Positions 1 through 64,000 of a DNA stretch of 64,000 bases are shown piece after piece (the stretch's first letter is position 1; the number at the start of each line of letters is the position of its first letter). Location of the stretch: contig JANMAM010000021.1 in the NCBI GenBank assembly GCA_031359795.1, positions 8,542 to 72,541 of the forward strand. The letters are read 5' to 3'. The DNA comes from Gemmatimonadaceae bacterium. GTDB lineage: Bacteria > Gemmatimonadota > Gemmatimonadetes > Gemmatimonadales > Gemmatimonadaceae. Position numbers and translations under genes: made by a program. The notes beneath the pieces are model-generated. The model had not been told where the DNA came from and did not search any database. It worked only from the letters and a program-made list of their open reading frames with translations.

Positions 1-2
1 TG

Positions 3-674
3 CAGTTCGGCATCCACGGTCCCGTCACGCCCGAGCAGCTCGTCGCGCTCGAACGAATTCAGCGCAGCCAGCGGCACCTGCTCGGCCTGATCAATGGCGT
101 GCTCAATTACTCACGCGTCGAAGCGGGAGTGGTGCACTACGACATCGCGGACATTCCGCTCGAGGAAACCCTCGGCATGTGCGAAGCGCTGATTGCTCCG
201 CAGCTGCATGCGAAGGGCCTGTCGCTCACGAATAGTGGTTGCCCGCCTGGCGCCTCCGTTCGCGCCGACCGCGAGAAGCTGCAGCAGGTCGTGCTCAACC
301 TGTTGTCCAACGCGGTGAAGTTCACTCCGGCGGGCGGACGCGTCGACATCGAGTGCGCGGCGGCGCCTAACGGCATGATGTGCGTGCGGGTCCGCGACAC
401 GGGCCGGGGAATCGCCGGCTCCCAGATCGAGCGGGTCTTCCAGCCGTTCGTGCAGGTGGACGCCGGCCTCACGCGCACCCAGGATGGCGTCGGCCTCGGC
501 CTGGCAATCAGTCGCGACCTGGCGCGGGGGATGGGTGGCGACCTGACGGTGGACAGCGAACCCGACGTCGGATCGGTCTTTACCTTGACCGTTCCGCTGG
601 CCGGCTCGGCGGGCCGGGGCGAGCGCGCTAGATTCGCAGAATCTCCAACCGAGAACTCCAATGCGCTCAGGTAG
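3..674 (+). CDS. Sensor histidine kinase, C-terminal part (5' end lies upstream of the window)
   Basis: Frame 3 is open from the window edge (QFGIHGPVTPEQLVALERIQRSQRHLLGLINGVLNYSRVEAG, the end of a HisKA helix). HATPase_c boxes follow: NLLSNAVKF, DTGRGI, GVGLGLAISRDLARGMGG. The M at 99 in the ORF track is internal. Confidence 0.9.
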   Translation, partial: QFGIHGPVTPEQLVALERIQRSQRHLLGLINGVLNYSRVEAGVVHYDIADIPLEETLGMCEALIAPQLHAKGLSLTNSGCPPGASVRADREKLQQVVLNLLSNAVKFTPAGGRVDIECAAAPNGMMCVRVRDTGRGIAGSQIERVFQPFVQVDAGLTRTQDGVGLGLAISRDLARGMGGDLTVDSEPDVGSVFTLTVPLAGSAGRGERARFAESPTENSNALR

Positions 675-1380
675 CTCCCCGCTCTGGATCGTCACCGCGA
701 TTGCGGCGGCAACGTGCGCGACGCCCGGCCCGCCGAATCGCGGCGCGCCGCCCGTGGTCGTGCCGAGGGTGGCAGCGCTCCCCGACACGGCGCGCTTCGC
801 GGCCGAGTTGAATGCCTTTGCGCGGGCCGACAGCGCCACGCCGCCACCGCCCGCGCCGGTACTCTTCGTCGGCAGCTCATCGATCCGGATGTGGGAGAGC
901 CTGGCCACGGACTTCCCGGGGGTGCCGCTGCTCAACCGCGGCTTCGGCGGATCGCGGATGGACGACGTGCTGCGCCATGCTGACCGCGTCGTCTTCCGCT
1001 ATCGCCCGCGCGCGATCGTGCTCTACGAAGGGGACAACGATCTCGAGGAAGGGAAGAGTCCCGCACGCGTGGCCGGCGAAGTCGCCGAGTTCCTGCAGCG
1101 CGTCCGGGTTGCGTTGCCGCTCGCGCGGGTCGTCTGCCTGTCGGTAAAACCAAGTCCAGCGCGCTGGCGGCTCGTCGACAAGGTGCGCGAGACGAACGCA
1201 CTGCTCGAGGCGGTGGTCTCCCGCGACACGATGGCAACGTTCGTGGATGTCTTCACGCCGATGCTCGGTGCCAACGGCCGGCCACGCCCCGAGCTGTTTG
1301 GCCCCGACTCGCTCCACATGACCCCCGCCGGCTACGCGGTCTGGCGGAGCGCGCTGGCACCGGCGCTCCCTCGTCGCTGA
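661..1380 (+). CDS. SGNH/GDSL-family hydrolase, probable lipoprotein
   Basis: The N-terminal signal has a Cys (TAIAAATCA). FVGSSSI (block I Ser), NRGFGGS and YEGDNDL are typical SGNH esterase blocks. It overlaps the upstream kinase stop by 14 nt. Confidence 0.75.
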   Translation: MRSGSSPLWIVTAIAAATCATPGPPNRGAPPVVVPRVAALPDTARFAAELNAFARADSATPPPPAPVLFVGSSSIRMWESLATDFPGVPLLNRGFGGSRMDDVLRHADRVVFRYRPRAIVLYEGDNDLEEGKSPARVAGEVAEFLQRVRVALPLARVVCLSVKPSPARWRLVDKVRETNALLEAVVSRDTMATFVDVFTPMLGANGRPRPELFGPDSLHMTPAGYAVWRSALAPALPRR

Positions 1381-1401
1381 CGGCGAGCCGCGCCGCGCTG
1401 C

Positions 1402-4400
1402 CTAACGGGGGGCGCGGATCGTGACCGTTACCTCGTGGTGCGCACCGTCATCGGATAGCGGAATCCGGCTGTCGGGCATCGGTGCTCCGTCGATCACGAC
1501 GTCCGACCGTCCACGATTGAGCGCGTCGGGGTTCTTCACCGTGACCCTGTAGCTGGCCGAGCCGTACCGGTAGTCGATCGTGTACTCCTTCCATGCGGCA
1601 GGTATGCATGGCTCGATCATGAGCCAGTGTCCCTGCTTTCTGAACCCGAGAATCGCCTCGAGTCCGACGCGGTACATCCAGCTCGCCGAGCCCGTGTACC
1701 ATGTCCATCCGCCGCGTCCGAGATGCCCCTCCGCCGTGTAGAGATCCGCGACCACGACGTATGGCTCGACCTTATAGATCTCGGCCGCCGCCCTCGTCGC
1801 GGTGTGCGTGAGTGGATTGATCATCTGGTACAGCTCGAACGCACGATCGCCCTTGCCCTGCAGCGCGGTCGCCAGCACTGCCCAGAGCGCGGCGTGCGTG
1901 TACTGCGCACCATTCTCGCGGACGCCTGGCAGGTAGCCCTTGATGTAGCCCGGGTCGTGCGCGGACTTGTCGAACGGCGGAGTCAGCAGCTTGAGGAGGC
2001 GCGCGTCATTGTCGACGAGATGCTCCTCGAACGAGGCCATCGCCCGCGCCTGGCGCTCGGGCGCACCGGCACCGCTGATGATGCTCCAGCTCTGGGCGAT
2101 CGAGTCGATCCGGCACTCGTCGCTCGTCACCGAGCCTAACGGCGACCCGTCGTCGAAGTAGGCGCGGCGGTACCAGTCGCCGTCCCACGAGGTCTCCTCG
2201 ATCGCCCGGACATACGCCTCGGCCTTGCCGCGGAAATCGGCGGCGACCGCGCTGTCGCCACGGTCGTCGGCGATCGCCGCGAAGCTGCGGAGCGTCGTGC
2301 TCAGGAACCACGCCAGCCACACCGTCTCGCCGCGGCCCTCGACGCCGACGCGGTTCATGCCGTCGTTCCAGTCGCCGATGCCGATCAGCGGCAACCCGTG
2401 CTCGCCCAGTGTGCACGCACGGCGCAGCGCGCGGACGCAGTGGTCGTAGACGCTCCCCGTCTCGCCGCTCGGTTGCGGAAGGTCGTAGACCTCGTGCTCG
2501 TGCGGCAGGAGTTGGCGCAGCGTCAGGAATGGTGCCTGCTCGTCCAGCACCGATGCATCGCCGGTGACGCGCACATAGTGCTCGACGACGTACGACAGCC
2601 AGGCAAGGTCGTCGCTGAACTTCGTCCGCACGCCGCGGCCACTGTGCGGGTGCCACCAGTGCTGAACGTCGCCTTCGACGAACTGCCGCCCCGCCGAGCG
2701 GACGATATGATCGCGCGCGAGCTTCGGCTCGGCGTAGACGAACGCCATCGAGTCCTGCAGCTGGTCACGGAATCCGTAGGCACCGCTGCTCTGGTAGAGC
2801 CCCGATCGTCCCCACATGCGGCACGACAGCGCCTGGTAGAGAATCCAGCGGTTCATCATCGCGTCGAATGCCGGCTCGGGTGTCCGGACCGTTATCGTCG
2901 ACAGCCGATCCTGCCAGCTCTTGATGGTCGTCGCGACCGCCGCGCGGGCGCCCTTGGCATCGCGACGTTTCGCGACCGCCGCGACCGCCGCCGCTTCGGT
3001 CGACGCCGCGCCAAGGACGATGACGACATCGCGCGACTCCCCCGGCCCGAGCACGAGCGCGCACTGCAGCGCGGCGCAGGGATCGAGTGCCGCCCCGACC
3101 GATCCGGCGAGCGGCGGCGCCTCGGCGCTGAGCGCGAACGGCGCGCCTAACGTTCCGTTGCGGCCGATGAACTCGCGCCGGTCGGCGGTGAAGCTCGTCA
3201 CCGGCTCGCTGATCGACGCGAACGCGACCCAATTCGCGAAGACGGGATCGAAGGTGTTGCGCGCGAAGATTGCACCTGTCGCCGCGTCGTACGACGTCGC
3301 CACCTGGTGCTGCGTGTGCTCGCGCGTCACGCCGAGCGTCCATTCGGTGTACGCCGTCATCGTCAATCGGCGCGTTCGCTTGCCGCGATTGGTGATACGC
3401 AGCGTCGAGAGCTTCACCGCCTCGTGCTCGTCGAGGCCGAGCGTCAGCTGCGTCGCGATCTCGTCGCGGACATGCTCGAACGACGACGCGCCGGCCGTGT
3501 GGCGAGCGACGTAAGGTTCCGGGCTCCGGATCGGGGCCGGCGTCGCGCTCCAGAGCGCGTGAGTCTCGTCATCGCGGAGGTAGATCACTTCCCCGGCCGG
3601 ATCGCTGATCGGGTCGTTCTGCCATGGCGTCAGGCGATAGAAAAAGCTGCTCTCCGCCCACGTGCATCCGGCGCCGCGCTCGCTGATGAGGAATCCCCCC
3701 CTCGCGTTCGCAACGCAGTTCACCCATGGCGCCGGTGGCACGGCATCGCCAGCGACGCGAATGAAATAATCGCTTTCCTCGGTCAGGCCGCCAAACCCGT
3801 TATCGAACCGGAGCGTCGGCGCGACGATTGGTGGGCTCAACACCGGAATTCCCGCGGATGGCGTCGGGCGGCTCGGACGCGGGGGCAACGGCTCAACCGG
3901 GTCGCGAGCGTATCCGTGCGCCGCGTCGGCCAGATGAAGCTTCGGATCGCGCATCGCGGCGTGCAGCCGCGAACGCTGCATCGCGAGCGTGTCCGACGTC
4001 GACTGCTGGGCCGCCACCTGCCGCCCATGCGCGGGATGATCCTCGGTCAGCTCCAGCTCGTCGAGCTCGGCAGCCGTCTTCGGATCGTCGAGGATGCGCG
4101 CGAGGGAACGCCCGTCGCAGGTCACATGGACGCGGGCCGTTGCGCGGAGCATCGCGAGCGTGTCGCCGGCAATGATGTCGACGCGCCGCACGTACACGCC
4201 GCCCGGACGATCAACCATCCCCGCGTCGCTCGATGCAAAGATCGCCGCCGTCACCTTGTCGTTCAGGTCCTGCAGATACGTTGGCGGATGCGTGTTGAGC
4301 ACCACCAAGTCGACCATCATTCCGCGACGGCGCCAGTAGTGGTGCGCGGACAGTATCTGTCGCAGCGTCGGCAGCCCGTCCATCGACGAGATCGTCGCGA

Positions 4401-7400
4401 GCAGAATCGGCCAGTCGCCGGACACGCCGAGGGTCCAGAGCAGCGGCTGCGATCCACGGTTGGCGAGGATCTCCTCTTCCGGCGCACGCAGCGCGGACGT
4501 CGGAAAGAAGAGATGGCCGGCCATTTCCTGAAACACCGCCGCGTCGGTCGGTGTCATCCCGAGCTCGCGAAGCTCGACCTGCGTCGAGGTCCACGCCAGG
4601 TCGAGCGCCCGTTGCGCCGCGTGCGGGTGATGGTATCGGTCGGCGAGCTGGAACGCGCGCGCGCGGCTGTCGGCGACGATTGTCGTGAACGCCACCGACG
4701 CCGAGCGTCCGGGGGCGATCGAGACCCGCGTCCGCAACGCGAAGATCGGATCGAGCACGGCACCGGTCGTCATCGACAGCGGGCCTTCACTGTCGAGCGC
4801 GACCGGATCGCGCGTCGACCGGCCACGTCCGACGAACCTGGCGCGATCGGTCTCGCACGTGGTCCTGCCGATCCGCTCCTTCCCGGTGTCGACGACGTGC
4901 ACGCACCAGAGCGATCGCTCGCCGGCCGAGCGAGGACGGCGTGTCGCGGTGATCGCGGTACACCACTCGTGCCACTCGGTCTCGACGAACAGGTTCGCGA
5001 ACGCGGGATGCGCGCGGTCGGCGTCCGGTGAGTGCAGCACGATCTCACCGTAGCTGGTCAGCTCGATCTCGCGGGCCTCGGTACTGTTGTTGGTGAGCGT
5101 CACCCGCCGCACTTCGGCGGAGTCGTCAGGCACGACGGCGATCTCGGTACTAGTCTCGATCCCGTCGTCGGAGCGGTGGAACGTCACCCGATCGGTGGCA
5201 AGCAGCGCCCGATACCACTCGGCCGGCGCACAGGTCGGCTGATACGCGGCCGACCAGACGCGCTTGCGGGTCGTGTCGCGGATGTAGCAGAACTGTCCGA
5301 TGTTGTCGCGCGTGCCGTCGGCGCGCCACCGCGTGATCGCGAGGTCCTCGTAGCGGCTGTACCCCGAGCCGCAGCTGGTGACCATGATCGTGTACGGGAG
5401 GTGGCCGAGCAGCGCGACGTGCGGCTGCGGGGTGTCCGGCGCGTCGATCTGCCTGACGGCGGGACGCTCGAGCTCCGGGTCGGGAAGCGACTCGTCGGGA
5501 CGGGCCTCCTGGGGCTCCTGCAGTACCAGCCGCCGCGGAATGCGTTCGTGCAGCAGCAGCTCGGCCGAGCGCACGAGCGGGTCGGCGTGGAAGCGTCGCT
5601 GCCAGAGGCCGTCGCGCAGCGAATTGGCGAGCGCGATCAGCCCCATCCCGATGTGGTGCGCCATGTAGGTCTTCACGAGGGCGAACCGTTCGCCGGGATC
5701 GGGACGCGTGTAGTCGAGGGCGTCGAGGAACCCGTACCTGCCTAACGCGCCGCGGCGCTCGAGGCGGGCGAGGTTGCCGAGCGCCTTTCCCGGATCGACG
5801 ACGACGGCGAGCGCCGATGCGTACGGCGCGATCACCAGGTCGCGGCCGAGGCCGCGCTTGAGCGCGAGGTTCGGGATGCCGAACGCACGGTACTGATAGG
5901 TCAGGTGGCGATCGCGGAGGTTGTAGGCGCTCTCGCTGGTCCCCCACGGAACGTCGCGCTCGTCGGCGTAGGCAATCTGCCGCTTGACCGCTCCCCGATA
6001 CGTCTGGTCGAGCACCGTGAACGGGAACGACTGCATCACCAGCACCGGCATCAGGTACTCGAACATGCTGCCGCTCCAGCTCACCAGCGCCGTTGCCCCG
6101 TCGGCGTGGGTGAGTGTCCGTCCGAGCCGGAACCAGTGCTCGACCGGGATGTCGTTCTTCGCGATCGCAATGAAGCTCGAGAGCCGTGCCTCGGACGCGA
6201 GCAGGTCGTAGTACGAGGCGTCGCGCGAGTGGTTGCTCTGCTGGTAGCCGATCGAGAACAGCTTCCGGCGCTCGTCATACAGGAAGCGGAAGTCCATTTC
6301 GAGCGCGTATGCGTAGGCGCGCGCGGCGATGGTCTCGAGGCGCGCCACGAGCTCCGAGGCGTCAGTGGACGCGATTGCGACCTCGCGCAGCGACGGCAGC
6401 TCGCCGGTGACGGACGATCCGCGCGGCGGCGTCACCGCCTGTGCCGCGGCGATGACGGCAAGGCGATCGGTTTCGTCGGCGAGGCGGATCGCTGTCCAGT
6501 CGAGCCACTCGATCGCCGGGTCGAGCACCTCGGCGGGGAGCTCCGACGCGCCTAACGCGAGCCGTGCCCGCTCGATCGGCGCCACTACCGCGGCGATCGC
6601 CGCCGGCTCCGGTGCGTTGGTGTGGATCGCCGCGAACGCGGTGCGGGCCAGGCGCACGAGCTTCGCCGCGTCGGCCACTGCGCCGAAGCTGAGTGGGGTG
6701 TCGGCGGCGCCCGAGGTCGCGAGCGTGGTGAGGCGGTCGTGCGCGATGTGCAGCGAGGCTGCTACCGCGCGCCAGAATCGCGGGCTCGACACCGGCCTGT
6801 CGGCGATGTGCAGGCACGACTGCCGGAGCGCGATCAGGTGGCCAGCCAGGTTGCCGCTGTCGACCGTCGAAATGTATGCCGGCTCGAGCACCGTCAGGTT
6901 GTGCAGCTCGTACCAGTTGTAGAAATGGCCGCGGAAGCGCCGCATCCGCTCGAGCGAGCGGAATGCTCTCTCGAGGCGAAGCGTCATTTCCTCGATCGAG
7001 ATGAAGCCGAGCTCCGCCGCGGTGGCGATCGCCATCAGCTGGAGCCCGATGTTCGTCGGCGACGTCCGCATCGCGACGGTCGGCGTCGGATCCTCCTGGA
7101 AGTTGTCGGGCGCGAGCCAGTTCGTTTCCTCGTTGACGAAGTAGTCGAAGAACCGCCAGTGGAGGAGCGCGTACCGGACCGCGGCTTCCTGGTTTGCCGC
7201 CGTCAGGCGCTGGGCGCGACGAAGCGCCGGCTTGCTCAGTGCCTGCGCGACCGCTGGCGACGCGATCCACATGCCGATGATCGGCATCGACACGAGCAGC
7301 AGCCGCCACCCGTCGATGATGCCGTGCCCGCGCGCGCCGGTCGCCATCGACACCTCGACGAGCCGCCAGGTGGAGAATGCGACCGTCGCGAGGGCGAGCA

Positions 7401-10341
7401 CGCCCACGACCACGGCCGGCCACATCTTGCGCCAGATGTCGCCCCGGTTGCCGCTGACCATCCGTTCGACCTGCGACGCCGTCTGCCACTCGAGCAGCTT
7501 CCGTCGCGAGACGAACATCCGGTAGAACGTGCGCACGATCGCGTCGGCGCTCACCCATGCCTGGTGCGCGAGAAACCCGATCACGAGCGTGATCTGCTGG
7601 ATGCTGGTGATCGCATCGCGCCCGACCGCGGCATAGTAGGCGCGCCAGCTCTTGTCGAAGGGCGGACGGGTCACCGCGAGGAACAGCGACACCAGCCACG
7701 GCGCCATGATCGCGCCGAGGCCGACGAGCGTCCACCGGACCGGTGAGCCGGGCAGGATCGTCCAGCCGGCGATGAGCAGGGCGAGCTGCGCGATCTCCGT
7801 CAGGCTGCGGCGGAGGTTGTCGAGAATCTTCCAGCGCGAGAGCAGCGAGAGCCGGTTGCGCTCCGGACCGTTAGGCCCCGGCACCCGCGGGGTCAGCCAG
7901 TCGAGCAGCTGCCAGTCCCCGCGAATCCAGCGATGCTTGCGGCGCGTGTAGGTCAGGTACCGGGTCGGGTAGTCGTCGTAGACCTCGATGTCGGTCGCCA
8001 GGCCGGCGCGCGCGTAGTTCCCCTCGATCAGGTCGTGCGAGAGCAGGGTGTTCTCGGGAAAGCGCCCGTGCGTCGCCTGCTCGAAGGCGTCGATGTCGTA
8101 GATCCCCTTGCCGGTGAAGCTCCCCTCGCCATACAGGTCCTGGTAGACGTCAGACACCGCCGTCGTGTACGGGTCGACCCCGGGATGCCCGGAGTGGATC
8201 GCCGCGAAGTACGACTTGTGCGCGCTCGGCAGTGACACGCCGACGCGGGGCTGGAGAATTCCGTAGCCGTGCACGACACGCCCTGCCTCGGCGTCGTAGA
8301 TCGCACGGTTGAGCGGATGAGCGAGTGTCCCGATGAGCATCGGCGCCGCATCGGGTGGCAGGACGGTGTCGCTGTCGAGCGTTATGACGTAGCGGGATTG
8401 CCGGATCAGCGCGACGTCGCCGATGATCGTCGAGAAGGCCGCGTCGTGGCCCGTCGCCGCGCCGTGCCCCGGAAGTTCGTTCGGCGCGACCGGATCGCTC
8501 CGGCGCAGGAAGCGATTGAACTCGGCGAGCTTGCCCCGCTTCCGCTCCCAGCCCATCCAGACGCCCTGCTGCGGGTTCCAGCGGCGCGGGCGGTGGAAGA
8601 GGTAGAACGCGGTCGGATCGCCACCCGCATACCGGGCGTTGAGCGCGTAGACGCCCTCGATCGCGGCGGTGACGATCGCGCCGTCGGTCTCTCGCGTTTC
8701 GGTGGGCGCGTCGGTGAAGTCGCTGAGGATCGCGAAGTGGAGATTGGGCTCGCGGTTCGCGAGGTACTGCACCTCGATCGTGTCGAGCGCCTCGCGCACC
8801 GCTTCGACCGATCCGAACAGCGTCGGGATGACGACGGCGGTGCGATATTCCGCCGGGACGCCGAGCTCGCGCGTCAGCTCGAGCTTCGGCAGCACGCGCG
8901 GCGGGAGCCATGCCGCGACGAGCTGGTTGACGATGTTGACCGCGATGTCCATCGCCGGCAACAGCGCGAAGGCGAGCACCGTCGTCGCGAGCACACCGGG
9001 GGGCACGCCGGCGATCCGGAGCACGAACAACAGCGCGAGGAGCGTGACGAAAACGATTCCGCCGACGAAGATCCAGTTCGGGTGGCGGAGCACGAGGCGG
9101 TGGACGAGCTCGCCTAACGTCGGCTGGTAGCCGGTCACCCGTTCGAGCTCGACCCGCCCCTCGTTGATCAGGTAGTAGCCGACATGTGCGTGCCGCTCGC
9201 TGCCGGACGCGTTCTCCTTCGCCTTTCGCGCCAGCTCGATCGCGACGTGGGCGATGTCCTGCTCGCGCTTCCCCGTCCGCTTGGCGATTTTCTCGACGAC
9301 GTGACGATAGTGGTCGCGCGTCTGGAAGGTCATCTGCAGGTAGTGCTGCGACGGGTCGCCGCGAAGCACCTGCTCCATCACGCTCTGCCGCTCGACGAAG
9401 GTGCGCCAGTCGAAGCGCGCGATTGCGCGGAGGCTCGTGATGCTGTTCGCGGTCATCACCTGCGTCAGCGCCAGCCGCTCGGTCGAGCGGGCGACCGCCT
9501 GCTCCGACGTCGGACCCTCTTCGGCGATCCACTGCTCGAACCAGAGCAGTGGCGGGAACGCCTCCTTGGAGAGCCTGAGCTGGTGGAGCAGCCGCGCGAC
9601 GAACTGCGGGGTGAGCGCCGGCGTGTTCCGGACGAAATCGTCGAGCGGGCCGCCTAACGTGCCGCGGGGAATGCTGGCCGGGGCGAGCAGCCGCGCCGCC
9701 CAGCCATCGGCCATCTCGACATCGTCGAGCCGTTGCACGGTGCGCAGCGTCATCCGGCGCACGCTCTCGATCAGCCCGAGGCGCAGCATCGCCGGCATCG
9801 CCCAGAGCTCGCCGACCGAGAGCATCGCCCGCTCCTGATAGGCGGCGACGAACTGGTTGACGTTGTCGAGGTCGATCCGCGCTTCGGTGTGCGCGATCAG
9901 CGTGATCGCGATCTCGTAGACGCGCGGGTACCCGGCGAGCGTACCCGTCGCCAGCTCGGGCAGCTCGCGGTAGTAGCCACTCGGGAGGCTCTCCCGAACC
10001 TCCCGAATGTGTTCCTGAACGACGTGAAAGTTGTCGAGCAGCCAGTCCCCGGCCGGTCCGACGTCGAACTCCGCGTCCGCCGCGGCAGCGAGCCGCTCGT
10101 GCGCCGCCTCGAGGATCGCGCGCGTCTCCGTCAGCCGGATGAGCAGCGGCGTCTGACGCAGCCGCTTGGGCTTGGCCACGATGCGCTGCGACTTCGCCAG
10201 CTCGCGCGCCCGCGTCGCCAACTGGTCCGCGCCGAGCAGCTCACCTCGAATCGGACCGGCAAGCAACTGATCGCGCCCCTGCGAGGCTCGTGGAAAGATG
10301 CGCGTCAGGAGTGGTGCGCCGGGAGGAACGGTCGTCGTCAA
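1402..10341 (-). CDS. ndvB: Cyclic beta-1,2-glucan synthase (GT84 glycosyltransferase region plus C-terminal GH94 phosphorylase-like region)
   Basis: Very large ORF with multiple TM segments. The Cgs/NdvB-like stretch LSHDLIEGNYARAGLATDIEVYDDYPTRYLTYTRRKHRWIRGDWQLLDWL is present. GH94-type motifs GDWNDGMNRVG and RENGAQYTHAALW occur in the C-terminal third. The ORF track extends to 10980, but that extra part overlaps the divergent gene. The start is placed provisionally at TTG 10339-10341 and is unresolved, because there is no in-frame ATG near the conserved N-terminus. Confidence 0.85.
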   Translation of the reverse strand: MTTTVPPGAPLLTRIFPRASQGRDQLLAGPIRGELLGADQLATRARELAKSQRIVAKPKRLRQTPLLIRLTETRAILEAAHERLAAAADAEFDVGPAGDWLLDNFHVVQEHIREVRESLPSGYYRELPELATGTLAGYPRVYEIAITLIAHTEARIDLDNVNQFVAAYQERAMLSVGELWAMPAMLRLGLIESVRRMTLRTVQRLDDVEMADGWAARLLAPASIPRGTLGGPLDDFVRNTPALTPQFVARLLHQLRLSKEAFPPLLWFEQWIAEEGPTSEQAVARSTERLALTQVMTANSITSLRAIARFDWRTFVERQSVMEQVLRGDPSQHYLQMTFQTRDHYRHVVEKIAKRTGKREQDIAHVAIELARKAKENASGSERHAHVGYYLINEGRVELERVTGYQPTLGELVHRLVLRHPNWIFVGGIVFVTLLALLFVLRIAGVPPGVLATTVLAFALLPAMDIAVNIVNQLVAAWLPPRVLPKLELTRELGVPAEYRTAVVIPTLFGSVEAVREALDTIEVQYLANREPNLHFAILSDFTDAPTETRETDGAIVTAAIEGVYALNARYAGGDPTAFYLFHRPRRWNPQQGVWMGWERKRGKLAEFNRFLRRSDPVAPNELPGHGAATGHDAAFSTIIGDVALIRQSRYVITLDSDTVLPPDAAPMLIGTLAHPLNRAIYDAEAGRVVHGYGILQPRVGVSLPSAHKSYFAAIHSGHPGVDPYTTAVSDVYQDLYGEGSFTGKGIYDIDAFEQATHGRFPENTLLSHDLIEGNYARAGLATDIEVYDDYPTRYLTYTRRKHRWIRGDWQLLDWLTPRVPGPNGPERNRLSLLSRWKILDNLRRSLTEIAQLALLIAGWTILPGSPVRWTLVGLGAIMAPWLVSLFLAVTRPPFDKSWRAYYAAVGRDAITSIQQITLVIGFLAHQAWVSADAIVRTFYRMFVSRRKLLEWQTASQVERMVSGNRGDIWRKMWPAVVVGVLALATVAFSTWRLVEVSMATGARGHGIIDGWRLLLVSMPIIGMWIASPAVAQALSKPALRRAQRLTAANQEAAVRYALLHWRFFDYFVNEETNWLAPDNFQEDPTPTVAMRTSPTNIGLQLMAIATAAELGFISIEEMTLRLERAFRSLERMRRFRGHFYNWYELHNLTVLEPAYISTVDSGNLAGHLIALRQSCLHIADRPVSSPRFWRAVAASLHIAHDRLTTLATSGAADTPLSFGAVADAAKLVRLARTAFAAIHTNAPEPAAIAAVVAPIERARLALGASELPAEVLDPAIEWLDWTAIRLADETDRLAVIAAAQAVTPPRGSSVTGELPSLREVAIASTDASELVARLETIAARAYAYALEMDFRFLYDERRKLFSIGYQQSNHSRDASYYDLLASEARLSSFIAIAKNDIPVEHWFRLGRTLTHADGATALVSWSGSMFEYLMPVLVMQSFPFTVLDQTYRGAVKRQIAYADERDVPWGTSESAYNLRDRHLTYQYRAFGIPNLALKRGLGRDLVIAPYASALAVVVDPGKALGNLARLERRGALGRYGFLDALDYTRPDPGERFALVKTYMAHHIGMGLIALANSLRDGLWQRRFHADPLVRSAELLLHERIPRRLVLQEPQEARPDESLPDPELERPAVRQIDAPDTPQPHVALLGHLPYTIMVTSCGSGYSRYEDLAITRWRADGTRDNIGQFCYIRDTTRKRVWSAAYQPTCAPAEWYRALLATDRVTFHRSDDGIETSTEIAVVPDDSAEVRRVTLTNNSTEAREIELTSYGEIVLHSPDADRAHPAFANLFVETEWHEWCTAITATRRPRSAGERSLWCVHVVDTGKERIGRTTCETDRARFVGRGRSTRDPVALDSEGPLSMTTGAVLDPIFALRTRVSIAPGRSASVAFTTIVADSRARAFQLADRYHHPHAAQRALDLAWTSTQVELRELGMTPTDAAVFQEMAGHLFFPTSALRAPEEEILANRGSQPLLWTLGVSGDWPILLATISSMDGLPTLRQILSAHHYWRRRGMMVDLVVLNTHPPTYLQDLNDKVTAAIFASSDAGMVDRPGGVYVRRVDIIAGDTLAMLRATARVHVTCDGRSLARILDDPKTAAELDELELTEDHPAHGRQVAAQQSTSDTLAMQRSRLHAAMRDPKLHLADAAHGYARDPVEPLPPRPSRPTPSAGIPVLSPPIVAPTLRFDNGFGGLTEESDYFIRVAGDAVPPAPWVNCVANARGGFLISERGAGCTWAESSFFYRLTPWQNDPISDPAGEVIYLRDDETHALWSATPAPIRSPEPYVARHTAGASSFEHVRDEIATQLTLGLDEHEAVKLSTLRITNRGKRTRRLTMTAYTEWTLGVTREHTQHQVATSYDAATGAIFARNTFDPVFANWVAFASISEPVTSFTADRREFIGRNGTLGAPFALSAEAPPLAGSVGAALDPCAALQCALVLGPGESRDVVIVLGAASTEAAAVAAVAKRRDAKGARAAVATTIKSWQDRLSTITVRTPEPAFDAMMNRWILYQALSCRMWGRSGLYQSSGAYGFRDQLQDSMAFVYAEPKLARDHIVRSAGRQFVEGDVQHWWHPHSGRGVRTKFSDDLAWLSYVVEHYVRVTGDASVLDEQAPFLTLRQLLPHEHEVYDLPQPSGETGSVYDHCVRALRRACTLGEHGLPLIGIGDWNDGMNRVGVEGRGETVWLAWFLSTTLRSFAAIADDRGDSAVAADFRGKAEAYVRAIEETSWDGDWYRRAYFDDGSPLGSVTSDECRIDSIAQSWSIISGAGAPERQARAMASFEEHLVDNDARLLKLLTPPFDKSAHDPGYIKGYLPGVRENGAQYTHAALWAVLATALQGKGDRAFELYQMINPLTHTATRAAAEIYKVEPYVVVADLYTAEGHLGRGGWTWYTGSASWMYRVGLEAILGFRKQGHWLMIEPCIPAAWKEYTIDYRYGSASYRVTVKNPDALNRGRSDVVIDGAPMPDSRIPLSDDGAHHEVTVTIRAPR

Positions 10342-10458
10342 AGGTCTCGGATTGTCAGGGTGCAGCCAGTCCTGCCGCACGCGAAATAAACTCTCCGGGC
10401 AGCGATCCCGCGCCCCCGGGCTGTGCGCCGGGGACCCCGGCTGCCATCTTTGGCAGTC

Positions 10459-12078
10459 ATGCGATCGTCCGGCCCCCCGTCGCGCGTCGCCGCCCTCTGG
10501 CGCGCGACCTTCGCTCTCCGCGTGCTTCAGGCCGGAGCGCTCCTCGTCGTCCTCGCCGCGTCGCCCTACAAGCAGTTCGAGCTCGATCGCTTCTTCGTGC
10601 CGAAAGAGCTGGTGCTCCATGCAGTGGCAATGCTCGCGTCGCTGGCGCTGCTCGTCCAGACTCGGCGACTCGGTCTCGCCCGGGTCGACCAGTTTCTTGC
10701 GGCCTTCCTGGGCGCCGGCCTGCTCTCGGCGCTGTTCGCCCCGAATTGGTGGTTGACCGGACGCGCAGTGGCCGTGTCGCTCTCCGGCGCCGCCTGCTTC
10801 TGGGCCGCGCGGACGGTGGCCCGTGCCGGACTGGCGAGGCGTCTCGTTGGTGTCATCGCCTTCGCCGCCATCCTTGGCGCGGTGACAGCGCTGCTGCAGG
10901 CCTATGGGGTCCGGAGCGAGTACGTGAGCCTCAACCGCGCACCGGGTGGCACCTTCGGTAACCGCAATTTCATGGCGCACCTGGGGGTGATCGCCGCCCC
11001 GGCACTGGTGCTCGTCGCGCTGACGGCGCCCAATCGCGGGTCATTCGCGCGCTGGTCCGCCGGCAGCGGGCTCCTCGCGGCAGCGCTGTTCCTCTCGCGG
11101 AGCCGCGCGGCCTGGCTCGCGCTCATCGCTTGCGCGATCGCGGCCGTACCGTTAGGGATCGTGGCATTGCGCGGCGCCGGCGCCGCACTCCGCTGGAGTC
11201 GCGTGGTCCTCGTCGCCGCCGCTGCCGCAAGCGGGATCGGCCTGGCGCTGGTGCTCCCGAACACCCTCGACTGGAAAAGCGACTCTCCCTACCTCGACAC
11301 GGCGAAGAGCGTCGTCAACTACAAGGGGGGCAGTGGACGTGGACGGCTCGTCCAATACGGCAACACGCTCCGCATGGCGTCGCATCACCCGCTGCTCGGT
11401 GTCGGCCCGGGCAACTGGCCCGTCGTCTATCCGAAGTTCGCGTCGCGCGACGACCCGTCGCTTGCCGGCGATGGAATGACCGCCAACCCATGGCCGAGCA
11501 GTGACTGGATCACTTTTCTCTCGGAACGGGGGCTGGTTGCGTTCGTGCTCCTCGCGCTCGCGCTCGTTTCGCTGGTCGTGGACGGGGTCCGCGGGCTGGG
11601 CGCGAGTCGATCCCCGGAGGACCGGCTCAGCGCCGCCGCGCTGCTCGGCACCGTCGTCGTGCTCCTCGTCGTCGGCAGCTTCGACGCGGTCCTGCTCCTG
11701 CCGGTGAACGCGCTCATCGCCTGGTCGCTGCTCGGTGCGCTCTCCCCGCCGGGACGCGAGCGCGTCGCGGCCGACCTGTTCGCCGTTAGGCGGCTCGGCC
11801 TCATCGCGGCCGTCCTCCTGCTCGGCGGAATGGCGCTCTGGCGCAATGCGATCCAGGCCGCGGCGATGGACCTGTTCAGCAGTTCGTCGCGGGCGAGCGT
11901 CGTCGAGGCGGCGTCGACGCTTGATCCAGGGAGCTATCGCATTCATGTTCGTCTCGCTCGTGCCTATGTCGATCGGGGGAGCTGCACGAAGGCCCGACCG
12001 CACGCTCGCGCCGCACGGTCGCTGTTCCCCAACGCCGCCGAGCCGAAAGGGATACTGTCTCAATGCGGCGCCCGCTGA
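10459..12078 (+). CDS. O-antigen ligase (Wzy_C) family membrane protein with C-terminal TPR-like tail
   Basis: Polytopic membrane protein with GNRNFMAHLG and FLSRSRAAWLALIA motifs typical of the O-antigen ligase/Wzy_C family. The ATG at 10459 is preferred over the GTG at 10423. Confidence 0.7.
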   Translation: MRSSGPPSRVAALWRATFALRVLQAGALLVVLAASPYKQFELDRFFVPKELVLHAVAMLASLALLVQTRRLGLARVDQFLAAFLGAGLLSALFAPNWWLTGRAVAVSLSGAACFWAARTVARAGLARRLVGVIAFAAILGAVTALLQAYGVRSEYVSLNRAPGGTFGNRNFMAHLGVIAAPALVLVALTAPNRGSFARWSAGSGLLAAALFLSRSRAAWLALIACAIAAVPLGIVALRGAGAALRWSRVVLVAAAAASGIGLALVLPNTLDWKSDSPYLDTAKSVVNYKGGSGRGRLVQYGNTLRMASHHPLLGVGPGNWPVVYPKFASRDDPSLAGDGMTANPWPSSDWITFLSERGLVAFVLLALALVSLVVDGVRGLGASRSPEDRLSAAALLGTVVVLLVVGSFDAVLLLPVNALIAWSLLGALSPPGRERVAADLFAVRRLGLIAAVLLLGGMALWRNAIQAAAMDLFSSSSRASVVEAASTLDPGSYRIHVRLARAYVDRGSCTKARPHARAARSLFPNAAEPKGILSQCGAR

Positions 12079-12193
12079 GTCATCGAGCGGAGGAACATCG
12101 GGCCGCCGCCGTTCGCTAACTGCTTGCCTCTCATCGCTAACCGCCCTCATGGCCAGCCCGTCGGCCTGATGCCTGCATGCACCGCGCTCGTCC

Positions 12194-14419
12194 ATGACCG
12201 ATCTGACCGTTAGGCAGTCCTCGCTTTCCGATCCGGCCCGCCTCGATGCGCTCCGGCGCTCGGCGCTGCTCGACAGCCCGGCCGAGGCCGCGTTCGATCG
12301 CCTCACGAAAATTGCAACCCAGATGCTCGGGGTGCCCGTTTCGCTGGTGTCGCTGGTGGACGGCGACCGGCAGTTCTTCAAGAGCGCCGTCGGGCTGCCC
12401 GAGCCCTGGGCCACCCGGCGCGAGACGCCGCTCAGTCACTCGTTCTGCCAGCACGTCGTTCGCGAGGTGATGCCCCTCGTCGTCAACGACGCGCGACTCG
12501 ACCCGGTGCTGGCGTCGAATCTGGCCGTGAGCGAAATCGGCGTCGTCGCCTACGCCGGCATCCCGATCGTCACCAGCGACGGGCAGACCCTCGGCAGCTT
12601 CTGCGCGATCGACTCGAAACCGCGCCAGTGGACCGAGCGTGAGATCACGATCCTTCGCGAGCTCACCGCCCTGGTCGTTTCCGAGATCGAGCTGCGTGCC
12701 GCGTTGGCCCTCGCCGACGAGTTGGCCCGGCAGAACGAACAGGTGCAGCGAACGCTGAGCGAGACGGCCGCCAAGTTCCGCGGGATCTACGACGGCGCCG
12801 GGGTCGGGATCACGATCACCACGCCGACCGGCGACATCCTCGACTGCAATGCGGCCTACGAGGAGCTGACTGGGTATACGCGACAGGAACTGTCCTCGCT
12901 CAACTACGCGGCCTACACCCACCCCGACGACGCGGCGGTGCAGCAGCCTCTGCTCCGCGAACTGATCGCGGGAACGCTGGCGCAGGTCCAGCTCGACAAG
13001 CGCTACATCAGGCGGAGCGGACAGATCATCTGGGGGCGGATCACGGCCACGATCACGCGGCACCCAACCGGTGAGCCCTGGTTCCTCGTCGGGATCGTCG
13101 AGAACATCACGGCTCGCCGCCGCGCCGACGACGCGCTGCGGCTGCTCGCCGAGGCGGGCGCCGTGCTCTCGTCATCACTCGAGCTGACCGAGACGATCCA
13201 GCGCGTGGCGCAGCTCGCGGTGCCGTCGCTCGGCGACGCCTGCATCGTCGACGTGTTCGACGACGATGGGAGCGTGCTGACCGCCGTCGCGCACGTGCGC
13301 CCCGAACAGGCCGACGCGATTCGTCAGTTGCGCGAGCGGTTTCCGTTGCGCACCGACACCGTCCGCGGTCCGATCGCCGATGCGGTCTCTGCGCTCCGGC
13401 CGCAGGTAGTCGAATTCATCAGCGACAAAGTCCACGCGGCAATCGCGCGGGACTCCGATCATCTCGCCTTGCTGACGACGGTGAACCTGCGGTCCGCGCT
13501 GTACGTCCCGCTGCTCCAGCACGGGCGGGCAATCGGCGTCATAACGTTCGCGTCGGAGTCACACCAGTATTCCGCGGACGATGTTCCCTCGGTCGAAGAG
13601 CTGGCCCGGCGGGCCGTGCTCGCGCTGGAGAACGCGCGCCTCTATGAAGAGGCGCGCCAGGCCACGCGTGGACGCGACGAGGTGCTCGCCGTCGTCTCGC
13701 ACGACATGCGCAACCCGTTGCATACGATTCTCCTCGGCACCGGCGCCGCAATCGAGATCCTCCCCGACGATTCCCCCGTCCGGAAGACCCTGGAGTCCGT
13801 GCGCCGCGCGGCCCTCCGCGGCGAGCGGCTCATCCGCGATCTGCTCGACGTCACCCGCCTCGAAAGCCACCGGTTGCAGCTCGAGCGCGACGACATCGCC
13901 GTTTCGGAACTGCTCAGCGAAGCCGCCGACAGCGTGTCGGCGACCGCACGCGAGCAGGGCGTCACGCTCAGCGTCGCGGGCGACGCCGAGGGAAAAGTGA
14001 GCGTCGACCGGTATCGCGCCCTGCAGGTGCTCGACAATCTCCTCTCGAACGCGATCAAGTTCACCGGGCGGGGTGGGCACGTGAGCATCGGCGCCCGCCG
14101 CGCCGACAGCGATGCGCAGTTCTGGGTCGCCGACAATGGCCCCGGGATCCCGCTCGAGCAGCAGCAGTTCATGTTCCGCCGATTCTGGCAGTCCCGCCGC
14201 GCCGACCGCCGTGGCATCGGCCTGGGCCTGACGATCGCGAAAGGCATCGTCTCTGCCCACGGCGGCCGCATCTGGCTCGATAGTGAACCGGGCAAGGGAA
14301 CCACGTTCTGGTTCACACTTCCGGTCGCGGCATCGCCTGAGCCGCGATCCGAGGCGGCTGCCGCGCCGGGGTCCTCTCACCGCGAGAGTGCCGGGACTGC
14401 TGCCGAGCTCCGTGCCTGA
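12194..14419 (+). CDS. GAF-PAS-GAF sensor histidine kinase
   Basis: GAF-like N-terminus (VSLVSLVDGDRQFFKSAVGL ... AYAGIPIV ... GSFCAID), then a PAS domain (GITITTPTGDILDCNAAYEELTGY) and a second GAF. H-box VVSHDMRNPL is present, and HATPase boxes NLLSNAIKFT, DNGPGIP and GIGLGLTIAKG. Confidence 0.9.
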   Translation: MTDLTVRQSSLSDPARLDALRRSALLDSPAEAAFDRLTKIATQMLGVPVSLVSLVDGDRQFFKSAVGLPEPWATRRETPLSHSFCQHVVREVMPLVVNDARLDPVLASNLAVSEIGVVAYAGIPIVTSDGQTLGSFCAIDSKPRQWTEREITILRELTALVVSEIELRAALALADELARQNEQVQRTLSETAAKFRGIYDGAGVGITITTPTGDILDCNAAYEELTGYTRQELSSLNYAAYTHPDDAAVQQPLLRELIAGTLAQVQLDKRYIRRSGQIIWGRITATITRHPTGEPWFLVGIVENITARRRADDALRLLAEAGAVLSSSLELTETIQRVAQLAVPSLGDACIVDVFDDDGSVLTAVAHVRPEQADAIRQLRERFPLRTDTVRGPIADAVSALRPQVVEFISDKVHAAIARDSDHLALLTTVNLRSALYVPLLQHGRAIGVITFASESHQYSADDVPSVEELARRAVLALENARLYEEARQATRGRDEVLAVVSHDMRNPLHTILLGTGAAIEILPDDSPVRKTLESVRRAALRGERLIRDLLDVTRLESHRLQLERDDIAVSELLSEAADSVSATAREQGVTLSVAGDAEGKVSVDRYRALQVLDNLLSNAIKFTGRGGHVSIGARRADSDAQFWVADNGPGIPLEQQQFMFRRFWQSRRADRRGIGLGLTIAKGIVSAHGGRIWLDSEPGKGTTFWFTLPVAASPEPRSEAAAAPGSSHRESAGTAAELRA

Positions 14420-14422
14420 CGA

Positions 14423-17200
14423 TCAGCCCGTATTCCGCAGCCCCTGCGCGACGCCGTTGAGCGTCGTCGCCAGTGCTTCAGTCACGCGCGCCTGCGTCGC
14501 CTCGTCGTCGCCACCCGCCCGTTTGCGGGCGAGCAGCGCGATCTGCAATACCGACAGCACGTCGACGTAGGGATTCCGCACCGCGATCGCCGAGCGGAGC
14601 ACCGGCGATTCGATCAGCACCTCGTTCGTTCCGCGAATCCGGAGCAGCCATTGAACGGTCAGCTTGAATTCCGCCTCGAGCCGGGCGAAGAGCTCCCTGT
14701 CACCGCCTAACCGTTCCACGTAGGCCCGGGCGATGTCGAGATCGGTCTTTGCGCACACCATCTCGATCTTGGCGACCATGTCGTCGAAGAACGGCCAGAC
14801 CTTCGCCATCCGCTGCAGCAATGCGAGACCGTCGGGGCGCGAACCGAGGTCGGCGAACGCGGTGCCGACGCCAAGCCAGCCGGGGAGCATCAAGCGGATC
14901 TGTGTCCAGCCGAATTGCCAGGGGATCGCGCGGATTCCCTCGATTCCCTTTTTCGCGCCCGGACGGTACGCAGGCCGCGAGCCGAATCGCGCGCCGGCAA
15001 GCTCGCCGACTGGCGTCGCTTCGAGGAACAGGTCGAAGAGTGCATCGTTCTCGTGCACCATCTCGCGATAGAGCTCGAGCGACCGCGCCGAGAGCTCGTC
15101 CATCGTCGTGGCAAAGCGGGCGATCTCTTCGACAGGGACACCGCTGCGCCAATCCATGAACTCGTGCAGCAGCGTCCCGGAGAGCGTGACCTCGAGCGTA
15201 CGCTCGGCGATCGGCGCGAGACCAAACTGCTGCGAGATGATCTCGCCCTGTTCGGTGATCTTGAGCGAGCCGCCTGAAACGTTAGGCGGCAACGCCGCCA
15301 GCGCCCGATAGACCGGTGAGCCGCCGCCTCGTCCGACGCTTCCCCCGCGCCCGTGGAAGAGCTGGAGCTCGATGCCGGCGTCACGGAACACATCGTTGAG
15401 CTTCTGCTGTCCGCCGTAGAGTGCCCAGGATGACGCGATCATTCCGGCATCCTTTCCGGAATCGGAGTAGCCGATCATCACTTCCTGCCGGCGCCCGCGT
15501 GCCGCGAGCTGCCGCGAATAGACCGCATCGTTGAAGAGCGTGCGCATCACCTCGGGTGCCTTTTCGAGATCGCCTAACGTCTCGAACAGCGGCACGACGT
15601 CGATCCGCGACACCGGCGGCTCGGCCGCGAGGTCGACGAGGCCCGTTTCGCGCGCGAGGAGCAGCACGCGGAGCAGGTCTTCGGGCGTCCGCGCCATCGA
15701 GATGATGTACGTCGACGCCGCTGCCGGGCCGGACTCGTCCTGGATCGTCCCGATCGCTCGCATCGTATCGAGCACCCGCACCGTCGCTTCGGCAAGCGGA
15801 AGGCGCGCGCCAACGAGCGGCCGGCTTCCCCGCAGCTCCCGGCGCAGCGCCTCGCCGTCAAAGATCGGGAGGCCGACATGGCCGGCGATGTCGGCCAGCG
15901 CGGCGTCGTGCGCGTCGGCATGGTCGCGGACGTCGAGCGCGTAGCCGTGAAAGCCGTGCGCCCGGACGAGGGCGAAGAGCGGATCGAAGCTGGTGCGGCA
16001 TGCTTCGGTCGCGCCAGCGGCGATGAGGTAGTCGCGCGCAAGCCGAAGGTCAGCCTCGAACGCGGCGACGTCGGGATACGCCGCCGGCTCTGCCGCCTCG
16101 CGCCCGGCGTCGCGTGACGCGACGAGTCGCCGCGTCGCGTCCAGGCGCGCGCCAACGAAACTCAGCTTGAGTCGCAACGGCTCGTCCGCGTTCCGCCGGT
16201 GGTTGGTGGCCCACACCGCCGGGAGCGCCTGATGGTCTTCCTCGATCGAAGCGAGCAGCTGGGGCGTCGGGACAGCGATCTCGGAGCCGATCGACAGTTT
16301 TTCGACCAGCTCATCGATGCCCTGCCGATAGCGGCCGAGGATGACATGGCTCGCGCGGCGCGCGGCGGCGAGCGTGGTTTCAGGGGTGACGAAGGGGTTC
16401 CCATCGCGGTCGCCTCCGACCCACGAGCCAAACCTGATCGGCACGGTGAGGCGGAGGGTCTCGTCGGCACGCCCGAACTCTTCCTCAAAGGCGCGCACGA
16501 CGGCGTCGTGTGTTCGCGCGCTCGCGTCGAGAAGGCGCGTCTCGAGATACCACTGCACCGTGCTCACCTCGTCGAGCACCGTCGGGCGATCCTGGCGGAC
16601 CTCGGGCGTCAGCCAGAGCAGCTCCACCTCACCCTCGAGCGCGTCCTCGATGGCGCGGCGCTCCGCGGCCGAGCTGAACTCGCGCCGGAGGAGAAGGTCG
16701 GCAACTCGCGCTTGCAGCCCGAGCAGCGTGCGCCGGGTGGACTCGGTCGGATGGGCCGTCAGCACCGGGCGGACGTTGAGCCGCGCGAGCGCCTTGGCGA
16801 CATCAGCGCCCGACCGCCCCATTTCACGGAGACGACGCATCGTCCAGCGCGCCGATGCCGGCTGCGGGTTGTCGTCGTCGCGCCGCAAATACGTGTTGCG
16901 CCGGCGCACTCGATGGACCTGTTCGGCGGTGTTGATCAGCAGGAAGAACAGCGTGAAGGCGCGGGCGGCGAGCGCGGACAGTTCGACCGGCAGCTCACCG
17001 ACCCGGGAGACCAGCTCGTCGAGTGTCGGCGCGTCGGCCTCCCCGTGCCGCCGGGCGCGCCCCGCCTGGCGAAGCTCTTCGACCGTCCGCAGTGCTTCAT
17101 CTCCCTCCAGCCGCTGGATGACTCGCCCGAGTGTCCCGGCGAGCCAGCGGACGTCCTCGTGCAGCGGCTGGTCCTGCGGGCGAGTCGGCGGAGATGTCAT
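14423..17200 (-). CDS. ppc: Phosphoenolpyruvate carboxylase
   Basis: Signature motifs VLTAHPTE, VMIGYSDSGKDAG and FHGRGGSVGRGGG, with the C-terminal GLRNTG. The start is moved to the ATG at 17198-17200 (MTSPPTRPQD), giving 925 aa. Confidence 0.95.
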   Translation of the reverse strand: MTSPPTRPQDQPLHEDVRWLAGTLGRVIQRLEGDEALRTVEELRQAGRARRHGEADAPTLDELVSRVGELPVELSALAARAFTLFFLLINTAEQVHRVRRRNTYLRRDDDNPQPASARWTMRRLREMGRSGADVAKALARLNVRPVLTAHPTESTRRTLLGLQARVADLLLRREFSSAAERRAIEDALEGEVELLWLTPEVRQDRPTVLDEVSTVQWYLETRLLDASARTHDAVVRAFEEEFGRADETLRLTVPIRFGSWVGGDRDGNPFVTPETTLAAARRASHVILGRYRQGIDELVEKLSIGSEIAVPTPQLLASIEEDHQALPAVWATNHRRNADEPLRLKLSFVGARLDATRRLVASRDAGREAAEPAAYPDVAAFEADLRLARDYLIAAGATEACRTSFDPLFALVRAHGFHGYALDVRDHADAHDAALADIAGHVGLPIFDGEALRRELRGSRPLVGARLPLAEATVRVLDTMRAIGTIQDESGPAAASTYIISMARTPEDLLRVLLLARETGLVDLAAEPPVSRIDVVPLFETLGDLEKAPEVMRTLFNDAVYSRQLAARGRRQEVMIGYSDSGKDAGMIASSWALYGGQQKLNDVFRDAGIELQLFHGRGGSVGRGGGSPVYRALAALPPNVSGGSLKITEQGEIISQQFGLAPIAERTLEVTLSGTLLHEFMDWRSGVPVEEIARFATTMDELSARSLELYREMVHENDALFDLFLEATPVGELAGARFGSRPAYRPGAKKGIEGIRAIPWQFGWTQIRLMLPGWLGVGTAFADLGSRPDGLALLQRMAKVWPFFDDMVAKIEMVCAKTDLDIARAYVERLGGDRELFARLEAEFKLTVQWLLRIRGTNEVLIESPVLRSAIAVRNPYVDVLSVLQIALLARKRAGGDDEATQARVTEALATTLNGVAQGLRNTG

Positions 17201-17366
17201 GGTGTCAGCGAGAGATGGACGACGTTGCCCGATCTGGTCGAGGCAGAATCTAGCCTGCCGCTGTCGATTCTGACGCGGCACCGCCTTTGCTTCTCACACC
17301 AACATGACGGCGCCGCATGGCGTCGCGAAAGAGTCTCATGGTGGACCGCAGCATGTCGCAGGCAGC

Positions 17367-17936
17367 ATGTCGTTGAAGCGCGTGTCGCTCTCGCAGCCCC
17401 AGCGCGCACTGGCCCGGTGCGCCGGAGCGCCACTTCCCGATACCGGCACATTCATCGGGGTCGCGCTGCTCGTCGTGCTCGGCGACCTCGTTTCCAAGGC
17501 GATGGCGGTCGGCCTCTGGAGCGACGAGCGCTATCCCCTCCTCGGCACCCGCCTGCTGATCCAGGTCGTGCACAACCCGCTCGGCGCCTTCAGCACGTCG
17601 TACGGCGCGCACACCTTCGAGATCAACGCGTTCGCGACGATCGTCGCGGCGCTGCTCGCGGCCGCGGTCGTTCCCCGGCTCGCGCGGCTCGACGCGCTGG
17701 CGCCGAGTGGACTGGGGCTCGTCGCCGGTGCAGCGTTAGGCAACCTCGCCAGCATGATGACGTCGCCGAGCGGCGTTCCCGACTTCCTCGCCGTGTCGCA
17801 CGGACAGGGCTCCGCGCTCGTGCTGAATCTCGCCGACGTCGCCGCCTACATCGGACTGGCGTGCTGCGCGCGAATCGCCTGGTCGGTCACCCGCGCGGCC
17901 TGCGCGGCCGCGCGAAGTCACCAGCGATCGTCATAA
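17367..17936 (+). CDS. lspA: Lipoprotein signal peptidase (signal peptidase II)-like membrane protein
   Basis: VHNPLGAFS resembles the LspA N-x-G-A-F motif. GAALGNLASMM ... VPDFLAV ... LNLADVAAYIGL resembles the C-terminal LspA blocks. It has four hydrophobic segments. The start is uncertain (17304 or 17367). Confidence 0.55.
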   Translation: MSLKRVSLSQPQRALARCAGAPLPDTGTFIGVALLVVLGDLVSKAMAVGLWSDERYPLLGTRLLIQVVHNPLGAFSTSYGAHTFEINAFATIVAALLAAAVVPRLARLDALAPSGLGLVAGAALGNLASMMTSPSGVPDFLAVSHGQGSALVLNLADVAAYIGLACCARIAWSVTRAACAAARSHQRSS

Positions 17937-17947
17937 CGGCGCCGCGG

Positions 17948-19222
17948 TCAGGGACGCGGCTTCGCCTGTCGCGTCTCACCGGAGCTGGCCGGGGTGGTGG
18001 AGCTCGTCCCCGAGGACGTCGACCCAGCGCTCGCCGAGCCAGCGGCGGGCGTGCGGGTCTCGGCCGGCGGCCGCGACGTGGTGGCTGCCTGCGGGTCGCG
18101 CTGATATCCCCGTCCGTTCACGACGCGGCCATGGCCAGCTGTACCGCCGTTGCCCCGGACGATCACGACCGGCGGCTGGTAGACGTATCCACCATAGCCA
18201 TAGCCGTACCCCGAGCCGTACCCGTAACCCGAGCCATACCCGTACCCGCGCAGGCCAATGCCGTAAAGCAGCGGATCGTAGCCTAACGGTCCGTATCCGT
18301 AGGGATAGCCGCGGTTGTAGCCGAACGGATCGATCCGCGGTGCGTTGGCGTAGCCCCGCGAGCCATTCGGACCTGCACGCGACGCGAGGAGCGCCGACCG
18401 GTCGAAGACGAACTTGCCGGGGTACGAGAGCGCGATCATCAGGTCGGTGATGCGCCCCGGCACCCCCGCATTCGCGAGTGCGAGGAGATGCGCTGCGTCG
18501 ACGCTGAACCGTTGTCCGCGCTCGACCAGCCAGGCCTCCACCACCAGCGAGTCAGTGTTGTGCACCGCGTCGACGATGTCGGCGCCGGTGAGCGACCCGG
18601 CGATCGCGGCCCGCGCCGCCGCCACCGGGATCGCGTCGCTCGAGAGGACTTGCGCGCTGTCGAGCGCGACACCGGCCGGCGCGCGAACGCTCTCGTAACG
18701 GGCGATGCGAACGGACTTTGTCCCCGCGCTCGTGATTTCGCGGATGTCGAGCAGCTGGCCAGTCGCCGACATTGTGAGCATGCCGCTCGATGTCTGCGAT
18801 ACCCCGCTCGCGCACCGGTACTCCGAGCCCAGATAGATGCGACGGCCGTCAACCGACCAGTTGGCCCGCTCCCACCCATCGCAGCCGTCGCGAGTGCGCG
18901 CAACCCGCGAATCGGCGGCATCGATCGTCTCGCGTGCGGCAACGGCGCCAGCCGCAACGGTCAGGAAGTCGACCGATGTCGCAGTCGCGGACGGCACGAT
19001 GCACAACGTCGGCAATCCGGCGTCGCGGGCTCGCGCCGCCATCCATTCGGTGTAGCTGTCGGCCGACGCCGGCGACACCGGTTGCCAGCAACCGAGCCAC
19101 CCCTGCCATCGCGCATCCGGCCCCACGCGTTGAGCGGCCAGCGGCGACGCGGCGGTGATCGCGATGGCCAGCAGCGCAAGCGCGAGGGGGACGCGGCGGC
19201 CTGTCATCGTCGTTCCAGTCAT
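17948..19222 (-). CDS. Secreted protein of unknown function with Gly/Tyr-rich repeat and Ser/Thr/Pro-rich tail
   Basis: Signal peptide MTGTTMTGRRVPLALALLAIAITAASPLAAQ, with AGGA 8 nt upstream of the ATG at 19220-19222. The C-terminal part reads GYPYGYGPLGYDPLLYGIGLRGYGYGSGYGYGSGYGYGYGGYVY and is followed by an S/T/P/A-rich tail. I recognise no family. Confidence 0.6.
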   Translation of the reverse strand: MTGTTMTGRRVPLALALLAIAITAASPLAAQRVGPDARWQGWLGCWQPVSPASADSYTEWMAARARDAGLPTLCIVPSATATSVDFLTVAAGAVAARETIDAADSRVARTRDGCDGWERANWSVDGRRIYLGSEYRCASGVSQTSSGMLTMSATGQLLDIREITSAGTKSVRIARYESVRAPAGVALDSAQVLSSDAIPVAAARAAIAGSLTGADIVDAVHNTDSLVVEAWLVERGQRFSVDAAHLLALANAGVPGRITDLMIALSYPGKFVFDRSALLASRAGPNGSRGYANAPRIDPFGYNRGYPYGYGPLGYDPLLYGIGLRGYGYGSGYGYGSGYGYGYGGYVYQPPVVIVRGNGGTAGHGRVVNGRGYQRDPQAATTSRPPAETRTPAAGSASAGSTSSGTSSTTPASSGETRQAKPRP

Positions 19223-19235
19223 GAAAACCATCCTG

Positions 19236-19988
19236 TCAGAACCTGACGTTGAGGCCGACCGTGATGCCGATATCGGAAAGATCGATGCCATCGAAGCCTG
19301 TAAAATCCTCACCCAGTTGCGCCTTCGCCCAGGTGTACCGCGCCTCGCCATTCAGCGCCAGACGCGGGGTGAGCGAGTAGTCGAAGCCAGCGAGTGCATT
19401 CGCCGTCGGCGTCCAACCAGACGACTCGAATGCATCGGGGAAGACGTCATTCGTCGCGAAGTCGATGAAATCCCCGGTCTGTCGGAAACGATACCACATC
19501 ATCCCGCCCCCTGCACCGACATAAGGCACAACCTTCGTCGGAATCCAGGCGAACTTGCCAATCGAGCGTCCCGGCGAGACGAGATAGAGCCGCGCCCCTG
19601 CCGTCAGCGGGACGCGGGCGAGGGTCGTGGTCTGCTCGATTGGAAGGTCGTTGAGGTCCACGAAACGCCGGAATTCCGAGAGCTTCTTCGATCCGGAATA
19701 GCCGACGCCGAAGTCGAGATCGAGCCGGGGCGCGATCCTCACCAGCAGATCGCCCGCGAACGCCGGGGCGCGAAAGTCTCCCTTGCTCAGCGTGAACTGA
19801 TCGGTGAGGAAGGAGTAGAGGTCTCCCCCGGCGGTGGTCGCCGCAAGGCCGCCGCGGATGACGAAGGCGCCAATCGGGCGCTGGAAGAGGAATCCATCGC
19901 CGGCCCCCTGGGCACGAAGCCGGCCCGGTACCAGCATCGCCGCGGACGCGGCTGCCGAGGCAAACACGATTCGCCCGGACCAGCGCAT
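19236..19988 (-). CDS. Outer-membrane beta-barrel protein
   Basis: It has a signal peptide (ASAAASAAMLVPGRLRAQG), an alternating hydrophobic pattern, and a terminal ...ITVGLNVRF ending in Phe, as in OMP beta-signals. It lies 13 nt upstream of the Gly/Tyr-rich protein gene. Confidence 0.7.
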   Translation of the reverse strand: MRWSGRIVFASAAASAAMLVPGRLRAQGAGDGFLFQRPIGAFVIRGGLAATTAGGDLYSFLTDQFTLSKGDFRAPAFAGDLLVRIAPRLDLDFGVGYSGSKKLSEFRRFVDLNDLPIEQTTTLARVPLTAGARLYLVSPGRSIGKFAWIPTKVVPYVGAGGGMMWYRFRQTGDFIDFATNDVFPDAFESSGWTPTANALAGFDYSLTPRLALNGEARYTWAKAQLGEDFTGFDGIDLSDIGITVGLNVRF

Positions 19989-20094
19989 GGAGACCTTGCC
20001 TTTTCAATGGGAGACCTGAGGTACCGTTAGGACGCCTCGATGTTCCGCCCCACAGGAATACGAACTCGGGAGCGAAACCGTTGGCGGCGGACCC

Positions 20095-22851
20095 TCAGCG
20101 AAGGGCCAACTCCTCACCGGGCTGGTGCATGAACGCGCTCAGTTCAGCGTCGCACCCGGCCCAGAGCCCCGCCGCCTGCCGGGCGTGCAGCGCGGCCTGT
20201 TCGCGATTCCCGAGCGTGTCGTGAATCTGCGACTGGCGGAAGTGTGCCGGCGCGAGGTAGATCAACTCATAGGGTGATGTCTCACCCAGCGTCGCGTACC
20301 AGGCCAGCGCCTCGTCGAGGCGCCCGGTCTCCCGCAGCAGCTCGGCGCGCAGGAATCGCTCGAGGGCGCAAGCGTAGAAAGGCGAAGTGATCGCCAGCTG
20401 GTACCAGATCTCGGGCTGCGGAAGCTCGAGCATGCCTAACGCTTCGCCGGAGCGGCCAGCCGCGCGTGCCACCTGGGCGCGAACGCTGCGCGCGAGGTAG
20501 CCGCCGAACGCCGCGGCACCAGCCGCCTCGCCTTCACGTTCGGCATCATCGGCGGCACGGAGCGCCCCCGCTGTCCGCCCGGCGGCGACCTCCAGGCTGC
20601 CGAGCAGGTACTGCCGCAGCACGGAATGCATGGCGTTATGAGACGCGAGCGCCTGGTTCCGATTCGTCGCCGCGCCCCCCGGGTTCCAGGCCACCAGCGC
20701 GGCGTGGGCACCGTTTCGTTCGGCGGCGCTGGGAGAGCGAAACGGAAGGAGTGCGAACAGCGCACGCATCTCGAGCGCCCACGCCTCGTCTATCGCGGCA
20801 GCACGCGACAGGTTCGCCAGCGCGCGCGACACCCGGCCTCGCATCAGGTCGAGATGCGCCGTGACGACGTGGCAAAGCGCCTTCGCTTCCGACGTCGGCG
20901 TCAGGCGGGTGACGATGCGCGCCAGCCGGTACGCGCCGGGAAGGTCGCGCGCGTAAACGACGATGTCGGTGAATGCGATTCCGACAGCGAGCGCCCGCGC
21001 TCGACCGAGGGCGGCGACGATCCGCACCTTCTCGATCTCGTTGCGCAGCGCGAATGCACGGAGCGCCCGCATGCTCAGTGCGCGATCCCCGACCGGACTG
21101 AGGGCGAGCACGCGCTCGACGAGGGCGTCGAGCTCCGCGCCACGGCCTTCGAATGCCGCTATTCGCGCGAGGTGAACGAGTGCGCTGAGATGGCCGGGCT
21201 CGTACCTCACCGCTCGCTCGAACGCCTGCCGCGCTTCGGCCATCGGGCGGCCGCGCCGCGGATTGTGGTGAAACAGAACGTCGCCGAGGAGAAACCACGC
21301 CTCGATATCGTCGACATGCGTTGCCAGCGCCGCTGCGTAGAGGCGCTCGGCTTCATCGGCCGCACCGCGCAGCCAGGCGCGCTGCGCGTCGATCAGCAAC
21401 CGGTCGTGCGCGCCGACGCGGTCGCGGCTGCGATGTGCCTGCTCCGACGCCTCGCGCGCCAGTTGCAGGTTCGCGGTCGCCGCCGCTGCCGCTGCGAGCC
21501 GATACCACGCCAGCGCGAATCCGGTATCTTCGGCCGCCGCATTCTGGAACGCCTCGAGCGACTGGAAATAGCGTCCCGCGCGGAACTCGCACTCGCCGCG
21601 CAGATACGCCTTCAGTGCCGGCAGGCATTCAGTTGTTCGCGCCGCGAGATTCGTGAGCCTCGCGGCCGGACCTGTCCCCTGGCCGCCGAGCAGGGCGCGG
21701 CCGAGCGTGTCCACCATGTCGAACAGCCCCTCTTCGCCACGGCCCGCCGCTTCGGCGTGGGCGAGCACGCTCTGATCGGCATCGTACAGCGTGACGTTGA
21801 TGCGGACGCGTGCCCCCGCCGAGACGATGCTACCCAGCACGAAGATGCCGGCGCCAAAGTGCCGCGCGATGCGCGCTCCCCACGCCGGATCCGCCGGCTG
21901 GCTGTCGTCGCGCGACAGGTATCCCAGGAGGGCACGTGGGTCCACTGCCCGCAGGTCGCCGGCGCCGTCGAGCGTCGTCGAAAGGAGGTCGACCATCCCC
22001 TCGCCGAGATAGGCGACATCCCGTGACCCGCGAACGCTGAATGGAAGCACGGCCACGACGTTAGGCGATGGCGTTGCGCCTCCACCGGAGGGCCCCGGCG
22101 GCGCGGGTGCCCGCGCTCGACCTGGCGGCTCGCTCGGTGTCGCTCGAATCGACGCGACGAGCGCGCGCGTTTCGCCGGACGGTTCAACCTCGTAGTCCGA
22201 GCGGAGACGCCTTGCGAGTTCGTCGTAGGTACGCAACGCGCCCGCGCGATCGCCGAGGTGCGCGAGGAGCGTAATGAGACGGCGATGCACGGGCTCGTCG
22301 TACGGAGCCCAGCCGGCGACGCGCTGGGCGCAGCGCGCCGCTTCTGATGGGTCAGTGGGTGCGAGTTCATCAGCGAGCAGCCAGCTGTTCGTCGTCGCGA
22401 GCGCGAGCAGGCGGGCGCGCTCGTTCTCGAGCCAGCGCTCGAACTCCGGCGCGCCGCTGATGTAGAAGCCATCGAGAAGCGCGCCCCGATACAGGTCGAG
22501 CGCTTCACCACGCTTGCCGGCGCTGAGCAGCGCCTCGAACGACGTCGTGTCGCACAGCAGCGCGTCCGCCGCGAGGCCGACTTCGTCGTCGCCACGGCCA
22601 ACGATGACATTCTCGCCGACTGCGCGCCGGAGAAAGTAGAGCGACCGGCGCAGTGCACCCCGCGCGTGCTCGGTGTCGAGGTCGGGCCAGAAGGTGGCGA
22701 GCAGCGTGTCCCGCCGGTGGAACCGCCGCGGCGTCGCGACCGCGAGAAAAGCGAGCAATGCCAGCCGCTTCGGCTGCTCGAGCACACGCCGCAACTCACG
22801 ACCATCGGCTCCGTGCAGCTCGAGAGCGCCTAACGTCCTGAGCTCGATCAT
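20095..22851 (-). CDS. BTAD/SARP-type transcriptional regulator with TolB-N-like and TPR regions
   Basis: The N-terminus MIELRTLGALELHGADGRELRRVLEQPKRLALLAFLA ... ERWLENERARL matches the winged-helix plus BTAD architecture. A VAVLPFSVRGS...YLGEGMVDLL segment and long TPR-like helical repeats follow. Confidence 0.75.
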   Translation of the reverse strand: MIELRTLGALELHGADGRELRRVLEQPKRLALLAFLAVATPRRFHRRDTLLATFWPDLDTEHARGALRRSLYFLRRAVGENVIVGRGDDEVGLAADALLCDTTSFEALLSAGKRGEALDLYRGALLDGFYISGAPEFERWLENERARLLALATTNSWLLADELAPTDPSEAARCAQRVAGWAPYDEPVHRRLITLLAHLGDRAGALRTYDELARRLRSDYEVEPSGETRALVASIRATPSEPPGRARAPAPPGPSGGGATPSPNVVAVLPFSVRGSRDVAYLGEGMVDLLSTTLDGAGDLRAVDPRALLGYLSRDDSQPADPAWGARIARHFGAGIFVLGSIVSAGARVRINVTLYDADQSVLAHAEAAGRGEEGLFDMVDTLGRALLGGQGTGPAARLTNLAARTTECLPALKAYLRGECEFRAGRYFQSLEAFQNAAAEDTGFALAWYRLAAAAAATANLQLAREASEQAHRSRDRVGAHDRLLIDAQRAWLRGAADEAERLYAAALATHVDDIEAWFLLGDVLFHHNPRRGRPMAEARQAFERAVRYEPGHLSALVHLARIAAFEGRGAELDALVERVLALSPVGDRALSMRALRAFALRNEIEKVRIVAALGRARALAVGIAFTDIVVYARDLPGAYRLARIVTRLTPTSEAKALCHVVTAHLDLMRGRVSRALANLSRAAAIDEAWALEMRALFALLPFRSPSAAERNGAHAALVAWNPGGAATNRNQALASHNAMHSVLRQYLLGSLEVAAGRTAGALRAADDAEREGEAAGAAAFGGYLARSVRAQVARAAGRSGEALGMLELPQPEIWYQLAITSPFYACALERFLRAELLRETGRLDEALAWYATLGETSPYELIYLAPAHFRQSQIHDTLGNREQAALHARQAAGLWAGCDAELSAFMHQPGEELALR

Positions 22852-23010
22852 CGGATCAAGGGTCGGAGAACAGGAGCAGCGGCGCGAGGCGTCGAGGTAA
22901 CGCCCGGGTCACGCTCGAGGCTACGGGCAGGCCACGGCCGGTCGAGAGGTTCCCCAACGTACGAGCCGCGACCGCGGCACTCAAGACCGCCCACTCGATC
23001 GGAGATCTCC

Positions 23011-23721
23011 ATGCGTCCAGCCACGAGCGCCGCGCCCCGCGAAATGGAAACATCGAACCCCCCACTCGTCCGGCCGCCGCGCAGGTCCCACCCCGACGGC
23101 GCAGTCAGATACGACTCCCGGAATTACGCGTTGCTGAACCGCCGGTTCGAGACTGCGCGTAACATGCGGCGCGTCGTTCGTTACCTCCGGCCTCGTTGCG
23201 GGGACCGACTGCTCGAGATTGGCTGTGGCCGCGGCTGGCTCACCCAGCGTGTCCAGGACCTCTGCCCGGCGACGTGCGGGGTCGATGTCAATCCGCAGTC
23301 GATCGCGCACGGGGTCACGTCAGGCCTGAGCGTTATGGACGCGGTGCAGCTCGACTTTGAGGATCAGCGATTCGACAAGCTCTACTCCCTTCACGCGATC
23401 GAGCACATCGTCGACGCGGAGTTGGCGGTCGCCGAGATGTTCCGCGTGCTCGTGCCGGGCGGGCGCGCACTCCTCGTGTATCCGGCCGAACTCATTCGCG
23501 GAATGTACGCCGTCCCCGGTGCGTGGCTGGGGTTCGGCAGTCCGCTGCTCGCCCGGAAGCTGCACGTTCACAAGTTCACCCCGTCGCGCATCCGCCGAGT
23601 CGCCGCCCTCGCCGGATTCCGGCACGTCGAGAGCGCGTTCGACCTTTTCTTCACTCCCCAGTTCATGACGGTGCTTGAGAAGCCGCAGGTCGAGCAAGCC
23701 GCGATAAGCCGTAGGCGGTAA
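23011..23721 (+). CDS. Class I SAM-dependent methyltransferase
   Basis: Motif I LLEIGCGRGWL, a post-I acidic residue and a Methyltransf_11-like layout (DKLYSLHAIEHI ... LVPGGRALLV). GGAGA lies 5 nt upstream of the ATG. Confidence 0.75.
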   Translation: MRPATSAAPREMETSNPPLVRPPRRSHPDGAVRYDSRNYALLNRRFETARNMRRVVRYLRPRCGDRLLEIGCGRGWLTQRVQDLCPATCGVDVNPQSIAHGVTSGLSVMDAVQLDFEDQRFDKLYSLHAIEHIVDAELAVAEMFRVLVPGGRALLVYPAELIRGMYAVPGAWLGFGSPLLARKLHVHKFTPSRIRRVAALAGFRHVESAFDLFFTPQFMTVLEKPQVEQAAISRRR

Positions 23722-23798
23722 GCAGCGAGCGAACGGCGTTGAAGGTGCGCAGCCTCAACGCCGTCCGCTCACCGCTAATGGCTAATGGCTAATGGCTG
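23704..23798 (+). repeat. Intergenic element copy A: hairpin plus (GCTAATG)3 heptamer repeat
   Basis: It starts inside the last codons of the methyltransferase gene (ATAAGCCGTAGGCGGTAAGCAG). A 12-bp stem lies at 23733-23764. Then CTCAACG...GCTAATGGCTAATGGCTAATGGCTG, with the tandem repeat at 23774-23797. It is related to the copy at 43515-43592. Confidence 0.75.
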
Positions 23799-23801
23799 CC
23801 C

Positions 23802-24233
23802 TCAGACGTTCAGCCGCTGATCGTAAGGCACCGACTCGCCGTGCTCGACGTGGCGCTTCAGCACTCGCAGGTACATTGCCCAGCAGAAGCTCGAGATCCG
23901 GTAGTGATCGTCAGGCACTCGCCAGCCGGTGTGTGCGAAACGAAGCCAGGTGCCGTTGTCGCGTTCCTCGAGATGGAAGGAGACGCGCGTATGCATCCAG
24001 TCGTCGTCGGCGCGCGTCATCTCAAGCTCGAACGAGCGGTCCTGGTCGCAATGCGCGACGCGCGCGCGCCAATCGTACTTCGGCCCGAAGTAGAGGTGGT
24101 AGTCGAGACCGACCACGGGGGTGCCTGACGAGCGCTCCGTCCACCAGCTGTCCAACCCGCGAGGAGTCGTGACGCTTTCGAACACGACCGCGGCCGAAGC
24201 CGCGATCGGAAAGTCGTGGAGGATGTCAGGCAT
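23802..24233 (-). CDS. SRPBCC/AHSA1-family small protein
   Basis: 143 aa starting MPDILHDFPIAASAAVVFESVTTPRGLDSWWTE, with the composition typical of Activator-of-Hsp90-ATPase-homolog-like SRPBCC proteins. The upstream part of the 426-aa track ORF is a shadow of the next gene. Confidence 0.65.
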   Translation of the reverse strand: MPDILHDFPIAASAAVVFESVTTPRGLDSWWTERSSGTPVVGLDYHLYFGPKYDWRARVAHCDQDRSFELEMTRADDDWMHTRVSFHLEERDNGTWLRFAHTGWRVPDDHYRISSFCWAMYLRVLKRHVEHGESVPYDQRLNV

Positions 24234-24241
24234 CGCGAAGA

Positions 24242-25183
24242 TCAAACCCGCAGCTTGCTCAGGTAGTTGTAGCTCGACTCGATCGACGCGAACGGACCGC
24301 CCGCGTAGTCCGCGGCGTTGTCGTGCTCGATGATGTAGTGCTTGATGCCCGCTTCCGTGCGATGCGCGAAGATCCGCTTCCAGTCGATGGTGCCGCTGCC
24401 CACCGGCACCATCTCGTTGTTCGGCGCGCCGCGCGAATCCTTCACGTGCACGAGCTGGAACCGGCCCGGGTGTTTCGCGAACCAGGCGAGCGGATCCTGC
24501 CCGGCCTTCGCTGCCCAGTAGAGATCCATCTCCATCGCGACGTACCTCGGATCGGTCTCGCCGACCAGCACCTCGTACGGCACGGTCCCTTCGACCAGCG
24601 CGAACTCGAAGTCGTGGTTGTGATATCCGAGTTTGAGGCCGGAGGCCGCCAGCTGGGCGCCGACATCGTTCATGCTCCGCGCGAGGTTGCGCCACTCGGC
24701 GAGCGTGCCACGCGACTTTTCCTCGACCCATGGGTTGATGATGTACGCATGGCCGATGGTTTTCGCCGCCGCGATTACCGCAGCCGGATTGGCTTGAAGC
24801 ATCTGGAGCGGGACGTGCGCGGACGGCGCGGTGAGCCCGTTCGCATCGAGCATCGCCCGCACCTGTTCCGGCGTCCGGTCGAAGTATCCCGCGAACTCCA
24901 CCTGCGTGTAGCCGGTGCGAGCGACGCGCGCGAGCGTCGCCGCCATGTCTCGCTTCATCTCGTCGCGCAGCGTGTAGAGTTGCAGGCCGATCGGCGCGAC
25001 CATCGAGCCGGCGCTCGCGCCTGCACCGGTGGCAATCGCGCTTTCGCCACCAGTGGCCGATCCGTTCGGCCCTCGCGCGCATCCGAAAACTCCCATCCCT
25101 CCTGCGGCGAGGGCAGCGCCGCCGAGGGTGGTGAGGAAGGCCCGCCGGTCTTGCGTTGCGGGGCGGTCAGTAGCGTCGGACAT
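24242..25183 (-). CDS. Xylose-isomerase-like TIM-barrel protein (sugar phosphate isomerase/epimerase family), TAT-exported
   Basis: Twin-arginine signal DRRAFLTTLGGAALAAG. IGLQLYTLRDEM...GYTQVEFAGYF is typical of this family. GGAGG lies 4 nt upstream of the ATG. Confidence 0.8.
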   Translation of the reverse strand: MSDATDRPATQDRRAFLTTLGGAALAAGGMGVFGCARGPNGSATGGESAIATGAGASAGSMVAPIGLQLYTLRDEMKRDMAATLARVARTGYTQVEFAGYFDRTPEQVRAMLDANGLTAPSAHVPLQMLQANPAAVIAAAKTIGHAYIINPWVEEKSRGTLAEWRNLARSMNDVGAQLAASGLKLGYHNHDFEFALVEGTVPYEVLVGETDPRYVAMEMDLYWAAKAGQDPLAWFAKHPGRFQLVHVKDSRGAPNNEMVPVGSGTIDWKRIFAHRTEAGIKHYIIEHDNAADYAGGPFASIESSYNYLSKLRV

Positions 25184-25331
25184 CGTGCCTCCGTGAGAGT
25201 TGGCGTGTTCGGCGCGAAGATGGCGCCCCCCGGGGCCGGGCGCAATGCGTCATCCACGCTCCCGCGCGCTCTCGCGGCGGGCAGAGGGGACTGGTACGTT
25301 ATCGGCCACACTCTTCACGGACTCCGCTTCC

Positions 25332-26084
25332 ATGACTCGTCACGCCGCATCGATAGTTCGCGCCACCGTCGTGTTGACCACCGCCGCCGCGATCGCCGGC
25401 TGCGTCACCCAGAAGTCGACGGCGAGCGATAGCGCCTCGCCTGACAGCACCAGAGCAACGACAGCCATGACTTCTTCATCGCCGGACACCGCATGGCGCT
25501 CGCTGATCGACAGCGCGGGCAGCGCGTGGCGCAGCTACAAGCAGCCGACCTTTCCGGCCAACTGGAAGGTCGCGGACGGAATGCTGACCAAAACCGGAAC
25601 CGCGGATGACCTGATCACGAAGGACGGGTTCGGGGATTTCGAGCTGGCCTGGGACTGGAAGCTCGGCAAGGCCGGGAACGCGGGTGTGTTCTATCGCGCG
25701 ACGGAGGAATACGCGAAGGTCTACTGGAGTGGCAGCGAGTACCAGCTGCTCGACGATGCCGCCCACGTCGACGCGACGAACCGCCGCACCGCGGCCGGCG
25801 CAAACTACGAACTCTACCCGTCGCCGGCCGGAGTCGTGAAACCGGCGAACGAATGGAACTCGTCGCGCATCGTCGCAAAGGGTCCGCACGTCGAGCACTG
25901 GATGAACGGACAGAAACTGCTCGAGTACGAGATGTGGAGCCCGGATTGGGAAGCGAAGGTCAAGGCGAGCAAGTTCAAGGACTGGAAGAATTATGGGCGC
26001 GCGAAGAGCGGCCACATCGCGATCCAGGGTGACCACGAGGGAACGCTCGCCATTCGCAACGTGCGCATCCGGGAGCTCCGATGA
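25332..26084 (+). CDS. DUF1080 (3-keto-disaccharide hydrolase-like) lipoprotein
   Basis: Lipoprotein signal [27 protein letters not shown]1080 blocks are present: W...[52 protein letters not shown] and GHIAIQGDH. The track ORF start at 25200 is rejected. Confidence 0.8.
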
Positions 26085-27370
26085 ACCCCGCAACTCGTAC
26101 CGTCGATACCACGCCTGGCGCGAGCAGCGGCGCGCGCAGCCGCCTCGCGGCAATGATGTTCCTTCAGTACTTCGTCTGGGGCGCGTGGTTCGTGACGATG
26201 GGGACCTACCTCTCACGAACGCTGCACTTCACCGATCAGCAGGTCGGCCTCGCGTATGGTGCGACCGCGATCGCCGCGCTCGTGTCTCCCTTCTTCATCG
26301 GAATGGTTGCGGACCGCTTCTTCGCGAGTGAGAAGCTGCTCGCGGTCCTCCACATACTCGGCGCGGTGCTGCTCTACCTCGTCTCGATGCAGACGCGGTT
26401 CGCGACATTCTATCCACTGCTGATCCTCTATGCGCTCTGCTACATGCCGACGCTGAGCCTGACGAATTCAATCTCCTTCCACCACGTCAAGGATCCGGCG
26501 CGGGAATTCCCGCTCATCCGCGTGCTCGGCACCATCGGATGGATCGTCGCCGGGATCATCGTCGGCAAGGTGCTCCACGCCGACGCGCTCGCGACACCGA
26601 TGCGCGTCGCCGCCGGTGCATCGCTCCTCCTCGGCATCTTCTCGCTCGTGCTGCCGCACACCCCGCCAAAAGCGTCCGGCGAGCCGTTCACCATCCGCGA
26701 TGCCTTCGGGTTCGACGCGCTCCACCTGCTACGCGATCGCACATTCCTGACGTTCGTCATCGGCTCGTTCCTGCTCTGCATACCGCTGCAGTTCTACTAC
26801 GCGTTCACGAACCCCTTCCTCAACGAAATCGGCGCGCCGGACCCCGCCTTCATCCAGACCTTCGGCCAGATGTCGGAGATCGGCTTCATGCTGCTCCTGC
26901 CGTTCGCGCTCCGGCGATTCGGCATTCGCGGCATCATGCTCGGCGGCATGCTCGCCTGGGCGCTCCGATATTTCGCGTTCAGCCGCGGCGATGCCGGGGC
27001 GGGGATGTGGCTCATCTACACCGGGATCCTCCTCCACGGCATGTCCTACGACTTCTTCTTCGTCGCGGGCCAGATCTACACTGACGAGAAGGCCGGTGCC
27101 CGCGTGAAGGGTGCAGCGCAGGGGTTGATCAACTTCGTCACGAACGGCGTCGGCTACTTCATCGGCGCGTACGTTTCAGGCCGGGTCGTCGAGGCGTACC
27201 GGACGACGTTGCCTGGCGGTGGAGCGGGGCACGACTGGCGCGCGATCTGGATAGTGCCCGCGGTGGCGGCTCTGGCTATCGCGATCGTGTTTGCGTTCCT
27301 CTTCCGCCCGAGAACAGCGGTAAGACCGGACGAACCCATCCGTCCGTCAACCGGACCCGTTACCGCGTGA
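26081..27370 (+). CDS. MFS transporter, nucleoside:H+ symporter-like family
   Basis: The N-terminus [20 protein letters not shown] is characteristic of the NupG/YegT-like MFS group. It has about 12 TM segments. ATGA start/stop overlap with the DUF1080 gene. Confidence 0.8.
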
Positions 27371-27383
27371 CCCCTCCCGGGCC

Positions 27384-27559
27384 GGCTATGTCACTTCGAT
27401 GAGAGATGATCGAGGCTCCGATAAAGGGACTGCAGAGGAGCGACGAAACAACGATTGCGGTTACCTGCACACCCGTCGTTGCAGTACCGCCCGGCGGGTT
27501 CGCTCCTCTCTCAGCTCTTGATCGGATCCTCGATCATCTCTCATCGCAGTGACAGAGCC
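27384..27559. repeat. Long imperfect palindrome (about 176 nt) filling the convergent intergenic gap
   Basis: A perfect 19-bp inverted repeat, CGATGAGAGATGATCGAGG at 27397-27415, pairs with 27528-27546. Pairing extends outward to about 27384/27559. It extends inward through CTG-AGAGGAGCG (27430-27442) with CGCTCCTCT-CAG (27501-27514), and through CAACGA/TCGTTG (27449-54/27476-81). Confidence 0.8.
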
Positions 27560-27575
27560 AGTCCATGCGCACCGA

Positions 27576-29183
27576 TCAAAGCTCCCAGCCCTTCCGATAC
27601 TCTCTCGTCAGGAACGCGTTGGCCGCCGGAACGTTAGTCACGTTCATCGCCGCGCTGTCGTAGTAGATCTTCGCGCCCTGTCCCGCCCTCAGCGCCACGA
27701 GCCCGAGCAGCATCGTCTCCGTCAGCGCCGAGGCATATTCGAACGGCGCACTCGCCGTCGCCTCGCCCTTGCACGCCTGGGCGAAGTTCACTTCGTGCGG
27801 CACGAGGATCCGCGGCACCGTGCGCGGCACCGCCTCGGCCGCTGCCGTCAGCGACTCCGGGTAGACCTTTGGATCGTCCCCGTAGGTCGCGTACGTCAGG
27901 ATCCCCTTGTCGCCGACGAAGATGCCGCCGCCGCCGGCGGGGAGCTCGAGCTCGTCGGGATAAAACGGCACCCGCGGCGGAAGCAGGCCGCCGTCGTACC
28001 AGTGCAGCCGGACCGCCGGCCGCGTGCCGCGCGCCGCGAACTCGTAGTGCACCGTCGTCGCCAGCGGGTACGACGCGACCGCGAACGGGAGCCCGCCCCA
28101 CGGTGTCGATGACGCGGTGACGCTCGTCGGCTGATCGAGGCCGAGCGCCCAGTAGGGCTGGTCGAGCAGGTGCGCGCCCATGTCGCCTAACGCTCCGGTG
28201 CCGTAATCCACCCACCCCCGCCAGCTGAACGGGTGGTAAGCCGGGTGATAGGGAACAACCGGAGCGGGGCCGAGGAAGAGATCCCAGTCGAGGCCGTTAG
28301 GGACCGCCTGCGGGTCGGCGGCCATCGCCTTCAGCACCGCGTTGTCCACCGTGCGCATCCCCCACCGCGGCGGCGCGGGCGGGAGCGGCGCAGCAGCCGG
28401 GGGAACCCTCGCCGGAGGTGGTGTCTGCGCCGCCGTCTGTTGCTGGATGGTCTGCTGCTGCGCTGCCTTCTCTCGCGCCGCCTGCTGCGCCGCCTGCGCG
28501 ACGTCCTGACCGGGACGCGGAATTCCCTGCGCCCAGTAGCGCTGCGGCCGGTCGGTCCAGATGTGGACGTCGCGGACCGGGCCGATCACTCCTGCGCCAA
28601 TCAACTCGACGATCCGCCGCGTCCCCTCGCGGGAGTGCCCCTGGTTGCCCATCTGCGTCACGCGCTTCGTCTCACGCGCCGTCCTCGCCAGCAGCCGCGC
28701 TTCATGCACGGAGTAGGTCAACGGCTTCTGCACGTAGACGTGCTTGCCCGCGCGCATCGCCGCGACCGCGACCGCGGCGTGCGTATGATCGGGCGTCGCA
28801 ATCACCACCGCGTCGATGCCTTTCTCCTTCTCGAGCATCTTCCGGAAGTCGGTGTACCTTCGAGCCTTGCCGTATGCGTCCTTGAGGCGGAGCGCCAGCG
28901 GATTGACGACGCCGGTCGCCGGGTCCGGCCGGAGCCGGTTCGCCAGCTGCCGCTCGACGAAGGCAAAGTCGACGTCGCAGATCGCGACGATGTTCTCGTC
29001 GAGAAATTGCGACGCGTTCTCCATCCCCATCCCTCCCGCGCCGACGATTGCCACGTCGAGCCTGTCGCTCGGCGCCCGGTAGCCCCTCCCGCCGAGCACG
29101 AACCTCGGCACGATCATCACGCCTAACGCGGCCTTCGCGCCGTCCTCCAGGAAATCCCGGCGCGAGTAATCCTTTCCCGACAT
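27576..29183 (-). CDS. Gfo/Idh/MocA-family oxidoreductase, TAT-exported
   Basis: TAT signal SRRDFLEDGAKAALGVM, a Rossmann start VAIVGAGGMGM and a C-terminal alpha/beta domain. A Q/A/P-rich low-complexity insert (QAAQQAAREKAAQQQTIQQQTAAQTPPP) is present. The ATG at 29181-29183 is preferred (AAGGTG upstream); the alternative is the GTG at 29192. Confidence 0.8.
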   Translation of the reverse strand: MSGKDYSRRDFLEDGAKAALGVMIVPRFVLGGRGYRAPSDRLDVAIVGAGGMGMENASQFLDENIVAICDVDFAFVERQLANRLRPDPATGVVNPLALRLKDAYGKARRYTDFRKMLEKEKGIDAVVIATPDHTHAAVAVAAMRAGKHVYVQKPLTYSVHEARLLARTARETKRVTQMGNQGHSREGTRRIVELIGAGVIGPVRDVHIWTDRPQRYWAQGIPRPGQDVAQAAQQAAREKAAQQQTIQQQTAAQTPPPARVPPAAAPLPPAPPRWGMRTVDNAVLKAMAADPQAVPNGLDWDLFLGPAPVVPYHPAYHPFSWRGWVDYGTGALGDMGAHLLDQPYWALGLDQPTSVTASSTPWGGLPFAVASYPLATTVHYEFAARGTRPAVRLHWYDGGLLPPRVPFYPDELELPAGGGGIFVGDKGILTYATYGDDPKVYPESLTAAAEAVPRTVPRILVPHEVNFAQACKGEATASAPFEYASALTETMLLGLVALRAGQGAKIYYDSAAMNVTNVPAANAFLTREYRKGWEL

Positions 29184-29212
29184 TGAAGTCACCTTGGCTG
29201 AGTGAGCGCTGC

Positions 29213-30463
29213 CTAACGCGGCTTCCAGGTGCCGCGGGCCACGGCCGGCCGGAACGAATCGATTCCGGGGGCGGGATAGTCGAGCGTTCGCCCCTCCTCG
29301 GCGCTCTGGTACGCCGTCATCAGCATCTCCACCACTTCGACACCGTCATCGAACGTCAGGCGCGCCTTCTCCTTGCCCTGGAAGACCCGCACGAAATGAC
29401 GGTCCTCGCCGTCGTAGCCGTAGGCGATCGGCTCGCTTGGCACCACCGGCATCACCCCCTGCTCGGCGTTCTGCTTCTCGACCAGGTCTTCGCCCGCCTT
29501 GCCCGTCACCTCGCGCGAGAAGAACAGCTCCAGCCCCGAGTCGAGCGAGTTCCAGCGCATCGAGTACTCGGGTCCGAGCAGCTCGGCCGAGAGCCGAAGC
29601 CCGGCGCCGACGAAGCTCCACGACGTCGTCGCCTCGCCGAGCACGGTGTGCCCGTCCTCTGTCTCGAACTCGATCATCAGGCTGGCAAAATCCTCGGACG
29701 GTTGCTTCGTGTAGTCCACCCCCATCGTCTTCTTCAGCTGCTCGGCGTATTCCTTGCGCGACCACTTGAGGCTGGCGATGTGCGCGGTGACCCGTTTCGG
29801 CTTGACCGTGCCTAACGCCTTCTTCGGGTCGGTGAGCAGGTGCCGCACGAGCAGCGCCGAGTGGCACATCATGTCGTTGAGCACCCCGCCGCCCTGCAGC
29901 TCGCCCTTCCAGAACCAGGGCGCATGCGGGCCGGCATGCTCCTCGGCGGCGCGCGCCAGATAGGGACGCCCCGTCGTCGCCGCGCCGCGCGCCCAGAGCA
30001 GCTCGCGGCCGGTCTCGACGTGCGGCGAGAAGAGCTGGTTCTCGAGGTACCCCGTCGCCAGTCCGGCTTTCTTCACCATCGCGGCGACCTTCTTCGCCTC
30101 GGCGACGTTGCGCGCGAGCGGCTTCTCGCAGGCGATCCCCTTGAGGGTTCCCTTGCCGCTCTCGATCGCGCTGCAGATCTCTTCGATGTTCTCGACGCGA
30201 GCCGAGTTCGGGCCAGTCACCCAGAGCGCGTCGATCTTCGGATCGGCGACCATCTCCGTGATCGAGCGATACGCCTTGGCCTCGCCGACGTCGAGCTTGC
30301 GCGCCAGCGCCGCGGCCTCGCCGGCGTTCTTCGCATTCGGGCTCCAGCAGCCGAGGACGTCGGCGTCGCGGACGCCGCGCCAGGCCTGAATGTGGAAGCG
30401 TGCGTTGAAGCCGCTCCCGACGAATCCGACACCGAGTCGGGCGTTAGGCACGGGCGCCTCCAC
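29213..30463 (-). CDS. Gfo/Idh/MocA-family oxidoreductase
   Basis: RLGVGFVGSGFNARFH Rossmann N-terminus and EKPLARN motif. GTG start. The stop codon lies inside the CGTTAGG motif. Confidence 0.8.
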   Translation of the reverse strand: MEAPVPNARLGVGFVGSGFNARFHIQAWRGVRDADVLGCWSPNAKNAGEAAALARKLDVGEAKAYRSITEMVADPKIDALWVTGPNSARVENIEEICSAIESGKGTLKGIACEKPLARNVAEAKKVAAMVKKAGLATGYLENQLFSPHVETGRELLWARGAATTGRPYLARAAEEHAGPHAPWFWKGELQGGGVLNDMMCHSALLVRHLLTDPKKALGTVKPKRVTAHIASLKWSRKEYAEQLKKTMGVDYTKQPSEDFASLMIEFETEDGHTVLGEATTSWSFVGAGLRLSAELLGPEYSMRWNSLDSGLELFFSREVTGKAGEDLVEKQNAEQGVMPVVPSEPIAYGYDGEDRHFVRVFQGKEKARLTFDDGVEVVEMLMTAYQSAEEGRTLDYPAPGIDSFRPAVARGTWKPR

Positions 30464-30481
30464 TGGCTGCTCGGGCGTCGC

Positions 30482-31159
30482 TCATGATTTGCGCCCGGCG
30501 GCGAGCGACGCATCGTACTCGGCGTAACTGACGCCCAGCTTCCGCAGTGCAGGTTCCGGGCATCCGTTCCAGTTCGGGTTGAAGACGTTGCCGATGTATT
30601 GCAGATCCTTCCATCCCGTCGCGCTCGAATAGAAGCCCGAGGCGATCGAGTCACGAAAACGATTGAAGAACGCGACGCCGGTGCTCATTCCTGGCGCGGC
30701 CCTGGTCGGCCAGGCGATGTCGTCGAGCACGAGCCGGCGCTGCGCGTCCGTCGCCCCGACGAACCCCGCACCGAAGCGGCGGCGCGTTTCCGTGTCGAGC
30801 CAGGCGAGCCCGCCGCGCATCGCGAGGCGGCCGTCGTCGCCGGTGGTCTCGTCCAGCATCATGAAGTCCACGAACTCGGGCGCTTTCGCATCGGTCGCGC
30901 TCCCCGAGCGGTCGTCGCGCGGGATCACGTAGTCCGCGAGGAGCCGCACCGTCCGCCACTCGCGCGCGGTGAAGAATTTCGGGACGTACGCCGCGTCCTC
31001 GGATGCCGGCGGCAATCCGGCAACGTAGCGCGTCGCGCGCTCGACGCTGGCGCTGTTCCACCCGAGCGCGGCGAACACCGGCGCCATCCCGATCAGCCGC
31101 AGCGCCTCGCGGCGCGCCGGCAGCTCGGGCGCGGCGCCTGTCTCGTCGATGTCGCTCAC
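30482..31159 (-). CDS. Gluconate 2-dehydrogenase subunit 3-like small subunit, TAT signal
   Basis: ARREALRLIGMAPVFAALG signal and the FFTAREWRTVRLLADYVIPRD block typical of this family. The GTG start overlaps the TGA of the upstream GMC oxidoreductase gene (GTGA). Confidence 0.7.
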   Translation of the reverse strand: MSDIDETGAAPELPARREALRLIGMAPVFAALGWNSASVERATRYVAGLPPASEDAAYVPKFFTAREWRTVRLLADYVIPRDDRSGSATDAKAPEFVDFMMLDETTGDDGRLAMRGGLAWLDTETRRRFGAGFVGATDAQRRLVLDDIAWPTRAAPGMSTGVAFFNRFRDSIASGFYSSATGWKDLQYIGNVFNPNWNGCPEPALRKLGVSYAEYDASLAAGRKS

Positions 31160-32958
31160 AATGCACCTGCCTTGCGCTGCTCGGTGATGTAGTCGCTGGT
31201 GCGCCAGGCGAGCGCGAGGATCGTCCACGTCGGATTCTTGTCGGCCTGTGTCACGAACGGCCCTCCATCGGCGACGAACAGATTCCTGCAGTCGTGGGCG
31301 CGGCAGTTGGAGTCGAGGACCGACTTCTTCGGGTCGCTGCCCATCTGGGTGCACCCCAGCTCGTGAATGATCTGGCCCCCCGCCGCGATGCCGTAGCCCT
31401 CCTCCCGCGTCGGCATCTTCGACGCCACCTCGCCTCCCATCTCCGAGATCAGTGCCCGGAACGTCGTCTGCATGTGGCGAATCTGGTTGTATTCGTTATC
31501 CGTGAACTGCCAGTGGAAGCGCAGCGCCGGAATCCCCCAGCGGTCGACGACCGTCGGATCGAGGTCGCAGTACGAGTTCTCGTTGGGCAGCATCTCGCCG
31601 CGGCCGGAGAACCCGATCTGCGCGCCGTAGTACTTCCGATAGTCGGCCTTGAGCTGGGCGCCGTAACCGCCGCCACCCGGATAGTTCTGGATCCCGCCTA
31701 ACGCGCCGTACTGCGGCTGCGAGAGCCCGCCCCACACTTCGATATGGTAGCCGCGCGGGAAATCCAGCTTCGCGTTGTCGAGCCACCAGGGCATGTAGAC
31801 GTGCATCCCGCCGACGCCGTCCTCGTTGTGCGGCACATGGTCGACCATCGACGGAATGAACCCGGCGACGTCGGTGCCGGTCGTATCGGTGAGTCCCTTG
31901 CCGACCCGGCCGCTCGAGTTGCCGAGGCCCTGGGGAAACATCGACGACTTCGAGTTGAGGAGGATCCGCGCCGACTCGCAGGCGCTCGCCGCCAGCACGA
32001 CGACCTTCGCGTTCACGTGCCGGTCTTCACCGGTGTTCTTGTCGATCCAGGTGACTCCCGTCGCGAGTCCATCCTTTCCGATCGTTACTTCGCGAGCCAT
32101 CGCGTTGGTGATCAACGTCAGGCGTCCGCTCGCGAGCGCCGGTGCGATCAGCACGTCGGGGCTCGAGAAGTTGGACTTCGTCATGCAGCCACGACCGCAT
32201 TGCCCGCAGTAGTGACATGCCTGACGGCCGGGCAACGGCTTGGTGAGGATCGAGAGGCGCGATGGAATGCATTTCACGCCGAGCTTGTCGGACGCCTTCT
32301 TGACGAGGACTTCGTAGCAGCGCGGGCGCGGCGGTGGCTGGAACCTGCCGTCCGGGTTGTTGCGCATTCCCTCGGCGCTCCCGAATACCCCGATCAGGTC
32401 GTCGATGCGGTCGTAGTACGGCGACATGTCGTCGTACGAGATCGGCCAGTCGTCGCTCATTCCGTCTTTCGTCCCGCCCTTGAAATCATCGGGTCCGAAG
32501 CGGAGCGAGATGCGTCCCCAGTGATTCGTGCGCCCGCCCAGCATCCGGGCTCGCCACCACATGAACTTCGATCCCGTCGCGACGGTGTAGGGCTCACCCT
32601 CGACCGCCCAACCGCCATCGCACGCGTCGAATTCGCCGAAAGGGCGCCGCGTACTCGATGCGCCGCGCCGCGGCGACGCATAGGCGGGCATGAGCATCTT
32701 CGAGTTTTTCGAGGCGTACCACTCCGCTCCGGCCTCGAGCATCACGACGTTTGCGCCGGCCTTCGTCAGCGCGTACGCGGACATTCCTCCCCCCGCACCG
32801 GAGCCGACGATGCAGACATCATACTCGGTACGACGACGCTGAACCTGCACGGCGCTCCTCGGTCGGGGTGAGCGGCCTAAGCTACGCCTGCTCCCGGCCG
32901 TCGCAACCACCGCCGCGTCTGTTCCCGCCAACTCGCGAAGTTGACCAATGGTTGACAT
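31156..32958 (-). CDS. GMC-family FAD-dependent oxidoreductase
   Basis: FAD-binding YDVCIVGSGAGGGMSAYALTKAGANVVMLEAG and a C-terminal GMC block (HELGCTQMG...CRNLFVADG). The start is set at the ATG 32956-32958; the track start at 33006 would overlap the divergent gene. Confidence 0.85.
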   Translation of the reverse strand: MSTIGQLRELAGTDAAVVATAGSRRSLGRSPRPRSAVQVQRRRTEYDVCIVGSGAGGGMSAYALTKAGANVVMLEAGAEWYASKNSKMLMPAYASPRRGASSTRRPFGEFDACDGGWAVEGEPYTVATGSKFMWWRARMLGGRTNHWGRISLRFGPDDFKGGTKDGMSDDWPISYDDMSPYYDRIDDLIGVFGSAEGMRNNPDGRFQPPPRPRCYEVLVKKASDKLGVKCIPSRLSILTKPLPGRQACHYCGQCGRGCMTKSNFSSPDVLIAPALASGRLTLITNAMAREVTIGKDGLATGVTWIDKNTGEDRHVNAKVVVLAASACESARILLNSKSSMFPQGLGNSSGRVGKGLTDTTGTDVAGFIPSMVDHVPHNEDGVGGMHVYMPWWLDNAKLDFPRGYHIEVWGGLSQPQYGALGGIQNYPGGGGYGAQLKADYRKYYGAQIGFSGRGEMLPNENSYCDLDPTVVDRWGIPALRFHWQFTDNEYNQIRHMQTTFRALISEMGGEVASKMPTREEGYGIAAGGQIIHELGCTQMGSDPKKSVLDSNCRAHDCRNLFVADGGPFVTQADKNPTWTILALAWRTSDYITEQRKAGAL

Positions 32959-33032
32959 AGCCGCTCGGGCCGCGTACGCTGGCTGCAATAGACCCTGCTC
33001 CAGCATTGAACTCCTTACCCCCCGGAGGTCTC

Positions 33033-35996
33033 GTGCGCGTCACGCGTGTTCTCGTCGGTCTTGTCTCTGCGCTCGCGCTCGCCGCGGCGTCGGCGTCGGC
33101 GCAGCAGCAGCAGCGGCGCATCACCGGCCGCGTTGCCGAGTCGGGCAGCGGGGCTCCGCTCGCCATGGCGAGCATTGTCGTCACCGGCACCACGCTCGGG
33201 ACGCGCACCAACGAGGCGGGGGAGTTCTCCCTGCTCGCACCCGACGCCGACGTGCAGCTCGTCGCCCGGCGCATCGGATTCAAGCAGGCGACCGTTCGCG
33301 TTCCGCGCGACCAGGCGCAGGCCAATCTCTCTCTCGAGCGCGATGTGCTCATGCTCGAGGAGCAGGTGGTCACCGGCGAGAATACAAGCGTCTCGCGGCG
33401 CAACGCCGCCAACGACGTCGCGACGGTAAGCAACGTCGAGCTGACGCGCGCGCCGACGCCGACGATCGAGAACGCGCTCGCCGGCAAGATCGCCGGCGCG
33501 ACGGTGTCGCAGAACTCGGGCGCGCCAGGTGGTGGCCTGCAGATCCAGCTTCGCGGCGTCACCACGATCAACGGCTCGACGGATCCACTCTACATCGTCG
33601 ACGGCGTGATCGTCAGCAACGACGCGATCCCCAGTGGCGCCAACGCAATCACCGCCGCGGCCGCGGGCGGCAACGCGTCGCCGCAGGACAATGCCGTGAA
33701 CCGGATGGCTGACTTCAATCCCGCCGACATCGAACGCATCGAGGTGCTCAAGGGCGCGTCTGCATCGGCCATCTATGGATCGAAGGCCTCCAACGGCGTG
33801 ATCATCATCACGACCAAACGAGGAGCGGCAGGCGCGACGCAGTTCAGCCTCGTCCAGCGGGTCGGCACGCAGTCGGCGTCAAATGAGATCGGCTCGCGCC
33901 GTTGGACGCTCGCTGGCGTCTATGACTACTTCGGGCCAAGAACGGCGGCGGACACCGCGCGCTATCGCACGCTCTATGGCGACGGGTCGACGACCAACTA
34001 CGAGAAGCTGCTCTTCGGCGCGCACGATCCGTCGTACGAGACGAATCTCAGTGCGCGCGGTGGAACCGACGCGACGCGCTACTTCGTCTCGGGACTGCTC
34101 AAGCGCGACGCCGGCATCATGTCGGGAACGGGTTACGACAAGCAGTCGGTGCGCGCGAACCTCTCGCAGGCATTCAGTCCGCGCCTCAACCTCGACGTCA
34201 ACACCAACTTCATCCACAGCAACGCACAGCGCGGGCTCACCAACAACGACAACAGCGGCACCAGCTTCTACATGGTGCTTCCGTTCACGCCGAGCTTCGC
34301 CAGGCTCCAGCCGGTGAACGGCGCGTATCCCGCCAACCCGTTCGAGCGCAGCAACCCCATCCAGACGCGTGACCTCCTCCAGAACCAGGAGAATGTCTAC
34401 CGGTTCACCGGCTCGGCGACGGGGCGCTTCTCGGTGTTCGCGCGCGAACGCCAGACGCTCGCGCTCAACCTGACCGGCGGCATCGATCAGTTCTCGCAGC
34501 GCAACGACATCTTCTCGCCGAACGAACTGCTCTATGAGCCGCAGGATGGACTTCCTGGCACGACCGTCCGCGGCTCGACCGGCAACGTCAACTCGAACCT
34601 CAACCTCAGCGCCGTCCACACCTTCACCCCGGCCAGCGGATGGCTCACCGCGACGACGTCGGCAGGCGTACAGCGCGAGCGGCGCGACCTCGACGGTGCC
34701 AGCATCCTGACGCGCGGGCTCATCCCCGGGCAGCGTGGTGTCGACCAGGGCTCGAGCGTCGCCGTCGCCCCCGTTAGGCAGCTGGTCAAGGACTTCGCGT
34801 TCTTCGGCCAGGAAGAGGTGCTGCTGCTCGACCAGCGCCTGCTCGTGACCGGCGCCGTCCGCGCCGACCGCAGCACGAACAACGGCGACATCAACAAGTT
34901 CTACTTCTTCCCGAAAGCGTCCGCATCGTACCGCGTACCCGACCTCGCGCCATGGATGGACGAGGCGAAGGTGCGCTTCGCGTTCGGCCAGTCCGGCCTG
35001 CCCGCGATCTATGGCGCGAAGTTCACCTCCCTCGAAACGACCGTGTTCGACGCCGAGACCGGCGTACAGGTTGGTCTGGTCGCTGGCGACCCGAATATCC
35101 GGCCCGAGCGGCAGACCGAGATGGAAGGTGGACTCGACTTCCAGTTCTTCGGGGGGCGCTCGCTCCTCACCGTCACCGGCTACCAGAAGGAGATCAGCGA
35201 CCTGATCCTGCTGCGCCGCCTCGCACCGACGAGCGGGTTCCAGGACCAGTACTTCAACGGCGCGGAGCTCCGTAACCGCGGCGTCGAGGTCACCGGTGCA
35301 ATCACGCCGATCAACACCGACAGGACGACCTGGATCTCGCGCGCGACCTTCTCGCGCAACGTCAGCGAGATCACGAAGCTGCCAGTGCCGGCCTTCGAGA
35401 CCGGCGGCTTCGGCGCCAATCTCGGCGCCTTCCGCATCGAGGAGGGGAAGTCCGCGACACAGATCGTCGGGCACACCCTCCTCGCCGATGGCTCGCAGCC
35501 GACCGTGCAACTCGGCGATGCGGCGCCCGATTTCCAGATGGCGTTCGCCAACGAGTTGAACTGGGGAGACTGGCGGCTCTACGGGCTCGTCGACTGGAAG
35601 AAAGGCGGCGACGTCATCAACCTCACCCAATTCCTCTACGACGCAGCTGGCAACAGCAAGGACTACTCGGAAGATCCGAACTCGGGGGGCCAGCGGCGCT
35701 TCAGCCGCTGGGCGTCGGGTTTCACGAAGGAGTACGTTCAGGACGGCAGCTTCGTGAAAGTTCGCGAAATCTCGCTCGCCTACCGGCTGCCGTCAGGCCT
35801 GACGCGCTATCTTGGCGCCCGCGCCCGATCGGCCCGACTCGAGTTGAGCGGCCGGAACCTGCTCACATTTTCCGACTATCCCGGGCTGGACCCGGAGGTG
35901 AGCAACTTCGGAAACCAGGCGATCGCCAGGAACATCGACGTCGCCCCGTATCCGCCGAGCCGCAGCTACTTCGTCTCTCTCAACGTGGAGTTCTGA
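33033..35996 (+). CDS. SusC/RagA-family TonB-dependent outer-membrane receptor
   Basis: Signal peptide, a carboxypeptidase-regulatory-like domain (ITGRVAESGSGAPLAMASIVV) and the plug motif IERIEVLKGASASAIYGSKASNGVIIITTKRG. The terminal ...YFVSLNVEF ends in Phe. GTG 33033 follows GGAGG; the track start TTG 33006 is the alternative. Confidence 0.9.
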   Translation: MRVTRVLVGLVSALALAAASASAQQQQRRITGRVAESGSGAPLAMASIVVTGTTLGTRTNEAGEFSLLAPDADVQLVARRIGFKQATVRVPRDQAQANLSLERDVLMLEEQVVTGENTSVSRRNAANDVATVSNVELTRAPTPTIENALAGKIAGATVSQNSGAPGGGLQIQLRGVTTINGSTDPLYIVDGVIVSNDAIPSGANAITAAAAGGNASPQDNAVNRMADFNPADIERIEVLKGASASAIYGSKASNGVIIITTKRGAAGATQFSLVQRVGTQSASNEIGSRRWTLAGVYDYFGPRTAADTARYRTLYGDGSTTNYEKLLFGAHDPSYETNLSARGGTDATRYFVSGLLKRDAGIMSGTGYDKQSVRANLSQAFSPRLNLDVNTNFIHSNAQRGLTNNDNSGTSFYMVLPFTPSFARLQPVNGAYPANPFERSNPIQTRDLLQNQENVYRFTGSATGRFSVFARERQTLALNLTGGIDQFSQRNDIFSPNELLYEPQDGLPGTTVRGSTGNVNSNLNLSAVHTFTPASGWLTATTSAGVQRERRDLDGASILTRGLIPGQRGVDQGSSVAVAPVRQLVKDFAFFGQEEVLLLDQRLLVTGAVRADRSTNNGDINKFYFFPKASASYRVPDLAPWMDEAKVRFAFGQSGLPAIYGAKFTSLETTVFDAETGVQVGLVAGDPNIRPERQTEMEGGLDFQFFGGRSLLTVTGYQKEISDLILLRRLAPTSGFQDQYFNGAELRNRGVEVTGAITPINTDRTTWISRATFSRNVSEITKLPVPAFETGGFGANLGAFRIEEGKSATQIVGHTLLADGSQPTVQLGDAAPDFQMAFANELNWGDWRLYGLVDWKKGGDVINLTQFLYDAAGNSKDYSEDPNSGGQRRFSRWASGFTKEYVQDGSFVKVREISLAYRLPSGLTRYLGARARSARLELSGRNLLTFSDYPGLDPEVSNFGNQAIARNIDVAPYPPSRSYFVSLNVEF

Positions 35997-35999
35997 GCC

Positions 36000-37358
36000 A
36001 TGACCACCAGCATACATGCGCGTCGTCTCGCGCTGCGGGCGGCCGGGCTGATCCTCGCCGCCGTTGCCCTGCATGCCTGCAAGGATGCCCTCGTTCCCGA
36101 TCTCAATAACCCGAGCCTCGAAGGCATCGTCTCCAACCCGACCCGCGCGCAGGTACAGACCATGGCGCGGGGAGTGCTCGACGGAAACCGTGCGACCCAG
36201 GGCGGGTTCATCCGCGATCTCGAGATCATCGGGCGTGACGCCTACAACCTCGATGCGGCCGATCCGCGCTGGGTGACGGAGCTGCTCATCAACCTCGACC
36301 CCGGTGGCTTCGGGGCCGCGCACTGGTTCTTCCGCTATCGGAACGTAAAGAGCGCCAACATCATGATCGCCGCTGTCGGTACGTCAGGCGCACTTAGCGC
36401 CGCCGAGAAATCGGCCGCGATCGGATTCGCGCAGACGATCAAGGCGCTCGATCTCCTCGCCGTCGAAGAAGCGCATGACACCGCCGGCACCGGCGCTGAC
36501 GCTGGCGCGACGGCGGCCGACCTGACGGCGATCCTCTGCCGCGACAATGCACTCCTCCGCATCTCCGCATTGCTCGACACCGCCAGGACCAATCTGCTCG
36601 CTGGTGGCGCGGCTTTCCCCTTCGCGATGCCCGGCGGCTTCGCTGGCTTCGACACACCGGCCCTGTTCCTCAAGTTCAATCGCGCAATCAAGGCGCGCGC
36701 GGAGATCTATCTCGGACCCAGCGTGGCCTCGCATTACACCACCGCACTCGCCGCGCTCAGTGAGTCGTTCATCGACACGACCGCTTCGCTCGACCTCGGC
36801 GTCTATCACCAGTACAGTCTGGCCGCCGGGGATCGGAGCAACCCGCTGTTTCAGGACCCGGCGACGACGAACTTTCGCGCACACCCGTCGGTGGTCGCGA
36901 ACGCCGAGGCGGGCGACCGGCGCCTCACCCGCAAGACGATGATCGGCGATGTGAAGACGTACCAGGGCCTGTCATCGAACATCATCTTCACCGTCTACGC
37001 GTCACCGACCGCCTCGATCCCGGTCGTGCGCAACGAGGAGCTTGTTCTCCTTCGTGCCCAGGCGAACATCGGACTGAACAACCTCGCCGCGGCAAGCCGG
37101 GACCTCAACTACATCCGCGTTCGCTCGGGAGGACTCGCGGCGAAGACGTACGCCACCGCCGCGGCCGCGCTCGACCAGCTCCTGTACGAGAAGCGCTACT
37201 CGCTGCTCTGGGAGAGCGGCTCGCGCTGGATCGACACGCGGCTCTACGGCCGGCTCGCGACGCTGCCGAAGGACGCGCCGACCCACAAGGTCCATCCGAA
37301 CTTCCCGATCCCGCAGGATGAAGTACTGGCACGCGGCGGCTCGGCGCGCTGCCAGTGA
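36000..37358 (+). CDS. RagB/SusD-family outer-membrane lipoprotein
   Basis: It lies immediately downstream of the SusC-like gene, with a 3-nt gap. Lipobox ALHAC is present. The size and helical composition are typical of SusD-like proteins (RYSLLWESGSRWIDTRLYG). Confidence 0.75.
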   Translation: MTTSIHARRLALRAAGLILAAVALHACKDALVPDLNNPSLEGIVSNPTRAQVQTMARGVLDGNRATQGGFIRDLEIIGRDAYNLDAADPRWVTELLINLDPGGFGAAHWFFRYRNVKSANIMIAAVGTSGALSAAEKSAAIGFAQTIKALDLLAVEEAHDTAGTGADAGATAADLTAILCRDNALLRISALLDTARTNLLAGGAAFPFAMPGGFAGFDTPALFLKFNRAIKARAEIYLGPSVASHYTTALAALSESFIDTTASLDLGVYHQYSLAAGDRSNPLFQDPATTNFRAHPSVVANAEAGDRRLTRKTMIGDVKTYQGLSSNIIFTVYASPTASIPVVRNEELVLLRAQANIGLNNLAAASRDLNYIRVRSGGLAAKTYATAAAALDQLLYEKRYSLLWESGSRWIDTRLYGRLATLPKDAPTHKVHPNFPIPQDEVLARGGSARCQ

Positions 37359-37411
37359 GCGCGCGGTCCGCGAAGGAAGCGCGTTCGGATTTCGCGGTAG
37401 GTGATACGCTT

Positions 37412-37535
37412 CTTGAGCTTCAACAGCTTTAAACCACAGGGTGCACCGAGCGAGAACGGCGGAGCGCCGCCCCGGCTCGGTGTACCCTGTGCACCCTGTG
37501 GTTAATAGCTGTTGCTCAAGGTGAACGGCGGAGCG
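37412..37535. repeat. Compound hairpin element between convergent SusD-like and GNAT genes
   Basis: CTTGAGCTTCAACAGCTTTAAACCACAGGGTGCAC (37412-37446) pairs imperfectly with GTGCACCCTGTGGTTAATAGCTGTTGCTCAAG (37489-37520). There is an inner CCGAGC/GCTCGG stem. The 13-mer GAACGGCGGAGCG is directly repeated at 37454-37466 and 37523-37535. Confidence 0.7.
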
Positions 37536-37543
37536 TCGACGCT

Positions 37544-38116
37544 TCACGCCGCGCCGTCAGCCGCGACGAGGTCGCGTGACATTCGAAGGCAGTCCATCAG
37601 AATCTCACCGGAGAGCGGGACGACGACCGGCTCGACGACCGTGAAGCCTAACGTGCGATAGAGCGGCTCGCCGGGCAGCGTCGCGACCAGCTCGAGGCGG
37701 CGGAACCCCGCCGCGTACGCTGCACGGGCGCAGCACCTGAAGAGCATCCGGCCGAGCCCTTGTCGCGCATGCGCGGGATGGACGTAGAACGCCCGGATCC
37801 GCGCCGGCTCGGTCGCCGGGTCGAGCTGGTCATCGACGTCGGACTTGTATCGATCTCCCCCGAACAGCGTGCGCCGCGCGCTCCATCCTCCGGCGGCGAC
37901 GATCTCGCCGCCATCCTCCACGACATGGTACGTTCGATCGCGAATGAGCTGCGAGTCCACGCCGAACATGTGGCGGAGCGACGCGTCGATTTGCGCGTCG
38001 CTGTAGTAACCGCGCCCGAGCCCGCGAACCGACGCGTCGATCAGCACCGCGATGGCGGCGGCGTCATCGAGGGTCGCGAGGCGCAAAAGGCGTGAGGTCG
38101 ACTGTGGTGCGTCCAT
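37544..38116 (-). CDS. GNAT-family N-acetyltransferase
   Basis: Acetyl-CoA-binding motif VHPAHARQGLGRMLF and overall GNAT layout. The start is set at ATG 38114-38116 (MDAPQSTS). Confidence 0.8.
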   Translation of the reverse strand: MDAPQSTSRLLRLATLDDAAAIAVLIDASVRGLGRGYYSDAQIDASLRHMFGVDSQLIRDRTYHVVEDGGEIVAAGGWSARRTLFGGDRYKSDVDDQLDPATEPARIRAFYVHPAHARQGLGRMLFRCCARAAYAAGFRRLELVATLPGEPLYRTLGFTVVEPVVVPLSGEILMDCLRMSRDLVAADGAA

Positions 38117-38266
38117 GTCGCTTCGATCGCGATGGTTGTCGCGGCTCCAACAACCGAGCCGGAGTGAAGCGTGAGCCCTTCGCCCACGGCGATCGGTTTC
38201 GCCGGCGCTTGACACGCATCAATGTCGCCTATAGACTCCCAATCACAACTGATTGCTCGTGGTGAT

Positions 38267-38306
38267 TTGCCGCCTATTGCCGCCACGTAAAATAAAGTGC
38301 TAAAAT
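38267..38306 (+). promoter_or_regulatory. Putative sigma70-like promoter(s)
   Basis: Two overlapping candidates sit in an unusually AT-rich stretch. One is TTGCCG (38267-72), 15 nt, then TAAAAT (38288-93). The other is TTGCCG (38277-82), 18 nt, then TAAAAT (38301-06). Confidence 0.35.
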
Positions 38307-38311
38307 GCGAC

Positions 38312-38356
38312 GCGCCCGGCGGCCATCATCTCGCCCGGGCGTTTTCGTTTTTTCGG
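38312..38356 (+). terminator. Terminator-like hairpin plus U-tract in the leader of the aminotransferase gene
   Basis: GCGCCCGG (38312-19) pairs with CCGGGCGT (38335-42) and is followed by TTTCGTTTTTTCGG. It lies about 75 nt upstream of ATG 38431 and downstream of promoter-like hexamers. Confidence 0.45.
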
Positions 38357-38430
38357 GAGACCGCTCGTCGATTCACCCCTCTCGATGCACCCGGCCCGGC
38401 GGCCAATGCCCTGGAATGGAGTGCACGACG

Positions 38431-39702
38431 ATGGCGACGACGAATGCCGAACGACCCGATCTTCTTCCGGCCCCGCACGCAGCGCGTTCCGCGGCCGGCC
38501 ACGCCGACGCGCACGATCATCCCGCGGCCGCGACGCGGCTCTCGACGATCAGTGGGGAAGGGGCGCTCGACGTCCTGAGCCGTGCGCGCGTCCTCGAGTC
38601 CGAGGGGCGCAACATCGCGCAGCTCGCGATTGGCGAGCCGCAGTTCCCCGTCGCACCGCACATCGTCGACGCAGCGATCACCGCGCTGCAAGAAGGGGAT
38701 GCCCGCTACGGTCCGCCCGCCGGACTGCCCGAGCTTCGGGCGGCCGTCGCTGAAGCGTTAGGCGACCGGCGCATCGCCGCATCGCCCGAGGACGTCATCA
38801 TCACGCCCGGCGCGAAGCCGATGCTGCTCTACGCGTTCCTCGCGACCGTCGAGCCGGGTGCGGAAGTGCTCGTCCCCAATCCTGGTTTCCCGATCTACCC
38901 CTCGCTCAGCCGCTTTACCGGCGGGGTTCCGGTCAGCTACGGCCTCGACGCCGGGCGGGGCTTCGCGCCTAACGTCGACGACATCGCCGCGCGAATCACG
39001 GCGCGTACCCGGGTACTGGTGCTCAATGCTCCGCACAACCCGACCGGTGGCACCATCGACTCGGCTGCACTCGAGCAGGTCGCCGAGCTCGTGCTGCGGC
39101 ACAACCTGATCGTGATCTCCGACGAGATCTACGGGCGCATTGTCTACGACACCGCGACCACACCGAGCATCGCCGCGCTTCCCGGGCTTCGCGACCGCAC
39201 CATCGTGGTCGATGGTTTCTCGAAAACGTATGCAATGACCGGCTGGCGGCTTGGATTCGGGCTGGTTCCGCGCTGGCTGGCCGGTCCGCTCACCACCCTC
39301 GTCGTCAATGGTCACACCTGCACGCCGCCATTCGTTCAGCGCGCCGGGGTCGCCGCGCTCACCGGTCCCCAGCATGCTGTCGATGCGATGGTCGCCGAAC
39401 TCCGAAGCCGGCGCGACGCGGTCGTCGCCGCCCTCCGCGCGATTCCCGGAGTGCGCTGCGCCACCCCCGCCGGCGCGTTCTACGCCTTTCCCGACGTGAC
39501 GGACGTGCTCGCCGCAGCGGGCCTTTCGGCGCGGCAGCTCGCCGACCGGCTGCTCGAGGAGCACGGCGTGGCGCTCCTCCCGGGCACCGGATTCGGTTCC
39601 GACGGCGCCGCGAACCTCCGCATCTCCTTCGCCGGGACCGCGCAGGCGGTCCGCGACGGACTCGATCGTCTCGCCGCGGGCATCGCGGCGGTCACTGCCT
39701 AA
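38431..39702 (+). CDS. Class I/II PLP-dependent aminotransferase (aspartate aminotransferase-like)
   Basis: LAIGEPQFPVAPHI, YGPPAGLPELR, NAPHNPTGG and the PLP-Lys block FSKTYAMTGWRLGF. The start is at ATG 38431, with GGAG 9 nt upstream. The stop TAA lies inside the GCCTAACG motif. Confidence 0.85.
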   Translation: MATTNAERPDLLPAPHAARSAAGHADAHDHPAAATRLSTISGEGALDVLSRARVLESEGRNIAQLAIGEPQFPVAPHIVDAAITALQEGDARYGPPAGLPELRAAVAEALGDRRIAASPEDVIITPGAKPMLLYAFLATVEPGAEVLVPNPGFPIYPSLSRFTGGVPVSYGLDAGRGFAPNVDDIAARITARTRVLVLNAPHNPTGGTIDSAALEQVAELVLRHNLIVISDEIYGRIVYDTATTPSIAALPGLRDRTIVVDGFSKTYAMTGWRLGFGLVPRWLAGPLTTLVVNGHTCTPPFVQRAGVAALTGPQHAVDAMVAELRSRRDAVVAALRAIPGVRCATPAGAFYAFPDVTDVLAAAGLSARQLADRLLEEHGVALLPGTGFGSDGAANLRISFAGTAQAVRDGLDRLAAGIAAVTA

Positions 39703-39720
39703 CGCTCCGGGAAATCGACC

Positions 39721-40683
39721 ATGCCGATCAGCCGCGCTACCGCCCTGCCGCCCGCACCGGCGAAGAAGGTCACCGTCGCCACCCTTGCCGCCCTTCGCGC
39801 GCGGAACGAGAAGGCAGTGTTCGTCACCGCCTACGACTACCCGACCGCGGTGTACGCCGACCGCGCCGGCGTCGATATGCTCCTCGTTGGCGATTCCGCG
39901 GCGATGACCGTCCTCGGCCTTCCCACGACGGTCGGGATCACGCTCGACGAGATGCTCGTCTTCACCCGCGCGGTCTGTCGCGGGGCGAAACGCGCATTCG
40001 TCGTCGGCGATCTGCCGTTCCTTTCCTATCAACCGTCCGACGAGGCGGCGGTCCGGAGCGGCGGCGCATTCATCGCCGCGGGCTGCGACGCGGTCAAGTG
40101 CGAGGGCGGCCAGCGCATCGCTCCCCGTGTCCGCGCGCTCACCGACGCCGGCGTCGCCGTGATGGGGCATATCGGCCTCACCCCGCAGAGCCTCGGTCAA
40201 CTCGGCGGATACCGTGTGCAGGGGAAGACGCTGGCCGCGGTCGAGCGCCTCACGGCCGATGCGCTCGCGCTCCAGGAAGCGGGTGCCTTCTCCGTGCTGC
40301 TCGAGGCCGTCCCCGCCGAGGCGGCGGCCTATCTCCGTGAGCGCGTCGACATCCTCGTCTACGGAATCGGCGCCGGACCCGAGGTCGACGGCCAGCTCGT
40401 CATCTCCAACGACGCGTTAGGCAATTTCGTCGGCGACATCCGCCCGCGATTCGTCAAGCGGTACGCCGACGTCGGCACGGTCGTCGAGGCGTCGTTCCGG
40501 AATTACGCGTCGGACGTCCGCGCCCGGCGCTTCCCGGCCCCCGAACACTGTTACCCGATCGACGCTGCCGAGGAGGAGGCGATCCGCGCCGCCCGGCCCT
40601 CATCGATCGCCGCGGCGGCCTCCGCCGTCGTGCCGGCCGCCGGCACGCCCCCGCTGTCGGCGCGCGCCCTCGCGCGTGCCTGA
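39721..40683 (+). CDS. panB: 3-methyl-2-oxobutanoate hydroxymethyltransferase
   Basis: PanB blocks FVTAYDYPTA, LLVGDSAAMTVLG, VVGDLPF, KCEGG and MGHIGLTPQS. It carries an Ala/Pro-rich C-terminal extension of about 50 aa. Confidence 0.9.
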   Translation: MPISRATALPPAPAKKVTVATLAALRARNEKAVFVTAYDYPTAVYADRAGVDMLLVGDSAAMTVLGLPTTVGITLDEMLVFTRAVCRGAKRAFVVGDLPFLSYQPSDEAAVRSGGAFIAAGCDAVKCEGGQRIAPRVRALTDAGVAVMGHIGLTPQSLGQLGGYRVQGKTLAAVERLTADALALQEAGAFSVLLEAVPAEAAAYLRERVDILVYGIGAGPEVDGQLVISNDALGNFVGDIRPRFVKRYADVGTVVEASFRNYASDVRARRFPAPEHCYPIDAAEEEAIRAARPSSIAAAASAVVPAAGTPPLSARALARA

Positions 40684-40746
40684 ACGATCGAGCAACGCGC
40701 CCGCCCCAGTGCAATCATTCATCATCGCACCATCCGAGGTTTCCAA

Positions 40747-41019
40747 ATGGCAGTCACTCTTCATCTCCCGACCATTCTCGCCAAGCTCGCCCCCTCGCGC
40801 GCGATCGAGGCGAACGGCGCGACCGTCGGCGAAGTCGTCTCGGAGATCGCGGGCCGCTACCCGGCGCTCGCGCCGCGGCTGCGTGACGAGCATGGCAATC
40901 CGTATCCGTTCGTCACCTTCTATCTGAACGACGAGGACATCCGCTTCCACGGCGGCTTCGCCGCCGTCGTCGCCGATGGTGACGAGATCGCGGTCGTCCC
41001 GGCGATCGCGGGGGGCTGA
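40747..41019 (+). CDS. MoaD/ThiS-family ubiquitin-like sulfur-carrier protein (ends in Gly-Gly)
   Basis: 90 aa with a beta-grasp-like pattern. The C-terminus ...DEIAVVPAIAGG is followed directly by the stop. It lies immediately upstream of the E1-like adenylyltransferase gene. Confidence 0.8.
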   Translation: MAVTLHLPTILAKLAPSRAIEANGATVGEVVSEIAGRYPALAPRLRDEHGNPYPFVTFYLNDEDIRFHGGFAAVVADGDEIAVVPAIAGG

Positions 41020-41022
41020 ACG

Positions 41023-42204
41023 ATGAGCGCCACCAATGGAGCCGGCGCCGCCCGCGCCGATCTTCCCGAACTCTCCTCCGACGAGATCCTCCGCTACAGC
41101 CGCCACCTCATCCTCCCCGAGGTCGGTCTCCACGGCCAGCGCCGGCTCAAGGCGGCCCGTGTGCTGCTCATCGGCGCCGGCGGGCTCGGCTCGCCCCTCG
41201 CGCTCTACCTCGCGGCGGCCGGCGTTGGAACGTTAGGGCTGGTCGATTTCGACGTGGTCGATGCGAGCAACCTCCAGCGCCAGATCCTGCACGGAACGCG
41301 GGACATCGGCCGCTCCAAGCTCGCGTCGGCGCGCGAGCGGATCCACGACGTCAATCCGCACGTCCACCTCGAGGGGTACGAGACAAAGCTGACCAGCGCC
41401 AACGCGCTCGAGATCGCGCGTGACTATGACGTCGTCGTCGACGGCACCGACAACTTCCAGACGCGCTACCTGACCAACGACCTCTGCGTAATACTCGGCA
41501 AGCCTAACGTCTACGGAAGCATCTTCCGCTTCGAGGGACAGGCGAGCGTCTTCGCGACCGCTGACGGGCCGTGCTACCGCTGCCTCTATCCCGAGCCGCC
41601 ACCGCCCGGGCTGGTCCCGAGCTGCGCCGAGGGCGGCGTGCTCGGCGTGCTCCCCGGTCTGGTCGGGACCATCCAGGCCACCGAGACCCTCAAGCTGCTG
41701 CTCGGCATCGGTGACGGCCTGGTCGGTCGCCTGCTGACCATCGACACGCTCACGATGCAGTTCCGGACCCTCAAGCTCCGCAAGGATCCGGACTGCCCGG
41801 CGTGCGGCACGCGCGAGATCCGCGAACTGATCGACTACGATCAGTTCTGCGGCGTGGGACCGAGTGCACCGTCCGAGACCGCCGATCTCGCCGAGCTCAC
41901 GCCGTCCGAGCTCGCGGCGAAGCTCGAGCGCGGCGATGATTTCGACCTGATCGACGTCCGTGAGCCGCACGAGTGGACGATCGCCCACATTCCCGGCGCC
42001 CGTCTCGTGCCGTTAGGCACGGTCGGCGAGGCGATCGCGACGCTCAATCCGGCGCGCGAAATCGTCGTCCATTGCAAGGCGGGCGGACGGAGCGCGAAAG
42101 CGGTTCGGCAGCTCCAGGCCGCCGGCTTCGCCCGGGTCCGCAACCTCGCCGGCGGAATCCTCCGCTGGAGCGACGACGTCGATCCGAAAGTCCCGAAATA
42201 CTGA
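41023..42204 (+). CDS. MoeB/ThiF/MoeZ-type adenylyltransferase with C-terminal rhodanese domain
   Basis: RYSRHLILPEVGLHGQRRL and the nucleotide loop LIGAGGLGSPLALYLAAAGVG. CxxC pairs CYRC and CPAC are present, with a rhodanese active-site loop HCKAGGRS. Confidence 0.9.
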   Translation: MSATNGAGAARADLPELSSDEILRYSRHLILPEVGLHGQRRLKAARVLLIGAGGLGSPLALYLAAAGVGTLGLVDFDVVDASNLQRQILHGTRDIGRSKLASARERIHDVNPHVHLEGYETKLTSANALEIARDYDVVVDGTDNFQTRYLTNDLCVILGKPNVYGSIFRFEGQASVFATADGPCYRCLYPEPPPPGLVPSCAEGGVLGVLPGLVGTIQATETLKLLLGIGDGLVGRLLTIDTLTMQFRTLKLRKDPDCPACGTREIRELIDYDQFCGVGPSAPSETADLAELTPSELAAKLERGDDFDLIDVREPHEWTIAHIPGARLVPLGTVGEAIATLNPAREIVVHCKAGGRSAKAVRQLQAAGFARVRNLAGGILRWSDDVDPKVPKY

Positions 42205-42215
42205 GTGAGACAGCG

Positions 42216-43526
42216 ATGACGCACGCCGCCGACTTCTCCATCGAGACCGATGTTCCGCGCCATGCGGCGCTCCGCGCGCTGCCGCAGCGTTGCAAGCTAT
42301 GCGGTGTCGAGCAGGACGCCGCACCGGTCGCGATCTGCGAGCATTGCCTCGGTCCGCTCGAGCCGATGCATGCGAGGAACCGCGTGCTCCCCAGCCGGGC
42401 AACCATCGAGTCGCGCCGGCCGTCGCTCTGGCGCTATCGCGAGTGGCTTCCCTTCGACTGGAGCGATCTGCCTGTCGGCGCCGAGCCTGACGTGCTCTCG
42501 CCTGACACTGGCTTCACGCCGCTGGTCGATGCGCCACGGCTCGCCGCTCGACTGGGTGTTGCAAGAGCATGGATCAAGAACGACGCGGTGTCGCATCCCA
42601 CCCTGTCGTTCAAGGATCGTGTCGTCAGCACCGCGATCAATGCGGCACGCTCGTTCGGACTCGAGACCATCGGCTGCGCGTCCACCGGCAACCTCGCGAA
42701 CGCCGTCGCCGCGCACGCGGCGCGAGCCGGCATGCAGGCCTGGATCTTCATCCCCGAGGATCTCGAGGAAGGAAAGGTGCTTGGCACCTTGGTCTATGGA
42801 CCAAATCTCGTGCGCATCCGCGGGCATTACGACGACGTGAACCGGCTCTGCGCGCAGCTCGCCGATCGCTTCGGGTGGGGTATCGTCAACGTCAACCTGC
42901 GCGGCTATTACGGCGAAGGCTCGAAGACGATGGCGTTCGAGATCGCCGAGCAGCTCGGCTGGCGCTTGCCTGACGCGGTGATCGCGCCGATGGCCGGGGG
43001 GTCGCTGCTGACGAAACTGCGCAAGGGATTCGCGGAGTTTGAGGCCGCGGGCCTGGTCGAGGGAGCGCTCCCGCGCATGTACGGCGCACAGGCCGAAGGT
43101 TGCGCGCCGATCGTCAGGCTGTTCGAGAGCGGCGGCGGCACGCTCGTGCCGGAGACGCCGCGCACAATCGCCCGATCGATCGCGATCGGCAATCCCGCCG
43201 ACGGCACGTTTGCGGTCGAGGCGATGCGCGAATCCGGCGGCTGGGCGCAGGCCGTCAGCGACGAAGCGCTCATCGAAGGGATCCGGGTTCTCGCCACGAC
43301 CACCGGTGTCTTCACCGAGACCGCCGGCGGCGTGACCATCGCCGCCGCGCTCGCCCTCGCCGCGAGCGGCCGGTTCAGGCCCGAAGACGAGATCGTCCTC
43401 TGCATCACCGGCAACGGCCTGAAAACCACCGACGCCGTGCGCGACGCTCTGCCACCCGCGCCGCTCGTGAACGCCAAAGTCCGCGAGGTCGCGGCGCTCG
43501 TCGAAGCGGCAGGCATCAGCCATTAG
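42216..43526 (+). CDS. Threonine-synthase-family PLP enzyme with N-terminal zinc ribbon
   Basis: N-terminal CKLCG...CEHC. PLP-Lys block HPTLSFKDRV, then CASTGNLANAVAAHAARAG, typical of the ThrC family (PLP fold type II). The start is at ATG 42216, 11 nt after the MoeZ-like stop. Confidence 0.8.
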   Translation: MTHAADFSIETDVPRHAALRALPQRCKLCGVEQDAAPVAICEHCLGPLEPMHARNRVLPSRATIESRRPSLWRYREWLPFDWSDLPVGAEPDVLSPDTGFTPLVDAPRLAARLGVARAWIKNDAVSHPTLSFKDRVVSTAINAARSFGLETIGCASTGNLANAVAAHAARAGMQAWIFIPEDLEEGKVLGTLVYGPNLVRIRGHYDDVNRLCAQLADRFGWGIVNVNLRGYYGEGSKTMAFEIAEQLGWRLPDAVIAPMAGGSLLTKLRKGFAEFEAAGLVEGALPRMYGAQAEGCAPIVRLFESGGGTLVPETPRTIARSIAIGNPADGTFAVEAMRESGGWAQAVSDEALIEGIRVLATTTGVFTETAGGVTIAAALALAASGRFRPEDEIVLCITGNGLKTTDAVRDALPPAPLVNAKVREVAALVEAAGISH

Positions 43527-43592
43527 CCTTTAGCAGGGAGGGACTGCGGTCAACGCAGTCGCTCAACGCTAATGGCTAATGGCTAATAGCTG
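43515..43592 (+). repeat. Intergenic element copy B: hairpin plus (GCTAATG)2 GCTAATA repeat
   Basis: It starts in the last codons of the ThrC-like gene (ATCAGCCATTAGCCTTTAGCAG). A 7-bp stem lies at 43542-43560. Then CTCAACGCTAATGGCTAATGGCTAATAGCTG, with the tandem repeat at 43568-43591. The 5' AGCCATTAGCC is the reverse complement of the GGCTAATGGCT repeat unit. Confidence 0.75.
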
Positions 43593-43594
43593 AC

Positions 43595-43620
43595 GGCCGA
43601 CACGGAAGTCGGCGTTTGTT
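43595..43620 (+). terminator. Putative intrinsic terminator after the ThrC-like gene
   Basis: GCCGAC-acggaa-GTCGGC stem-loop followed by the T-rich run GTTTGTT. Confidence 0.5.
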
Positions 43621-43789
43621 CGGGGATTCGACATCAGGCGCCGCAACCTTTAAAAAGCGCCGAAAGGCCGTGACTTACCCCCCTCCAGGACCGTCCAACC
43701 TGTAACGAACCCTCGACGGCGCTGCTACGCCGTGACGCCAGCGACGACGCTGCGCGCTCGCGGATGCGCCGCCCCTTTGCACGATACCG

Positions 43790-44701
43790 ATGACCTTCGC
43801 GGTCCGCGCCACCGAACATCGTTCCCGACCGGATTCGCGTCAGCGAGCCGGCGATGTCGTCAGCGAACTCGCTCGCGTGTACGCCGCGCGGATGAACGAC
43901 TGCGCCTTCGCCAATGCCCTGCGTGAGCGTCGAATCAGTCGCGAACAGTGGATTGCCTTCATCAGCGCCCTGTATCCGGCGGTGGTCGGGTTCAATCGCG
44001 CGCTCATTCTCAGCATCGCCAAGGTCGACCACGTCCGTAACTCCGTGTTTCTCGGCGCACTCGCCGAGCAGCTCAAGGAGGAACAGGCGCACAATCAACT
44101 GTGGCGCGTCAAGCTCGCGCGCTTCGGCGTCGACCACGAGCGGATGTATTCCGACCTCGAGGCGTACCACGCCCGCTTCACGGCCGCGGAGCTCGATGAG
44201 ATGACCGCGAAGACGCTTGCCGCGGTCACCGACGACCTGTCGCGCGGCGCGGAAGGAAACTTCCCCGATGCGATCTTCCCCGATGCAGTGCTGGCCCTCT
44301 GCCACCTGCTCGGCACGAGCGCGACGCACGAGGAAGTTGGCTACTGGGAGCACTTCGCCAGTCAGGCCGGCATCGAGATGGTCATCTGGGGCGTCACCTC
44401 GACGACCGTCCTTCCCGGCGTGCTCGGGAACCCGGAGATCGACCTCGGTCCCGATACCACGCAGTGGCTGCGCGAACACGGCCAGCTGGCCGGGGTGAAG
44501 AGCGATGTCCGGACGGATGAGGAGAAGCACCTCGACCTGTCACGGATCGCGCTCAATCGGAGCGAAGAGGCGAACGCGGATGTCGCGCTCGTCGGCGCCC
44601 GTGCCGAAAGCGCGATGCGGCTGTTCGCCGCCAGCTTCATTTGCCAGGATCAGGCGATCGGCAGCTTCCCGCTCAGTCGCTACCGGGAACGCGCCGCCTG
44701 A
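43790..44701 (+). CDS. Hypothetical protein, possibly heme-oxygenase-like / iron-containing redox enzyme fold
   Basis: The + frame has realistic composition and high GC3, and the antisense ORF 43634-44530 looks like a shadow. It is helical with an EEQAHNQLW (ExxH-like) motif. The family assignment is tentative. Confidence 0.5.
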   Translation: MTFAVRATEHRSRPDSRQRAGDVVSELARVYAARMNDCAFANALRERRISREQWIAFISALYPAVVGFNRALILSIAKVDHVRNSVFLGALAEQLKEEQAHNQLWRVKLARFGVDHERMYSDLEAYHARFTAAELDEMTAKTLAAVTDDLSRGAEGNFPDAIFPDAVLALCHLLGTSATHEEVGYWEHFASQAGIEMVIWGVTSTTVLPGVLGNPEIDLGPDTTQWLREHGQLAGVKSDVRTDEEKHLDLSRIALNRSEEANADVALVGARAESAMRLFAASFICQDQAIGSFPLSRYRERAA

Positions 44702-44705
44702 CCGA

Positions 44706-46640
44706 ATGAACCCCTTCGACCTGCTTCGATCCACCCGCGGCGCGCCACCACTGACGCCGGTTGAGGCGCCAGCAGGGGATCTCGCCGCCTACTCGCCGGA
44801 CGCGCTCCTCGCGTTAGGCGTGGACGGGGCGATCGTGCAGGCGAACGCCGCCGCGATCGACCTCTTCGGCAAGCCGCTCGAAAAGATGAAGGGGCAGAAG
44901 CTCGAGGCGATGCTCGACGAGCCGCCCGCTGTCACCGGCAGCAACGTCAAATGGGACGGCCCCCGCGCCGGCAACGGGACTGGCCACGGTGCCTCGAACA
45001 ACGCCCCAGGCCGCGCCCATCGCTACGACGCGAAGATCACTCGCTCGCGCGGCGACGAGCGCATCGTCTCGGTCGTGACCGGGCCACTCCGCATCAGCGA
45101 GGACGAAGGCGCCGCACTCGGCACGATCGTATCGCTGCGTGACGTCAGCGAAGAACGCCGTTCGGTCGAGGAACTCGCGCGGTCGGAGTCGCGGTATCGC
45201 CATCTGTTCGAGGGCGCGAACGACGCGATCATGACGTTCGACTCGATGGGCCGCTTCACCACCGTCAACGACGCCGGCGAAGTGCTCTCGGGCTACGCTC
45301 GCGAAGAGCTCATCGGCCGATTCTTCGGACCATTGCTGGCGATGGAAGCGCTGCCGCGGGCGATCATCGAGTTCCGCCGCGCCCTCTCCGGCAACGTCGG
45401 GCACTTCGAGACAGTGATCGTTCGCAAGGACGGCGAGCGTCGCTACATGACGGTGAACTACGCCTGCCCGCAGCGCAGTCGCGAAGTGCTCTGCGTCATT
45501 CGCGATGCAACCGAGGAGAAGCGGCTGCAGCAGCAGCTCATTCAATCCGAGAAGATGGCGGCGATTGGTCAGCTCGTGAGCGGTGTCGCGCACGAAGTGA
45601 ACAACCCGCTCGCCAGCATCTCGGCGTTCGCGCAGCTGATGATGGCCGATCGCTCGCTCAAGCCGGACCAGCGCCACTCGATGGAAGTCATCAGCGGCGA
45701 AGCCCGTCGCGCGGCGCGCATCGTCCACAACCTCCTCACCTTCGCTCGCCAGCACAAGTCGGAGAAGACACTCGCCGACATCAACCGGGTGGTCGAGGAT
45801 ACGTTGGAGTTGCGGTCGTACGAGCTCAACGTCCGCGGTATCCGCATCGAGCGCGAGTTCGACGTCGAGCCGCCCGAGACGATGGTCGACGTCTACCAGC
45901 TGCAGCAGGTCGTCCTCAACCTGATCACCAACGCCGAACAGGCGATGGCATCGGTTGACCGGCCGCACCACCGCCTGACGCTGCGCTGCCGCATCCAGGG
46001 CGACACGGTGCGCATCGAAGTCGAGGACACCGGCCCGGGAATTCCGCCCGAGTCGCTCGACGTGATCTTCAACCCGTTCTTCACGACGAAGCCGACCGGC
46101 CAGGGCACTGGGCTCGGCCTCTCCATATCGTTAGGCATCGTCAGCGAGCACGGCGGCCGGATCTGGGCCGAGCGCGCGACCCCTGGCGCGCGGTTCTGCA
46201 TCGAGCTGCCGTTGATCACGACCGGCAAGCGCGCAGCGCCGCCTGTGGCGCACGTCCCCGCGCCGAACAGCCCGGCGCTCCGTATCCTCGTCGTCGACGA
46301 CGAAGAGCCGATCCGGATGGCGCTCGAGCGATTCCTCACCGGTGCGGGCCATGAAGTCGTCACGGTCAGCAGCGGTAGCGAGGCGATCTGGCGTGGCGAA
46401 GGCGACGAAGTATTCGATGCCGTTCTCCTCGACATGCGCATGCCCGACGTCTCCGGCCAGCAGATCTTCCAGCGTTGGAGCGCCGACCGCCCCGATCTCG
46501 CCGAGCGCGTCGTATTCCTCACCGGCGACATCGTCAGCGCCGACCTGCAGCAGTTCCTCAACTCGACCGGCCGCCCGTTCCTCCCCAAGCCCTTCGAGTT
46601 CAACGACGTCGTCCGCGCACTGCCCGGCCGTCGCAAGTAG
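44706..46640 (+). CDS. Hybrid sensor histidine kinase (PAS-PAS-HisKA-HATPase-REC)
   Basis: Two PAS-like regions, H-box VSGVAHEVNNPL, and HATPase boxes NLITNAEQA, DTGPGIP and GTGLGLSISLG. The C-terminal receiver reads ILVVDDEEPI ... LLDMRMPD ... PKPF. The start is at ATG 44706, just after the previous stop. Confidence 0.9.
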   Translation: MNPFDLLRSTRGAPPLTPVEAPAGDLAAYSPDALLALGVDGAIVQANAAAIDLFGKPLEKMKGQKLEAMLDEPPAVTGSNVKWDGPRAGNGTGHGASNNAPGRAHRYDAKITRSRGDERIVSVVTGPLRISEDEGAALGTIVSLRDVSEERRSVEELARSESRYRHLFEGANDAIMTFDSMGRFTTVNDAGEVLSGYAREELIGRFFGPLLAMEALPRAIIEFRRALSGNVGHFETVIVRKDGERRYMTVNYACPQRSREVLCVIRDATEEKRLQQQLIQSEKMAAIGQLVSGVAHEVNNPLASISAFAQLMMADRSLKPDQRHSMEVISGEARRAARIVHNLLTFARQHKSEKTLADINRVVEDTLELRSYELNVRGIRIEREFDVEPPETMVDVYQLQQVVLNLITNAEQAMASVDRPHHRLTLRCRIQGDTVRIEVEDTGPGIPPESLDVIFNPFFTTKPTGQGTGLGLSISLGIVSEHGGRIWAERATPGARFCIELPLITTGKRAAPPVAHVPAPNSPALRILVVDDEEPIRMALERFLTGAGHEVVTVSSGSEAIWRGEGDEVFDAVLLDMRMPDVSGQQIFQRWSADRPDLAERVVFLTGDIVSADLQQFLNSTGRPFLPKPFEFNDVVRALPGRRK

Positions 46641-46752
46641 CGGGCAGCTCGGGCATCAGGCAGTTGGCGCATCGTGAGCCAAGCATCGGCGCGGCCCGCC
46701 GTTTGCTTTTGTCGCGGCCTCTGACTCACCATCAACCGCGACCCGACGCACC

Positions 46753-47244
46753 ATGGAACTCGAGACCCTGAAGGACCTCTACATCGAGGGGCTGAAGGAC
46801 CTGTACAGCGCTGAGAACCAGATTCTCAAGGCGCTGCCGCAGATGATCAAGAAGTCTTCGCATTCCTCGTTGAAGAAGGCATTCACCGCGCACGAGCGGC
46901 AGACGCGCCAGCAGGTGAAGCGCCTCGAGCGGATCTGCAAGGACCTCGGCGTCTCCCCCAAGGGGAAGAAGTGCGAGGGCATGGAAGGGCTGATCAAGGA
47001 GGCGAAGGAGTTGATCAAGGAACGCCCGGACAAGGACGTCCTCGACGCCGGCCTCATCGCCGCCGCGCAGCATGTCGAGCACTACGAGATGGCCGGCTAC
47101 GGCTGCGTGCGTACCTACGCGCGGACCCTTGGCTTCGCCGCGCAGGCCGACCTGCTCCAGCAGACGCTCGACGAAGAGGGCGATACCGACAAGCTGCTCA
47201 CCGTGATCGCCGAGTCGAGCGTGAACATCGACGCCGAAGAGTAG
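46753..47244 (+). CDS. DUF892 (YciE/YciF-like) ferritin-like protein
   Basis: MELETLKDLYIEGLKDLYSAENQILKALPQM ... HVEHYEMAGYG matches the DUF892 family pattern. Its G+C is locally lower than its neighbours. Confidence 0.85.
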   Translation: MELETLKDLYIEGLKDLYSAENQILKALPQMIKKSSHSSLKKAFTAHERQTRQQVKRLERICKDLGVSPKGKKCEGMEGLIKEAKELIKERPDKDVLDAGLIAAAQHVEHYEMAGYGCVRTYARTLGFAAQADLLQQTLDEEGDTDKLLTVIAESSVNIDAEE

Positions 47245-47318
47245 GCCGCGGGAATTCCGCCCGGAGTGCAGGGGCGGCGCCATCGAGCGTTAGGCGGCTA
47301 CCTTGAGGCAGGACGACG

Positions 47319-47353
47319 AAGCGGCGGTGAGGGTTGAACCCTCACCGCCGCTT
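47319..47353. terminator. Perfect 15-bp hairpin between convergent genes (possible bidirectional terminator, no U-tract)
   Basis: AAGCGGCGGTGAGGG-ttgaa-CCCTCACCGCCGCTT lies between the DUF892 gene end (47244) and the lipoprotein gene end (47377). Confidence 0.55.
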
Positions 47354-47376
47354 GCCGTCCGGGCGACGTCCCGCCG

Positions 47377-47838
47377 CTATCGGATCGTGAGCGGATTGAT
47401 CGGAAACGGTGCGTTCCGGATCACCTCTCCCACGCTCTTGTATCCCCCACGCCGATGCGGTGTGGGCGTTGGCGTTGGAGTCGGCGTTGGAGTCGGCGTT
47501 GGAGCCGGCGTCGCCGCCGGTGCTTTCGGAGCGACAACGACCGCCTCAACGGCCGGCCCCTCGTTGCTCGTTCGCACCGGCGTCTTCACCGGCTGCGCGA
47601 TCGCGCGCGGCGATGGCGTCGGCTGCTTCACGGGCGTCGCTGCCGGCGCCCATCCAGGAGTGCGCTCGATCGCCGAGACGAACTGCGTCGCCCCCCGATT
47701 CGGCAGGAGCCCCATGCTGTCCCCGGTCGCAACGTCGAGCTCCCGGCCAAGATCGACCGGCGCTGATCCGCCCTGGCCGCATGCCGCAAGCGCCACCGTC
47801 GCTGCCACCCCTGCAAGCATCAAACGCGTCTGTCGCAT
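47377..47838 (-). CDS. Lipoprotein with (Thr-Pro)n repeat
   Basis: Signal and lipobox MRQTRLMLAGVAATVALAAC, with GGGAGA upstream of ATG 47836-47838. It contains TPAPTPTPTPTPTPTPTP, encoded by hexamer DNA repeats at 47465-47512. Confidence 0.7.
   Translation of the reverse strand: MRQTRLMLAGVAATVALAACGQGGSAPVDLGRELDVATGDSMGLLPNRGATQFVSAIERTPGWAPAATPVKQPTPSPRAIAQPVKTPVRTSNEGPAVEAVVVAPKAPAATPAPTPTPTPTPTPTPTPHRRGGYKSVGEVIRNAPFPINPLTIR
47465..47512. repeat. Tandem hexamer repeat (GGNGTY)8 encoding the (Thr-Pro)n tract
   Basis: GGCGTT GGCGTT GGAGTC GGCGTT GGAGTC GGCGTT GGAGCC GGCGTC, read directly from the sequence. It lies inside CDS 47377-47838 on the minus strand. Confidence 0.9.
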
Positions 47839-48251
47839 TGTTTCTCCCCCAGCCCCGATGAAGTACTGCCGCCCGACCCACGCCCGGCCGCCACTTTCTC
47901 CCCGCCAATCACGCTCCCCTGAGCGCTGGCTTTCATACCCCGTTGGACGCCAATCGCCCCCGAAAGTTAGCGTCCCCGACAGGAAATTGAGCGTCAGTTG
48001 AGCCCGCCGCTGAGCCCGCCCAGGCACGCCGTCCTCCTCCGCCGTTGTGCCTTCTGGCCGCGCCCCTGCCTCATGCCCTCCTGCCCGCTTGCGCCTGCAG
48101 CATGCCTCCTGGCAGGGCAGGTATCCTGACCGCGTGCCTCATGGCAGTATCGGTTCTGCCTCATGGCCCTCGACGCGCGGGAGTGTGTGGACACCCGCGC
48201 TCCCCCGCCGTAAACTCGCTCGTCTGCCCCTCCCACGCCCCAATCCGACCC

Positions 48252-50327
48252 ATGCGCCCATCCCGCGTCGCCTTCGCCGCTTTGCTCGCCGTCGCCGTCA
48301 TCTCGCCCACGTCCGCCGTCGCACAGTCGAAATCCAGGCGCCCCCTCAAGGCCGAGGACATCTACCGCCTCCGCGACGTCCGCGATCCTCATCGCTCCCC
48401 CGACGGGAAATGGGTCGTCTACACTGTCTCCGCCGCCGACTCGGCCCGCGACAAGAACGACACCGATGTCTGGATGTCGAGCTGGGACGGAACCCAGCAC
48501 CTCCGCCTGACGAGCACCAACGAAGGCGAGAGCAGCGGCCGGTTCAGTCCCGACAATCGGTATGTGTCATTCGTCTCGTCGCGTCAGGGTCTCGACGACG
48601 GACAGATCTGGCTGCTCGATCGCATGGGCGGTGAGGCGCAGAAGCTGACCGACTTCAAGGGTGGCGTCGACTCCTACGAATGGTCGCCTGACGGCAAGCG
48701 CATCGCCGTGGTGGTCGAGGACGATCCCGACACCGCCGCCGTGTCCAGCGATACGGGCAAGAAGAAGACGCCGAAGCCGATCGTGATCGACCGTTATGCA
48801 TTCAAGCGCGACATCGTCGGCTACCTCGGCGGGAAACGCGAGCGCATCTACCTCTTTGACGTCGCGACGAAGAAGACCGAGCTGCTCTCGTCGGGGCCGG
48901 CCTTCGACGAATCGGACATCGTCTGGTCGCCGGATGGCAAGCGCATCGCCTTCGTCAGCAAGCGCGGTGAGACCGACCCCGATCGCGATCACAACACCGA
49001 CATCTGGGTCGCCGACGCGCGAGGCGGGGTCGCGCCGCGGAAGGTGACGACATGGGCCGGCGAGGACGCCAGTCCGGTCTGGAGCCCGGATGGGAAGTCG
49101 ATCGCGTACCTGCGCGGCGGCGAGGCGAAGTACTACGCGTACAGCATGGACCGCCTCGCCGTCGTCCAGGTCGACGGCTGCCCGTCCACCGGCTGCCAGC
49201 CGAAGGTCCTCACCGCCGAGCTCGATCGCGAAGTGCAGAGCCCGCGCTGGAGCGTCGACGGGTCGGCGATCTATTTCGTCGTCGAGGACGACCGGACCCA
49301 GTGGGTCGGTCGCGTCAGGCCTAACGGCGGCGCGGTCGAGCGGCTCGTCACCGGCCGGCGCGCCGTCTCGAGCATCGACGACCCGGCGGCGGATGGAAGC
49401 ATGGCGGCGCTGGTCTCGACCGACACGATGCCTGACGAAGTGTTCGCCATCGAGAACGGCACCGTCAGGCAGATCAGCCACCAGAACGACAAATGGCTAG
49501 CCGAGGTGCAGCTCGTCCGCGTCGAGGACTTCGAGAGCAGGAGCAAGGACGGCACCGAGGTCCATAGCCTCCTCGCCCGGCCGCTCGGCTACAGGAGCGG
49601 GAAGGTGCCGCTGCTGCTGAGGATCCATGGCGGCCCCAGCGCCCAGGACGACCACAGCTTCATGTTCGAGCGCCAGTTCTTCGCGGCGAACGGGTATGCA
49701 GTGCTCGCGGTGAACTATCGTGGCGGCAACGGCCGCGGCGAGGCGTATCGCACCGCGATCTACGGAGACTGGGGCAACCTCGAGGTCGTCGACCTGCTCG
49801 GGGCGGTCGACGCGGCGGTCGCGCGCGGCATCGCCGATCCGAACAAGCTTGGCATCGGCGGCTGGAGCTATGGCGGAATCCTGACGGACTACACCATCGC
49901 CACCGACACGCGTTTCAAGGGCGCGATCTCGGGAGCTGGAAGCGCGCTGCAGCTCGCGATGTACGGTGTCGACCAGTACACCGTGCAGTACGAGACAGAG
50001 CTCAGTCTTCCGTGGAAGGACATCCAGCCCTGGCTCAAGGTCTCCTATCCCTTCCTGCACGCTGACCGCATCAGGACACCGACGCTCTTCCTCGTCGGGC
50101 AGCGGGACTTCAACGTTCCCGCGGTCGGCAGCGAGCAGATGTATCAGGCGCTCCGCAGCATCGGGATTCCGACGCAGCTGATCATCTACCCCAACCAGTT
50201 CCACGGCATCAGCGTCCCGAGCTACAAGATCGACCGCCTGCAGCGCTATCTCGCCTGGTACGGGAAATACGTGAAGGGGGAGGGCACGGTCGCCAGCAGC
50301 AACGCGCCGCCCACGACCACGCGTTAG
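48252..50327 (+). CDS. S9-family serine peptidase (beta-propeller plus alpha/beta-hydrolase)
   Basis: Signal peptide MRPSRVAFAALLAVAVISPTSAVA and repeated WSPDG propeller motifs. The nucleophile elbow is GIGGWSYGG, followed by downstream Asp and His blocks (GQRDFNVP, NQFHG). The stop TAG lies inside CGTTAGG. Confidence 0.9.
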   Translation: MRPSRVAFAALLAVAVISPTSAVAQSKSRRPLKAEDIYRLRDVRDPHRSPDGKWVVYTVSAADSARDKNDTDVWMSSWDGTQHLRLTSTNEGESSGRFSPDNRYVSFVSSRQGLDDGQIWLLDRMGGEAQKLTDFKGGVDSYEWSPDGKRIAVVVEDDPDTAAVSSDTGKKKTPKPIVIDRYAFKRDIVGYLGGKRERIYLFDVATKKTELLSSGPAFDESDIVWSPDGKRIAFVSKRGETDPDRDHNTDIWVADARGGVAPRKVTTWAGEDASPVWSPDGKSIAYLRGGEAKYYAYSMDRLAVVQVDGCPSTGCQPKVLTAELDREVQSPRWSVDGSAIYFVVEDDRTQWVGRVRPNGGAVERLVTGRRAVSSIDDPAADGSMAALVSTDTMPDEVFAIENGTVRQISHQNDKWLAEVQLVRVEDFESRSKDGTEVHSLLARPLGYRSGKVPLLLRIHGGPSAQDDHSFMFERQFFAANGYAVLAVNYRGGNGRGEAYRTAIYGDWGNLEVVDLLGAVDAAVARGIADPNKLGIGGWSYGGILTDYTIATDTRFKGAISGAGSALQLAMYGVDQYTVQYETELSLPWKDIQPWLKVSYPFLHADRIRTPTLFLVGQRDFNVPAVGSEQMYQALRSIGIPTQLIIYPNQFHGISVPSYKIDRLQRYLAWYGKYVKGEGTVASSNAPPTTTR

Positions 50328-50330
50328 GCA

Positions 50331-51377
50331 GTGCTGCTCCCCGCCGGGCAGCTCGGCCGGGCCGGCCCGCAGATCACGCGGGTCGGCTTTGGCTCGTGGG
50401 CGGTCGGTGGCGGGGGCTGGGCCCACGCCTGGGGTGCGCAGGATGACGGCCAGTCGATCGCCGCGATGCGCCACGCCGTCGACCGCGGGATCAACTGGAT
50501 CGACACCGCCGCCATCTATGGTGTCGGCCACTCCGAGGAAGTCGTCGGCCGGATGCTGCGCGACTTGCCGGCCGGCGACCGCCCGCTTGTCTTCACCAAG
50601 TGCGGCCTGATCTGGGATCCGGCCGATCCGATGAAAGCCGCCTCGCGCGACCTCTCACCGGCGTCGGTTCGCGCGCAGTGTGAGGCGTCGCTCCGCCGGC
50701 TCGGAGTCGGCACGATCGACGTCTTTCAGTTTCACCGTCCCGACACCGACACGGGAACCGCGGTTGAGGATTCCTGGGGCGAGATGGGTCGGCTCATCGA
50801 CGAGGGAAAGGTCCGCTGGGGGGGACTCTCGAACTTCGACGTGGCGCTGCTCGCTCGGTGCGAGATGATTCGCCACATCGACTCCTTTCAGCCACCGTTC
50901 TCACTGCATCGTCGCGCCGCGGCTGCGGAGCTCGTTCCATGGTGCGCGCGGAATGGCACCGGTGTGATCGTCTACAGCACGATGGGCGCGGGGCTGTTCA
51001 CCGACCGCTTCTCGCTCGCGCGCGCCCGGGCGCTCCCGCCTGACGATTGGCGCTCGCGGAGCGCGGAGTTCCAGACGCCTAACGTCGAGCGCAACCTCGC
51101 GCTGCGCGACGCGCTCCGGCCGATCGCCGCACGACACCGAGTGACGGTGGCGGAGGTTGCAGTCGCGTGGGCCCTGCATTGGCCGGGGGTCACCGGCGCG
51201 ATCGTGGGAGCGCGGAGCCCCGACCAGGTCGACGGCTGGATTGGCGCGGCGTCCCTCGCCCTCGACACCGATGACCTGCAGGCGATCGCCGGGGCGATCG
51301 AACGTACCGGGGCGGGGCAGGGCCCGGTGCAGGCTCCCGCTGTCGCCCCTGTGCAAATCGGCACGCCGCCACGATGA
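50331..51377 (+). CDS. Aldo/keto reductase
   Basis: GFGSWAVGG, INWIDTAAIYGVGHSEEVVG and the C-terminal VTGAIVGARSPDQV are typical AKR blocks. GTG start 3 nt after the previous stop. Confidence 0.9.
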   Translation: MLLPAGQLGRAGPQITRVGFGSWAVGGGGWAHAWGAQDDGQSIAAMRHAVDRGINWIDTAAIYGVGHSEEVVGRMLRDLPAGDRPLVFTKCGLIWDPADPMKAASRDLSPASVRAQCEASLRRLGVGTIDVFQFHRPDTDTGTAVEDSWGEMGRLIDEGKVRWGGLSNFDVALLARCEMIRHIDSFQPPFSLHRRAAAAELVPWCARNGTGVIVYSTMGAGLFTDRFSLARARALPPDDWRSRSAEFQTPNVERNLALRDALRPIAARHRVTVAEVAVAWALHWPGVTGAIVGARSPDQVDGWIGAASLALDTDDLQAIAGAIERTGAGQGPVQAPAVAPVQIGTPPR

Positions 51378-52129
51378 CTTCGCCGCGTCAGGCCCCCCGA
51401 TCAGCGCCGCGTTGGCGCCGATTTCTCCGTGCACGGCTGGAACGCGATTCGTACCTCGGCCTGCACCTGACGGCCGGACTTGCCGTTGTCGCGTCAGGCG
51501 TCTGGCTGTTCGGGGGACTGCTCGAGGAAGTCCTCGATAGCGACGCGCTCGTGCGTTGGGATGTCGCGACGGCGGGCGTGATGCATTCCGCAACCACGTC
51601 ACGCGGAATTGCGGTCTTCGCCGCGATCACCAACCTCGGGTCTCCGTTGGCAATGTCTGCGCTCGCCGTGATCGGGGTCATGACGACGATCGCGCTCCGC
51701 CAACGCCTTCTCGCTGCTGCCTGGGCGGCCGCCGCCGCAGGCGGGGCGTTGGTCGACGCCGTGCTGAAGATGACGATTCATCGCACGCGCCCCGAATTCG
51801 CCGCCGCGTTCCTGCACGGGAGCTCGTACAGCTTTCCGAGTGGTCACGCGATGGGTTCGGTGATCGGCTATGGATTTCTCGCGTACGCGATCGTCAAGAC
51901 GAGACAGCGCCGCGGCTGGCAGCGCGCGCTGGCGTTTGCCGCCGCGACGCTGCTCGCCCTGCTCATCGGTGTCAGCCGCGTCTATCTCGGCGTGCACTAC
52001 CCGAGCGATGTTGCCGGCGGCTGGGCTGCCGGCCTCGCCTGGCTCGCCGTCTGCGTGACCGGCTACGAAGTGGGCGCTGGCCGGGCGACTCGCCGCCGCT
52101 CCACCCTCCTTCAATCCGGAACGCCGTGA
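51374..52129 (+). CDS. PAP2-family membrane phosphatase
   Basis: All three PAP2 motifs are present: KMTIHRTRP, SFPSGHA and SRVYLGVHYPSDV. ATGA overlap with the AKR gene. Confidence 0.9.
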   Translation: MTSPRQAPRSAPRWRRFLRARLERDSYLGLHLTAGLAVVASGVWLFGGLLEEVLDSDALVRWDVATAGVMHSATTSRGIAVFAAITNLGSPLAMSALAVIGVMTTIALRQRLLAAAWAAAAAGGALVDAVLKMTIHRTRPEFAAAFLHGSSYSFPSGHAMGSVIGYGFLAYAIVKTRQRRGWQRALAFAAATLLALLIGVSRVYLGVHYPSDVAGGWAAGLAWLAVCVTGYEVGAGRATRRRSTLLQSGTP

Positions 52130-53193
52130 GACTGCAACGCGTGCTCTGCTCGCCGCTCGTCCCCGCCTTCGGCGCGCTGGCGACAATGTCGTGTGTTTCA
52201 CCGAGGGTCCCGATCGGGCGAGCGGCGACCGCGACGCCAAATTACCATGTCGCCGAGCGAGTCAAGCTCGGTCGCGATGGCGGCTGGGACTATCTGATCG
52301 TCGACACCGCCGGCCACCGCGTGTTCATGTCCCGCGGGACGCACACCCTCGTCGCCGACGCGCGAACGGGCACCGTTGTCGGCGACGTCCTGGACACCCC
52401 GGGCGTCCACGGCATCGCGTTCGCCTACGACCGCAACCGGGCCTACACAAGCAACGGTCGCGACTCGAGCGTGACGGTCCTCGACCTCAGGACGCTCGCG
52501 CCGATCGCCCGGATCAGGACCAGCGGCGTGAATCCCGACGCCATCGTCTACGACGAGTCCTCGCACCGTGTGTTCGTCTTCAATGGACGAAGCAACGACG
52601 CGACTGTCATCGACGCCACGAGTGACGCGATCGTCGGCACGGTGCCGTTAGGCGGCAAACCCGAATTCGCCGTCACGGACGGCCGGGGGATGCTCTGGGT
52701 GAACGTCGAGGACACCAGCGAGATCGTCGAGCTGGACACGCGGACACTGACGGTCAAGGGGCGCTGGGCACTCGCGCCGTGCGAGGAGCCGACTGGCCTC
52801 GCGATCGACCGCGCGCATCGCCGGCTCTTCGCGGTCTGCTCGAACAGCCTGATGGCGATCGTCGATGCCGACAACGGCAGAGTCGTCGCTACGGTCCCGA
52901 CCGGCGACGGCACTGACGCCGCTGGCTTCGATCCGGCAACGCAGCTCGCCTTCGCCTCGAACGGTGAGGGGACGTTGACCGTCGTTCACATAGATACGCC
53001 CGACTCCGCCCATGTCGTTCAGACGGTCATTACGCAGCGCGGCGCGCGCACGATGGCGCTCGACCCGCAGACGCACATCGTCTATTCGGTGAGCGCGGAC
53101 TTCGGACCGACGCCCGCGGCGACGGCGGACCAGCCACGGCCGCCGGCGCCGATGATGCCAGGATCGTTTACGCTCCTCGTGATCAAGCCGTAG
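52126..53193 (+). CDS. YncE/YVTN-like beta-propeller protein (secreted)
   Basis: Repeated propeller-blade pattern (GHRVFMS, VHGIAFAYDRNRAYTSN, PDAIVYDESSHRVFVFN, GKPEFAVTDGRGMLWVN and others). The GTG start overlaps the PAP2 TGA (GTGA). The track start at 51556 is rejected. Confidence 0.7.
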   Translation: MRLQRVLCSPLVPAFGALATMSCVSPRVPIGRAATATPNYHVAERVKLGRDGGWDYLIVDTAGHRVFMSRGTHTLVADARTGTVVGDVLDTPGVHGIAFAYDRNRAYTSNGRDSSVTVLDLRTLAPIARIRTSGVNPDAIVYDESSHRVFVFNGRSNDATVIDATSDAIVGTVPLGGKPEFAVTDGRGMLWVNVEDTSEIVELDTRTLTVKGRWALAPCEEPTGLAIDRAHRRLFAVCSNSLMAIVDADNGRVVATVPTGDGTDAAGFDPATQLAFASNGEGTLTVVHIDTPDSAHVVQTVITQRGARTMALDPQTHIVYSVSADFGPTPAATADQPRPPAPMMPGSFTLLVIKP

Positions 53194-53211
53194 CTGGCGC
53201 CGCGTCCGCCG

Positions 53212-56200
53212 TCATCCCCGCCAGTCACGACCGCGAACCGCCACCAGCAACGCTGGCACGAGGTACAGTGTGATCGGCGTCGAGAGCGTCAGCCCCCCGA
53301 TTACCGCGAGCGCGAGCGGCCGCTGCAGCTCGCTCCCCGCGCCAAGCCCTAACGCGAGCGGCAGCAGCCCGAAGAGCGTGCAGAGCGTCGTCATCAGGAT
53401 GGGTCGGAGGCGAATCCGTGCCGCCTCGCGGATCGCCGGCTCGAGCGTCAGGCCGTTCTCGCGCATCTGGTGGCGCGTGAAGTCGAGCAGGATGATGCCG
53501 TTCTTGACGATCAGCCCGACGAGCAGGATCAGGCCCATGAACGATGAGACATTGAGCGGCGTGCCCGTCACCAGCAGCAGCACCAGCGCGCCGACGAACG
53601 AGAGCGGCGCCGCGAGGAGCACGACGAGCGGTTCCACGAACGACTGAAACTGGATCACCATCACGCCGATCACGCTCAGCGCGGCCAGTCCGAGGACCGC
53701 GAGCAGGGCACGGAAGGCTGTCTGCTGGCTGGCATACTGCCCACCGATGTCCAGTCGCACCCCTGCCGGCGGCGGATGCGCCGCGAGAACCTGCTTCACG
53801 TCGCCGACCACGGCCCCGAGCGAGCGACCGCTCAGGTCGGCCGTCATCGAGATCAACTGCTGCTGGTTCTCGCGCAGGAGCGTCCCGCGTGTCTCGCCGG
53901 AGGTGAACGTCGCCAGCGTCCCGAGCGGCGCCGCCCGCCGCGTGTCCGGCGATACGATTGGAAGCGCGCCGAGTTGCTGCGGATCGAAACGCACGGAATC
54001 GGGCGCGCGCACTCTGACAGCGACCGACCGATCCTCGAGTCGCACTTCCCCCGCCGAAACCCCGAGTAGCGCTCCCGCCGCCGCGGCGCTCACCTGGGCG
54101 GGAGTCATCCCCATTCGCGCTGCCTCGACAGCGTCGATCGACATCGACATCTCAGCGGACGGCTCGCTGATTCCGTTGTAGAAGTCGGCGATCCCGTCGA
54201 TCTTCTCCAGCTCCGGTGTCACGCTCTCGGCGTACCTCTCGAGCACGCCGATGTCCGAGCCGAACAGCTTCACTTCGACCGGCTTCGCCGCGCCGGCGAG
54301 ATCGTTGATCACATCGGAGAGAATCTGCACGAACTCGATGCGCAGCCGCGGGACGGCGCTTTCGGCTTGAGCCCGCACATCATCGATGATCTCGAACGTC
54401 GAGCGGCTCCGCTGCCGCCCTGGTACGAGCCTCGCGACGATGTCGCCGACGTTCTGCTCGGTGGCGAACAGTCCGAGCTCGGCGCCAGTCCGCCGCGACG
54501 TACCGGTGACCTCGGGCATGCTCGCGAGGATCCGCTCGACGACGTGCACCTCGCGATCCGTCTCCGGCAACGACGTTCCGCCGGGCGAGACGTAATCCAC
54601 CACAAACGCTCCCTCGTCGATTTCGGGAAGGAAGCCGGTTCCCACGTATCTGTACGCGAGCGCGCCGCCCGCCACCAGCAGCAGGCCGCCGACCGCCAAC
54701 AGCTTTCCATGGTGGAGCACGGCGCCGAGCGAGCGTGCGTAGCGCACCGACAACGCATCGATCGCGCGACCCGCTCGAGCGAGCGCGCCATCCCGCTTCG
54801 CGACCCCGGGCGAGACCGATCCGGCGCGCTCGTCGGCCGTCGCTTCCGCCGAAAGGAATTGCTCGGCCATCAGCGGAATGATCGTCAACGCAAGCACGAG
54901 CGACACGAGCACGGCGATCGTCAACGTGATCGATAGCGTCTTGAACAGCTGACCTTCGACACCGGTGAGAAGCCCGAGTGGGAGGAAGACCACGACCGTC
55001 GTGAGCGTCGACGTCGTCACCGGCCAGATCAGCTCGCGCACCGCGTCGTGGATCGCGCGATCGCGATCCGGCGTCAGCTGCAGGTGCCTGACGATGTTCT
55101 CCGTGACCACCACGGCATCGTCGATGACGAGGCCAATCGCGATTGCCATCGCGCCAAGCGTCATCAGGTTGAAGCTCTGTCCGATGAGCGACATGATGAA
55201 CACGGTCATCGCCATCGTCAGGGGGATTGCCGACGCACTGATCGCGGTGATCCGCGCCTGGCGGAGGAAGATCAGCAGGATGAGCACGGCCAGCGCGGCG
55301 CCGATCAGCATCGCGTCGCGCACCGACGTCACCGCATCGCGGACGAGCGCTGCCTGATCGTAGACCGGCTTCAGCCGCACACCGGGCGGGAGCGTCTTCC
55401 GAATCGTCGCGGCGATCGCAGCGACGCTGTCGGCGATGGCGACCGTGTTGCCGCCCAGCTGCCGGGTGATGTTGAGCAGCGCCGCCGGACGCCCGTCGCC
55501 AGCGATGATCCTGACGTGATCCTCGGTCCCGTTGATCACAGTCGCGATGTCGCGCACGCGCGTCGAGCCGCGAACGACCACGTTCCCGATGTCGTCGGAC
55601 GAGTGCGCCTCCGACGTGGTGACGATCAGGAACTGCTTGTAGTTCGCCGGCATCCGTCCTACCGCGCTGACATCAGTCGCGCTGCGAATCGCCGACGCGA
55701 CATCATCGTAACTGAGTCCGAGCGAGCTGAGTCGCGCCGGATCGGCGATCACTTCGATCTCGCGCACGTCGCTTCCCTGCACGTCGACGCGTCCCACGCC
55801 CGGCACGCGCGACACCAGTGGCCGGATCTCGTAGCGAGCGATGTCATGAAGCGTCGCCGCGTCGCCGCCCTCGATGTTGTACGAAAGTACCGGAAAGAGC
55901 GATGGCGTCAGGCGCTCAACCTCCAGGCTCACCTGCGCCGGGAGATCGCCACTGATCTGATTGACGCGTTGCTGCGTCTGCTGCAGCGCGTAGGCCATGT
56001 CCGTGTTTTCCGAGAACGTGATGTTCGTCTCGCTCCCACCCCGGATGACCCGCGACTGTACTCGCGTCACCCCGGGAACGATGCTCACCGCTTCCTCGAT
56101 CGGCCTCGTCACGCCGAACAGCACCTGGCGGGCGCCTAACGCGGAGCCCGAGGCGACCACCGTGATCCGCGAGAACTGCAGCTCCGGGTAGATCGCCGAC

Positions 56201-56337
56201 GGGAGCCGCAGCGCCGCCCAGATCCCCGCCGCGCTGAGCAAGGTGACGACGAGATAGACGAACCGCCGCTGGTCGGCGAGCAGAGCAAAGAATCCGCGGC
56301 GTCCGCTCATCCCTTCCCGCGGCGATCCCTCCGTCAC
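53212..56337 (-). CDS. RND efflux transporter, inner-membrane permease subunit
   Basis: About 1040 aa with the 12-TM AcrB/CzcA architecture and conserved TM4-like region AIGLVIDDAVVVTENI. The GTG at 56337 overlaps the upstream TGA; the alternative start is ATG 56310. Confidence 0.9.
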   Translation of the reverse strand: MTEGSPREGMSGRRGFFALLADQRRFVYLVVTLLSAAGIWAALRLPSAIYPELQFSRITVVASGSALGARQVLFGVTRPIEEAVSIVPGVTRVQSRVIRGGSETNITFSENTDMAYALQQTQQRVNQISGDLPAQVSLEVERLTPSLFPVLSYNIEGGDAATLHDIARYEIRPLVSRVPGVGRVDVQGSDVREIEVIADPARLSSLGLSYDDVASAIRSATDVSAVGRMPANYKQFLIVTTSEAHSSDDIGNVVVRGSTRVRDIATVINGTEDHVRIIAGDGRPAALLNITRQLGGNTVAIADSVAAIAATIRKTLPPGVRLKPVYDQAALVRDAVTSVRDAMLIGAALAVLILLIFLRQARITAISASAIPLTMAMTVFIMSLIGQSFNLMTLGAMAIAIGLVIDDAVVVTENIVRHLQLTPDRDRAIHDAVRELIWPVTTSTLTTVVVFLPLGLLTGVEGQLFKTLSITLTIAVLVSLVLALTIIPLMAEQFLSAEATADERAGSVSPGVAKRDGALARAGRAIDALSVRYARSLGAVLHHGKLLAVGGLLLVAGGALAYRYVGTGFLPEIDEGAFVVDYVSPGGTSLPETDREVHVVERILASMPEVTGTSRRTGAELGLFATEQNVGDIVARLVPGRQRSRSTFEIIDDVRAQAESAVPRLRIEFVQILSDVINDLAGAAKPVEVKLFGSDIGVLERYAESVTPELEKIDGIADFYNGISEPSAEMSMSIDAVEAARMGMTPAQVSAAAAGALLGVSAGEVRLEDRSVAVRVRAPDSVRFDPQQLGALPIVSPDTRRAAPLGTLATFTSGETRGTLLRENQQQLISMTADLSGRSLGAVVGDVKQVLAAHPPPAGVRLDIGGQYASQQTAFRALLAVLGLAALSVIGVMVIQFQSFVEPLVVLLAAPLSFVGALVLLLVTGTPLNVSSFMGLILLVGLIVKNGIILLDFTRHQMRENGLTLEPAIREAARIRLRPILMTTLCTLFGLLPLALGLGAGSELQRPLALAVIGGLTLSTPITLYLVPALLVAVRGRDWRG

Positions 56338-57410
56338 GGCGCGGCCGCGTCTTCCGACGCAGGGACGACCTTGGAGCTGTCCTCGACACCGTACGCGCCA
56401 TACGTGACGACCTTCTCGCCCGCCGCCACGCCGCCAGTGATTTCAGCGAGCCTCGATGTCCGTCCACCTACCGTAACCGGTCGGGCATGTGCAATGCTCC
56501 GCGCGTCGACGACGAACACCTTGAACCCGTCGCCCTCGGGGACGAGCGCCTCGACTGGCACGACCACCGCTTGAGGTCTCACGGAAGTTGCGATCTCGCC
56601 GAACACTGTCTCACCGATGCGGAGTACCCGACGCGCAGCTGTCACGCGGACGCGGACGGGAACTGACCGCGTCGCGGAGTCCACCGCCCCTCCGATGTCC
56701 AGCACCGTGCCAGTGCCCAACGGTTCCCCCCCCGCGCTCTGGCCCGCGACCAGCTCCACCGTCGCCTGGCCGCGAATGCGTGCAGCGTCGGCCGGTGTTG
56801 TGTTGAGGACGACGTCGGTCGCCGACGGGTCCGCAATCTCGACGAGGGGTTGCGCCGGGTCGGCGGTCGCACCGAGCACCGCGTTGACACTGGTCACGAC
56901 CCCCGAGATCGGCGACCGCAACACCGACAGCTGGGCCGCTCGGCGCGCCGTTGCGGCATCGGCGCGCGCTCGCGCGAGATCGGCTTCCGCCTGCTCGACG
57001 TCCTTGCGCGGAACGATTCCCGCCCCGGCAAGGCGCGTCGCGCGCTCGAACGCGAGCTGGCTCACCGTCAACTGCGCCTCGGCACTCCGCGCCGCCGACT
57101 GAAACGTCGTCTGATCCAGCTCGACCAGTACGTCGCCGGCGGCGACGTGCTGGCCCGCACTGACCAGCACGCGCGAGATGCGCGCCGCGCTTGGTGCGCC
57201 GAGCGCGGCGGAGTGCCCGGCACGAGCAAAAACATTTCCTATCGCGCCGATGGTCTCCGTGAATGGTTGCGAAGCGGCGATCGCCGTCCGCACGCCGATG
57301 ACCGGGGCCGATCCCCCGGCGTCGGCCGATGCCGCGTCGTGGGAACAACCGGCGCAAAGCATCGAAACCGTCAGGACCATCGCCGAACCAGGGCGCCGCG
57401 CGTGTCGCAT
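56334..57410 (-). CDS. RND efflux periplasmic adaptor (membrane fusion protein), lipoprotein
   Basis: Lipobox SMLCAGC, a coiled-coil hairpin (EQAEADLARARADAATARRA) and barrel-sandwich/beta-barrel segments. Its ATG overlaps the TGA of the OMF gene (TGATG). Confidence 0.85.
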   Translation of the reverse strand: MRHARRPGSAMVLTVSMLCAGCSHDAASADAGGSAPVIGVRTAIAASQPFTETIGAIGNVFARAGHSAALGAPSAARISRVLVSAGQHVAAGDVLVELDQTTFQSAARSAEAQLTVSQLAFERATRLAGAGIVPRKDVEQAEADLARARADAATARRAAQLSVLRSPISGVVTSVNAVLGATADPAQPLVEIADPSATDVVLNTTPADAARIRGQATVELVAGQSAGGEPLGTGTVLDIGGAVDSATRSVPVRVRVTAARRVLRIGETVFGEIATSVRPQAVVVPVEALVPEGDGFKVFVVDARSIAHARPVTVGGRTSRLAEITGGVAAGEKVVTYGAYGVEDSSKVVPASEDAAAP

Positions 57411-58711
57411 CAGGGTGTTGGCGATGCCGTCAGGGTAAGTGCGCGCAGCATCGCCGAAGCAATCCACGCCCGCGCCAGGTCTTCGATGTGCCGCGCCACG
57501 ATTTCCCGCGCGTTGCGCTGCGCCTCTAGAACGTTAGGCAGGGTCGATGCTCCCTCGCGGTAGGCAACGATCGACATCGCGGCGACTCGATTGGCGCTCT
57601 CGACCACCACCCGTCCCCGCGCGATTCGGGCGATCGCGCCTGCCTGCTCGCGCCGCGCCTGCGCGATCCGGGTGTGGCTCTCGAGACGGGCGAGCGCCAG
57701 ATCGGCGATTGCCCGCTGCCGTTCGGCCACCGCCGTTGCCACCGCCCCGCGGTTGCGGTTGAACAGGGGCAGCGGCAGTGCGAGTCCGATGATCGGGAGG
57801 ATCCCGGTCTCCCCACCGCTTGGATCGTGCGTCTCGATTCCCGCGAGAATGCTCGGCGCGCCCCACGTTGCCCGCCGTTCTGCGGCAAGGCTGAGCGTCG
57901 CGGACTGAAGCCCCGCCACGGCAGCCGCGACGCCGAGCGGCTCGCCCGATAGCGAGTCGACAGCGGGCGGCGCGTTGAGCGAATCGGTGGGAATCGGCTC
58001 GATTGTGTCACCACTGAGACCGATCGCCAGCTGCAGATCGAGTAGCGCCGAGCGGAGCGTCAGCGAATCGCTGGCAGCGGCGTTCGCCTGCTGTCCCGCG
58101 TTGACGCGGGCCAGCTCGACATCGAGTTCGCTCGCGTCGCCTGCGTCGCGTCGCGCGATCGCCATGCGCAACAACGTGTCGGCGTCAGCGGCGGTCCGGG
58201 CGGATAGCTCCGTGCGCGCCTCCGCCGCGAGCGCAATCGTGTAGCTCGTGTCAGCATCGAGTACTGCCGAAGCGCGCGCGAAGCCGTAACGCAGCCGAGC
58301 CGCCGCGACGGCGAACCGCGCCGAGCCGACACGAGCGTTTCGTATCCAGGGAAACGGAACTGGAAGATCGAGCTCCGCGTGATACTGCGGGACCGACTTC
58401 GTGTACGTCGCCGTGAGCATCGGGTTCGCGAGCGCTCGTGCCGAGAGCAGCTGTGCAGCGGCGACGAGAGTGTCGGCCTGCGCTGTCGGCAACCGCGTCC
58501 CGCGGGTGAGCGCCGCGGCGATCGCGGCACGCCGGGTCAGTGGAACGCGGGTTTGCTGCGCAATTGCCGCGGCGGGCGCGAGGTTGGTTACGCCGGCCAG
58601 GCACGCGACGCCGGCGACGCCAGCGAGCAGACGCGATCGGGAATTCGCCGAGCGGAACGGAATTGAAGGTCGCACAGCCATATGATACCACGCCGAACCT
58701 ATTCGCCGCAT
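57410..58711 (-). CDS. TolC-family outer-membrane efflux protein
   Basis: Two-repeat helical OEP pattern with a signal peptide. It is the first efflux gene of the OMF-MFP-RND order. Confidence 0.8.
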   Translation of the reverse strand: MRRIGSAWYHMAVRPSIPFRSANSRSRLLAGVAGVACLAGVTNLAPAAAIAQQTRVPLTRRAAIAAALTRGTRLPTAQADTLVAAAQLLSARALANPMLTATYTKSVPQYHAELDLPVPFPWIRNARVGSARFAVAAARLRYGFARASAVLDADTSYTIALAAEARTELSARTAADADTLLRMAIARRDAGDASELDVELARVNAGQQANAAASDSLTLRSALLDLQLAIGLSGDTIEPIPTDSLNAPPAVDSLSGEPLGVAAAVAGLQSATLSLAAERRATWGAPSILAGIETHDPSGGETGILPIIGLALPLPLFNRNRGAVATAVAERQRAIADLALARLESHTRIAQARREQAGAIARIARGRVVVESANRVAAMSIVAYREGASTLPNVLEAQRNAREIVARHIEDLARAWIASAMLRALTLTASPTP

Positions 58712-58719
58712 AACGGCCC

Positions 58720-59364
58720 CTACGCCGAACTACCATCGGGGCCCGGCGGAGCGTCCGGCGCGATGTGGCCGCGCGCGCAATTCCCGTCGACAATCTCGAC
58801 GACGAGCGGCCAGACCGCCGGCAGCGCCGCTTCGATCGGAGCCATCCGTCGAAGCACCTGGGCGCGGGTGACGCCGTGCGCGCGCCAGCTGCCCCCATCG
58901 GCCGCGTCGTTGAGGAGCAGCGGCAGCAGGCGGTCGAGCGAGATCGCGAACTGCGCCGTCGCCGTACGGCCGTCCTCGAACTCCTCCCAGAGCGCGCGCA
59001 TCTGGAGGCCCTGCTGAACAGGGAGGAGCCCGAACAAGCGATCGGCCGCGCGCAGCTCCCGGTCGACGCGTCCGAGATTGCCAGCGGCGTCATAGGCGAA
59101 CGTGTCGCCGGCGTCGATCTCGACGAGGTCGTGGACGACGACCATCTGCGTGGCGCGCGCGATGTCGACATCCGGCGCGGCGTGCTCGGCCAACGTCATC
59201 GCCGCGAGCGCGAGATGCCACGAATGCTCCGCGCTGTTCTCATGGCGCGAGCCATCCGCGAGGACCGTGCGCCGCAGCACGAGCTTCAGTCGATCGGCTT
59301 CGACGAGCAATGCCAGCTGCCGGCGAAGTCGAGTGATCGTGTCGGGCGATTCCGCGATGCTCAC
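58720..59364 (-). CDS. HD-domain phosphohydrolase (YfbR-like)
   Basis: ENSAEHSWHLA ... VVHDLVEIDAGD gives the H...HD...D metal-binding pattern. It lies 8 nt upstream of the efflux genes on the same strand. Confidence 0.8.
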   Translation of the reverse strand: MSIAESPDTITRLRRQLALLVEADRLKLVLRRTVLADGSRHENSAEHSWHLALAAMTLAEHAAPDVDIARATQMVVVHDLVEIDAGDTFAYDAAGNLGRVDRELRAADRLFGLLPVQQGLQMRALWEEFEDGRTATAQFAISLDRLLPLLLNDAADGGSWRAHGVTRAQVLRRMAPIEAALPAVWPLVVEIVDGNCARGHIAPDAPPGPDGSSA

Positions 59365-59447
59365 TCGTGGGCCGGGTCAGGGAAGTCGCCGCCAGGCGCT
59401 GGCGACCACGAACTTTATCGTTCGGGTTCTTCCATCTCCAGAGCCTC

Positions 59448-59474
59448 GCGACAGCTGGCACTGCGCGCTAAGAT
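59448..59474 (+). promoter_or_regulatory. Putative promoter upstream of mscL
   Basis: GCGACA (59448-53), 15 nt, then TAAGAT (59469-74). It has the same TAAGATT -10-like element and the same spacing as the 61.5-kb candidate. Confidence 0.25.
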
Positions 59475-59501
59475 TGGGGACCTCTTCCCGGACAACATCG
59501 C

Positions 59502-59885
59502 ATGTGGCGCGACTTCAAGTCTTTCCTGATCAAGCAGAACGCCCTCGCGCTCGCGATTGCGCTGGTGATCGGCGCCGCGCTCAGCGACGTCGTGAAGTCG
59601 CTCGTCGAGAACATCATCATGCCGATCGTCGGCTATGCGACCCCGGGCGGTGACTGGCGAGCGGCGACATTCGCCGTCGGCCCGGTGCGGTTCGGGGTCG
59701 GCGCGGTCGCCGGCGCGGTGTTGAATTTCATCATCATCGGGCTGGTTGCATGGCGGCTTAGTCGGATGTTCCTGCCGCGCGAAGGGGAGAAGCCCGCGTC
59801 GAAGGCCTGCCCGTATTGCCGCATGGGAGACGTGGACCTCGCCGCCACGCGATGCCCGCACTGTACCAGCCAGCTCGCCGGGTAA
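59502..59885 (+). CDS. mscL: Large-conductance mechanosensitive channel with C-terminal zinc-ribbon tail
   Basis: MWRDFKSFLIKQNALALAIALVIGAALSDVVKSLVENIIMPIVG matches MscL TM1. TM2 is VLNFIIIGLVAW. The tail carries CPYC...CPHC. Confidence 0.85.
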   Translation: MWRDFKSFLIKQNALALAIALVIGAALSDVVKSLVENIIMPIVGYATPGGDWRAATFAVGPVRFGVGAVAGAVLNFIIIGLVAWRLSRMFLPREGEKPASKACPYCRMGDVDLAATRCPHCTSQLAG

Positions 59886-59889
59886 ATTC

Positions 59890-61197
59890 GTGGCCCCTCC
59901 CCCGATCGGGGTCGGCAGCGCGGCCCGCTCGAGTGCCGGCGTTCCAAAGCCCAGGGTCGTGATTCTCGGCGGGGGCTTCGCCGGACTGTACGCCGCCCGG
60001 GTTTTCCGGCACGCGCCCGTGGACCTCGTCGTCGTCGATCGAACCAATCACCACCTCTTCCAGCCGTTGCTCTACCAGGTCGCGACCGCGTTGCTCGCTC
60101 CAAGCGACATCGCCGTCCCGATCCGCTGGCGACTCCGCGCGCAGCGCAACACCTCGGTCGTTCTCGCCGAGGTCGAGCGCATCGACCTCGCCACCCGCAC
60201 GGTGGTGCTCGACCGGGATCCGCGGTCGCTCGCCTACGACTACCTGATCGTCGCAACCGGCGCACGCCACGCCTACTTTGGCCACGCCGAGTGGGAACAG
60301 CTTGCACCGGGTCTCAAGAGTCTCGACGACGCGCTCGAGATGCGCCGCCGCTTTCTCGGCGCATTCGAGCGCGCCGAGTGGGAGGGGTCGGCGGAGGAAC
60401 GTGAGGCGTTGCTCACCTTCGTGATCGTCGGCGGCGGGCCGACTGGGGTCGAGCTCGCGGGGATGATCCGACCCGCGTCGAGCCACACCTTCCCGCGCGA
60501 GTTCCGGCGCATCGACACCACGAGGGCCCGCGTCATTCTCATCGAAGGCGGACCGCGGCTGCTGCCCGCAATGCCCGAGTCGCTGTCCGACAAGGCGCGC
60601 CAGGATCTCGAGGTGTTGGGCGTCGAAGTGCGGTTGAACACGATTGTTACCGCGGTCGCCGAAGGCTCGGTGATGATCGGCGACGAGCGGATCAACGCCC
60701 GCACGGTGTTCTGGGCCGCCGGCAACGCTGCCTCTCCGTTAGGCGCGCAGCTGGGGGTTCCGCTCGAGCGCGCGGGGCGGATTCGACCGAGTGCGGACCT
60801 GTCCCTTCCGAATCATCCCGAGGTGTTCGTGGCCGGCGACCTCTCTGTCATCGACCAGGGTGGACGGGTCGTCCCGGCCGTCGCTCCCGCGGCGATGCAG
60901 CAGGGCACGCTCGCCGCGCACAACATCCTCCGGTCGATCCTTGGCCAGCCGCGACGACCCTTTCACTATGTCGACAAAGGCGACCTCGCGACGATCGGTC
61001 GCCACCGGGCGATCGCGTCGTTCGGTCAGGGGCGCATCAGGCTGCACGGCCGCCTCGCGTGGTGGTTCTGGCTCTTCCTCCACATCGTCTATCTGGCGGG
61101 CTTTCGCAACCGGGCGAGCGTCCTCGTTCAATGGGCGTATTCCTACTTCACCTACCAGCGCGGTGCCCGGCTGATCGGCGCCCAGAAGCGGCTGTAG
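59890..61197 (+). CDS. ndh: Type II NADH dehydrogenase-like FAD/NAD(P)-dependent oxidoreductase
   Basis: VVILGGGFAGL, NHHLFQPLLYQVA, VIVGGGPTGVELAG and FVAGD are NDH-2 blocks. The GTG start lies 5 nt after the mscL stop; the track start at 59746 overlaps mscL. Confidence 0.8.
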   Translation: MAPPPIGVGSAARSSAGVPKPRVVILGGGFAGLYAARVFRHAPVDLVVVDRTNHHLFQPLLYQVATALLAPSDIAVPIRWRLRAQRNTSVVLAEVERIDLATRTVVLDRDPRSLAYDYLIVATGARHAYFGHAEWEQLAPGLKSLDDALEMRRRFLGAFERAEWEGSAEEREALLTFVIVGGGPTGVELAGMIRPASSHTFPREFRRIDTTRARVILIEGGPRLLPAMPESLSDKARQDLEVLGVEVRLNTIVTAVAEGSVMIGDERINARTVFWAAGNAASPLGAQLGVPLERAGRIRPSADLSLPNHPEVFVAGDLSVIDQGGRVVPAVAPAAMQQGTLAAHNILRSILGQPRRPFHYVDKGDLATIGRHRAIASFGQGRIRLHGRLAWWFWLFLHIVYLAGFRNRASVLVQWAYSYFTYQRGARLIGAQKRL

Positions 61198-61375
61198 CAG
61201 TGCGCCGCGGCTGGACGGCGTCGCTCGGCGAAGCCGGTCTCGGCAAACGGATGGCGCGCGTGTCCCCGGCGGCGGGTCGTCGCGAGAGCTATCCTGCCTG
61301 ACGGTCGGCACCGGCCCCTGGCGGATGGCGACATCGGATTGGCGAGTTGCGCGCCGATTCGCTATGTTCGCTGAA

Positions 61376-61428
61376 CCTAACGGTCGCGATTTGCTCGAAC
61401 TGCGCGGGCTCTCGGCCGGACCGTTAGT
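61376..61428. repeat. Inverted pair of the extended motif in an intergenic region
   Basis: CCTAACGGTC (61376-61385) and GACCGTTAGT (61419-61428) are complementary at 9 of 10 positions and are separated by 33 nt. Confidence 0.7.
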
Positions 61429-61467
61429 CAATGGGCAGCGAATTGCGCAGGAATTCGAAATTCGGTA

Positions 61468-61494
61468 TTGACGTCTACGCGCCAGTCGTAAGAT
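61468..61494 (+). promoter_or_regulatory. Putative promoter upstream of the small basic protein gene
   Basis: TTGACG (61468-73), 15 nt, then TAAGAT (61489-94), in an AT-rich segment about 65 nt upstream of the GTG at 61559. Confidence 0.35.
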
Positions 61495-61558
61495 TAGACA
61501 AGCTTAATGTTCCTCCCGTCGTGGATCGGACCTCCCCGCCACGACCGTCGTCCCGCCC

Positions 61559-61903
61559 GTGACCCCTCGCCCTGTGCCAACCAGCAAAAGCTCCCGCAAG
61601 CGCACCACCGCCGGTTCGAGCCGTGGTGGTAGCCGCAAGACCGCGTCGAAATCCTCCTCCCGTGGGCGTAGCACCGGCGGCGGAACCTCCCCGGCAAACC
61701 CGAGCTCGGGGATCAGCCGCATCGACCAGGAATCGCGCCGGACCCATGGCTACTTCGTTCGTCTCGGTTACAAGATGACCGACGGCGGCTCGCGACCGAG
61801 TGCCAGCGCCTACTTCGGCGACGCCTCGCACGGTAGCCGGAAGAAGGCATGGGAAGCCGCCGAAGCCTGGCTGAAGAAGACGCGTCGCTCGCTCGATAAG
61901 TAG
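61559..61903 (+). CDS. Small basic protein: Ser/Arg/Lys/Gly-rich N-terminus plus possible AP2-like DNA-binding domain
   Basis: 114 aa. The N-terminal 55 aa are low-complexity and basic. The C-terminal GISRIDQESRRTHGYFVRLGYK...AYFGD...AWEAAEAWLKK resembles bacterial AP2/integrase-type DNA-binding domains (pattern-level only). It follows a promoter-like AT-rich stretch. GTG start. Confidence 0.45.
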   Translation: MTPRPVPTSKSSRKRTTAGSSRGGSRKTASKSSSRGRSTGGGTSPANPSSGISRIDQESRRTHGYFVRLGYKMTDGGSRPSASAYFGDASHGSRKKAWEAAEAWLKKTRRSLDK

Positions 61904-62110
61904 TCGCCTCTTTCGCTGCTCGCACGCGCCGCAGGAACTCCCCGCGGTCGAGGCCATCTGCGCCTCGACCGCGGTTTGTTTGGCCCGCCCCGGCGCGCGC
62001 TTTCCGGCTCTTTACAGCGCAGTCACTGGCGTCGCTCCCGCGCCCCTGCAAAATTCTACCCCTGCGGCATAGGCATCGTGTCGCCGCTCCTCACCCGCAT
62101 CGCTCCCTCA

Positions 62111-63790
62111 ATGCTTCGCCCATTCTCCCGCGCCGCCCTCGCGGCGCTCGCCGTCGCCGCCTGCGCACAGGCACCGGCCACGACGACGTCGAGCGCGCCG
62201 TCCCCGGCCGCCGCCGCATCCGCCATCACCACCGCCGACCTGCGCACGCGCCTCTACGCCTACGCCGATGATTCGATGCGCGGCCGTCAGGCGGGAACCG
62301 TCGACAATCTCCGCGCGGCCGCGTGGCTCGCCGAGCAGGCGCGCCGCCTCGGGCTTCAGCCGGGGGGAGACAACGGCACCTTCTTTCAGGACGTGCCGCT
62401 CATCCGCCGCGGGTTGGTCGCGGGCGCATCGCTCTCGGTCGACGGCACTGCGTACACGCTCTGGACCGATTTTGCGCCCCTCGACGTCGGCACTGCATCA
62501 CCATCGATCGACGGTGTCGGGAGCGTGTTCGTCGGTCGCCTCGCTGACACTGCGTCGATGTCTCCGCCGGCGGTTGGCGCGGGCAAGGTCGTCATCGTCC
62601 GCGCCGCCCCTGGGATGCCGATCTTCCTGGCAGCGCAGCGCGCTGCCTCACGCTATCCGCAGGCGGTCGCCGTCGCCTTCGCCAACCAGGACGCGATCGT
62701 CAAGCAGGTCGGCCTGTATTTCGCGGACGGCCAGGTCACGTTGAAAAACGACGAGATGCCCGCTCGGGCAACGACGCCGGGTCTCATCATCATGGGCACA
62801 CGGCTCACCAGTGCGCTCGTCAGCGGTGATCTCGAGACGCTTGCCGCCGGCAAGGCGGGCAAGACGGTCCGCGGCTCCCTCGGCTTTGTCGAGACGACGG
62901 CGCCCGCTCGCAACGTGATCGCGATTCTTCCCGGAACCGATCCGGCGCTTCGCGGCGAATACGTCGCCCTTGGCGCGCACAATGACCACATCGGTGTGCG
63001 CAAAGGCGGCATCGACCACGACTCGCTGCGTGCGTTCAACCAGGCGCTGCATCGCCTCGGCGCGGCCGACCCGTTCGCGCAGATCGATCCCGCGAAACGC
63101 GCGACGATTCGTGTGAACGTCGACAGCCTCCACGCTGTTCGCCCGGCGCGTATCGATTCCGTCTTCAACGGTGCTGATGACGACGGCTCGGGATCGGTCG
63201 GCCTGATCGAGATCGCCGAAGCGTGGAAGAACGCGCAGGGCGCGGATCGGCCGCGCCGCTCGGTGATCTTCGTCTGGCACACCGCCGAGGAGCTCGGGCT
63301 GTTCGGGTCGGAGTACTTCACCGATCACCCGACGATTCCGCGCGACTCGATCGTTGCGCAGGTGAACATCGACATGATCGGTCGCGGCAGCGCACTCGAT
63401 GTCGACGGCGGTGGCCCGCGCTACGTCGAGCTGATCGGCCCGCGCCGGCTGTCGACGGAGTACGCGCAATTGATCGAGCAGGTGAATTCGCGCGAACCGG
63501 TTCCGTTCACCATCGACTACTCGCTCGACGCCGACGGTCATCCCGAGAACATCTACTGCCGCAGCGACCACGCGAACTATGCCCGCTACGGCATCCCGGT
63601 CGCCTTCTTCTCGACCGGCCAGCACAGCGACTATCACCAGGTCTCGGACGAGCCGCAGTACATCGACTACGATCACTACGCTTCAGTCGTCCGCTTCGTC
63701 TATGACGTCGCCCGTACCGTCGCCAACCGCGACGCGCGCCTGGTCGTCGACAAGCCTAAGCCCGATCCCAAGGCGCAATGCCGGCAGTAG
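62111..63790 (+). CDS. M28-family metallopeptidase with PA-like insert, lipoprotein/secreted
   Basis: Signal MLRPFSRAALAALAVAACA. Zinc-ligand blocks GAHNDHIG, DDDGSGSVGLIE, HTAEELGLFGS and CRSDHANY. The start is set at ATG 62111. Confidence 0.85.
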   Translation: MLRPFSRAALAALAVAACAQAPATTTSSAPSPAAAASAITTADLRTRLYAYADDSMRGRQAGTVDNLRAAAWLAEQARRLGLQPGGDNGTFFQDVPLIRRGLVAGASLSVDGTAYTLWTDFAPLDVGTASPSIDGVGSVFVGRLADTASMSPPAVGAGKVVIVRAAPGMPIFLAAQRAASRYPQAVAVAFANQDAIVKQVGLYFADGQVTLKNDEMPARATTPGLIIMGTRLTSALVSGDLETLAAGKAGKTVRGSLGFVETTAPARNVIAILPGTDPALRGEYVALGAHNDHIGVRKGGIDHDSLRAFNQALHRLGAADPFAQIDPAKRATIRVNVDSLHAVRPARIDSVFNGADDDGSGSVGLIEIAEAWKNAQGADRPRRSVIFVWHTAEELGLFGSEYFTDHPTIPRDSIVAQVNIDMIGRGSALDVDGGGPRYVELIGPRRLSTEYAQLIEQVNSREPVPFTIDYSLDADGHPENIYCRSDHANYARYGIPVAFFSTGQHSDYHQVSDEPQYIDYDHYASVVRFVYDVARTVANRDARLVVDKPKPDPKAQCRQ

Positions 63791-63795
63791 TATCG

Positions 63796-63835
63796 CGTTA
63801 GGCCTGCCTGCCGCCTGCCGCCAGACCGCCTAACG
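63796..63835. repeat. Inverted pair of the CGTTAGGC octamer between convergent gene ends
   Basis: CGTTAGGC (63796-63803) and GCCTAACG (63828-63835) flank 24 nt (CTGCCTGCCGCCTGCCGCCAGACC). The right copy supplies the TAG stop of the minus-strand partial gene. Confidence 0.85.
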
Positions 63836-64000
63836 GTAGCGCCTGGGCAGCAGCACGCGCACGCTGTCCCGGAATTCGTACTGGTCGCCGGCACCGGTGC
63901 GGAGCCAGAAGCGGATCCGTTTCATGCCGGTGTCAGCGTAGGCGTGCTGCAGGCGGATGCTCACACCGCTGCCCAACGGATCTCCAAGGCGGCCGGCGCG
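63830..64000 (-). CDS. 3' end of an unidentified gene (5' part beyond the window)
   Basis: The minus-strand frame is open from the window edge and has high GC3: ...GSGVSIRLQHAYADTGMKRIRFWLRTGAGDQYEFRDSVRVLLPRRYR, then TAG at 63830-63832. It is not in the ORF track because it has no start codon in the window. Confidence 0.55.
   Translation of the reverse strand, partial: RAGRLGDPLGSGVSIRLQHAYADTGMKRIRFWLRTGAGDQYEFRDSVRVLLPRRYR

Follow-up and report, generated by a model that had tools for sequence, protein, structure and literature searches.

Why should a short word recur roughly every kilobase throughout the genes of a bacterium, against its codon preference, and at which level is such a word maintained? 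We addressed this question in a 64,000-nt stretch of DNA (hereafter, the window) from an uncultured bacterium of the Gemmatimonadaceae, a family of soil bacteria. The sequence-only reading of the window had listed 50 sites of the heptamer CGTTAGG, and all 50 coordinates and strands were reproduced exactly; 44 of these sites extend to the octamer CGTTAGGC/GCCTAACG. To our knowledge, comparable behavior, that is, genic placement against codon preference, is known only for DNA-uptake tags and the cyanobacterial HIP1. No description of CGTTAGGC as a hyper-abundant word was found in the literature searched.

Abundance of the word in the window

The observed number of octamers was compared to several null models. 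Across 100 shuffles that preserve the dinucleotides of the window, the mean is 1.14 copies (sd 1.0, maximum 4) versus the 44 observed, and Markov models of orders 1 to 3 predict 0.9 to 1.8. A further control was a synonymous-codon shuffle, in which all proteins and codon counts are held constant: the coding DNA of the window contains 37 octamers versus 0.60 expected (maximum 4, 300 runs). Chance is rejected as the origin of this density. The earlier estimate of 2 to 3 octamers was slightly generous, because the shuffles and Markov models give lower values; the enrichment itself stands, including against the codon-aware null. The sites, together with those of the variant CGTCAGGC, are as follows (coordinates, strand, context).

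Octamer CGTTAGGC:
365..372 (-), antisense in CDS 3-674(+), GCG-CCT-AAC-GGC = APNG
1400..1407 (-), CGT-TAG stop of glucan synthase CDS 1402-10980(-)
2134..2141 (-), sense CCG-TTA-GGC = PLG
3145..3152 (-), sense ACG-TTA-GGC = TLG
5740..5747 (-), sense GCG-TTA-GGC = ALG; kept in L005, L010
6550..6557 (-), sense ALG; kept in L005, L010
7869..7876 (+), antisense CCT-AAC = PN
9112..9119 (-), sense TLG
9652..9659 (-), sense TLG; kept in L005, L009, L010
11784..11791 (+), sense GTT-AGG = VR
12208..12215 (+), sense GTT-AGG = VR
15280..15287 (+), antisense PN, ppc; kept in 7/8 relatives
15572..15579 (-), sense ACG-TTA-GGC = TLG, ppc; relatives ACG-CTC-GAC (TLD)
17734..17741 (+), sense ALG
18281..18288 (-), sense PLG
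20434..20441 (-), sense ALG
22059..22066 (+), antisense PN
22828..22835 (-), sense TLG
28185..28192 (-), sense ALG
29121..29128 (-), sense ALG
29211..29218 (-), CGT-TAG stop of CDS 29213-30463(-)
29810..29817 (-), sense ALG
30442..30449 (+), antisense PN
31696..31703 (-), sense ALG
34772..34779 (+), sense VR
37646..37653 (-), sense TLG
38756..38763 (+), sense ALG
38967..38974 (-), antisense PN
39697..39704 (-), GCC-TAA stop of CDS ending 39702(+)
40415..40422 (+), sense ALG
41502..41509 (-), antisense PN
42011..42018 (+), sense PLG
44812..44819 (+), sense ALG
46129..46136 (+), sense TCG-TTA-GGC = SLG
47288..47295 (+), intergenic
49319..49326 (-), antisense PN
50322..50329 (+), CGT-TAG stop of CDS ending 50327(+)
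51077..51084 (-), antisense PN
52646..52653 (+), sense PLG
56134..56141 (-), sense ALG
57532..57539 (+), antisense PN
60737..60744 (+), sense PLG
63796..63803 (+), intergenic; stop of CDS ending 63790(+) 6 nt before
63828..63835 (-), CGT-TAG stop, minus-strand gene running off the window

Heptamer CGTTAGG:
11150..11156 (+), CGTTAGGG, sense PLG; octamer complete in L005, L009, L010, L012
20025..20031 (+), CGTTAGGA, intergenic
28295..28301 (+), antisense PN
41231..41237 (+), sense TLG
53348..53354 (-), sense ALG
61376..61382 (-), CGTTAGGT, outside called genes

Variant CGTCAGGC:
3628..3635 (+), antisense CGC-CTG-ACG = RLT
5124..5131 (+), antisense CCT-GAC = PD
5451..5458 (-), sense GTC-AGG = VR
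7201..7208 (+), antisense RLT; GTTAGGC at the same place in L009
7798..7805 (+), antisense SLT
14226..14233 (-), antisense GLT
14414..14421 (-), spans TGA stop of CDS 12194-14419(+); CGTTAGGC there in L005
20899..20906 (+), antisense RLT
23318..23325 (+), sense ACG-TCA-GGC = TSG
23909..23916 (+), antisense PD
24123..24130 (-), sense SSG
26457..26464 (-), antisense SLT
29354..29361 (+), antisense RLT
32116..32123 (+), antisense RLT
32219..32226 (-), sense CGT-CAG-GCA = RQA
35791..35798 (+), sense PSG; overlaps the 35797..35804 copy (14-bp palindrome)
35797..35804 (-), antisense GLT
36382..36389 (+), sense TSG
42485..42492 (-), antisense PD
42968..42975 (-), antisense PD
43112..43119 (+), sense VR
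45973..45980 (-), antisense RLT
48505..48512 (-), antisense RLT
48686..48693 (-), antisense PD
49313..49320 (+), sense VR; overlaps the 49319..49326 copy
49430..49437 (-), antisense PD
49463..49470 (+), sense VR
51038..51045 (-), antisense PD
51386..51393 (+), sense RQA
51492..51499 (+), sense ASG
53446..53453 (+), antisense GLT
55086..55093 (-), sense VR
55906..55913 (+), antisense RLT
61296..61303 (-), outside called genes
62285..62292 (+), sense RQA

Reading frames and conservation

Independent gene calls yielded the same breakdown of the 50 heptamer sites as before: (i) 27 sense sites xCG-TTA-GGx; (ii) three sense sites GTT-AGG; (iii) 11 antisense sites CCT-AAC; (iv) five sites that supply the stop codon (CGT-TAG in four, GCC-TAA in one); and (v) four intergenic sites. 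The word includes the stop codon in 5 of ~42 window genes and in 35 of 383 Gemmatirosa genes. The statement that no in-frame TTA occurs outside the motif holds for 27 of the 29 in-frame TTA codons in the window; one of the other two lies in GGTTAGGC and one is codon 4 of a gene with an uncertain start. All permissive frames on both strands are occupied by CGTTAGGC, and occupancy drops with rising codon cost: among compatible sites in the window, it is 10/16 for Pro-Asn, 24/59 for [APST]-Leu-Gly and 3/26 for Val-Arg, and the corresponding Gemmatirosa values are 89/156, 145/574 and 14/342, with 10/241 in the CTA frame. Occupancy peaks in the antisense Pro-Asn frame, and ~40% of the coding copies involve no TTA codon, which argues against a role in RNA or translation; of the two levels proposed earlier, DNA or RNA, only DNA is retained. 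TTA regulation was likewise rejected as the role of CGTTAGGC.

In orthologous comparisons, at ~78% nucleotide identity, the word was kept in 32 of 49 cases versus 15-23% for all octamers, a retention three to four times that of average octamers. Both gain and loss were found among orthologous sites, including an Asp to Gly change in ppc. The suggestion that the protein is never altered, made with the Leu of the VPLFETLGDL block of ppc as an example, is correct for the conserved Leu, but not for the Gly that the motif requires, which is Asp in most relatives. The proposal of a DNA-level motif threaded through reading frames is upheld by the codon-aware null, by the use of all permissive frames on both strands and by conservation at orthologous sites.

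Distribution among relatives and the integron core site

Related MAGs, the cultured Gemmatirosa kalamazoonensis and strain T265 all show an enrichment of CGTTAGGC, by 25- to 70-fold. Relative to codon-aware nulls, the excess is 40- to 70-fold, with the window included: we found 70 octamers versus 1.1 expected in close relatives, 25 versus 0.67 in Gemmatirosa, T265 and one MAG combined, and 260 versus 6.4 on Gemmatirosa plasmid 1. Densities range from 0.4 to 1.1 copies per kb. The carriers are the window's clade together with Gemmatirosa, T265 and L021; four other Gemmatimonadales/Gemmatimonadota loci (8-23 kb) contain 0, 0, 0 and 1 copies. The window's clade also tolerates C at position 4, that is, CGTCAGGC, which is enriched there as well; in Gemmatirosa, the tolerance is for T or A in the first position instead, and the variant enrichments are unequal among lineages. 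The tolerated positions differ; therefore, the motif has dialects within a family-level clade distribution.

The word is identical to the consensus integron attC core site, as seen in the ~84-cassette Gemmatirosa integron. None of the window copies is an attC site, and the cassette interiors (31.7 kb) contain 3 copies versus 21.6 expected, a ~7-fold depletion in mobile DNA. The enrichment of CGTCAGGC, the restriction to one clade and the core-site identity extend the sequence-only reading.

Polarity and the putative role

The word has no replication or transcription polarity. The window contains 21 plus-strand and 23 minus-strand octamers under a single-signed GC skew, and on the 1.1-Mb Gemmatirosa plasmid 1, 220 of 405 copies (54%) are co-oriented with the G-rich strand, which rules against the Chi or KOPS function considered earlier. 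After counting compatible sites, sense and antisense occupancy are similar; orientation goes with frame compatibility and not with the replichore, as had been suggested. Inverted intergenic pairs, mentioned before in the plural, are no general feature: they come down to a single pair in the window with no stable hairpin, inverted pairs are not in excess, and the word does not serve in terminators. In the window, the copies are spaced only marginally more evenly than at random (CV 0.75, P=0.04); on the Gemmatirosa plasmid, their spacing is random (CV 0.94 versus 0.98). No conserved flanks were found. Modification, another earlier option, finds no counterpart in G. kalamazoonensis, for whose SMRT methylome no m6A or m4C motif matching CGTTAGGC was reported (PMC3974934).

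The statistics, conservation, lack of polarity and clade distribution are direct observations, and CGTTAGGC is a hyper-abundant, lineage-specific word that a sub-clade of Gemmatimonadaceae maintains at the level of double-stranded DNA. The best reading, at a probability of about 0.35, is a tag on double-stranded DNA that may mark self DNA for uptake. The enrichment scale is similar to that of the Neisseria DUS, the Pasteurellaceae USS and HIP1, in line with the likeness drawn earlier; however, DUS and USS are longer, and CGTTAGGC has no conserved flanks. Any orientation-independent DNA-binding function fits equally well and is matched by all of the positive evidence to the same degree as an uptake tag. 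Several points count against the uptake tag specifically: the shortness of the word, the lack of flanks, of an inverted-pair surplus and of terminator use, the marginally even or random spacing, and the attC core-site identity, which this model leaves unexplained. Furthermore, natural transformation in Gemmatimonadota is without any report in the literature searched.

Under the uptake-tag model, we infer a sequence-specific DNA-binding protein that would read CGTTAGGC in both orientations, and an uptake bias. The most likely role would be that of a self-DNA tag in DNA uptake and natural transformation, comparable to the Neisseria DUS and Pasteurellaceae USS. Word-bearing fragments would be preferentially taken up and recombined, so that copies would spread via molecular drive or be kept by selection where the protein code permits. 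This spread would be offset by the burden of using rare codons (TTA, CCT, AGG, CTA) and, at some sites, of replacing an amino acid. Recognition specificity may have drifted among lineages, with C also accepted at position 4 (CGTCAGGC) in the window's clade and T or A at position 1 in Gemmatirosa.

Abundance, variants and polarity of the octamer

The octamer CGTTAGGC, together with its reverse-complement reading GCCTAACG, occurs 44 times in the window, compared to 1.14 copies (sd 1.0, maximum 4) in 100 dinucleotide-preserving shuffles. The G+C content of the window is 67.7%. Markov models of low order give 0.9 to 1.8 copies, and the observed count is reached only from order 4 upward, where the models already hold the sub-words of the motif itself. 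The sequence-only reading had listed 50 copies of the underlying heptamer (CGTTAGG/CCTAACG), and all of its coordinates were reproduced exactly. The motif contains 50 of the 53 TTAGG pentamers of the window and accounts for approximately one-third of all TTA/TAA trinucleotides. Genes were called using a codon log-odds model trained on long ORFs, which yielded 41 genes covering 92% of the window; the called reading frames agree with Pfam and with the gene tables of near-identical metagenome contigs. In the codon-aware null model, synonymous codons were shuffled in 300 runs, while every protein and the pooled codon counts were kept. The enrichment persists under this control: 37 octamers are observed in coding DNA versus 0.60 expected (maximum 4 in 300 runs). 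Chance or composition as the origin of the pattern is ruled out by the dinucleotide, Markov and synonymous-codon nulls, and no other 8-mer of the window is comparably enriched, except for words overlapping the octamer.

The copies in the window sit within housekeeping genes. Individual features are as follows.

Window features (positions, strand where assigned, description)
1402-10980, minus strand: 3192-aa ORF with two GH94 domains, a glucoamylase domain and a weak GT2 match (cyclic beta-1,2-glucan synthase type); 8 T-form and 5 C-form motif copies
19913-20140: 227-bp spacer between the genes for an outer-membrane beta-barrel protein and a BTAD regulator, with only the heptamer CGTTAGGA
22836-28184: longest stretch free of the T form (5.4 kb), of lower G+C (0.65-0.66); genes for a methyltransferase, an AHSA1 protein, a sugar-phosphate isomerase-like protein, a 3-keto-disaccharide hydrolase and an MFS transporter; four copies of the C form CGTCAGGC; an octamer of the relative L005 lies opposite window position 24837

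The C form CGTCAGGC, which carries C at position 4 in place of the T of CGTTAGGC (T form), is the next most enriched 8-mer of the window, with 33 copies in coding DNA versus 5.0 expected (z = 13.7). It likewise forces the use of rare codons, e.g., CCT at 7 of 26 Pro-Asp sites versus a baseline of 5%, with TCA, AGG and CGT behaving similarly, and it occupies 13 of the 34 [CGRS]-Leu-Thr sites through CTG. It is also enriched in close relatives (36 versus 9.9 expected), but not in Gemmatirosa, strain T265 and the comparison locus L021 (5 versus 4.3), nor on the Gemmatirosa plasmid (55 versus 47), where TGTTAGGC (32 versus 1.8) and AGTTAGGC (10 versus 1.3) are enriched instead. These differences amount to lineage-specific dialects of the motif. 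Two copies overlapping head-to-head form the 14-bp palindrome CGTYAGGCCTRACG at window positions 35791-35804 and 49313-49326 and at position 4544 of locus L014; with only three cases in 827 kb, such dimers are no general feature of the motif.

The whole window has a negative GC skew, which places it within one replichore, and the octamer is found in 21 plus and 23 minus orientations. In eleven 50-kb samples of the 1.1-Mb Gemmatirosa replicon, 220 of 405 copies (54%) are on the locally G-rich strand, an imbalance that can be explained by gene-strand bias; relative to the number of compatible sites, sense and antisense frames are occupied to a similar degree. In the window, the copies are spaced a little more evenly than expected at random (CV 0.75 versus 0.96, P = 0.04), and on the Gemmatirosa plasmid their spacing is random (CV 0.94 versus 0.98); regular spacing, being marginal in the one and absent in the other, was rejected as a property of the motif. 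Forty-eight intergenic copies examined show no conserved flanks or extended consensus. Inverted intergenic pairs, which the sequence-only reading took for a feature of the motif, are not in excess. The one inverted pair of the window (63796/63829) folds no better than shuffles (z = +0.75) and its right-hand copy is a stop codon; therefore, a terminator hairpin at this place was rejected.

Reading frames, orthologous sites and host range

With our own gene calls, the earlier frame breakdown of the 50 heptamer copies proved right: 27 are xCG-TTA-GGx, 3 are GTT-AGG, 11 are antisense CCT-AAC, 5 supply a stop codon and 4 are intergenic. The stop-supplying copies read CGT-TAG or GCC-TAA, and one of them closes a minus-strand gene that continues beyond the right edge of the window. 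The statement that no in-frame TTA codon lies outside the motif holds largely but not strictly, with 27 of 29 such codons inside the motif and two outside. We then expressed the placement as frame occupancy, i.e., the number of copies divided by the number of peptides able to host the octamer without a change of the protein.

Frame occupancy of the octamer (frame; window; Gemmatirosa plasmid 1, counted over 447 kb of coding DNA)
x-Pro-Asn-[ADEGV]; 10/16; 89/156
[APST]-Leu-Gly; 24/59; 145/574
Val-Arg; 3/26; 14/342
[CGRS]-Leu-Thr via CTA; 0/34; 10/241

The rank order is identical in the window and on the plasmid, where the octamer also contains the stop codon of 35 of 383 genes. Thus, occupancy drops as the required codons grow in number and rarity, as expected if an advantage or drive acting on the DNA is offset by a cost in translation. 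The same occupancies rule out a signal read in mRNA or through the decoding of TTA; hence, of the suggestion that the motif is selected or generated at the DNA or RNA level, the DNA part stands and the RNA part does not.

Nucleotide identity between the window and its syntenic relatives is approximately 78%, and of the aligned octamers overall only 15-23% are unchanged. The motif, in contrast, is kept at orthologous positions in 32 of 49 comparisons starting from the window and in 32 of 60 starting from the relatives; the C variant is kept in 7 of 18. Sites have also been gained and lost among relatives, often through several substitutions. In the PEP carboxylase gene (ppc), the window and L021 have ACG-TTA-GGC (Thr-Leu-Gly), whereas most relatives have ACG-CTC-GAC (Thr-Leu-Asp), so that the sequence-only view of a motif leaving proteins unaltered fails at this site. 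The ppc of T265 (L020:11663) carries the decayed form CGTTAAGC (Thr-Leu-Ser), with the rare TTA codon retained; judging from the sequence, this seems to be the remnant of an octamer once present at the site where the window and L021 still hold the intact word. The retention and the change in ppc together indicate that the motif is conserved as DNA, sometimes altering the protein at tolerant positions. At the shortest distance, ENA soil-metagenome contigs with 99.4-99.5% identity to the window encode one of its proteins (163 aa) without any change. The organism is present in the soil metagenomes ERZ27315198 and ERZ28573519. None of the differences between the near-identical strains falls in a motif site, but with approximately 0.3-0.7 expected per comparison, the numbers are too small to give this comparison any power.

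The PEP carboxylase of the window is 79-88% identical to its homologues in Gemmatimonadaceae MAGs, and every one of those loci has the octamer, at 0.3 to 1.1 copies per kb. More distant carriers are a 1.1-Mb MAG contig, the isolate T265 (10 octamers in 22.9 kb) and Gemmatirosa kalamazoonensis KBS708 (ppc 73% identical), whose chromosome, plasmid 1 and plasmid 2 yielded 9, 405 and 32 octamers in 22.8, 550 and 50 kb, respectively. Loci from Kofleriaceae and Sulfuritalea have at most one copy each. Four further loci, which carry the labels Gemmatimonadales, Gemmatimonadaceae or Gemmatimonadota, contain 0, 0, 0 and 1 octamers in 22.8, 15.7, 8.4 and 12.4 kb, respectively, and no alternative hyper-abundant word; the 8.4-kb sample is a non-array flank of the integron-bearing MAG L036, reached through its intI and lacking ppc, and the ppc of the other three is approximately 68-69% identical to that of the window. 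It should be noted that the samples are small (8-50 kb per genome); on this basis, the comparison of carriers and non-carriers suggests that the trait is confined to one sub-clade. On the Gemmatirosa chromosome, we also observed an intergenic run of tandem CGGGACT heptamers followed by tandem copies of the reverse complement GAGTCCC (L019:7264-7370), a long potential hairpin.

The integron of Gemmatirosa plasmid 1

One plasmid 1 sample (L031) contains 65 octamer copies, mostly as pairs GCCTAACG–~73 nt–CGTTAGGC between small same-strand ORFs. These pairs align as a hairpin of R''-L''...L'-R' architecture, with compensatory changes at 13 base pairs. A covariance model of attC built from 11 Gemmatirosa sites finds approximately 84 sites between L031:10834 and L034:6173, every one of them on the same strand; the hairpins are approximately 107 nt each and end in GGCCTAACG...CGTTAGGCC.

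Integron features of Gemmatirosa plasmid 1
L031:10834-50000 and L034:1-7786 (NZ_CP007129, ~810.8-857.8 kb): large sedentary integron
L034:6827-7786, minus strand: integron integrase gene, co-oriented with the cassettes, not divergent

The array-adjacent gene is 52% identical to IntI1 over 319 residues and is named integron integrase at NCBI. The cassette interiors have approximately 70% G+C, compared to 73% for the rest of the replicon, and contain 3 octamers versus 21.6 expected (P = 8e-7); mobile DNA lacks the mark.

The R box of attC has the consensus GTTRRRY at the core site and RYYYAAC at the inverse core, and the attC matches in four integrons are consistent with it. The octamer, C plus GTTAGGC, fits this textbook core site, as judged by inspection. 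By our count, only approximately 0.4% of all octamers contain a match to GTTRRRY; therefore, the coincidence is non-trivial, and a functional link is kept as a minority hypothesis. The exact octamer is present at only 26 and 25 of the 69 attC ends, the others being ordinary RYYYAAC/GTTRRRY variants.

In the window and the chromosomal loci, all covariance-model matches have E > 0.8, i.e., no attC was found, and tblastn found no homologue of intI. Copies of the window are rejected as attC sites, having no covariance-model site, L box, hairpin, cassette array or intI: they share GTTAGGC/GCCTAAC and the flanking C/G with the Gemmatirosa attC sites, which begin and end with the octamer, but they are single sites in double-stranded coding DNA. 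Cassette insertion was considered for the heptamer near 20.0 kb, where L010 (1932-4605) and L007 (4517-7181), both relatives of the window, have a 2.6-kb gene (~800 codons) at the position of the spacer and the window has none; it was rejected, the segment being a normal gene that itself contains octamers.

Integrons with the same R box were found in a Minicystis MAG (L035) and two unclassified metagenome contigs (L037, L038), all with octamer-free non-array flanks; L036 has a single attC match without an exact octamer and an octamer-free non-array flank. Such flanks show that carrying an integron does not by itself produce the genome-wide pattern. The attC sites of L035, L037 and L038 match the Gemmatirosa-built model at 28-95 bits and lie downstream of intI on the same strand, the co-oriented layout seen in Gemmatirosa.

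Candidate explanations and their meaning

The octamer is a hyper-abundant word on double-stranded DNA, independent of orientation, limited to one clade, conserved, balanced against codon cost and depleted in mobile DNA, and we infer that a sequence-specific protein reads it. To our knowledge, only DNA uptake sequences (DUS, USS) and HIP1 have this signature, and the ranking of explanations follows from that. The first-ranked reading, to which we give a probability of roughly 0.35, is by analogy that the octamer may be a self-DNA tag of the DUS/USS kind. Part of the probability, beyond this reading and the five alternatives that follow, was left for explanations not considered here. Like DUS and USS, the octamer occurs approximately once per kb, far above composition and codon expectations, uses both orientations equally with no replichore polarity, is mostly intragenic in permissive frames, is rarer in mobile DNA and, in samples of 8-50 kb per genome, is common to genera of one family-level clade, absent outside it and split into lineage-specific dialects (compare PMC3630211). 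Unlike them, it is 8 bp long with no conserved flanks, is unrelated in sequence and is not placed in inverted-repeat terminators (frequent inverted pairs are typical of DUS/USS, although not strictly defining), and Gemmatimonadota is a phylum without reported transformation. No competence genes (type IV pilus, ComEA/ComEC, DprA) were found in the 64-kb window.

The second-ranked explanation, itself possible but tentative, is a site read by an abundant chromosomal protein, which could be nucleoid-associated, a factor in repair or, for example, part of a very-short-patch-like system of mismatch correction; the site would be kept by selection in cis or generated by biased repair and have no role in uptake. 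Hyper-abundance, orthologous conservation and lack of polarity fit it equally, and the T/C transition pair CGTTAGGC/CGTCAGGC is of the kind that a mismatch-correction bias could create; conversely, the C variant is enriched in one sub-lineage only, and the repair biases known to us give few-fold enrichments, not 40- to 70-fold. The precedent is HIP1 (GCGATCGC) of cyanobacteria, an equally abundant octamer whose function was obscure for decades and is described as unproven, with enrichments of tens- to hundreds-fold over codon-aware nulls (PMC5861425; bioRxiv 10.64898/2026.06.24.733823). The likeness lies in the excess over a codon-aware null and in conservation at orthologous sites beyond neutral expectation. 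The octamer differs from HIP1 in being non-palindromic (CGTTAGGC is not its own reverse complement), in lacking periodic spacing, in overlapping no methyltransferase site or m6A motif reported from the SMRT methylome of Gemmatirosa, and in its sub-family distribution, HIP1 being phylum-wide. HIP1 itself is now proposed as an uptake-type signal (bioRxiv 10.64898/2026.06.24.733823).

It is doubtful that the integron integrase, or a tyrosine recombinase related to it, uses the genome-wide octamers as its sites, whether as secondary insertion sites, a titration sink or raw material for attC. The integrase and approximately 84 attC hairpins of plasmid 1, and the match to a core site that so few octamers contain, speak for such a role. 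However, attC and intI are missing from the window and chromosomal loci, most attC ends carry other variants, the flanks of the integrons in L035-L038 are octamer-free, and the enriched variant GTCAGGC is without the GTT crossover triplet. Furthermore, IntI needs an L box and a hairpin, whereas these are single R boxes with neither, and recombination sites active in essential genes would be harmful.

A target of a restriction-modification or other epigenetic system is very unlikely, even though the octamer is asymmetric and of defined sequence. Genomes usually avoid restriction targets rather than accumulate them. Only three m6A motifs, RGATCY, ATGCAC and CCAGN7TCA, are listed in the SMRT methylome of G. 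kalamazoonensis (PMC3974934), and the octamer overlaps none of them.

The option of a Chi- or KOPS-type polar motif guiding RecBCD/AddAB or FtsK, which the sequence-only reading had also raised, is scarcely credible. Such words are likewise short and over-represented in core genes, but the octamer has no replication-linked polarity and no strong dif-pointing skew, as seen in its even orientation under the uniformly negative skew of the window and its 54% co-orientation on the 1.1-Mb replicon; known Chi sites also show enrichments far below that of the octamer. The least probable alternative of all is a translational or RNA-level signal, in which a rare TTA-Leu codon always stands in the same context, as under bldA-type control or in an mRNA motif: the concentration of in-frame TTA codons inside the motif would favor it, but the antisense Pro-Asn, Val-Arg, stop-codon and intergenic copies of the window, as well as the Pro-Asn occupancy in Gemmatirosa, the highest of all frames, extend the signal beyond in-frame sense TTA across strands and frames and refute a codon or translation effect; TTA usage is the consequence and the motif is the cause.

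Among the papers available to the literature search, none links the octamer to Gemmatimonadota or uptake sequences to Gemmatimonas, and none treats integrons, attC and Gemmatimonadetes together. We regard as improbable the combined claim that the octamer serves as a new tag for self-recognition or uptake, which would make it the third or fourth known system of this kind and the first from Gemmatimonadota, and that its identity with the core site is no coincidence, a DNA-recognition system and integrons reading the same word. If this were true, uptake of kin DNA could be coupled to cassette capture, or R-box half-sites strewn through genes could seed new attC sites and cassettes. The sequence shared by octamer and integron core site opens a testable connection with the unsolved origin of attC. 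Words of such genome-wide abundance are found in very few lineages (DUS, USS, HIP1), and these serve as models for DNA-level drive or selection on coding sequence and for kin-DNA recognition. The present case comes from an abundant, poorly studied soil phylum and overrides codon usage and, occasionally, protein sequence. Since two strains in culture carry the octamer, experiments on uptake, binding and methylation are feasible at once, and the octamer can serve as a simple marker when Gemmatimonadaceae genomes are binned or screened for foreign DNA.

Follow-up and report, generated by a model that had tools for sequence, protein, structure and literature searches.

The published 3-keto-glycoside route proceeds from oxidation of C3 through elimination and hydration to reduction. 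Its described examples include BT2156-BT2160 of Bacteroides thetaiotaomicron and AL1-AL5 of Alistipes (Liu et al. 2021, PMC8121099; Nasseri et al. 2024, preprint 10.1101/2024.03.25.586180), and an operon of Agrobacterium tumefaciens / Rhizobium sp. GIN611 that encodes GlycDH, a TAT protein, AtOGE, AtHYD and a Gfo protein (Bitter et al. 2023, PMC10628242). In the lacABC cluster of Caulobacter, genes for a transporter, a sugar reductase, DUF1080 and TIM-type 'epimerases' accompany that of a periplasmic GMC-type dehydrogenase, and genetic evidence ties the set to glycoside use (2022, PMC9007349).

Here, we found a gene cluster in a soil Gemmatimonadaceae bacterium that is well supported as a conserved copy of this already described C3-oxidation glycoside-cleavage pathway. 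Within the window, the 64,000-nucleotide stretch of DNA that was analysed, Pfam and NCBIfam profile searches recovered the nine-gene arrangement of the initial annotation at 24242-37358, with each gene in the place given for it. The features are as follows.

24242-25183, minus strand: candidate TIM-barrel 3-keto-glycoside 1,2-lyase (beta-eliminase) of the AtOGE/BT2156/AL1 type (TIM; PF01261)
25184-25331, no strand: control region from which the TIM gene and the DUF1080-MFS operon diverge (sequence reading)
25332-26084, plus strand: DUF1080 lipoprotein, BT2157/AL2 type (PF06439)
26081-27370, plus strand: MFS permease of the Nuc_H_symport family (PF03825)
27379-27564, no strand: long imperfect palindrome I1 (inverted-repeat analysis)
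27576-29183, minus strand: Gfo1, TAT-exported Gfo/Idh/MocA candidate glycoside 3-dehydrogenase, BT2158/AL3 type (NF058561)
29213-30463, minus strand: Gfo2, Gfo/Idh/MocA oxidoreductase without signal (PF01408, PF22725, PF02894)
30482-31159, minus strand: twin-arginine small subunit, Gluconate_2-dh3 family (PF13618)
31156-32850, minus strand: GMC flavoprotein without signal (PF00732, PF05199)
32851-33032, no strand: control region from which the GMC operon and SusC/D diverge (sequence reading)
33033-35996, plus strand: SusC/RagA-type TonB-dependent transporter (TIGR04056, TIGR04057)
36000-37358, plus strand: SusD-like lipoprotein (lipobox, fold match)
37421-37514, no strand: hairpin I8, 3' of SusD (inverted-repeat analysis)

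The neighbours outside the cluster are housekeeping genes (methyltransferase, GNAT, aminotransferase), and the cluster boundaries are therefore clear. Judging from their sequences, the seven genes at 24242-32850 quite likely encode a two-compartment 3-keto-glycoside pathway.

Four enzyme types are held in common with BT2156-BT2160 and AL1-AL5, namely an exported TIM lyase, a DUF1080 lipoprotein, a TAT Gfo 3-dehydrogenase and a cytosolic second Gfo protein. The predicted compartments are equal as well: TIM, DUF1080 (as a lipoprotein) and Gfo1 (through TAT) are exported and Gfo2 is not, the pattern of AL1-AL4. The mostly periplasmic location proposed in the initial annotation agrees with the published system, and the oxidative cleavage chemistry that it proposed is upheld by enzyme subfamilies matching the experimentally shown ones and by the conservation of key residues, including those of the AL3 sugar pocket and the BT1/AL1 metal and catalytic site.

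The TIM protein (PF01261, E = 8e-16) begins with a TAT signal (DRRAFL) followed by VFGC, a possible lipobox, and matches the PDB entries 8bvk (AtOGE, 2.9e-33), 8tct (6e-32), and 8tcd and 8tcs (1e-27). In alignments referenced to AtOGE (PMC10628242) and BT1/AL1 (preprint 10.1101/2024.03.25.586180), residues H123, H188, H190, E218, D220, W223, H246 and E286 are conserved. This set corresponds to H66/H132/H134/E161/D163/H189/E233 of AtOGE and to the metal, substrate and catalytic-Glu residues of BT1/AL1, and the complete AtOGE/BT1 metal and catalytic site is retained. Because the protein belongs to the lid-less OGE/BT1 group, for which neither published study observed C-glycoside cleavage, the C-glycoside analogy drawn at first (DgpA/CarA) is weaker than the O-glycoside one. 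The DUF1080 protein covers the full PF06439 profile (E = 8.6e-44), has a signal peptide ending in the lipobox IAGC and matches 4jqt (6e-38), 8tda (8e-23) and 8rr2 (1e-22); it is a candidate 3-keto-alpha-glycoside lyase and 2-hydroxy-3-keto-glycal hydratase of BT2157/AL2 type.

Gfo1 carries the TAT motif SRRDFL, matches AL3-type structures (8tdf, 3e-80; 8tdh, 8e-77) and keeps six of six AL3 sugar-pocket residues, with Q181, R212, W217, D334, H338 and Y434 aligned to AL3 Q161, R192, W195, D248, H252 and Y349 (preprint 10.1101/2024.03.25.586180). Counting against our explanation, Gfo1 carries a Q/A/P-rich insertion of 62 aa (residues 228-289), and its score of 427 bits (E = 7.7e-128) against NF058561 (BT_2158_fam) falls under the curated equivalog cutoff of 750 bits. 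Gfo2 (PF01408, PF22725 and PF02894 domains) has no signal peptide and no close characterised relative among PDB (best E = 9e-17) and NCBIfam entries (matches far under cutoff), and may act as a cytoplasmic 3-keto-sugar reductase. The start of the MFS gene overlaps the DUF1080 stop (ATGA). Its product (PF03825, E = 1e-118; TIGR00889, 393 bits, under the cutoff of 446) would carry the sugar or keto-sugar that is set free across the inner membrane into the cell, although the family name refers to nucleosides. Compared with the Bacteroides and Alistipes systems, the cluster lies in another phylum, in a host that is aerobic, includes in addition a GMC/Fe-S flavoprotein, the TAT partner of this protein and an MFS permease, and is without a SusR or DUF6377 regulator; no regulator gene of any kind is encoded within it.

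Could these enzymes instead serve the catabolism of cyclitols or anhydrosugars, as IolG/IolE-like inositol or Lgd-like levoglucosan enzymes? NCBIfam does give weak matches, with TIM scoring 66.7 bits against IolE and the two Gfo proteins scoring 62 and 56 bits against IolG and 58 and 44 bits against levoglucosan dehydrogenase, but these lie far under the curated cut-offs of 290, 355 and 650 bits, and the best matches are to 3-keto-glycoside enzymes. Inositol and levoglucosan pathways are also cytoplasmic, whereas four proteins here are exported, and they offer no role for DUF1080 or for the GMC protein and its small subunit. We regard such a function as highly improbable. In the HMM sub-classification that the initial annotation had suggested as a check, matches to inositol, levoglucosan and gluconate families all stayed far under the family cut-offs.

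The GMC flavoprotein (PF00732 and PF05199, no signal peptide) would be a periplasmic FAD/Fe-S glycoside 3-dehydrogenase resembling LacA and GlycDH, its C3 regiochemistry being suggested by gene context. It contains a CxxCxxCxxxC motif (C212-x2-C215-x2-C218-x3-C222) that is invariant in 28 orthologues. The small subunit (PF13618, E = 1e-24) has no sequence match among PDB chains; its start overlaps the GMC stop (GTGA), its RR pair is invariant in 28 orthologues, and it probably acts as a hitch-hiker export partner of the GMC protein. Structure prediction supports a complex of the two, with a score of 0.92 against 0.00 for the best of three controls, at least 90% of contacts agreeing between runs and a partner pLDDT of at least 88. 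Of 80 solved complexes, 58 attain this mark, as do 2 of 110 mismatched pairs; these counts are approximate here as own alignments were used, and the pass may reflect likeness to the solved FAD-GDH gamma-alpha complex 6a2u.

Among solved structures, the GMC protein is best matched by the catalytic subunit of Burkholderia cepacia FAD-GDH (gamma-alpha(-beta); 6a2u_B, 1.2e-43) and Gluconobacter fructose dehydrogenase (7w2j; 2e-30), which share a catalytic subunit without signal peptide, a small TAT subunit and a Cys-rich Fe-S-type motif. Those enzymes act on C1 of free glucose or C5 of fructose and not on C3 of glycosides, which speaks against our assignment and, with a small-subunit family named after gluconate 2-dehydrogenase, fits a periplasmic dehydrogenase of free sugars (aldose C1 or ketoses) forming a separate route beside the BT2156-2159-like set. 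We find this improbable, as the gene neighbourhood argues for oxidation of glycosides at C3: the tightest linkage in Gemmatimonadota is to an OGE-type TIM lyase and Gfo2, not to lactonase or gluconate genes. Moreover, a GMC protein with TAT partner, OGE lyase and Gfo protein makes up the experimentally studied GlycDH operon, and lactose and salicin use in Caulobacter genetically requires LacABC with DUF1080. FAD-GDH and FDH carry a multihaem cytochrome c subunit and LacABC is made up of three components, whereas in and near the Gemmatimonadota clusters a gene for a third (cytochrome) subunit is absent, and no cytochrome c gene recurs in the relatives' loci, which counts against our explanation.

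A glycoside 3-dehydrogenase is our preferred reading of the GMC protein, and the GlycDH operon resembles the cluster in gene content: its GMC flavoprotein is co-expressed with a TAT-signal partner, the OGE-type eliminase has equivalents of H132/H134/D163/H189/E233 here, and a Gfo/Idh/MocA reductase is present in both. In contrast to that operon, the cluster has a single TIM barrel and no AtHYD paralogue, so that DUF1080 presumably hydrates, and its GMC protein is closer to the FAD-GDH/FDH type with the Cys-rich motif. The published Caulobacter description is without a TAT enzyme of Gfo1 type. On a Pseudoalteromonas chromid the gene order is Gfo-TIM-MFS-DUF1080-GMC-small-TIM. By analogy, the recurrence of GMC, TAT partner, TIM lyase, Gfo, DUF1080 and transporter in Agrobacterium/Rhizobium, Caulobacter and Pseudoalteromonas would favour the pathway reading.

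In the proposed pathway, a small glycoside or oligosaccharide would be oxidised at C3 in the periplasm, either by TAT-exported Gfo1 with tightly bound NAD or by the GMC protein, which would be carried out by its twin-arginine small subunit and presumably pass electrons to the respiratory chain. The 3-keto group would make H2 acidic, allowing the glycosidic bond to be broken by 1,2-elimination, with the TIM lyase acting on beta anomers and DUF1080 on alpha anomers, and hydration would occur in the same step. The keto-sugar could then be reduced in the periplasm by Gfo1-NADH, closing a redox-neutral cycle, or be imported by the MFS permease and reduced to the sugar by Gfo2 in the cytoplasm, a branch that would be needed when the GMC protein has sent its electrons away. 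The substrates are probably glycosides of gluco or manno configuration whose 3-OH and 4-OH are free.

To see which parts are conserved, we compared gene neighbourhoods at 80 Gemmatimonadota loci, 24 of them long. Of 151 genomes sampled from the phylum, 65 have the GMC orthologue, in one copy. The small subunit directly follows GMC in 72/72 loci and Gfo2 follows this pair in 56 of 57 informative loci, while TIM is linked in 45/72, often directly upstream of GMC. Among the 24 long loci, MFS occurs in 19 (mostly paired with DUF1080), TIM in 17, DUF1080 in 16 and Gfo1 in 11. GMC-small-Gfo2 is therefore an essentially invariant core with TIM, DUF1080, MFS and Gfo1 usually near, and the core TIM-GMC-small-Gfo2 mirrors the GlycDH operon.

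The SusC/D pair behaves differently from this core. It is a genuine pair: SusC passes its models, scoring 472.6 bits with TIGR04056 (cutoff 368) and 59.4 bits with the TIGR04057 signature (cutoff 46.2), and has Plug and CarboxypepD_reg domains, with no STN domain found by Pfam. The SusD-like protein has a lipobox (LHAC) and a sub-threshold sequence match (PF07980, E = 0.005), and its AlphaFold model (pLDDT 88.7) is predicted to have the SusD fold, with the top 50 Foldseek matches in the PDB all SusD/RagB (probability 1.00, TM 0.52-0.70). The initial annotation had read the locus as a polysaccharide utilization locus (PUL), that is, a glycosidase-free oxidative one. On this reading, SusC/D would be the dedicated outer-membrane importer for the substrate of the oxidative enzymes and would share their regulation through the control region that lies between. 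SusC/D and the GMC operon do diverge across about 180 bp, and all four close relatives available retain this arrangement (L001, L002 and same-genus G113; the contig of same-genus G054 ends beside SusC). Modules of this kind are also associated independently with TonB-dependent transporters elsewhere: a Hymenobacter plasmid carries GMC (55% identical) and the small subunit between two SusC/D pairs, and on the Pseudoalteromonas chromid the module has a TonB-dependent receptor 3 kb away. However, only 2 of 54 informative loci and 0/24 long loci have SusC upstream of GMC, so that its co-occurrence with the module is not conserved outside the window's genus, an outcome that the initial annotation had itself listed as refuting its reading. 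The nearest SusC/D relatives in other genera (42–62% and 41–54% identity) stand beside unrelated genes (histidine kinases, S58 peptidase, asparaginase, Na/H exchanger, DNA polymerase III delta'), and in the complete relative genome G050, 1.3 Mb separate GMC from the nearest SusD. The two divergent control regions (25184-25331 and 32851-33032) share motifs no more than by chance, no consensus promoter was found in 32851-33032, and both a PUL-type regulator and the STN domain are absent. In most of the phylum, the module evidently manages with no transporter dedicated to it. A dedicated PUL is consequently doubtful in our view; SusC/D is a recent neighbour of the module, specific to the window's genus and not a conserved part of it, and could possibly act as an importer for the 3-keto-glycoside pathway.

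Palindrome I1 (arms of 65 nt, 82% complementarity) fills the convergent MFS/Gfo1 gap and is probably a bidirectional terminator, and hairpin I8 (arms of 26 nt, 92% complementarity), at the convergent junction of SusD with the GNAT gene, is likely a terminator. Regarding the earlier statement that the window holds no glycoside hydrolase (GH) or polysaccharide lyase (PL), Pfam found no such domains in the cluster itself, which bears it out there but not for the window: a giant gene at 1402-10980, 13 kb from the cluster, encodes a protein of 3192 aa with GT2 and GH94 domains that looks like a biosynthetic cyclic beta-1,2-glucan synthase.

Genes were called by third-position G+C and their products were scanned against Pfam and NCBIfam. 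The window has a G+C content of 65–70% and comes from contig C108 of an assembly 3.8 Mb in size and 87% complete. Its genes all have their closest public relatives in MAGs of Gemmatimonadaceae or Gemmatimonadota. Between a methyltransferase gene and a GNAT gene, we recovered all nine genes of the cluster in the arrangement described by the initial annotation:

23011–23721: methyltransferase gene, left neighbour of the cluster
24242–25183, minus strand: TIM-barrel protein (TIM), twin-arginine motif DRRAFL followed by a possible lipobox VFGC
25332–26084, plus strand: DUF1080 protein, lipobox IAGC
26081–27370, plus strand: MFS permease of the Nuc_H_symport type
27576–29183, minus strand: Gfo/Idh/MocA oxidoreductase (Gfo1), twin-arginine motif SRRDFL
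29213–30463, minus strand: Gfo/Idh/MocA oxidoreductase (Gfo2), without a signal peptide
30482–31159, minus strand: Gluconate_2-dh3 small subunit, twin-arginine motif
31156–32850, minus strand: GMC oxidoreductase, without a signal peptide
33033–35996, plus strand: SusC
36000–37358, plus strand: SusD-like protein, lipobox LHAC
37544–38215: GNAT gene, right neighbour of the cluster

Stop and start codons overlap as ATGA between DUF1080 and MFS and as GTGA between GMC and the small subunit, which indicates translational coupling within both pairs. The gap between the convergent MFS and Gfo1 genes (27379–27564) is wholly filled by an inverted repeat with 65-nt arms that are 82% complementary, a palindrome far longer than an ordinary terminator, and a hairpin is located 3' of SusD; counts from a promoter and terminator scan of 24000–37700 were at or below shuffled expectation. 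The claim that the window holds no glycoside hydrolase or polysaccharide lyase fails for the window as a whole, where a GH94 protein is encoded at 1402–10980. That protein has a biosynthetic role and no relation to the cluster, and its domains are the only GH-family domains seen in the window. It is a single minus-strand ORF of 3192 residues combining GT2, a glucoamylase-like domain (PF10091), a GH94 supersandwich and a GH94 catalytic domain, and by sequence this architecture looks like that of a cyclic beta-1,2-glucan synthase.

A genome collection was queried with the GMC protein, giving at least 592 related stretches, and window proteins were mapped by tblastn onto the best 80 of these, all from Gemmatimonadota with 69–90% identity. 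The small subunit directly follows GMC at every informative locus (72/72), Gfo2 lies downstream of GMC at 56 of 57, and TIM is present in the locus at 45 of 72, directly upstream of GMC in 25. Among the 24 long loci, which extend at least 8 kb either side of GMC, MFS was found in 19, TIM in 17, DUF1080 in 16 and Gfo1 in 11, with all six partners together in 11. From these linkage counts, the seven enzyme and transporter genes (24242–32850) make up a conserved module whose internal order has been shuffled. Of 151 genomes sampled from the phylum, 65, in two families of one order, have a single copy of the GMC orthologue. The module's other flanking genes are heterogeneous, and when 94 unassigned ORFs flanking the module at 22 long loci were sorted by Pfam family, no regulator, transporter or cytochrome recurred. 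GH20 beta-N-acetylhexosaminidase was the commonest extra neighbour family, yet it accounted for only four of these 94 ORFs. A second GMC gene, 32–37% identical, sits just upstream of TIM in many relatives (L023, L038, L039, L051, L054, L055, L062, L071 and L073), giving the order GMC2-TIM-GMC-small-Gfo2, and the window's own genome has another five GMC paralogues, located on other contigs.

Outside the phylum, a locus on the pjat527 chromid of Pseudoalteromonas sp. JSTW (L135; 302693–324357) carries the string AraC, Gfo/Idh/MocA, TIM, MFS, DUF1080, GMC, small subunit and TIM, with a TonB-dependent receptor 3 kb upstream, and is a gammaproteobacterial version of the module. On a Hymenobacter volaticus plasmid (L134; NZ_CP095068.1, 38059–59777), a 55%-identical GMC and its Gluconate_2-dh3 partner are flanked by two SusC/D pairs, a GH92 gene and a LacI regulator, and the TIM, DUF1080 and Gfo genes are absent from this locus. 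Matches on Agrobacterium pAt and in Caulobacter rhizosphaerae from the plasmid search were considered as reference operons and rejected for their unrelated contexts.

The nature of the SusC/SusD pair itself was borne out. SusC scores above the cutoffs of TIGR04056 and TIGR04057, the SusC signature, and as the sequence match of the SusD-like protein was sub-threshold, its structure was modelled with 28 relatives (pLDDT 88.7); the top 50 Foldseek matches of the model in the PDB were all SusD/RagB. The proposal of a glycosidase-free oxidative PUL had been tied to conserved co-occurrence of this pair with the enzymes, and here the result went against it: SusC lies upstream of GMC at two of 54 informative loci, and SusC/D is found at none of the 24 long loci. 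Those two loci are the closest relatives (GMC ~90% identical), and the window's arrangement of SusC/D and module is kept only in two same-genus genomes. In a whole-genome search, the window's SusD type was common in the family, at 78 of 121 genomes including one unpublished genome (G007), on which none of our conclusions depends. The next-closest pairs (SusC 42–62% and SusD 41–54% identical) adjoin histidine kinases, an S58 peptidase, asparaginase, a Na/H exchanger or DNA polymerase III delta', and no GMC-module gene adjoins them, with the one exception of a weak TIM-like match 8 kb off at a single locus. In the complete genome G050, 1.3 Mb lie between the GMC gene and the nearest SusD. Comparison of the TIM/DUF1080 and GMC/SusC divergent regions gave best shared 12–16-mers that were equalled by 91–96 of 100 shuffles, and thus no sign of an operator common to both. 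The cluster also contains no gene for a PUL-type sensor (SusR, hybrid two-component system or ECF/anti-sigma), and SusC has no STN domain.

Because of the two-in-54 linkage, the unrelated neighbours elsewhere, the 1.3-Mb gap, the unshared control motifs and the lack of a regulator, we conclude that the juxtaposition of SusC/D with the module is recent and genus-specific, and that the system does not include SusC/D as a conserved component. The pair may still be functional at this position, and TonB-dependent transporters became neighbours of such modules independently in other lineages (L134 and L135). A true PUL, in which SusC/D would be the importer for the oxidative module, fits the authentic pair and its retention within the genus and runs against the linkage counts across the phylum; we consider it doubtful, though worth keeping in view.

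The conserved part of the cluster resembles a published pathway of gut Bacteroidota, in which AL1/BT1 is a secreted TIM lyase acting on beta anomers, AL2/BT2 a lipoprotein of the DUF1080 family, AL3/BT3 a dehydrogenase that is exported by TAT, holds its NAD tightly and is re-oxidised by reduction of 3-keto-glucose, and AL4/BT4 is cytosolic and dispensable in vitro (BT1–BT4 being BT2156–BT2159 of Bacteroides thetaiotaomicron and AL1–AL4 their Alistipes counterparts; Nasseri et al., 10.1101/2024.03.25.586180). Proteins of all four types occur in the window with matching predicted compartments, Gfo2 being the candidate counterpart of AL4/BT4. In PDB comparisons, TIM matched AtOGE, the Agrobacterium O-glycoside beta-eliminase (8bvk, 2.9e-33), and the BT1/AL1 3-keto-beta-glucoside lyases (8tct, 6e-32; 8tcd and 8tcs, 1e-27). 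Taking reference residues from PMC10628242 and 10.1101/2024.03.25.586180, we found that AtOGE H66, H132, H134 (catalytic), E161, D163, H189 and E233 correspond to TIM H123, H188, H190, E218, D220, H246 and E286, respectively, so that the five residues of the eliminase (H132, H134, D163, H189 and E233) are identical in TIM, and the substrate Trp of BT1/AL1 is kept as W223. The His/Asp/His metal site, the substrate His/Trp/His and the catalytic Glu are therefore all present in the alignment, in a protein predicted to be exported. The GlycDH/AtOGE operon of Agrobacterium/Rhizobium also has a second TIM-barrel paralogue, the hydratase AtHYD, whereas the cluster has a single TIM gene and no AtHYD counterpart; further TIM paralogues of the window's genome sit on other contigs.

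Gfo1 matched AL3-type dehydrogenase structures (8tdf, 3e-80; 8tdh, 8e-77) and the NCBIfam family BT_2158_fam ("glycoside 3-dehydrogenase") at 7.7e-128, with 427.1 bits in three stretches. This score is below the family's 750-bit equivalog cutoff, which makes Gfo1 a family relative and not a certified equivalog. The missing bits coincide with an insertion of 62 aa and with divergence at the N-terminus. The AL3 sugar pocket (Q161, R192, W195, D248, H252 and Y349) is identical at six of six positions in Gfo1 (Q181, R212, W217, D334, H338 and Y434; chain index offset of 29 in the mapping). The insertion (residues 228–289, 28317–28502) is rich in Q, A and P, of low complexity, located between the Rossmann and C-terminal domains, and absent from AL3 (8tdf). 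DUF1080 is a full-length PF06439 member with a lipobox and is akin to BT2157-type structures, for which the channel residues of BT2 are E103, N134, E164, Q166, Y190, K245, Q273 and H275 (10.1101/2024.03.25.586180). In the ESM Atlas, Gfo2 fell only into generic Gfo/Idh/MocA clusters, mostly of Gemmatimonadota. An inositol or levoglucosan family identity was rejected. Catabolism of cyclitols or anhydrosugars by the cluster would agree with the NCBIfam matches to such families, every one of which scored far below its cutoff, and we judge this reading very improbable.

The nearest solved relatives of the GMC protein are the catalytic subunits of Burkholderia FAD-glucose dehydrogenase (FAD-GDH; 1.2e-43) and Gluconobacter fructose dehydrogenase (FDH). 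The motif C212-x2-C215-x2-C218-x3-C222 is invariant in 28 orthologues and may hold an Fe-S cluster, as a Cys-rich region does in enzymes of the FAD-GDH/FDH type. An RR pair is likewise invariant in the small subunit, which had no match among PDB sequences. The GMC/small-subunit complex model scored 0.92 against 0.00 for the best of three controls, with at least 90% of contacts agreeing between runs and a partner pLDDT of at least 88. Of 80 solved complexes, 58 attained that mark, as did 2 of 110 mismatched pairs; these counts apply only roughly here as our own alignments were used. Since a like complex has been solved (FAD-GDH gamma-alpha), the passing model indicates likeness rather than proof. 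In the model, the invariant GMC residue C178 (32317–32319) contacts the invariant small-subunit residue C200 (30560–30562) at the lowest predicted error, which makes an inter-subunit disulfide possible. From the signal-less GMC, the invariant RR pair and the complex model, we therefore infer a design in which the folded flavoprotein reaches the periplasm by hitch-hiker export with the small subunit.

Such a pairing of a GMC flavoprotein with a TAT-signal partner is shared with the GlycDH/AtOGE operon: GlycDH of Rhizobium sp. GIN611 was made with an adjacent "TAT-pathway signal protein", and its operon also holds AtOGE, a second TIM protein and a Gfo reductase (PMC10628242). In Caulobacter, lacABC clusters with DUF1080 proteins, a transporter, two "epimerases" and a reductase, and the genes of this cluster are all important for the use of lactose or salicin (PMC9007349). 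LacABC and the FAD-dehydrogenase complexes have a dedicated cytochrome c as third subunit, whereas none is encoded with GMC and the small subunit here: CxxCH-bearing ORFs are absent from the window and occur at 7 of the 80 relative loci without recurrence, and cytochrome families are absent from the top families of the 94 flanking ORFs of the 22 long loci. FAD-GDH and FDH act at C1 or C5, and oxidation at C3 is what we would expect of the window's GMC. The solved relatives could point to a free-sugar dehydrogenase, and the GlycDH-like pairing points to a glycoside enzyme; we consider the free-sugar role improbable.

Homology, conserved residues, signals and linkage support a mechanism in which Gfo1 oxidises glycoside C3 in the periplasm, TIM catalyses 1,2-elimination on beta anomers, and DUF1080 probably catalyses 1,2-elimination on alpha anomers as well as hydration. 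We further propose that the GMC/small-subunit enzyme would be a second, respiratory glycoside 3-dehydrogenase. The 3-keto-sugar stranded by its route would then enter the cell through the MFS permease and undergo reduction by Gfo2 in the cytosol, which would explain the near-invariant GMC-small-Gfo2 linkage. Retention of the AL3 pocket in Gfo1 makes gluco- or manno-type glycosides and disaccharides whose 3-OH and 4-OH are free the probable substrates. We also suggest, as a speculation of low confidence, that the genus recruited SusC/D to a periplasmic system that works without glycosidases and oxidises in either of two ways, one by a respiratory GMC/Fe-S dehydrogenase without the usual cytochrome c subunit and the other by an NAD-recycling Gfo. 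If the two-mode reading is true, glycoside cleavage could either supply the cell with electrons or proceed redox-neutrally, and SusC/D, if so recruited, would extend the substrate range to glycosides larger than those that other members of the phylum can take up.

Gemmatimonadota are abundant and seldom cultured, and their carbon metabolism is poorly known. The parts and chemistry of the pathway have already been published (PMC8121099, PMC9007349, PMC10628242 and 10.1101/2024.03.25.586180). What the window adds is a quantified picture of the module across Gemmatimonadota, the occurrence of both dehydrogenase types together without a cytochrome subunit, and evidence against conservation of the SusC/D neighbour. 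Characterised in gut Bacteroidota and Agrobacterium, the oxidation-elimination-hydration-reduction route is a common single-copy module in soil Gemmatimonadota, where the seven-gene unit unites the pathway's GlycDH-type half with its BT/AL-type half and so suggests testable roles for its least understood parts, cytosolic Gfo2 and the MFS permease. Since SusC/D may adjoin a module of this kind without being conserved as its partner, gene neighbourhoods should be compared before "glycosidase-free PULs" are called.

Elsewhere in the window, a tight plus-strand string at 40747–43526 encodes a ThiS-like carrier, a ThiF plus rhodanese protein (MoeZ-like) and a PALP enzyme, and a minus-strand RND efflux operon at 53212–58711 consists of an OEP outer-membrane factor, an HlyD-type adaptor and an AcrB-type pump.
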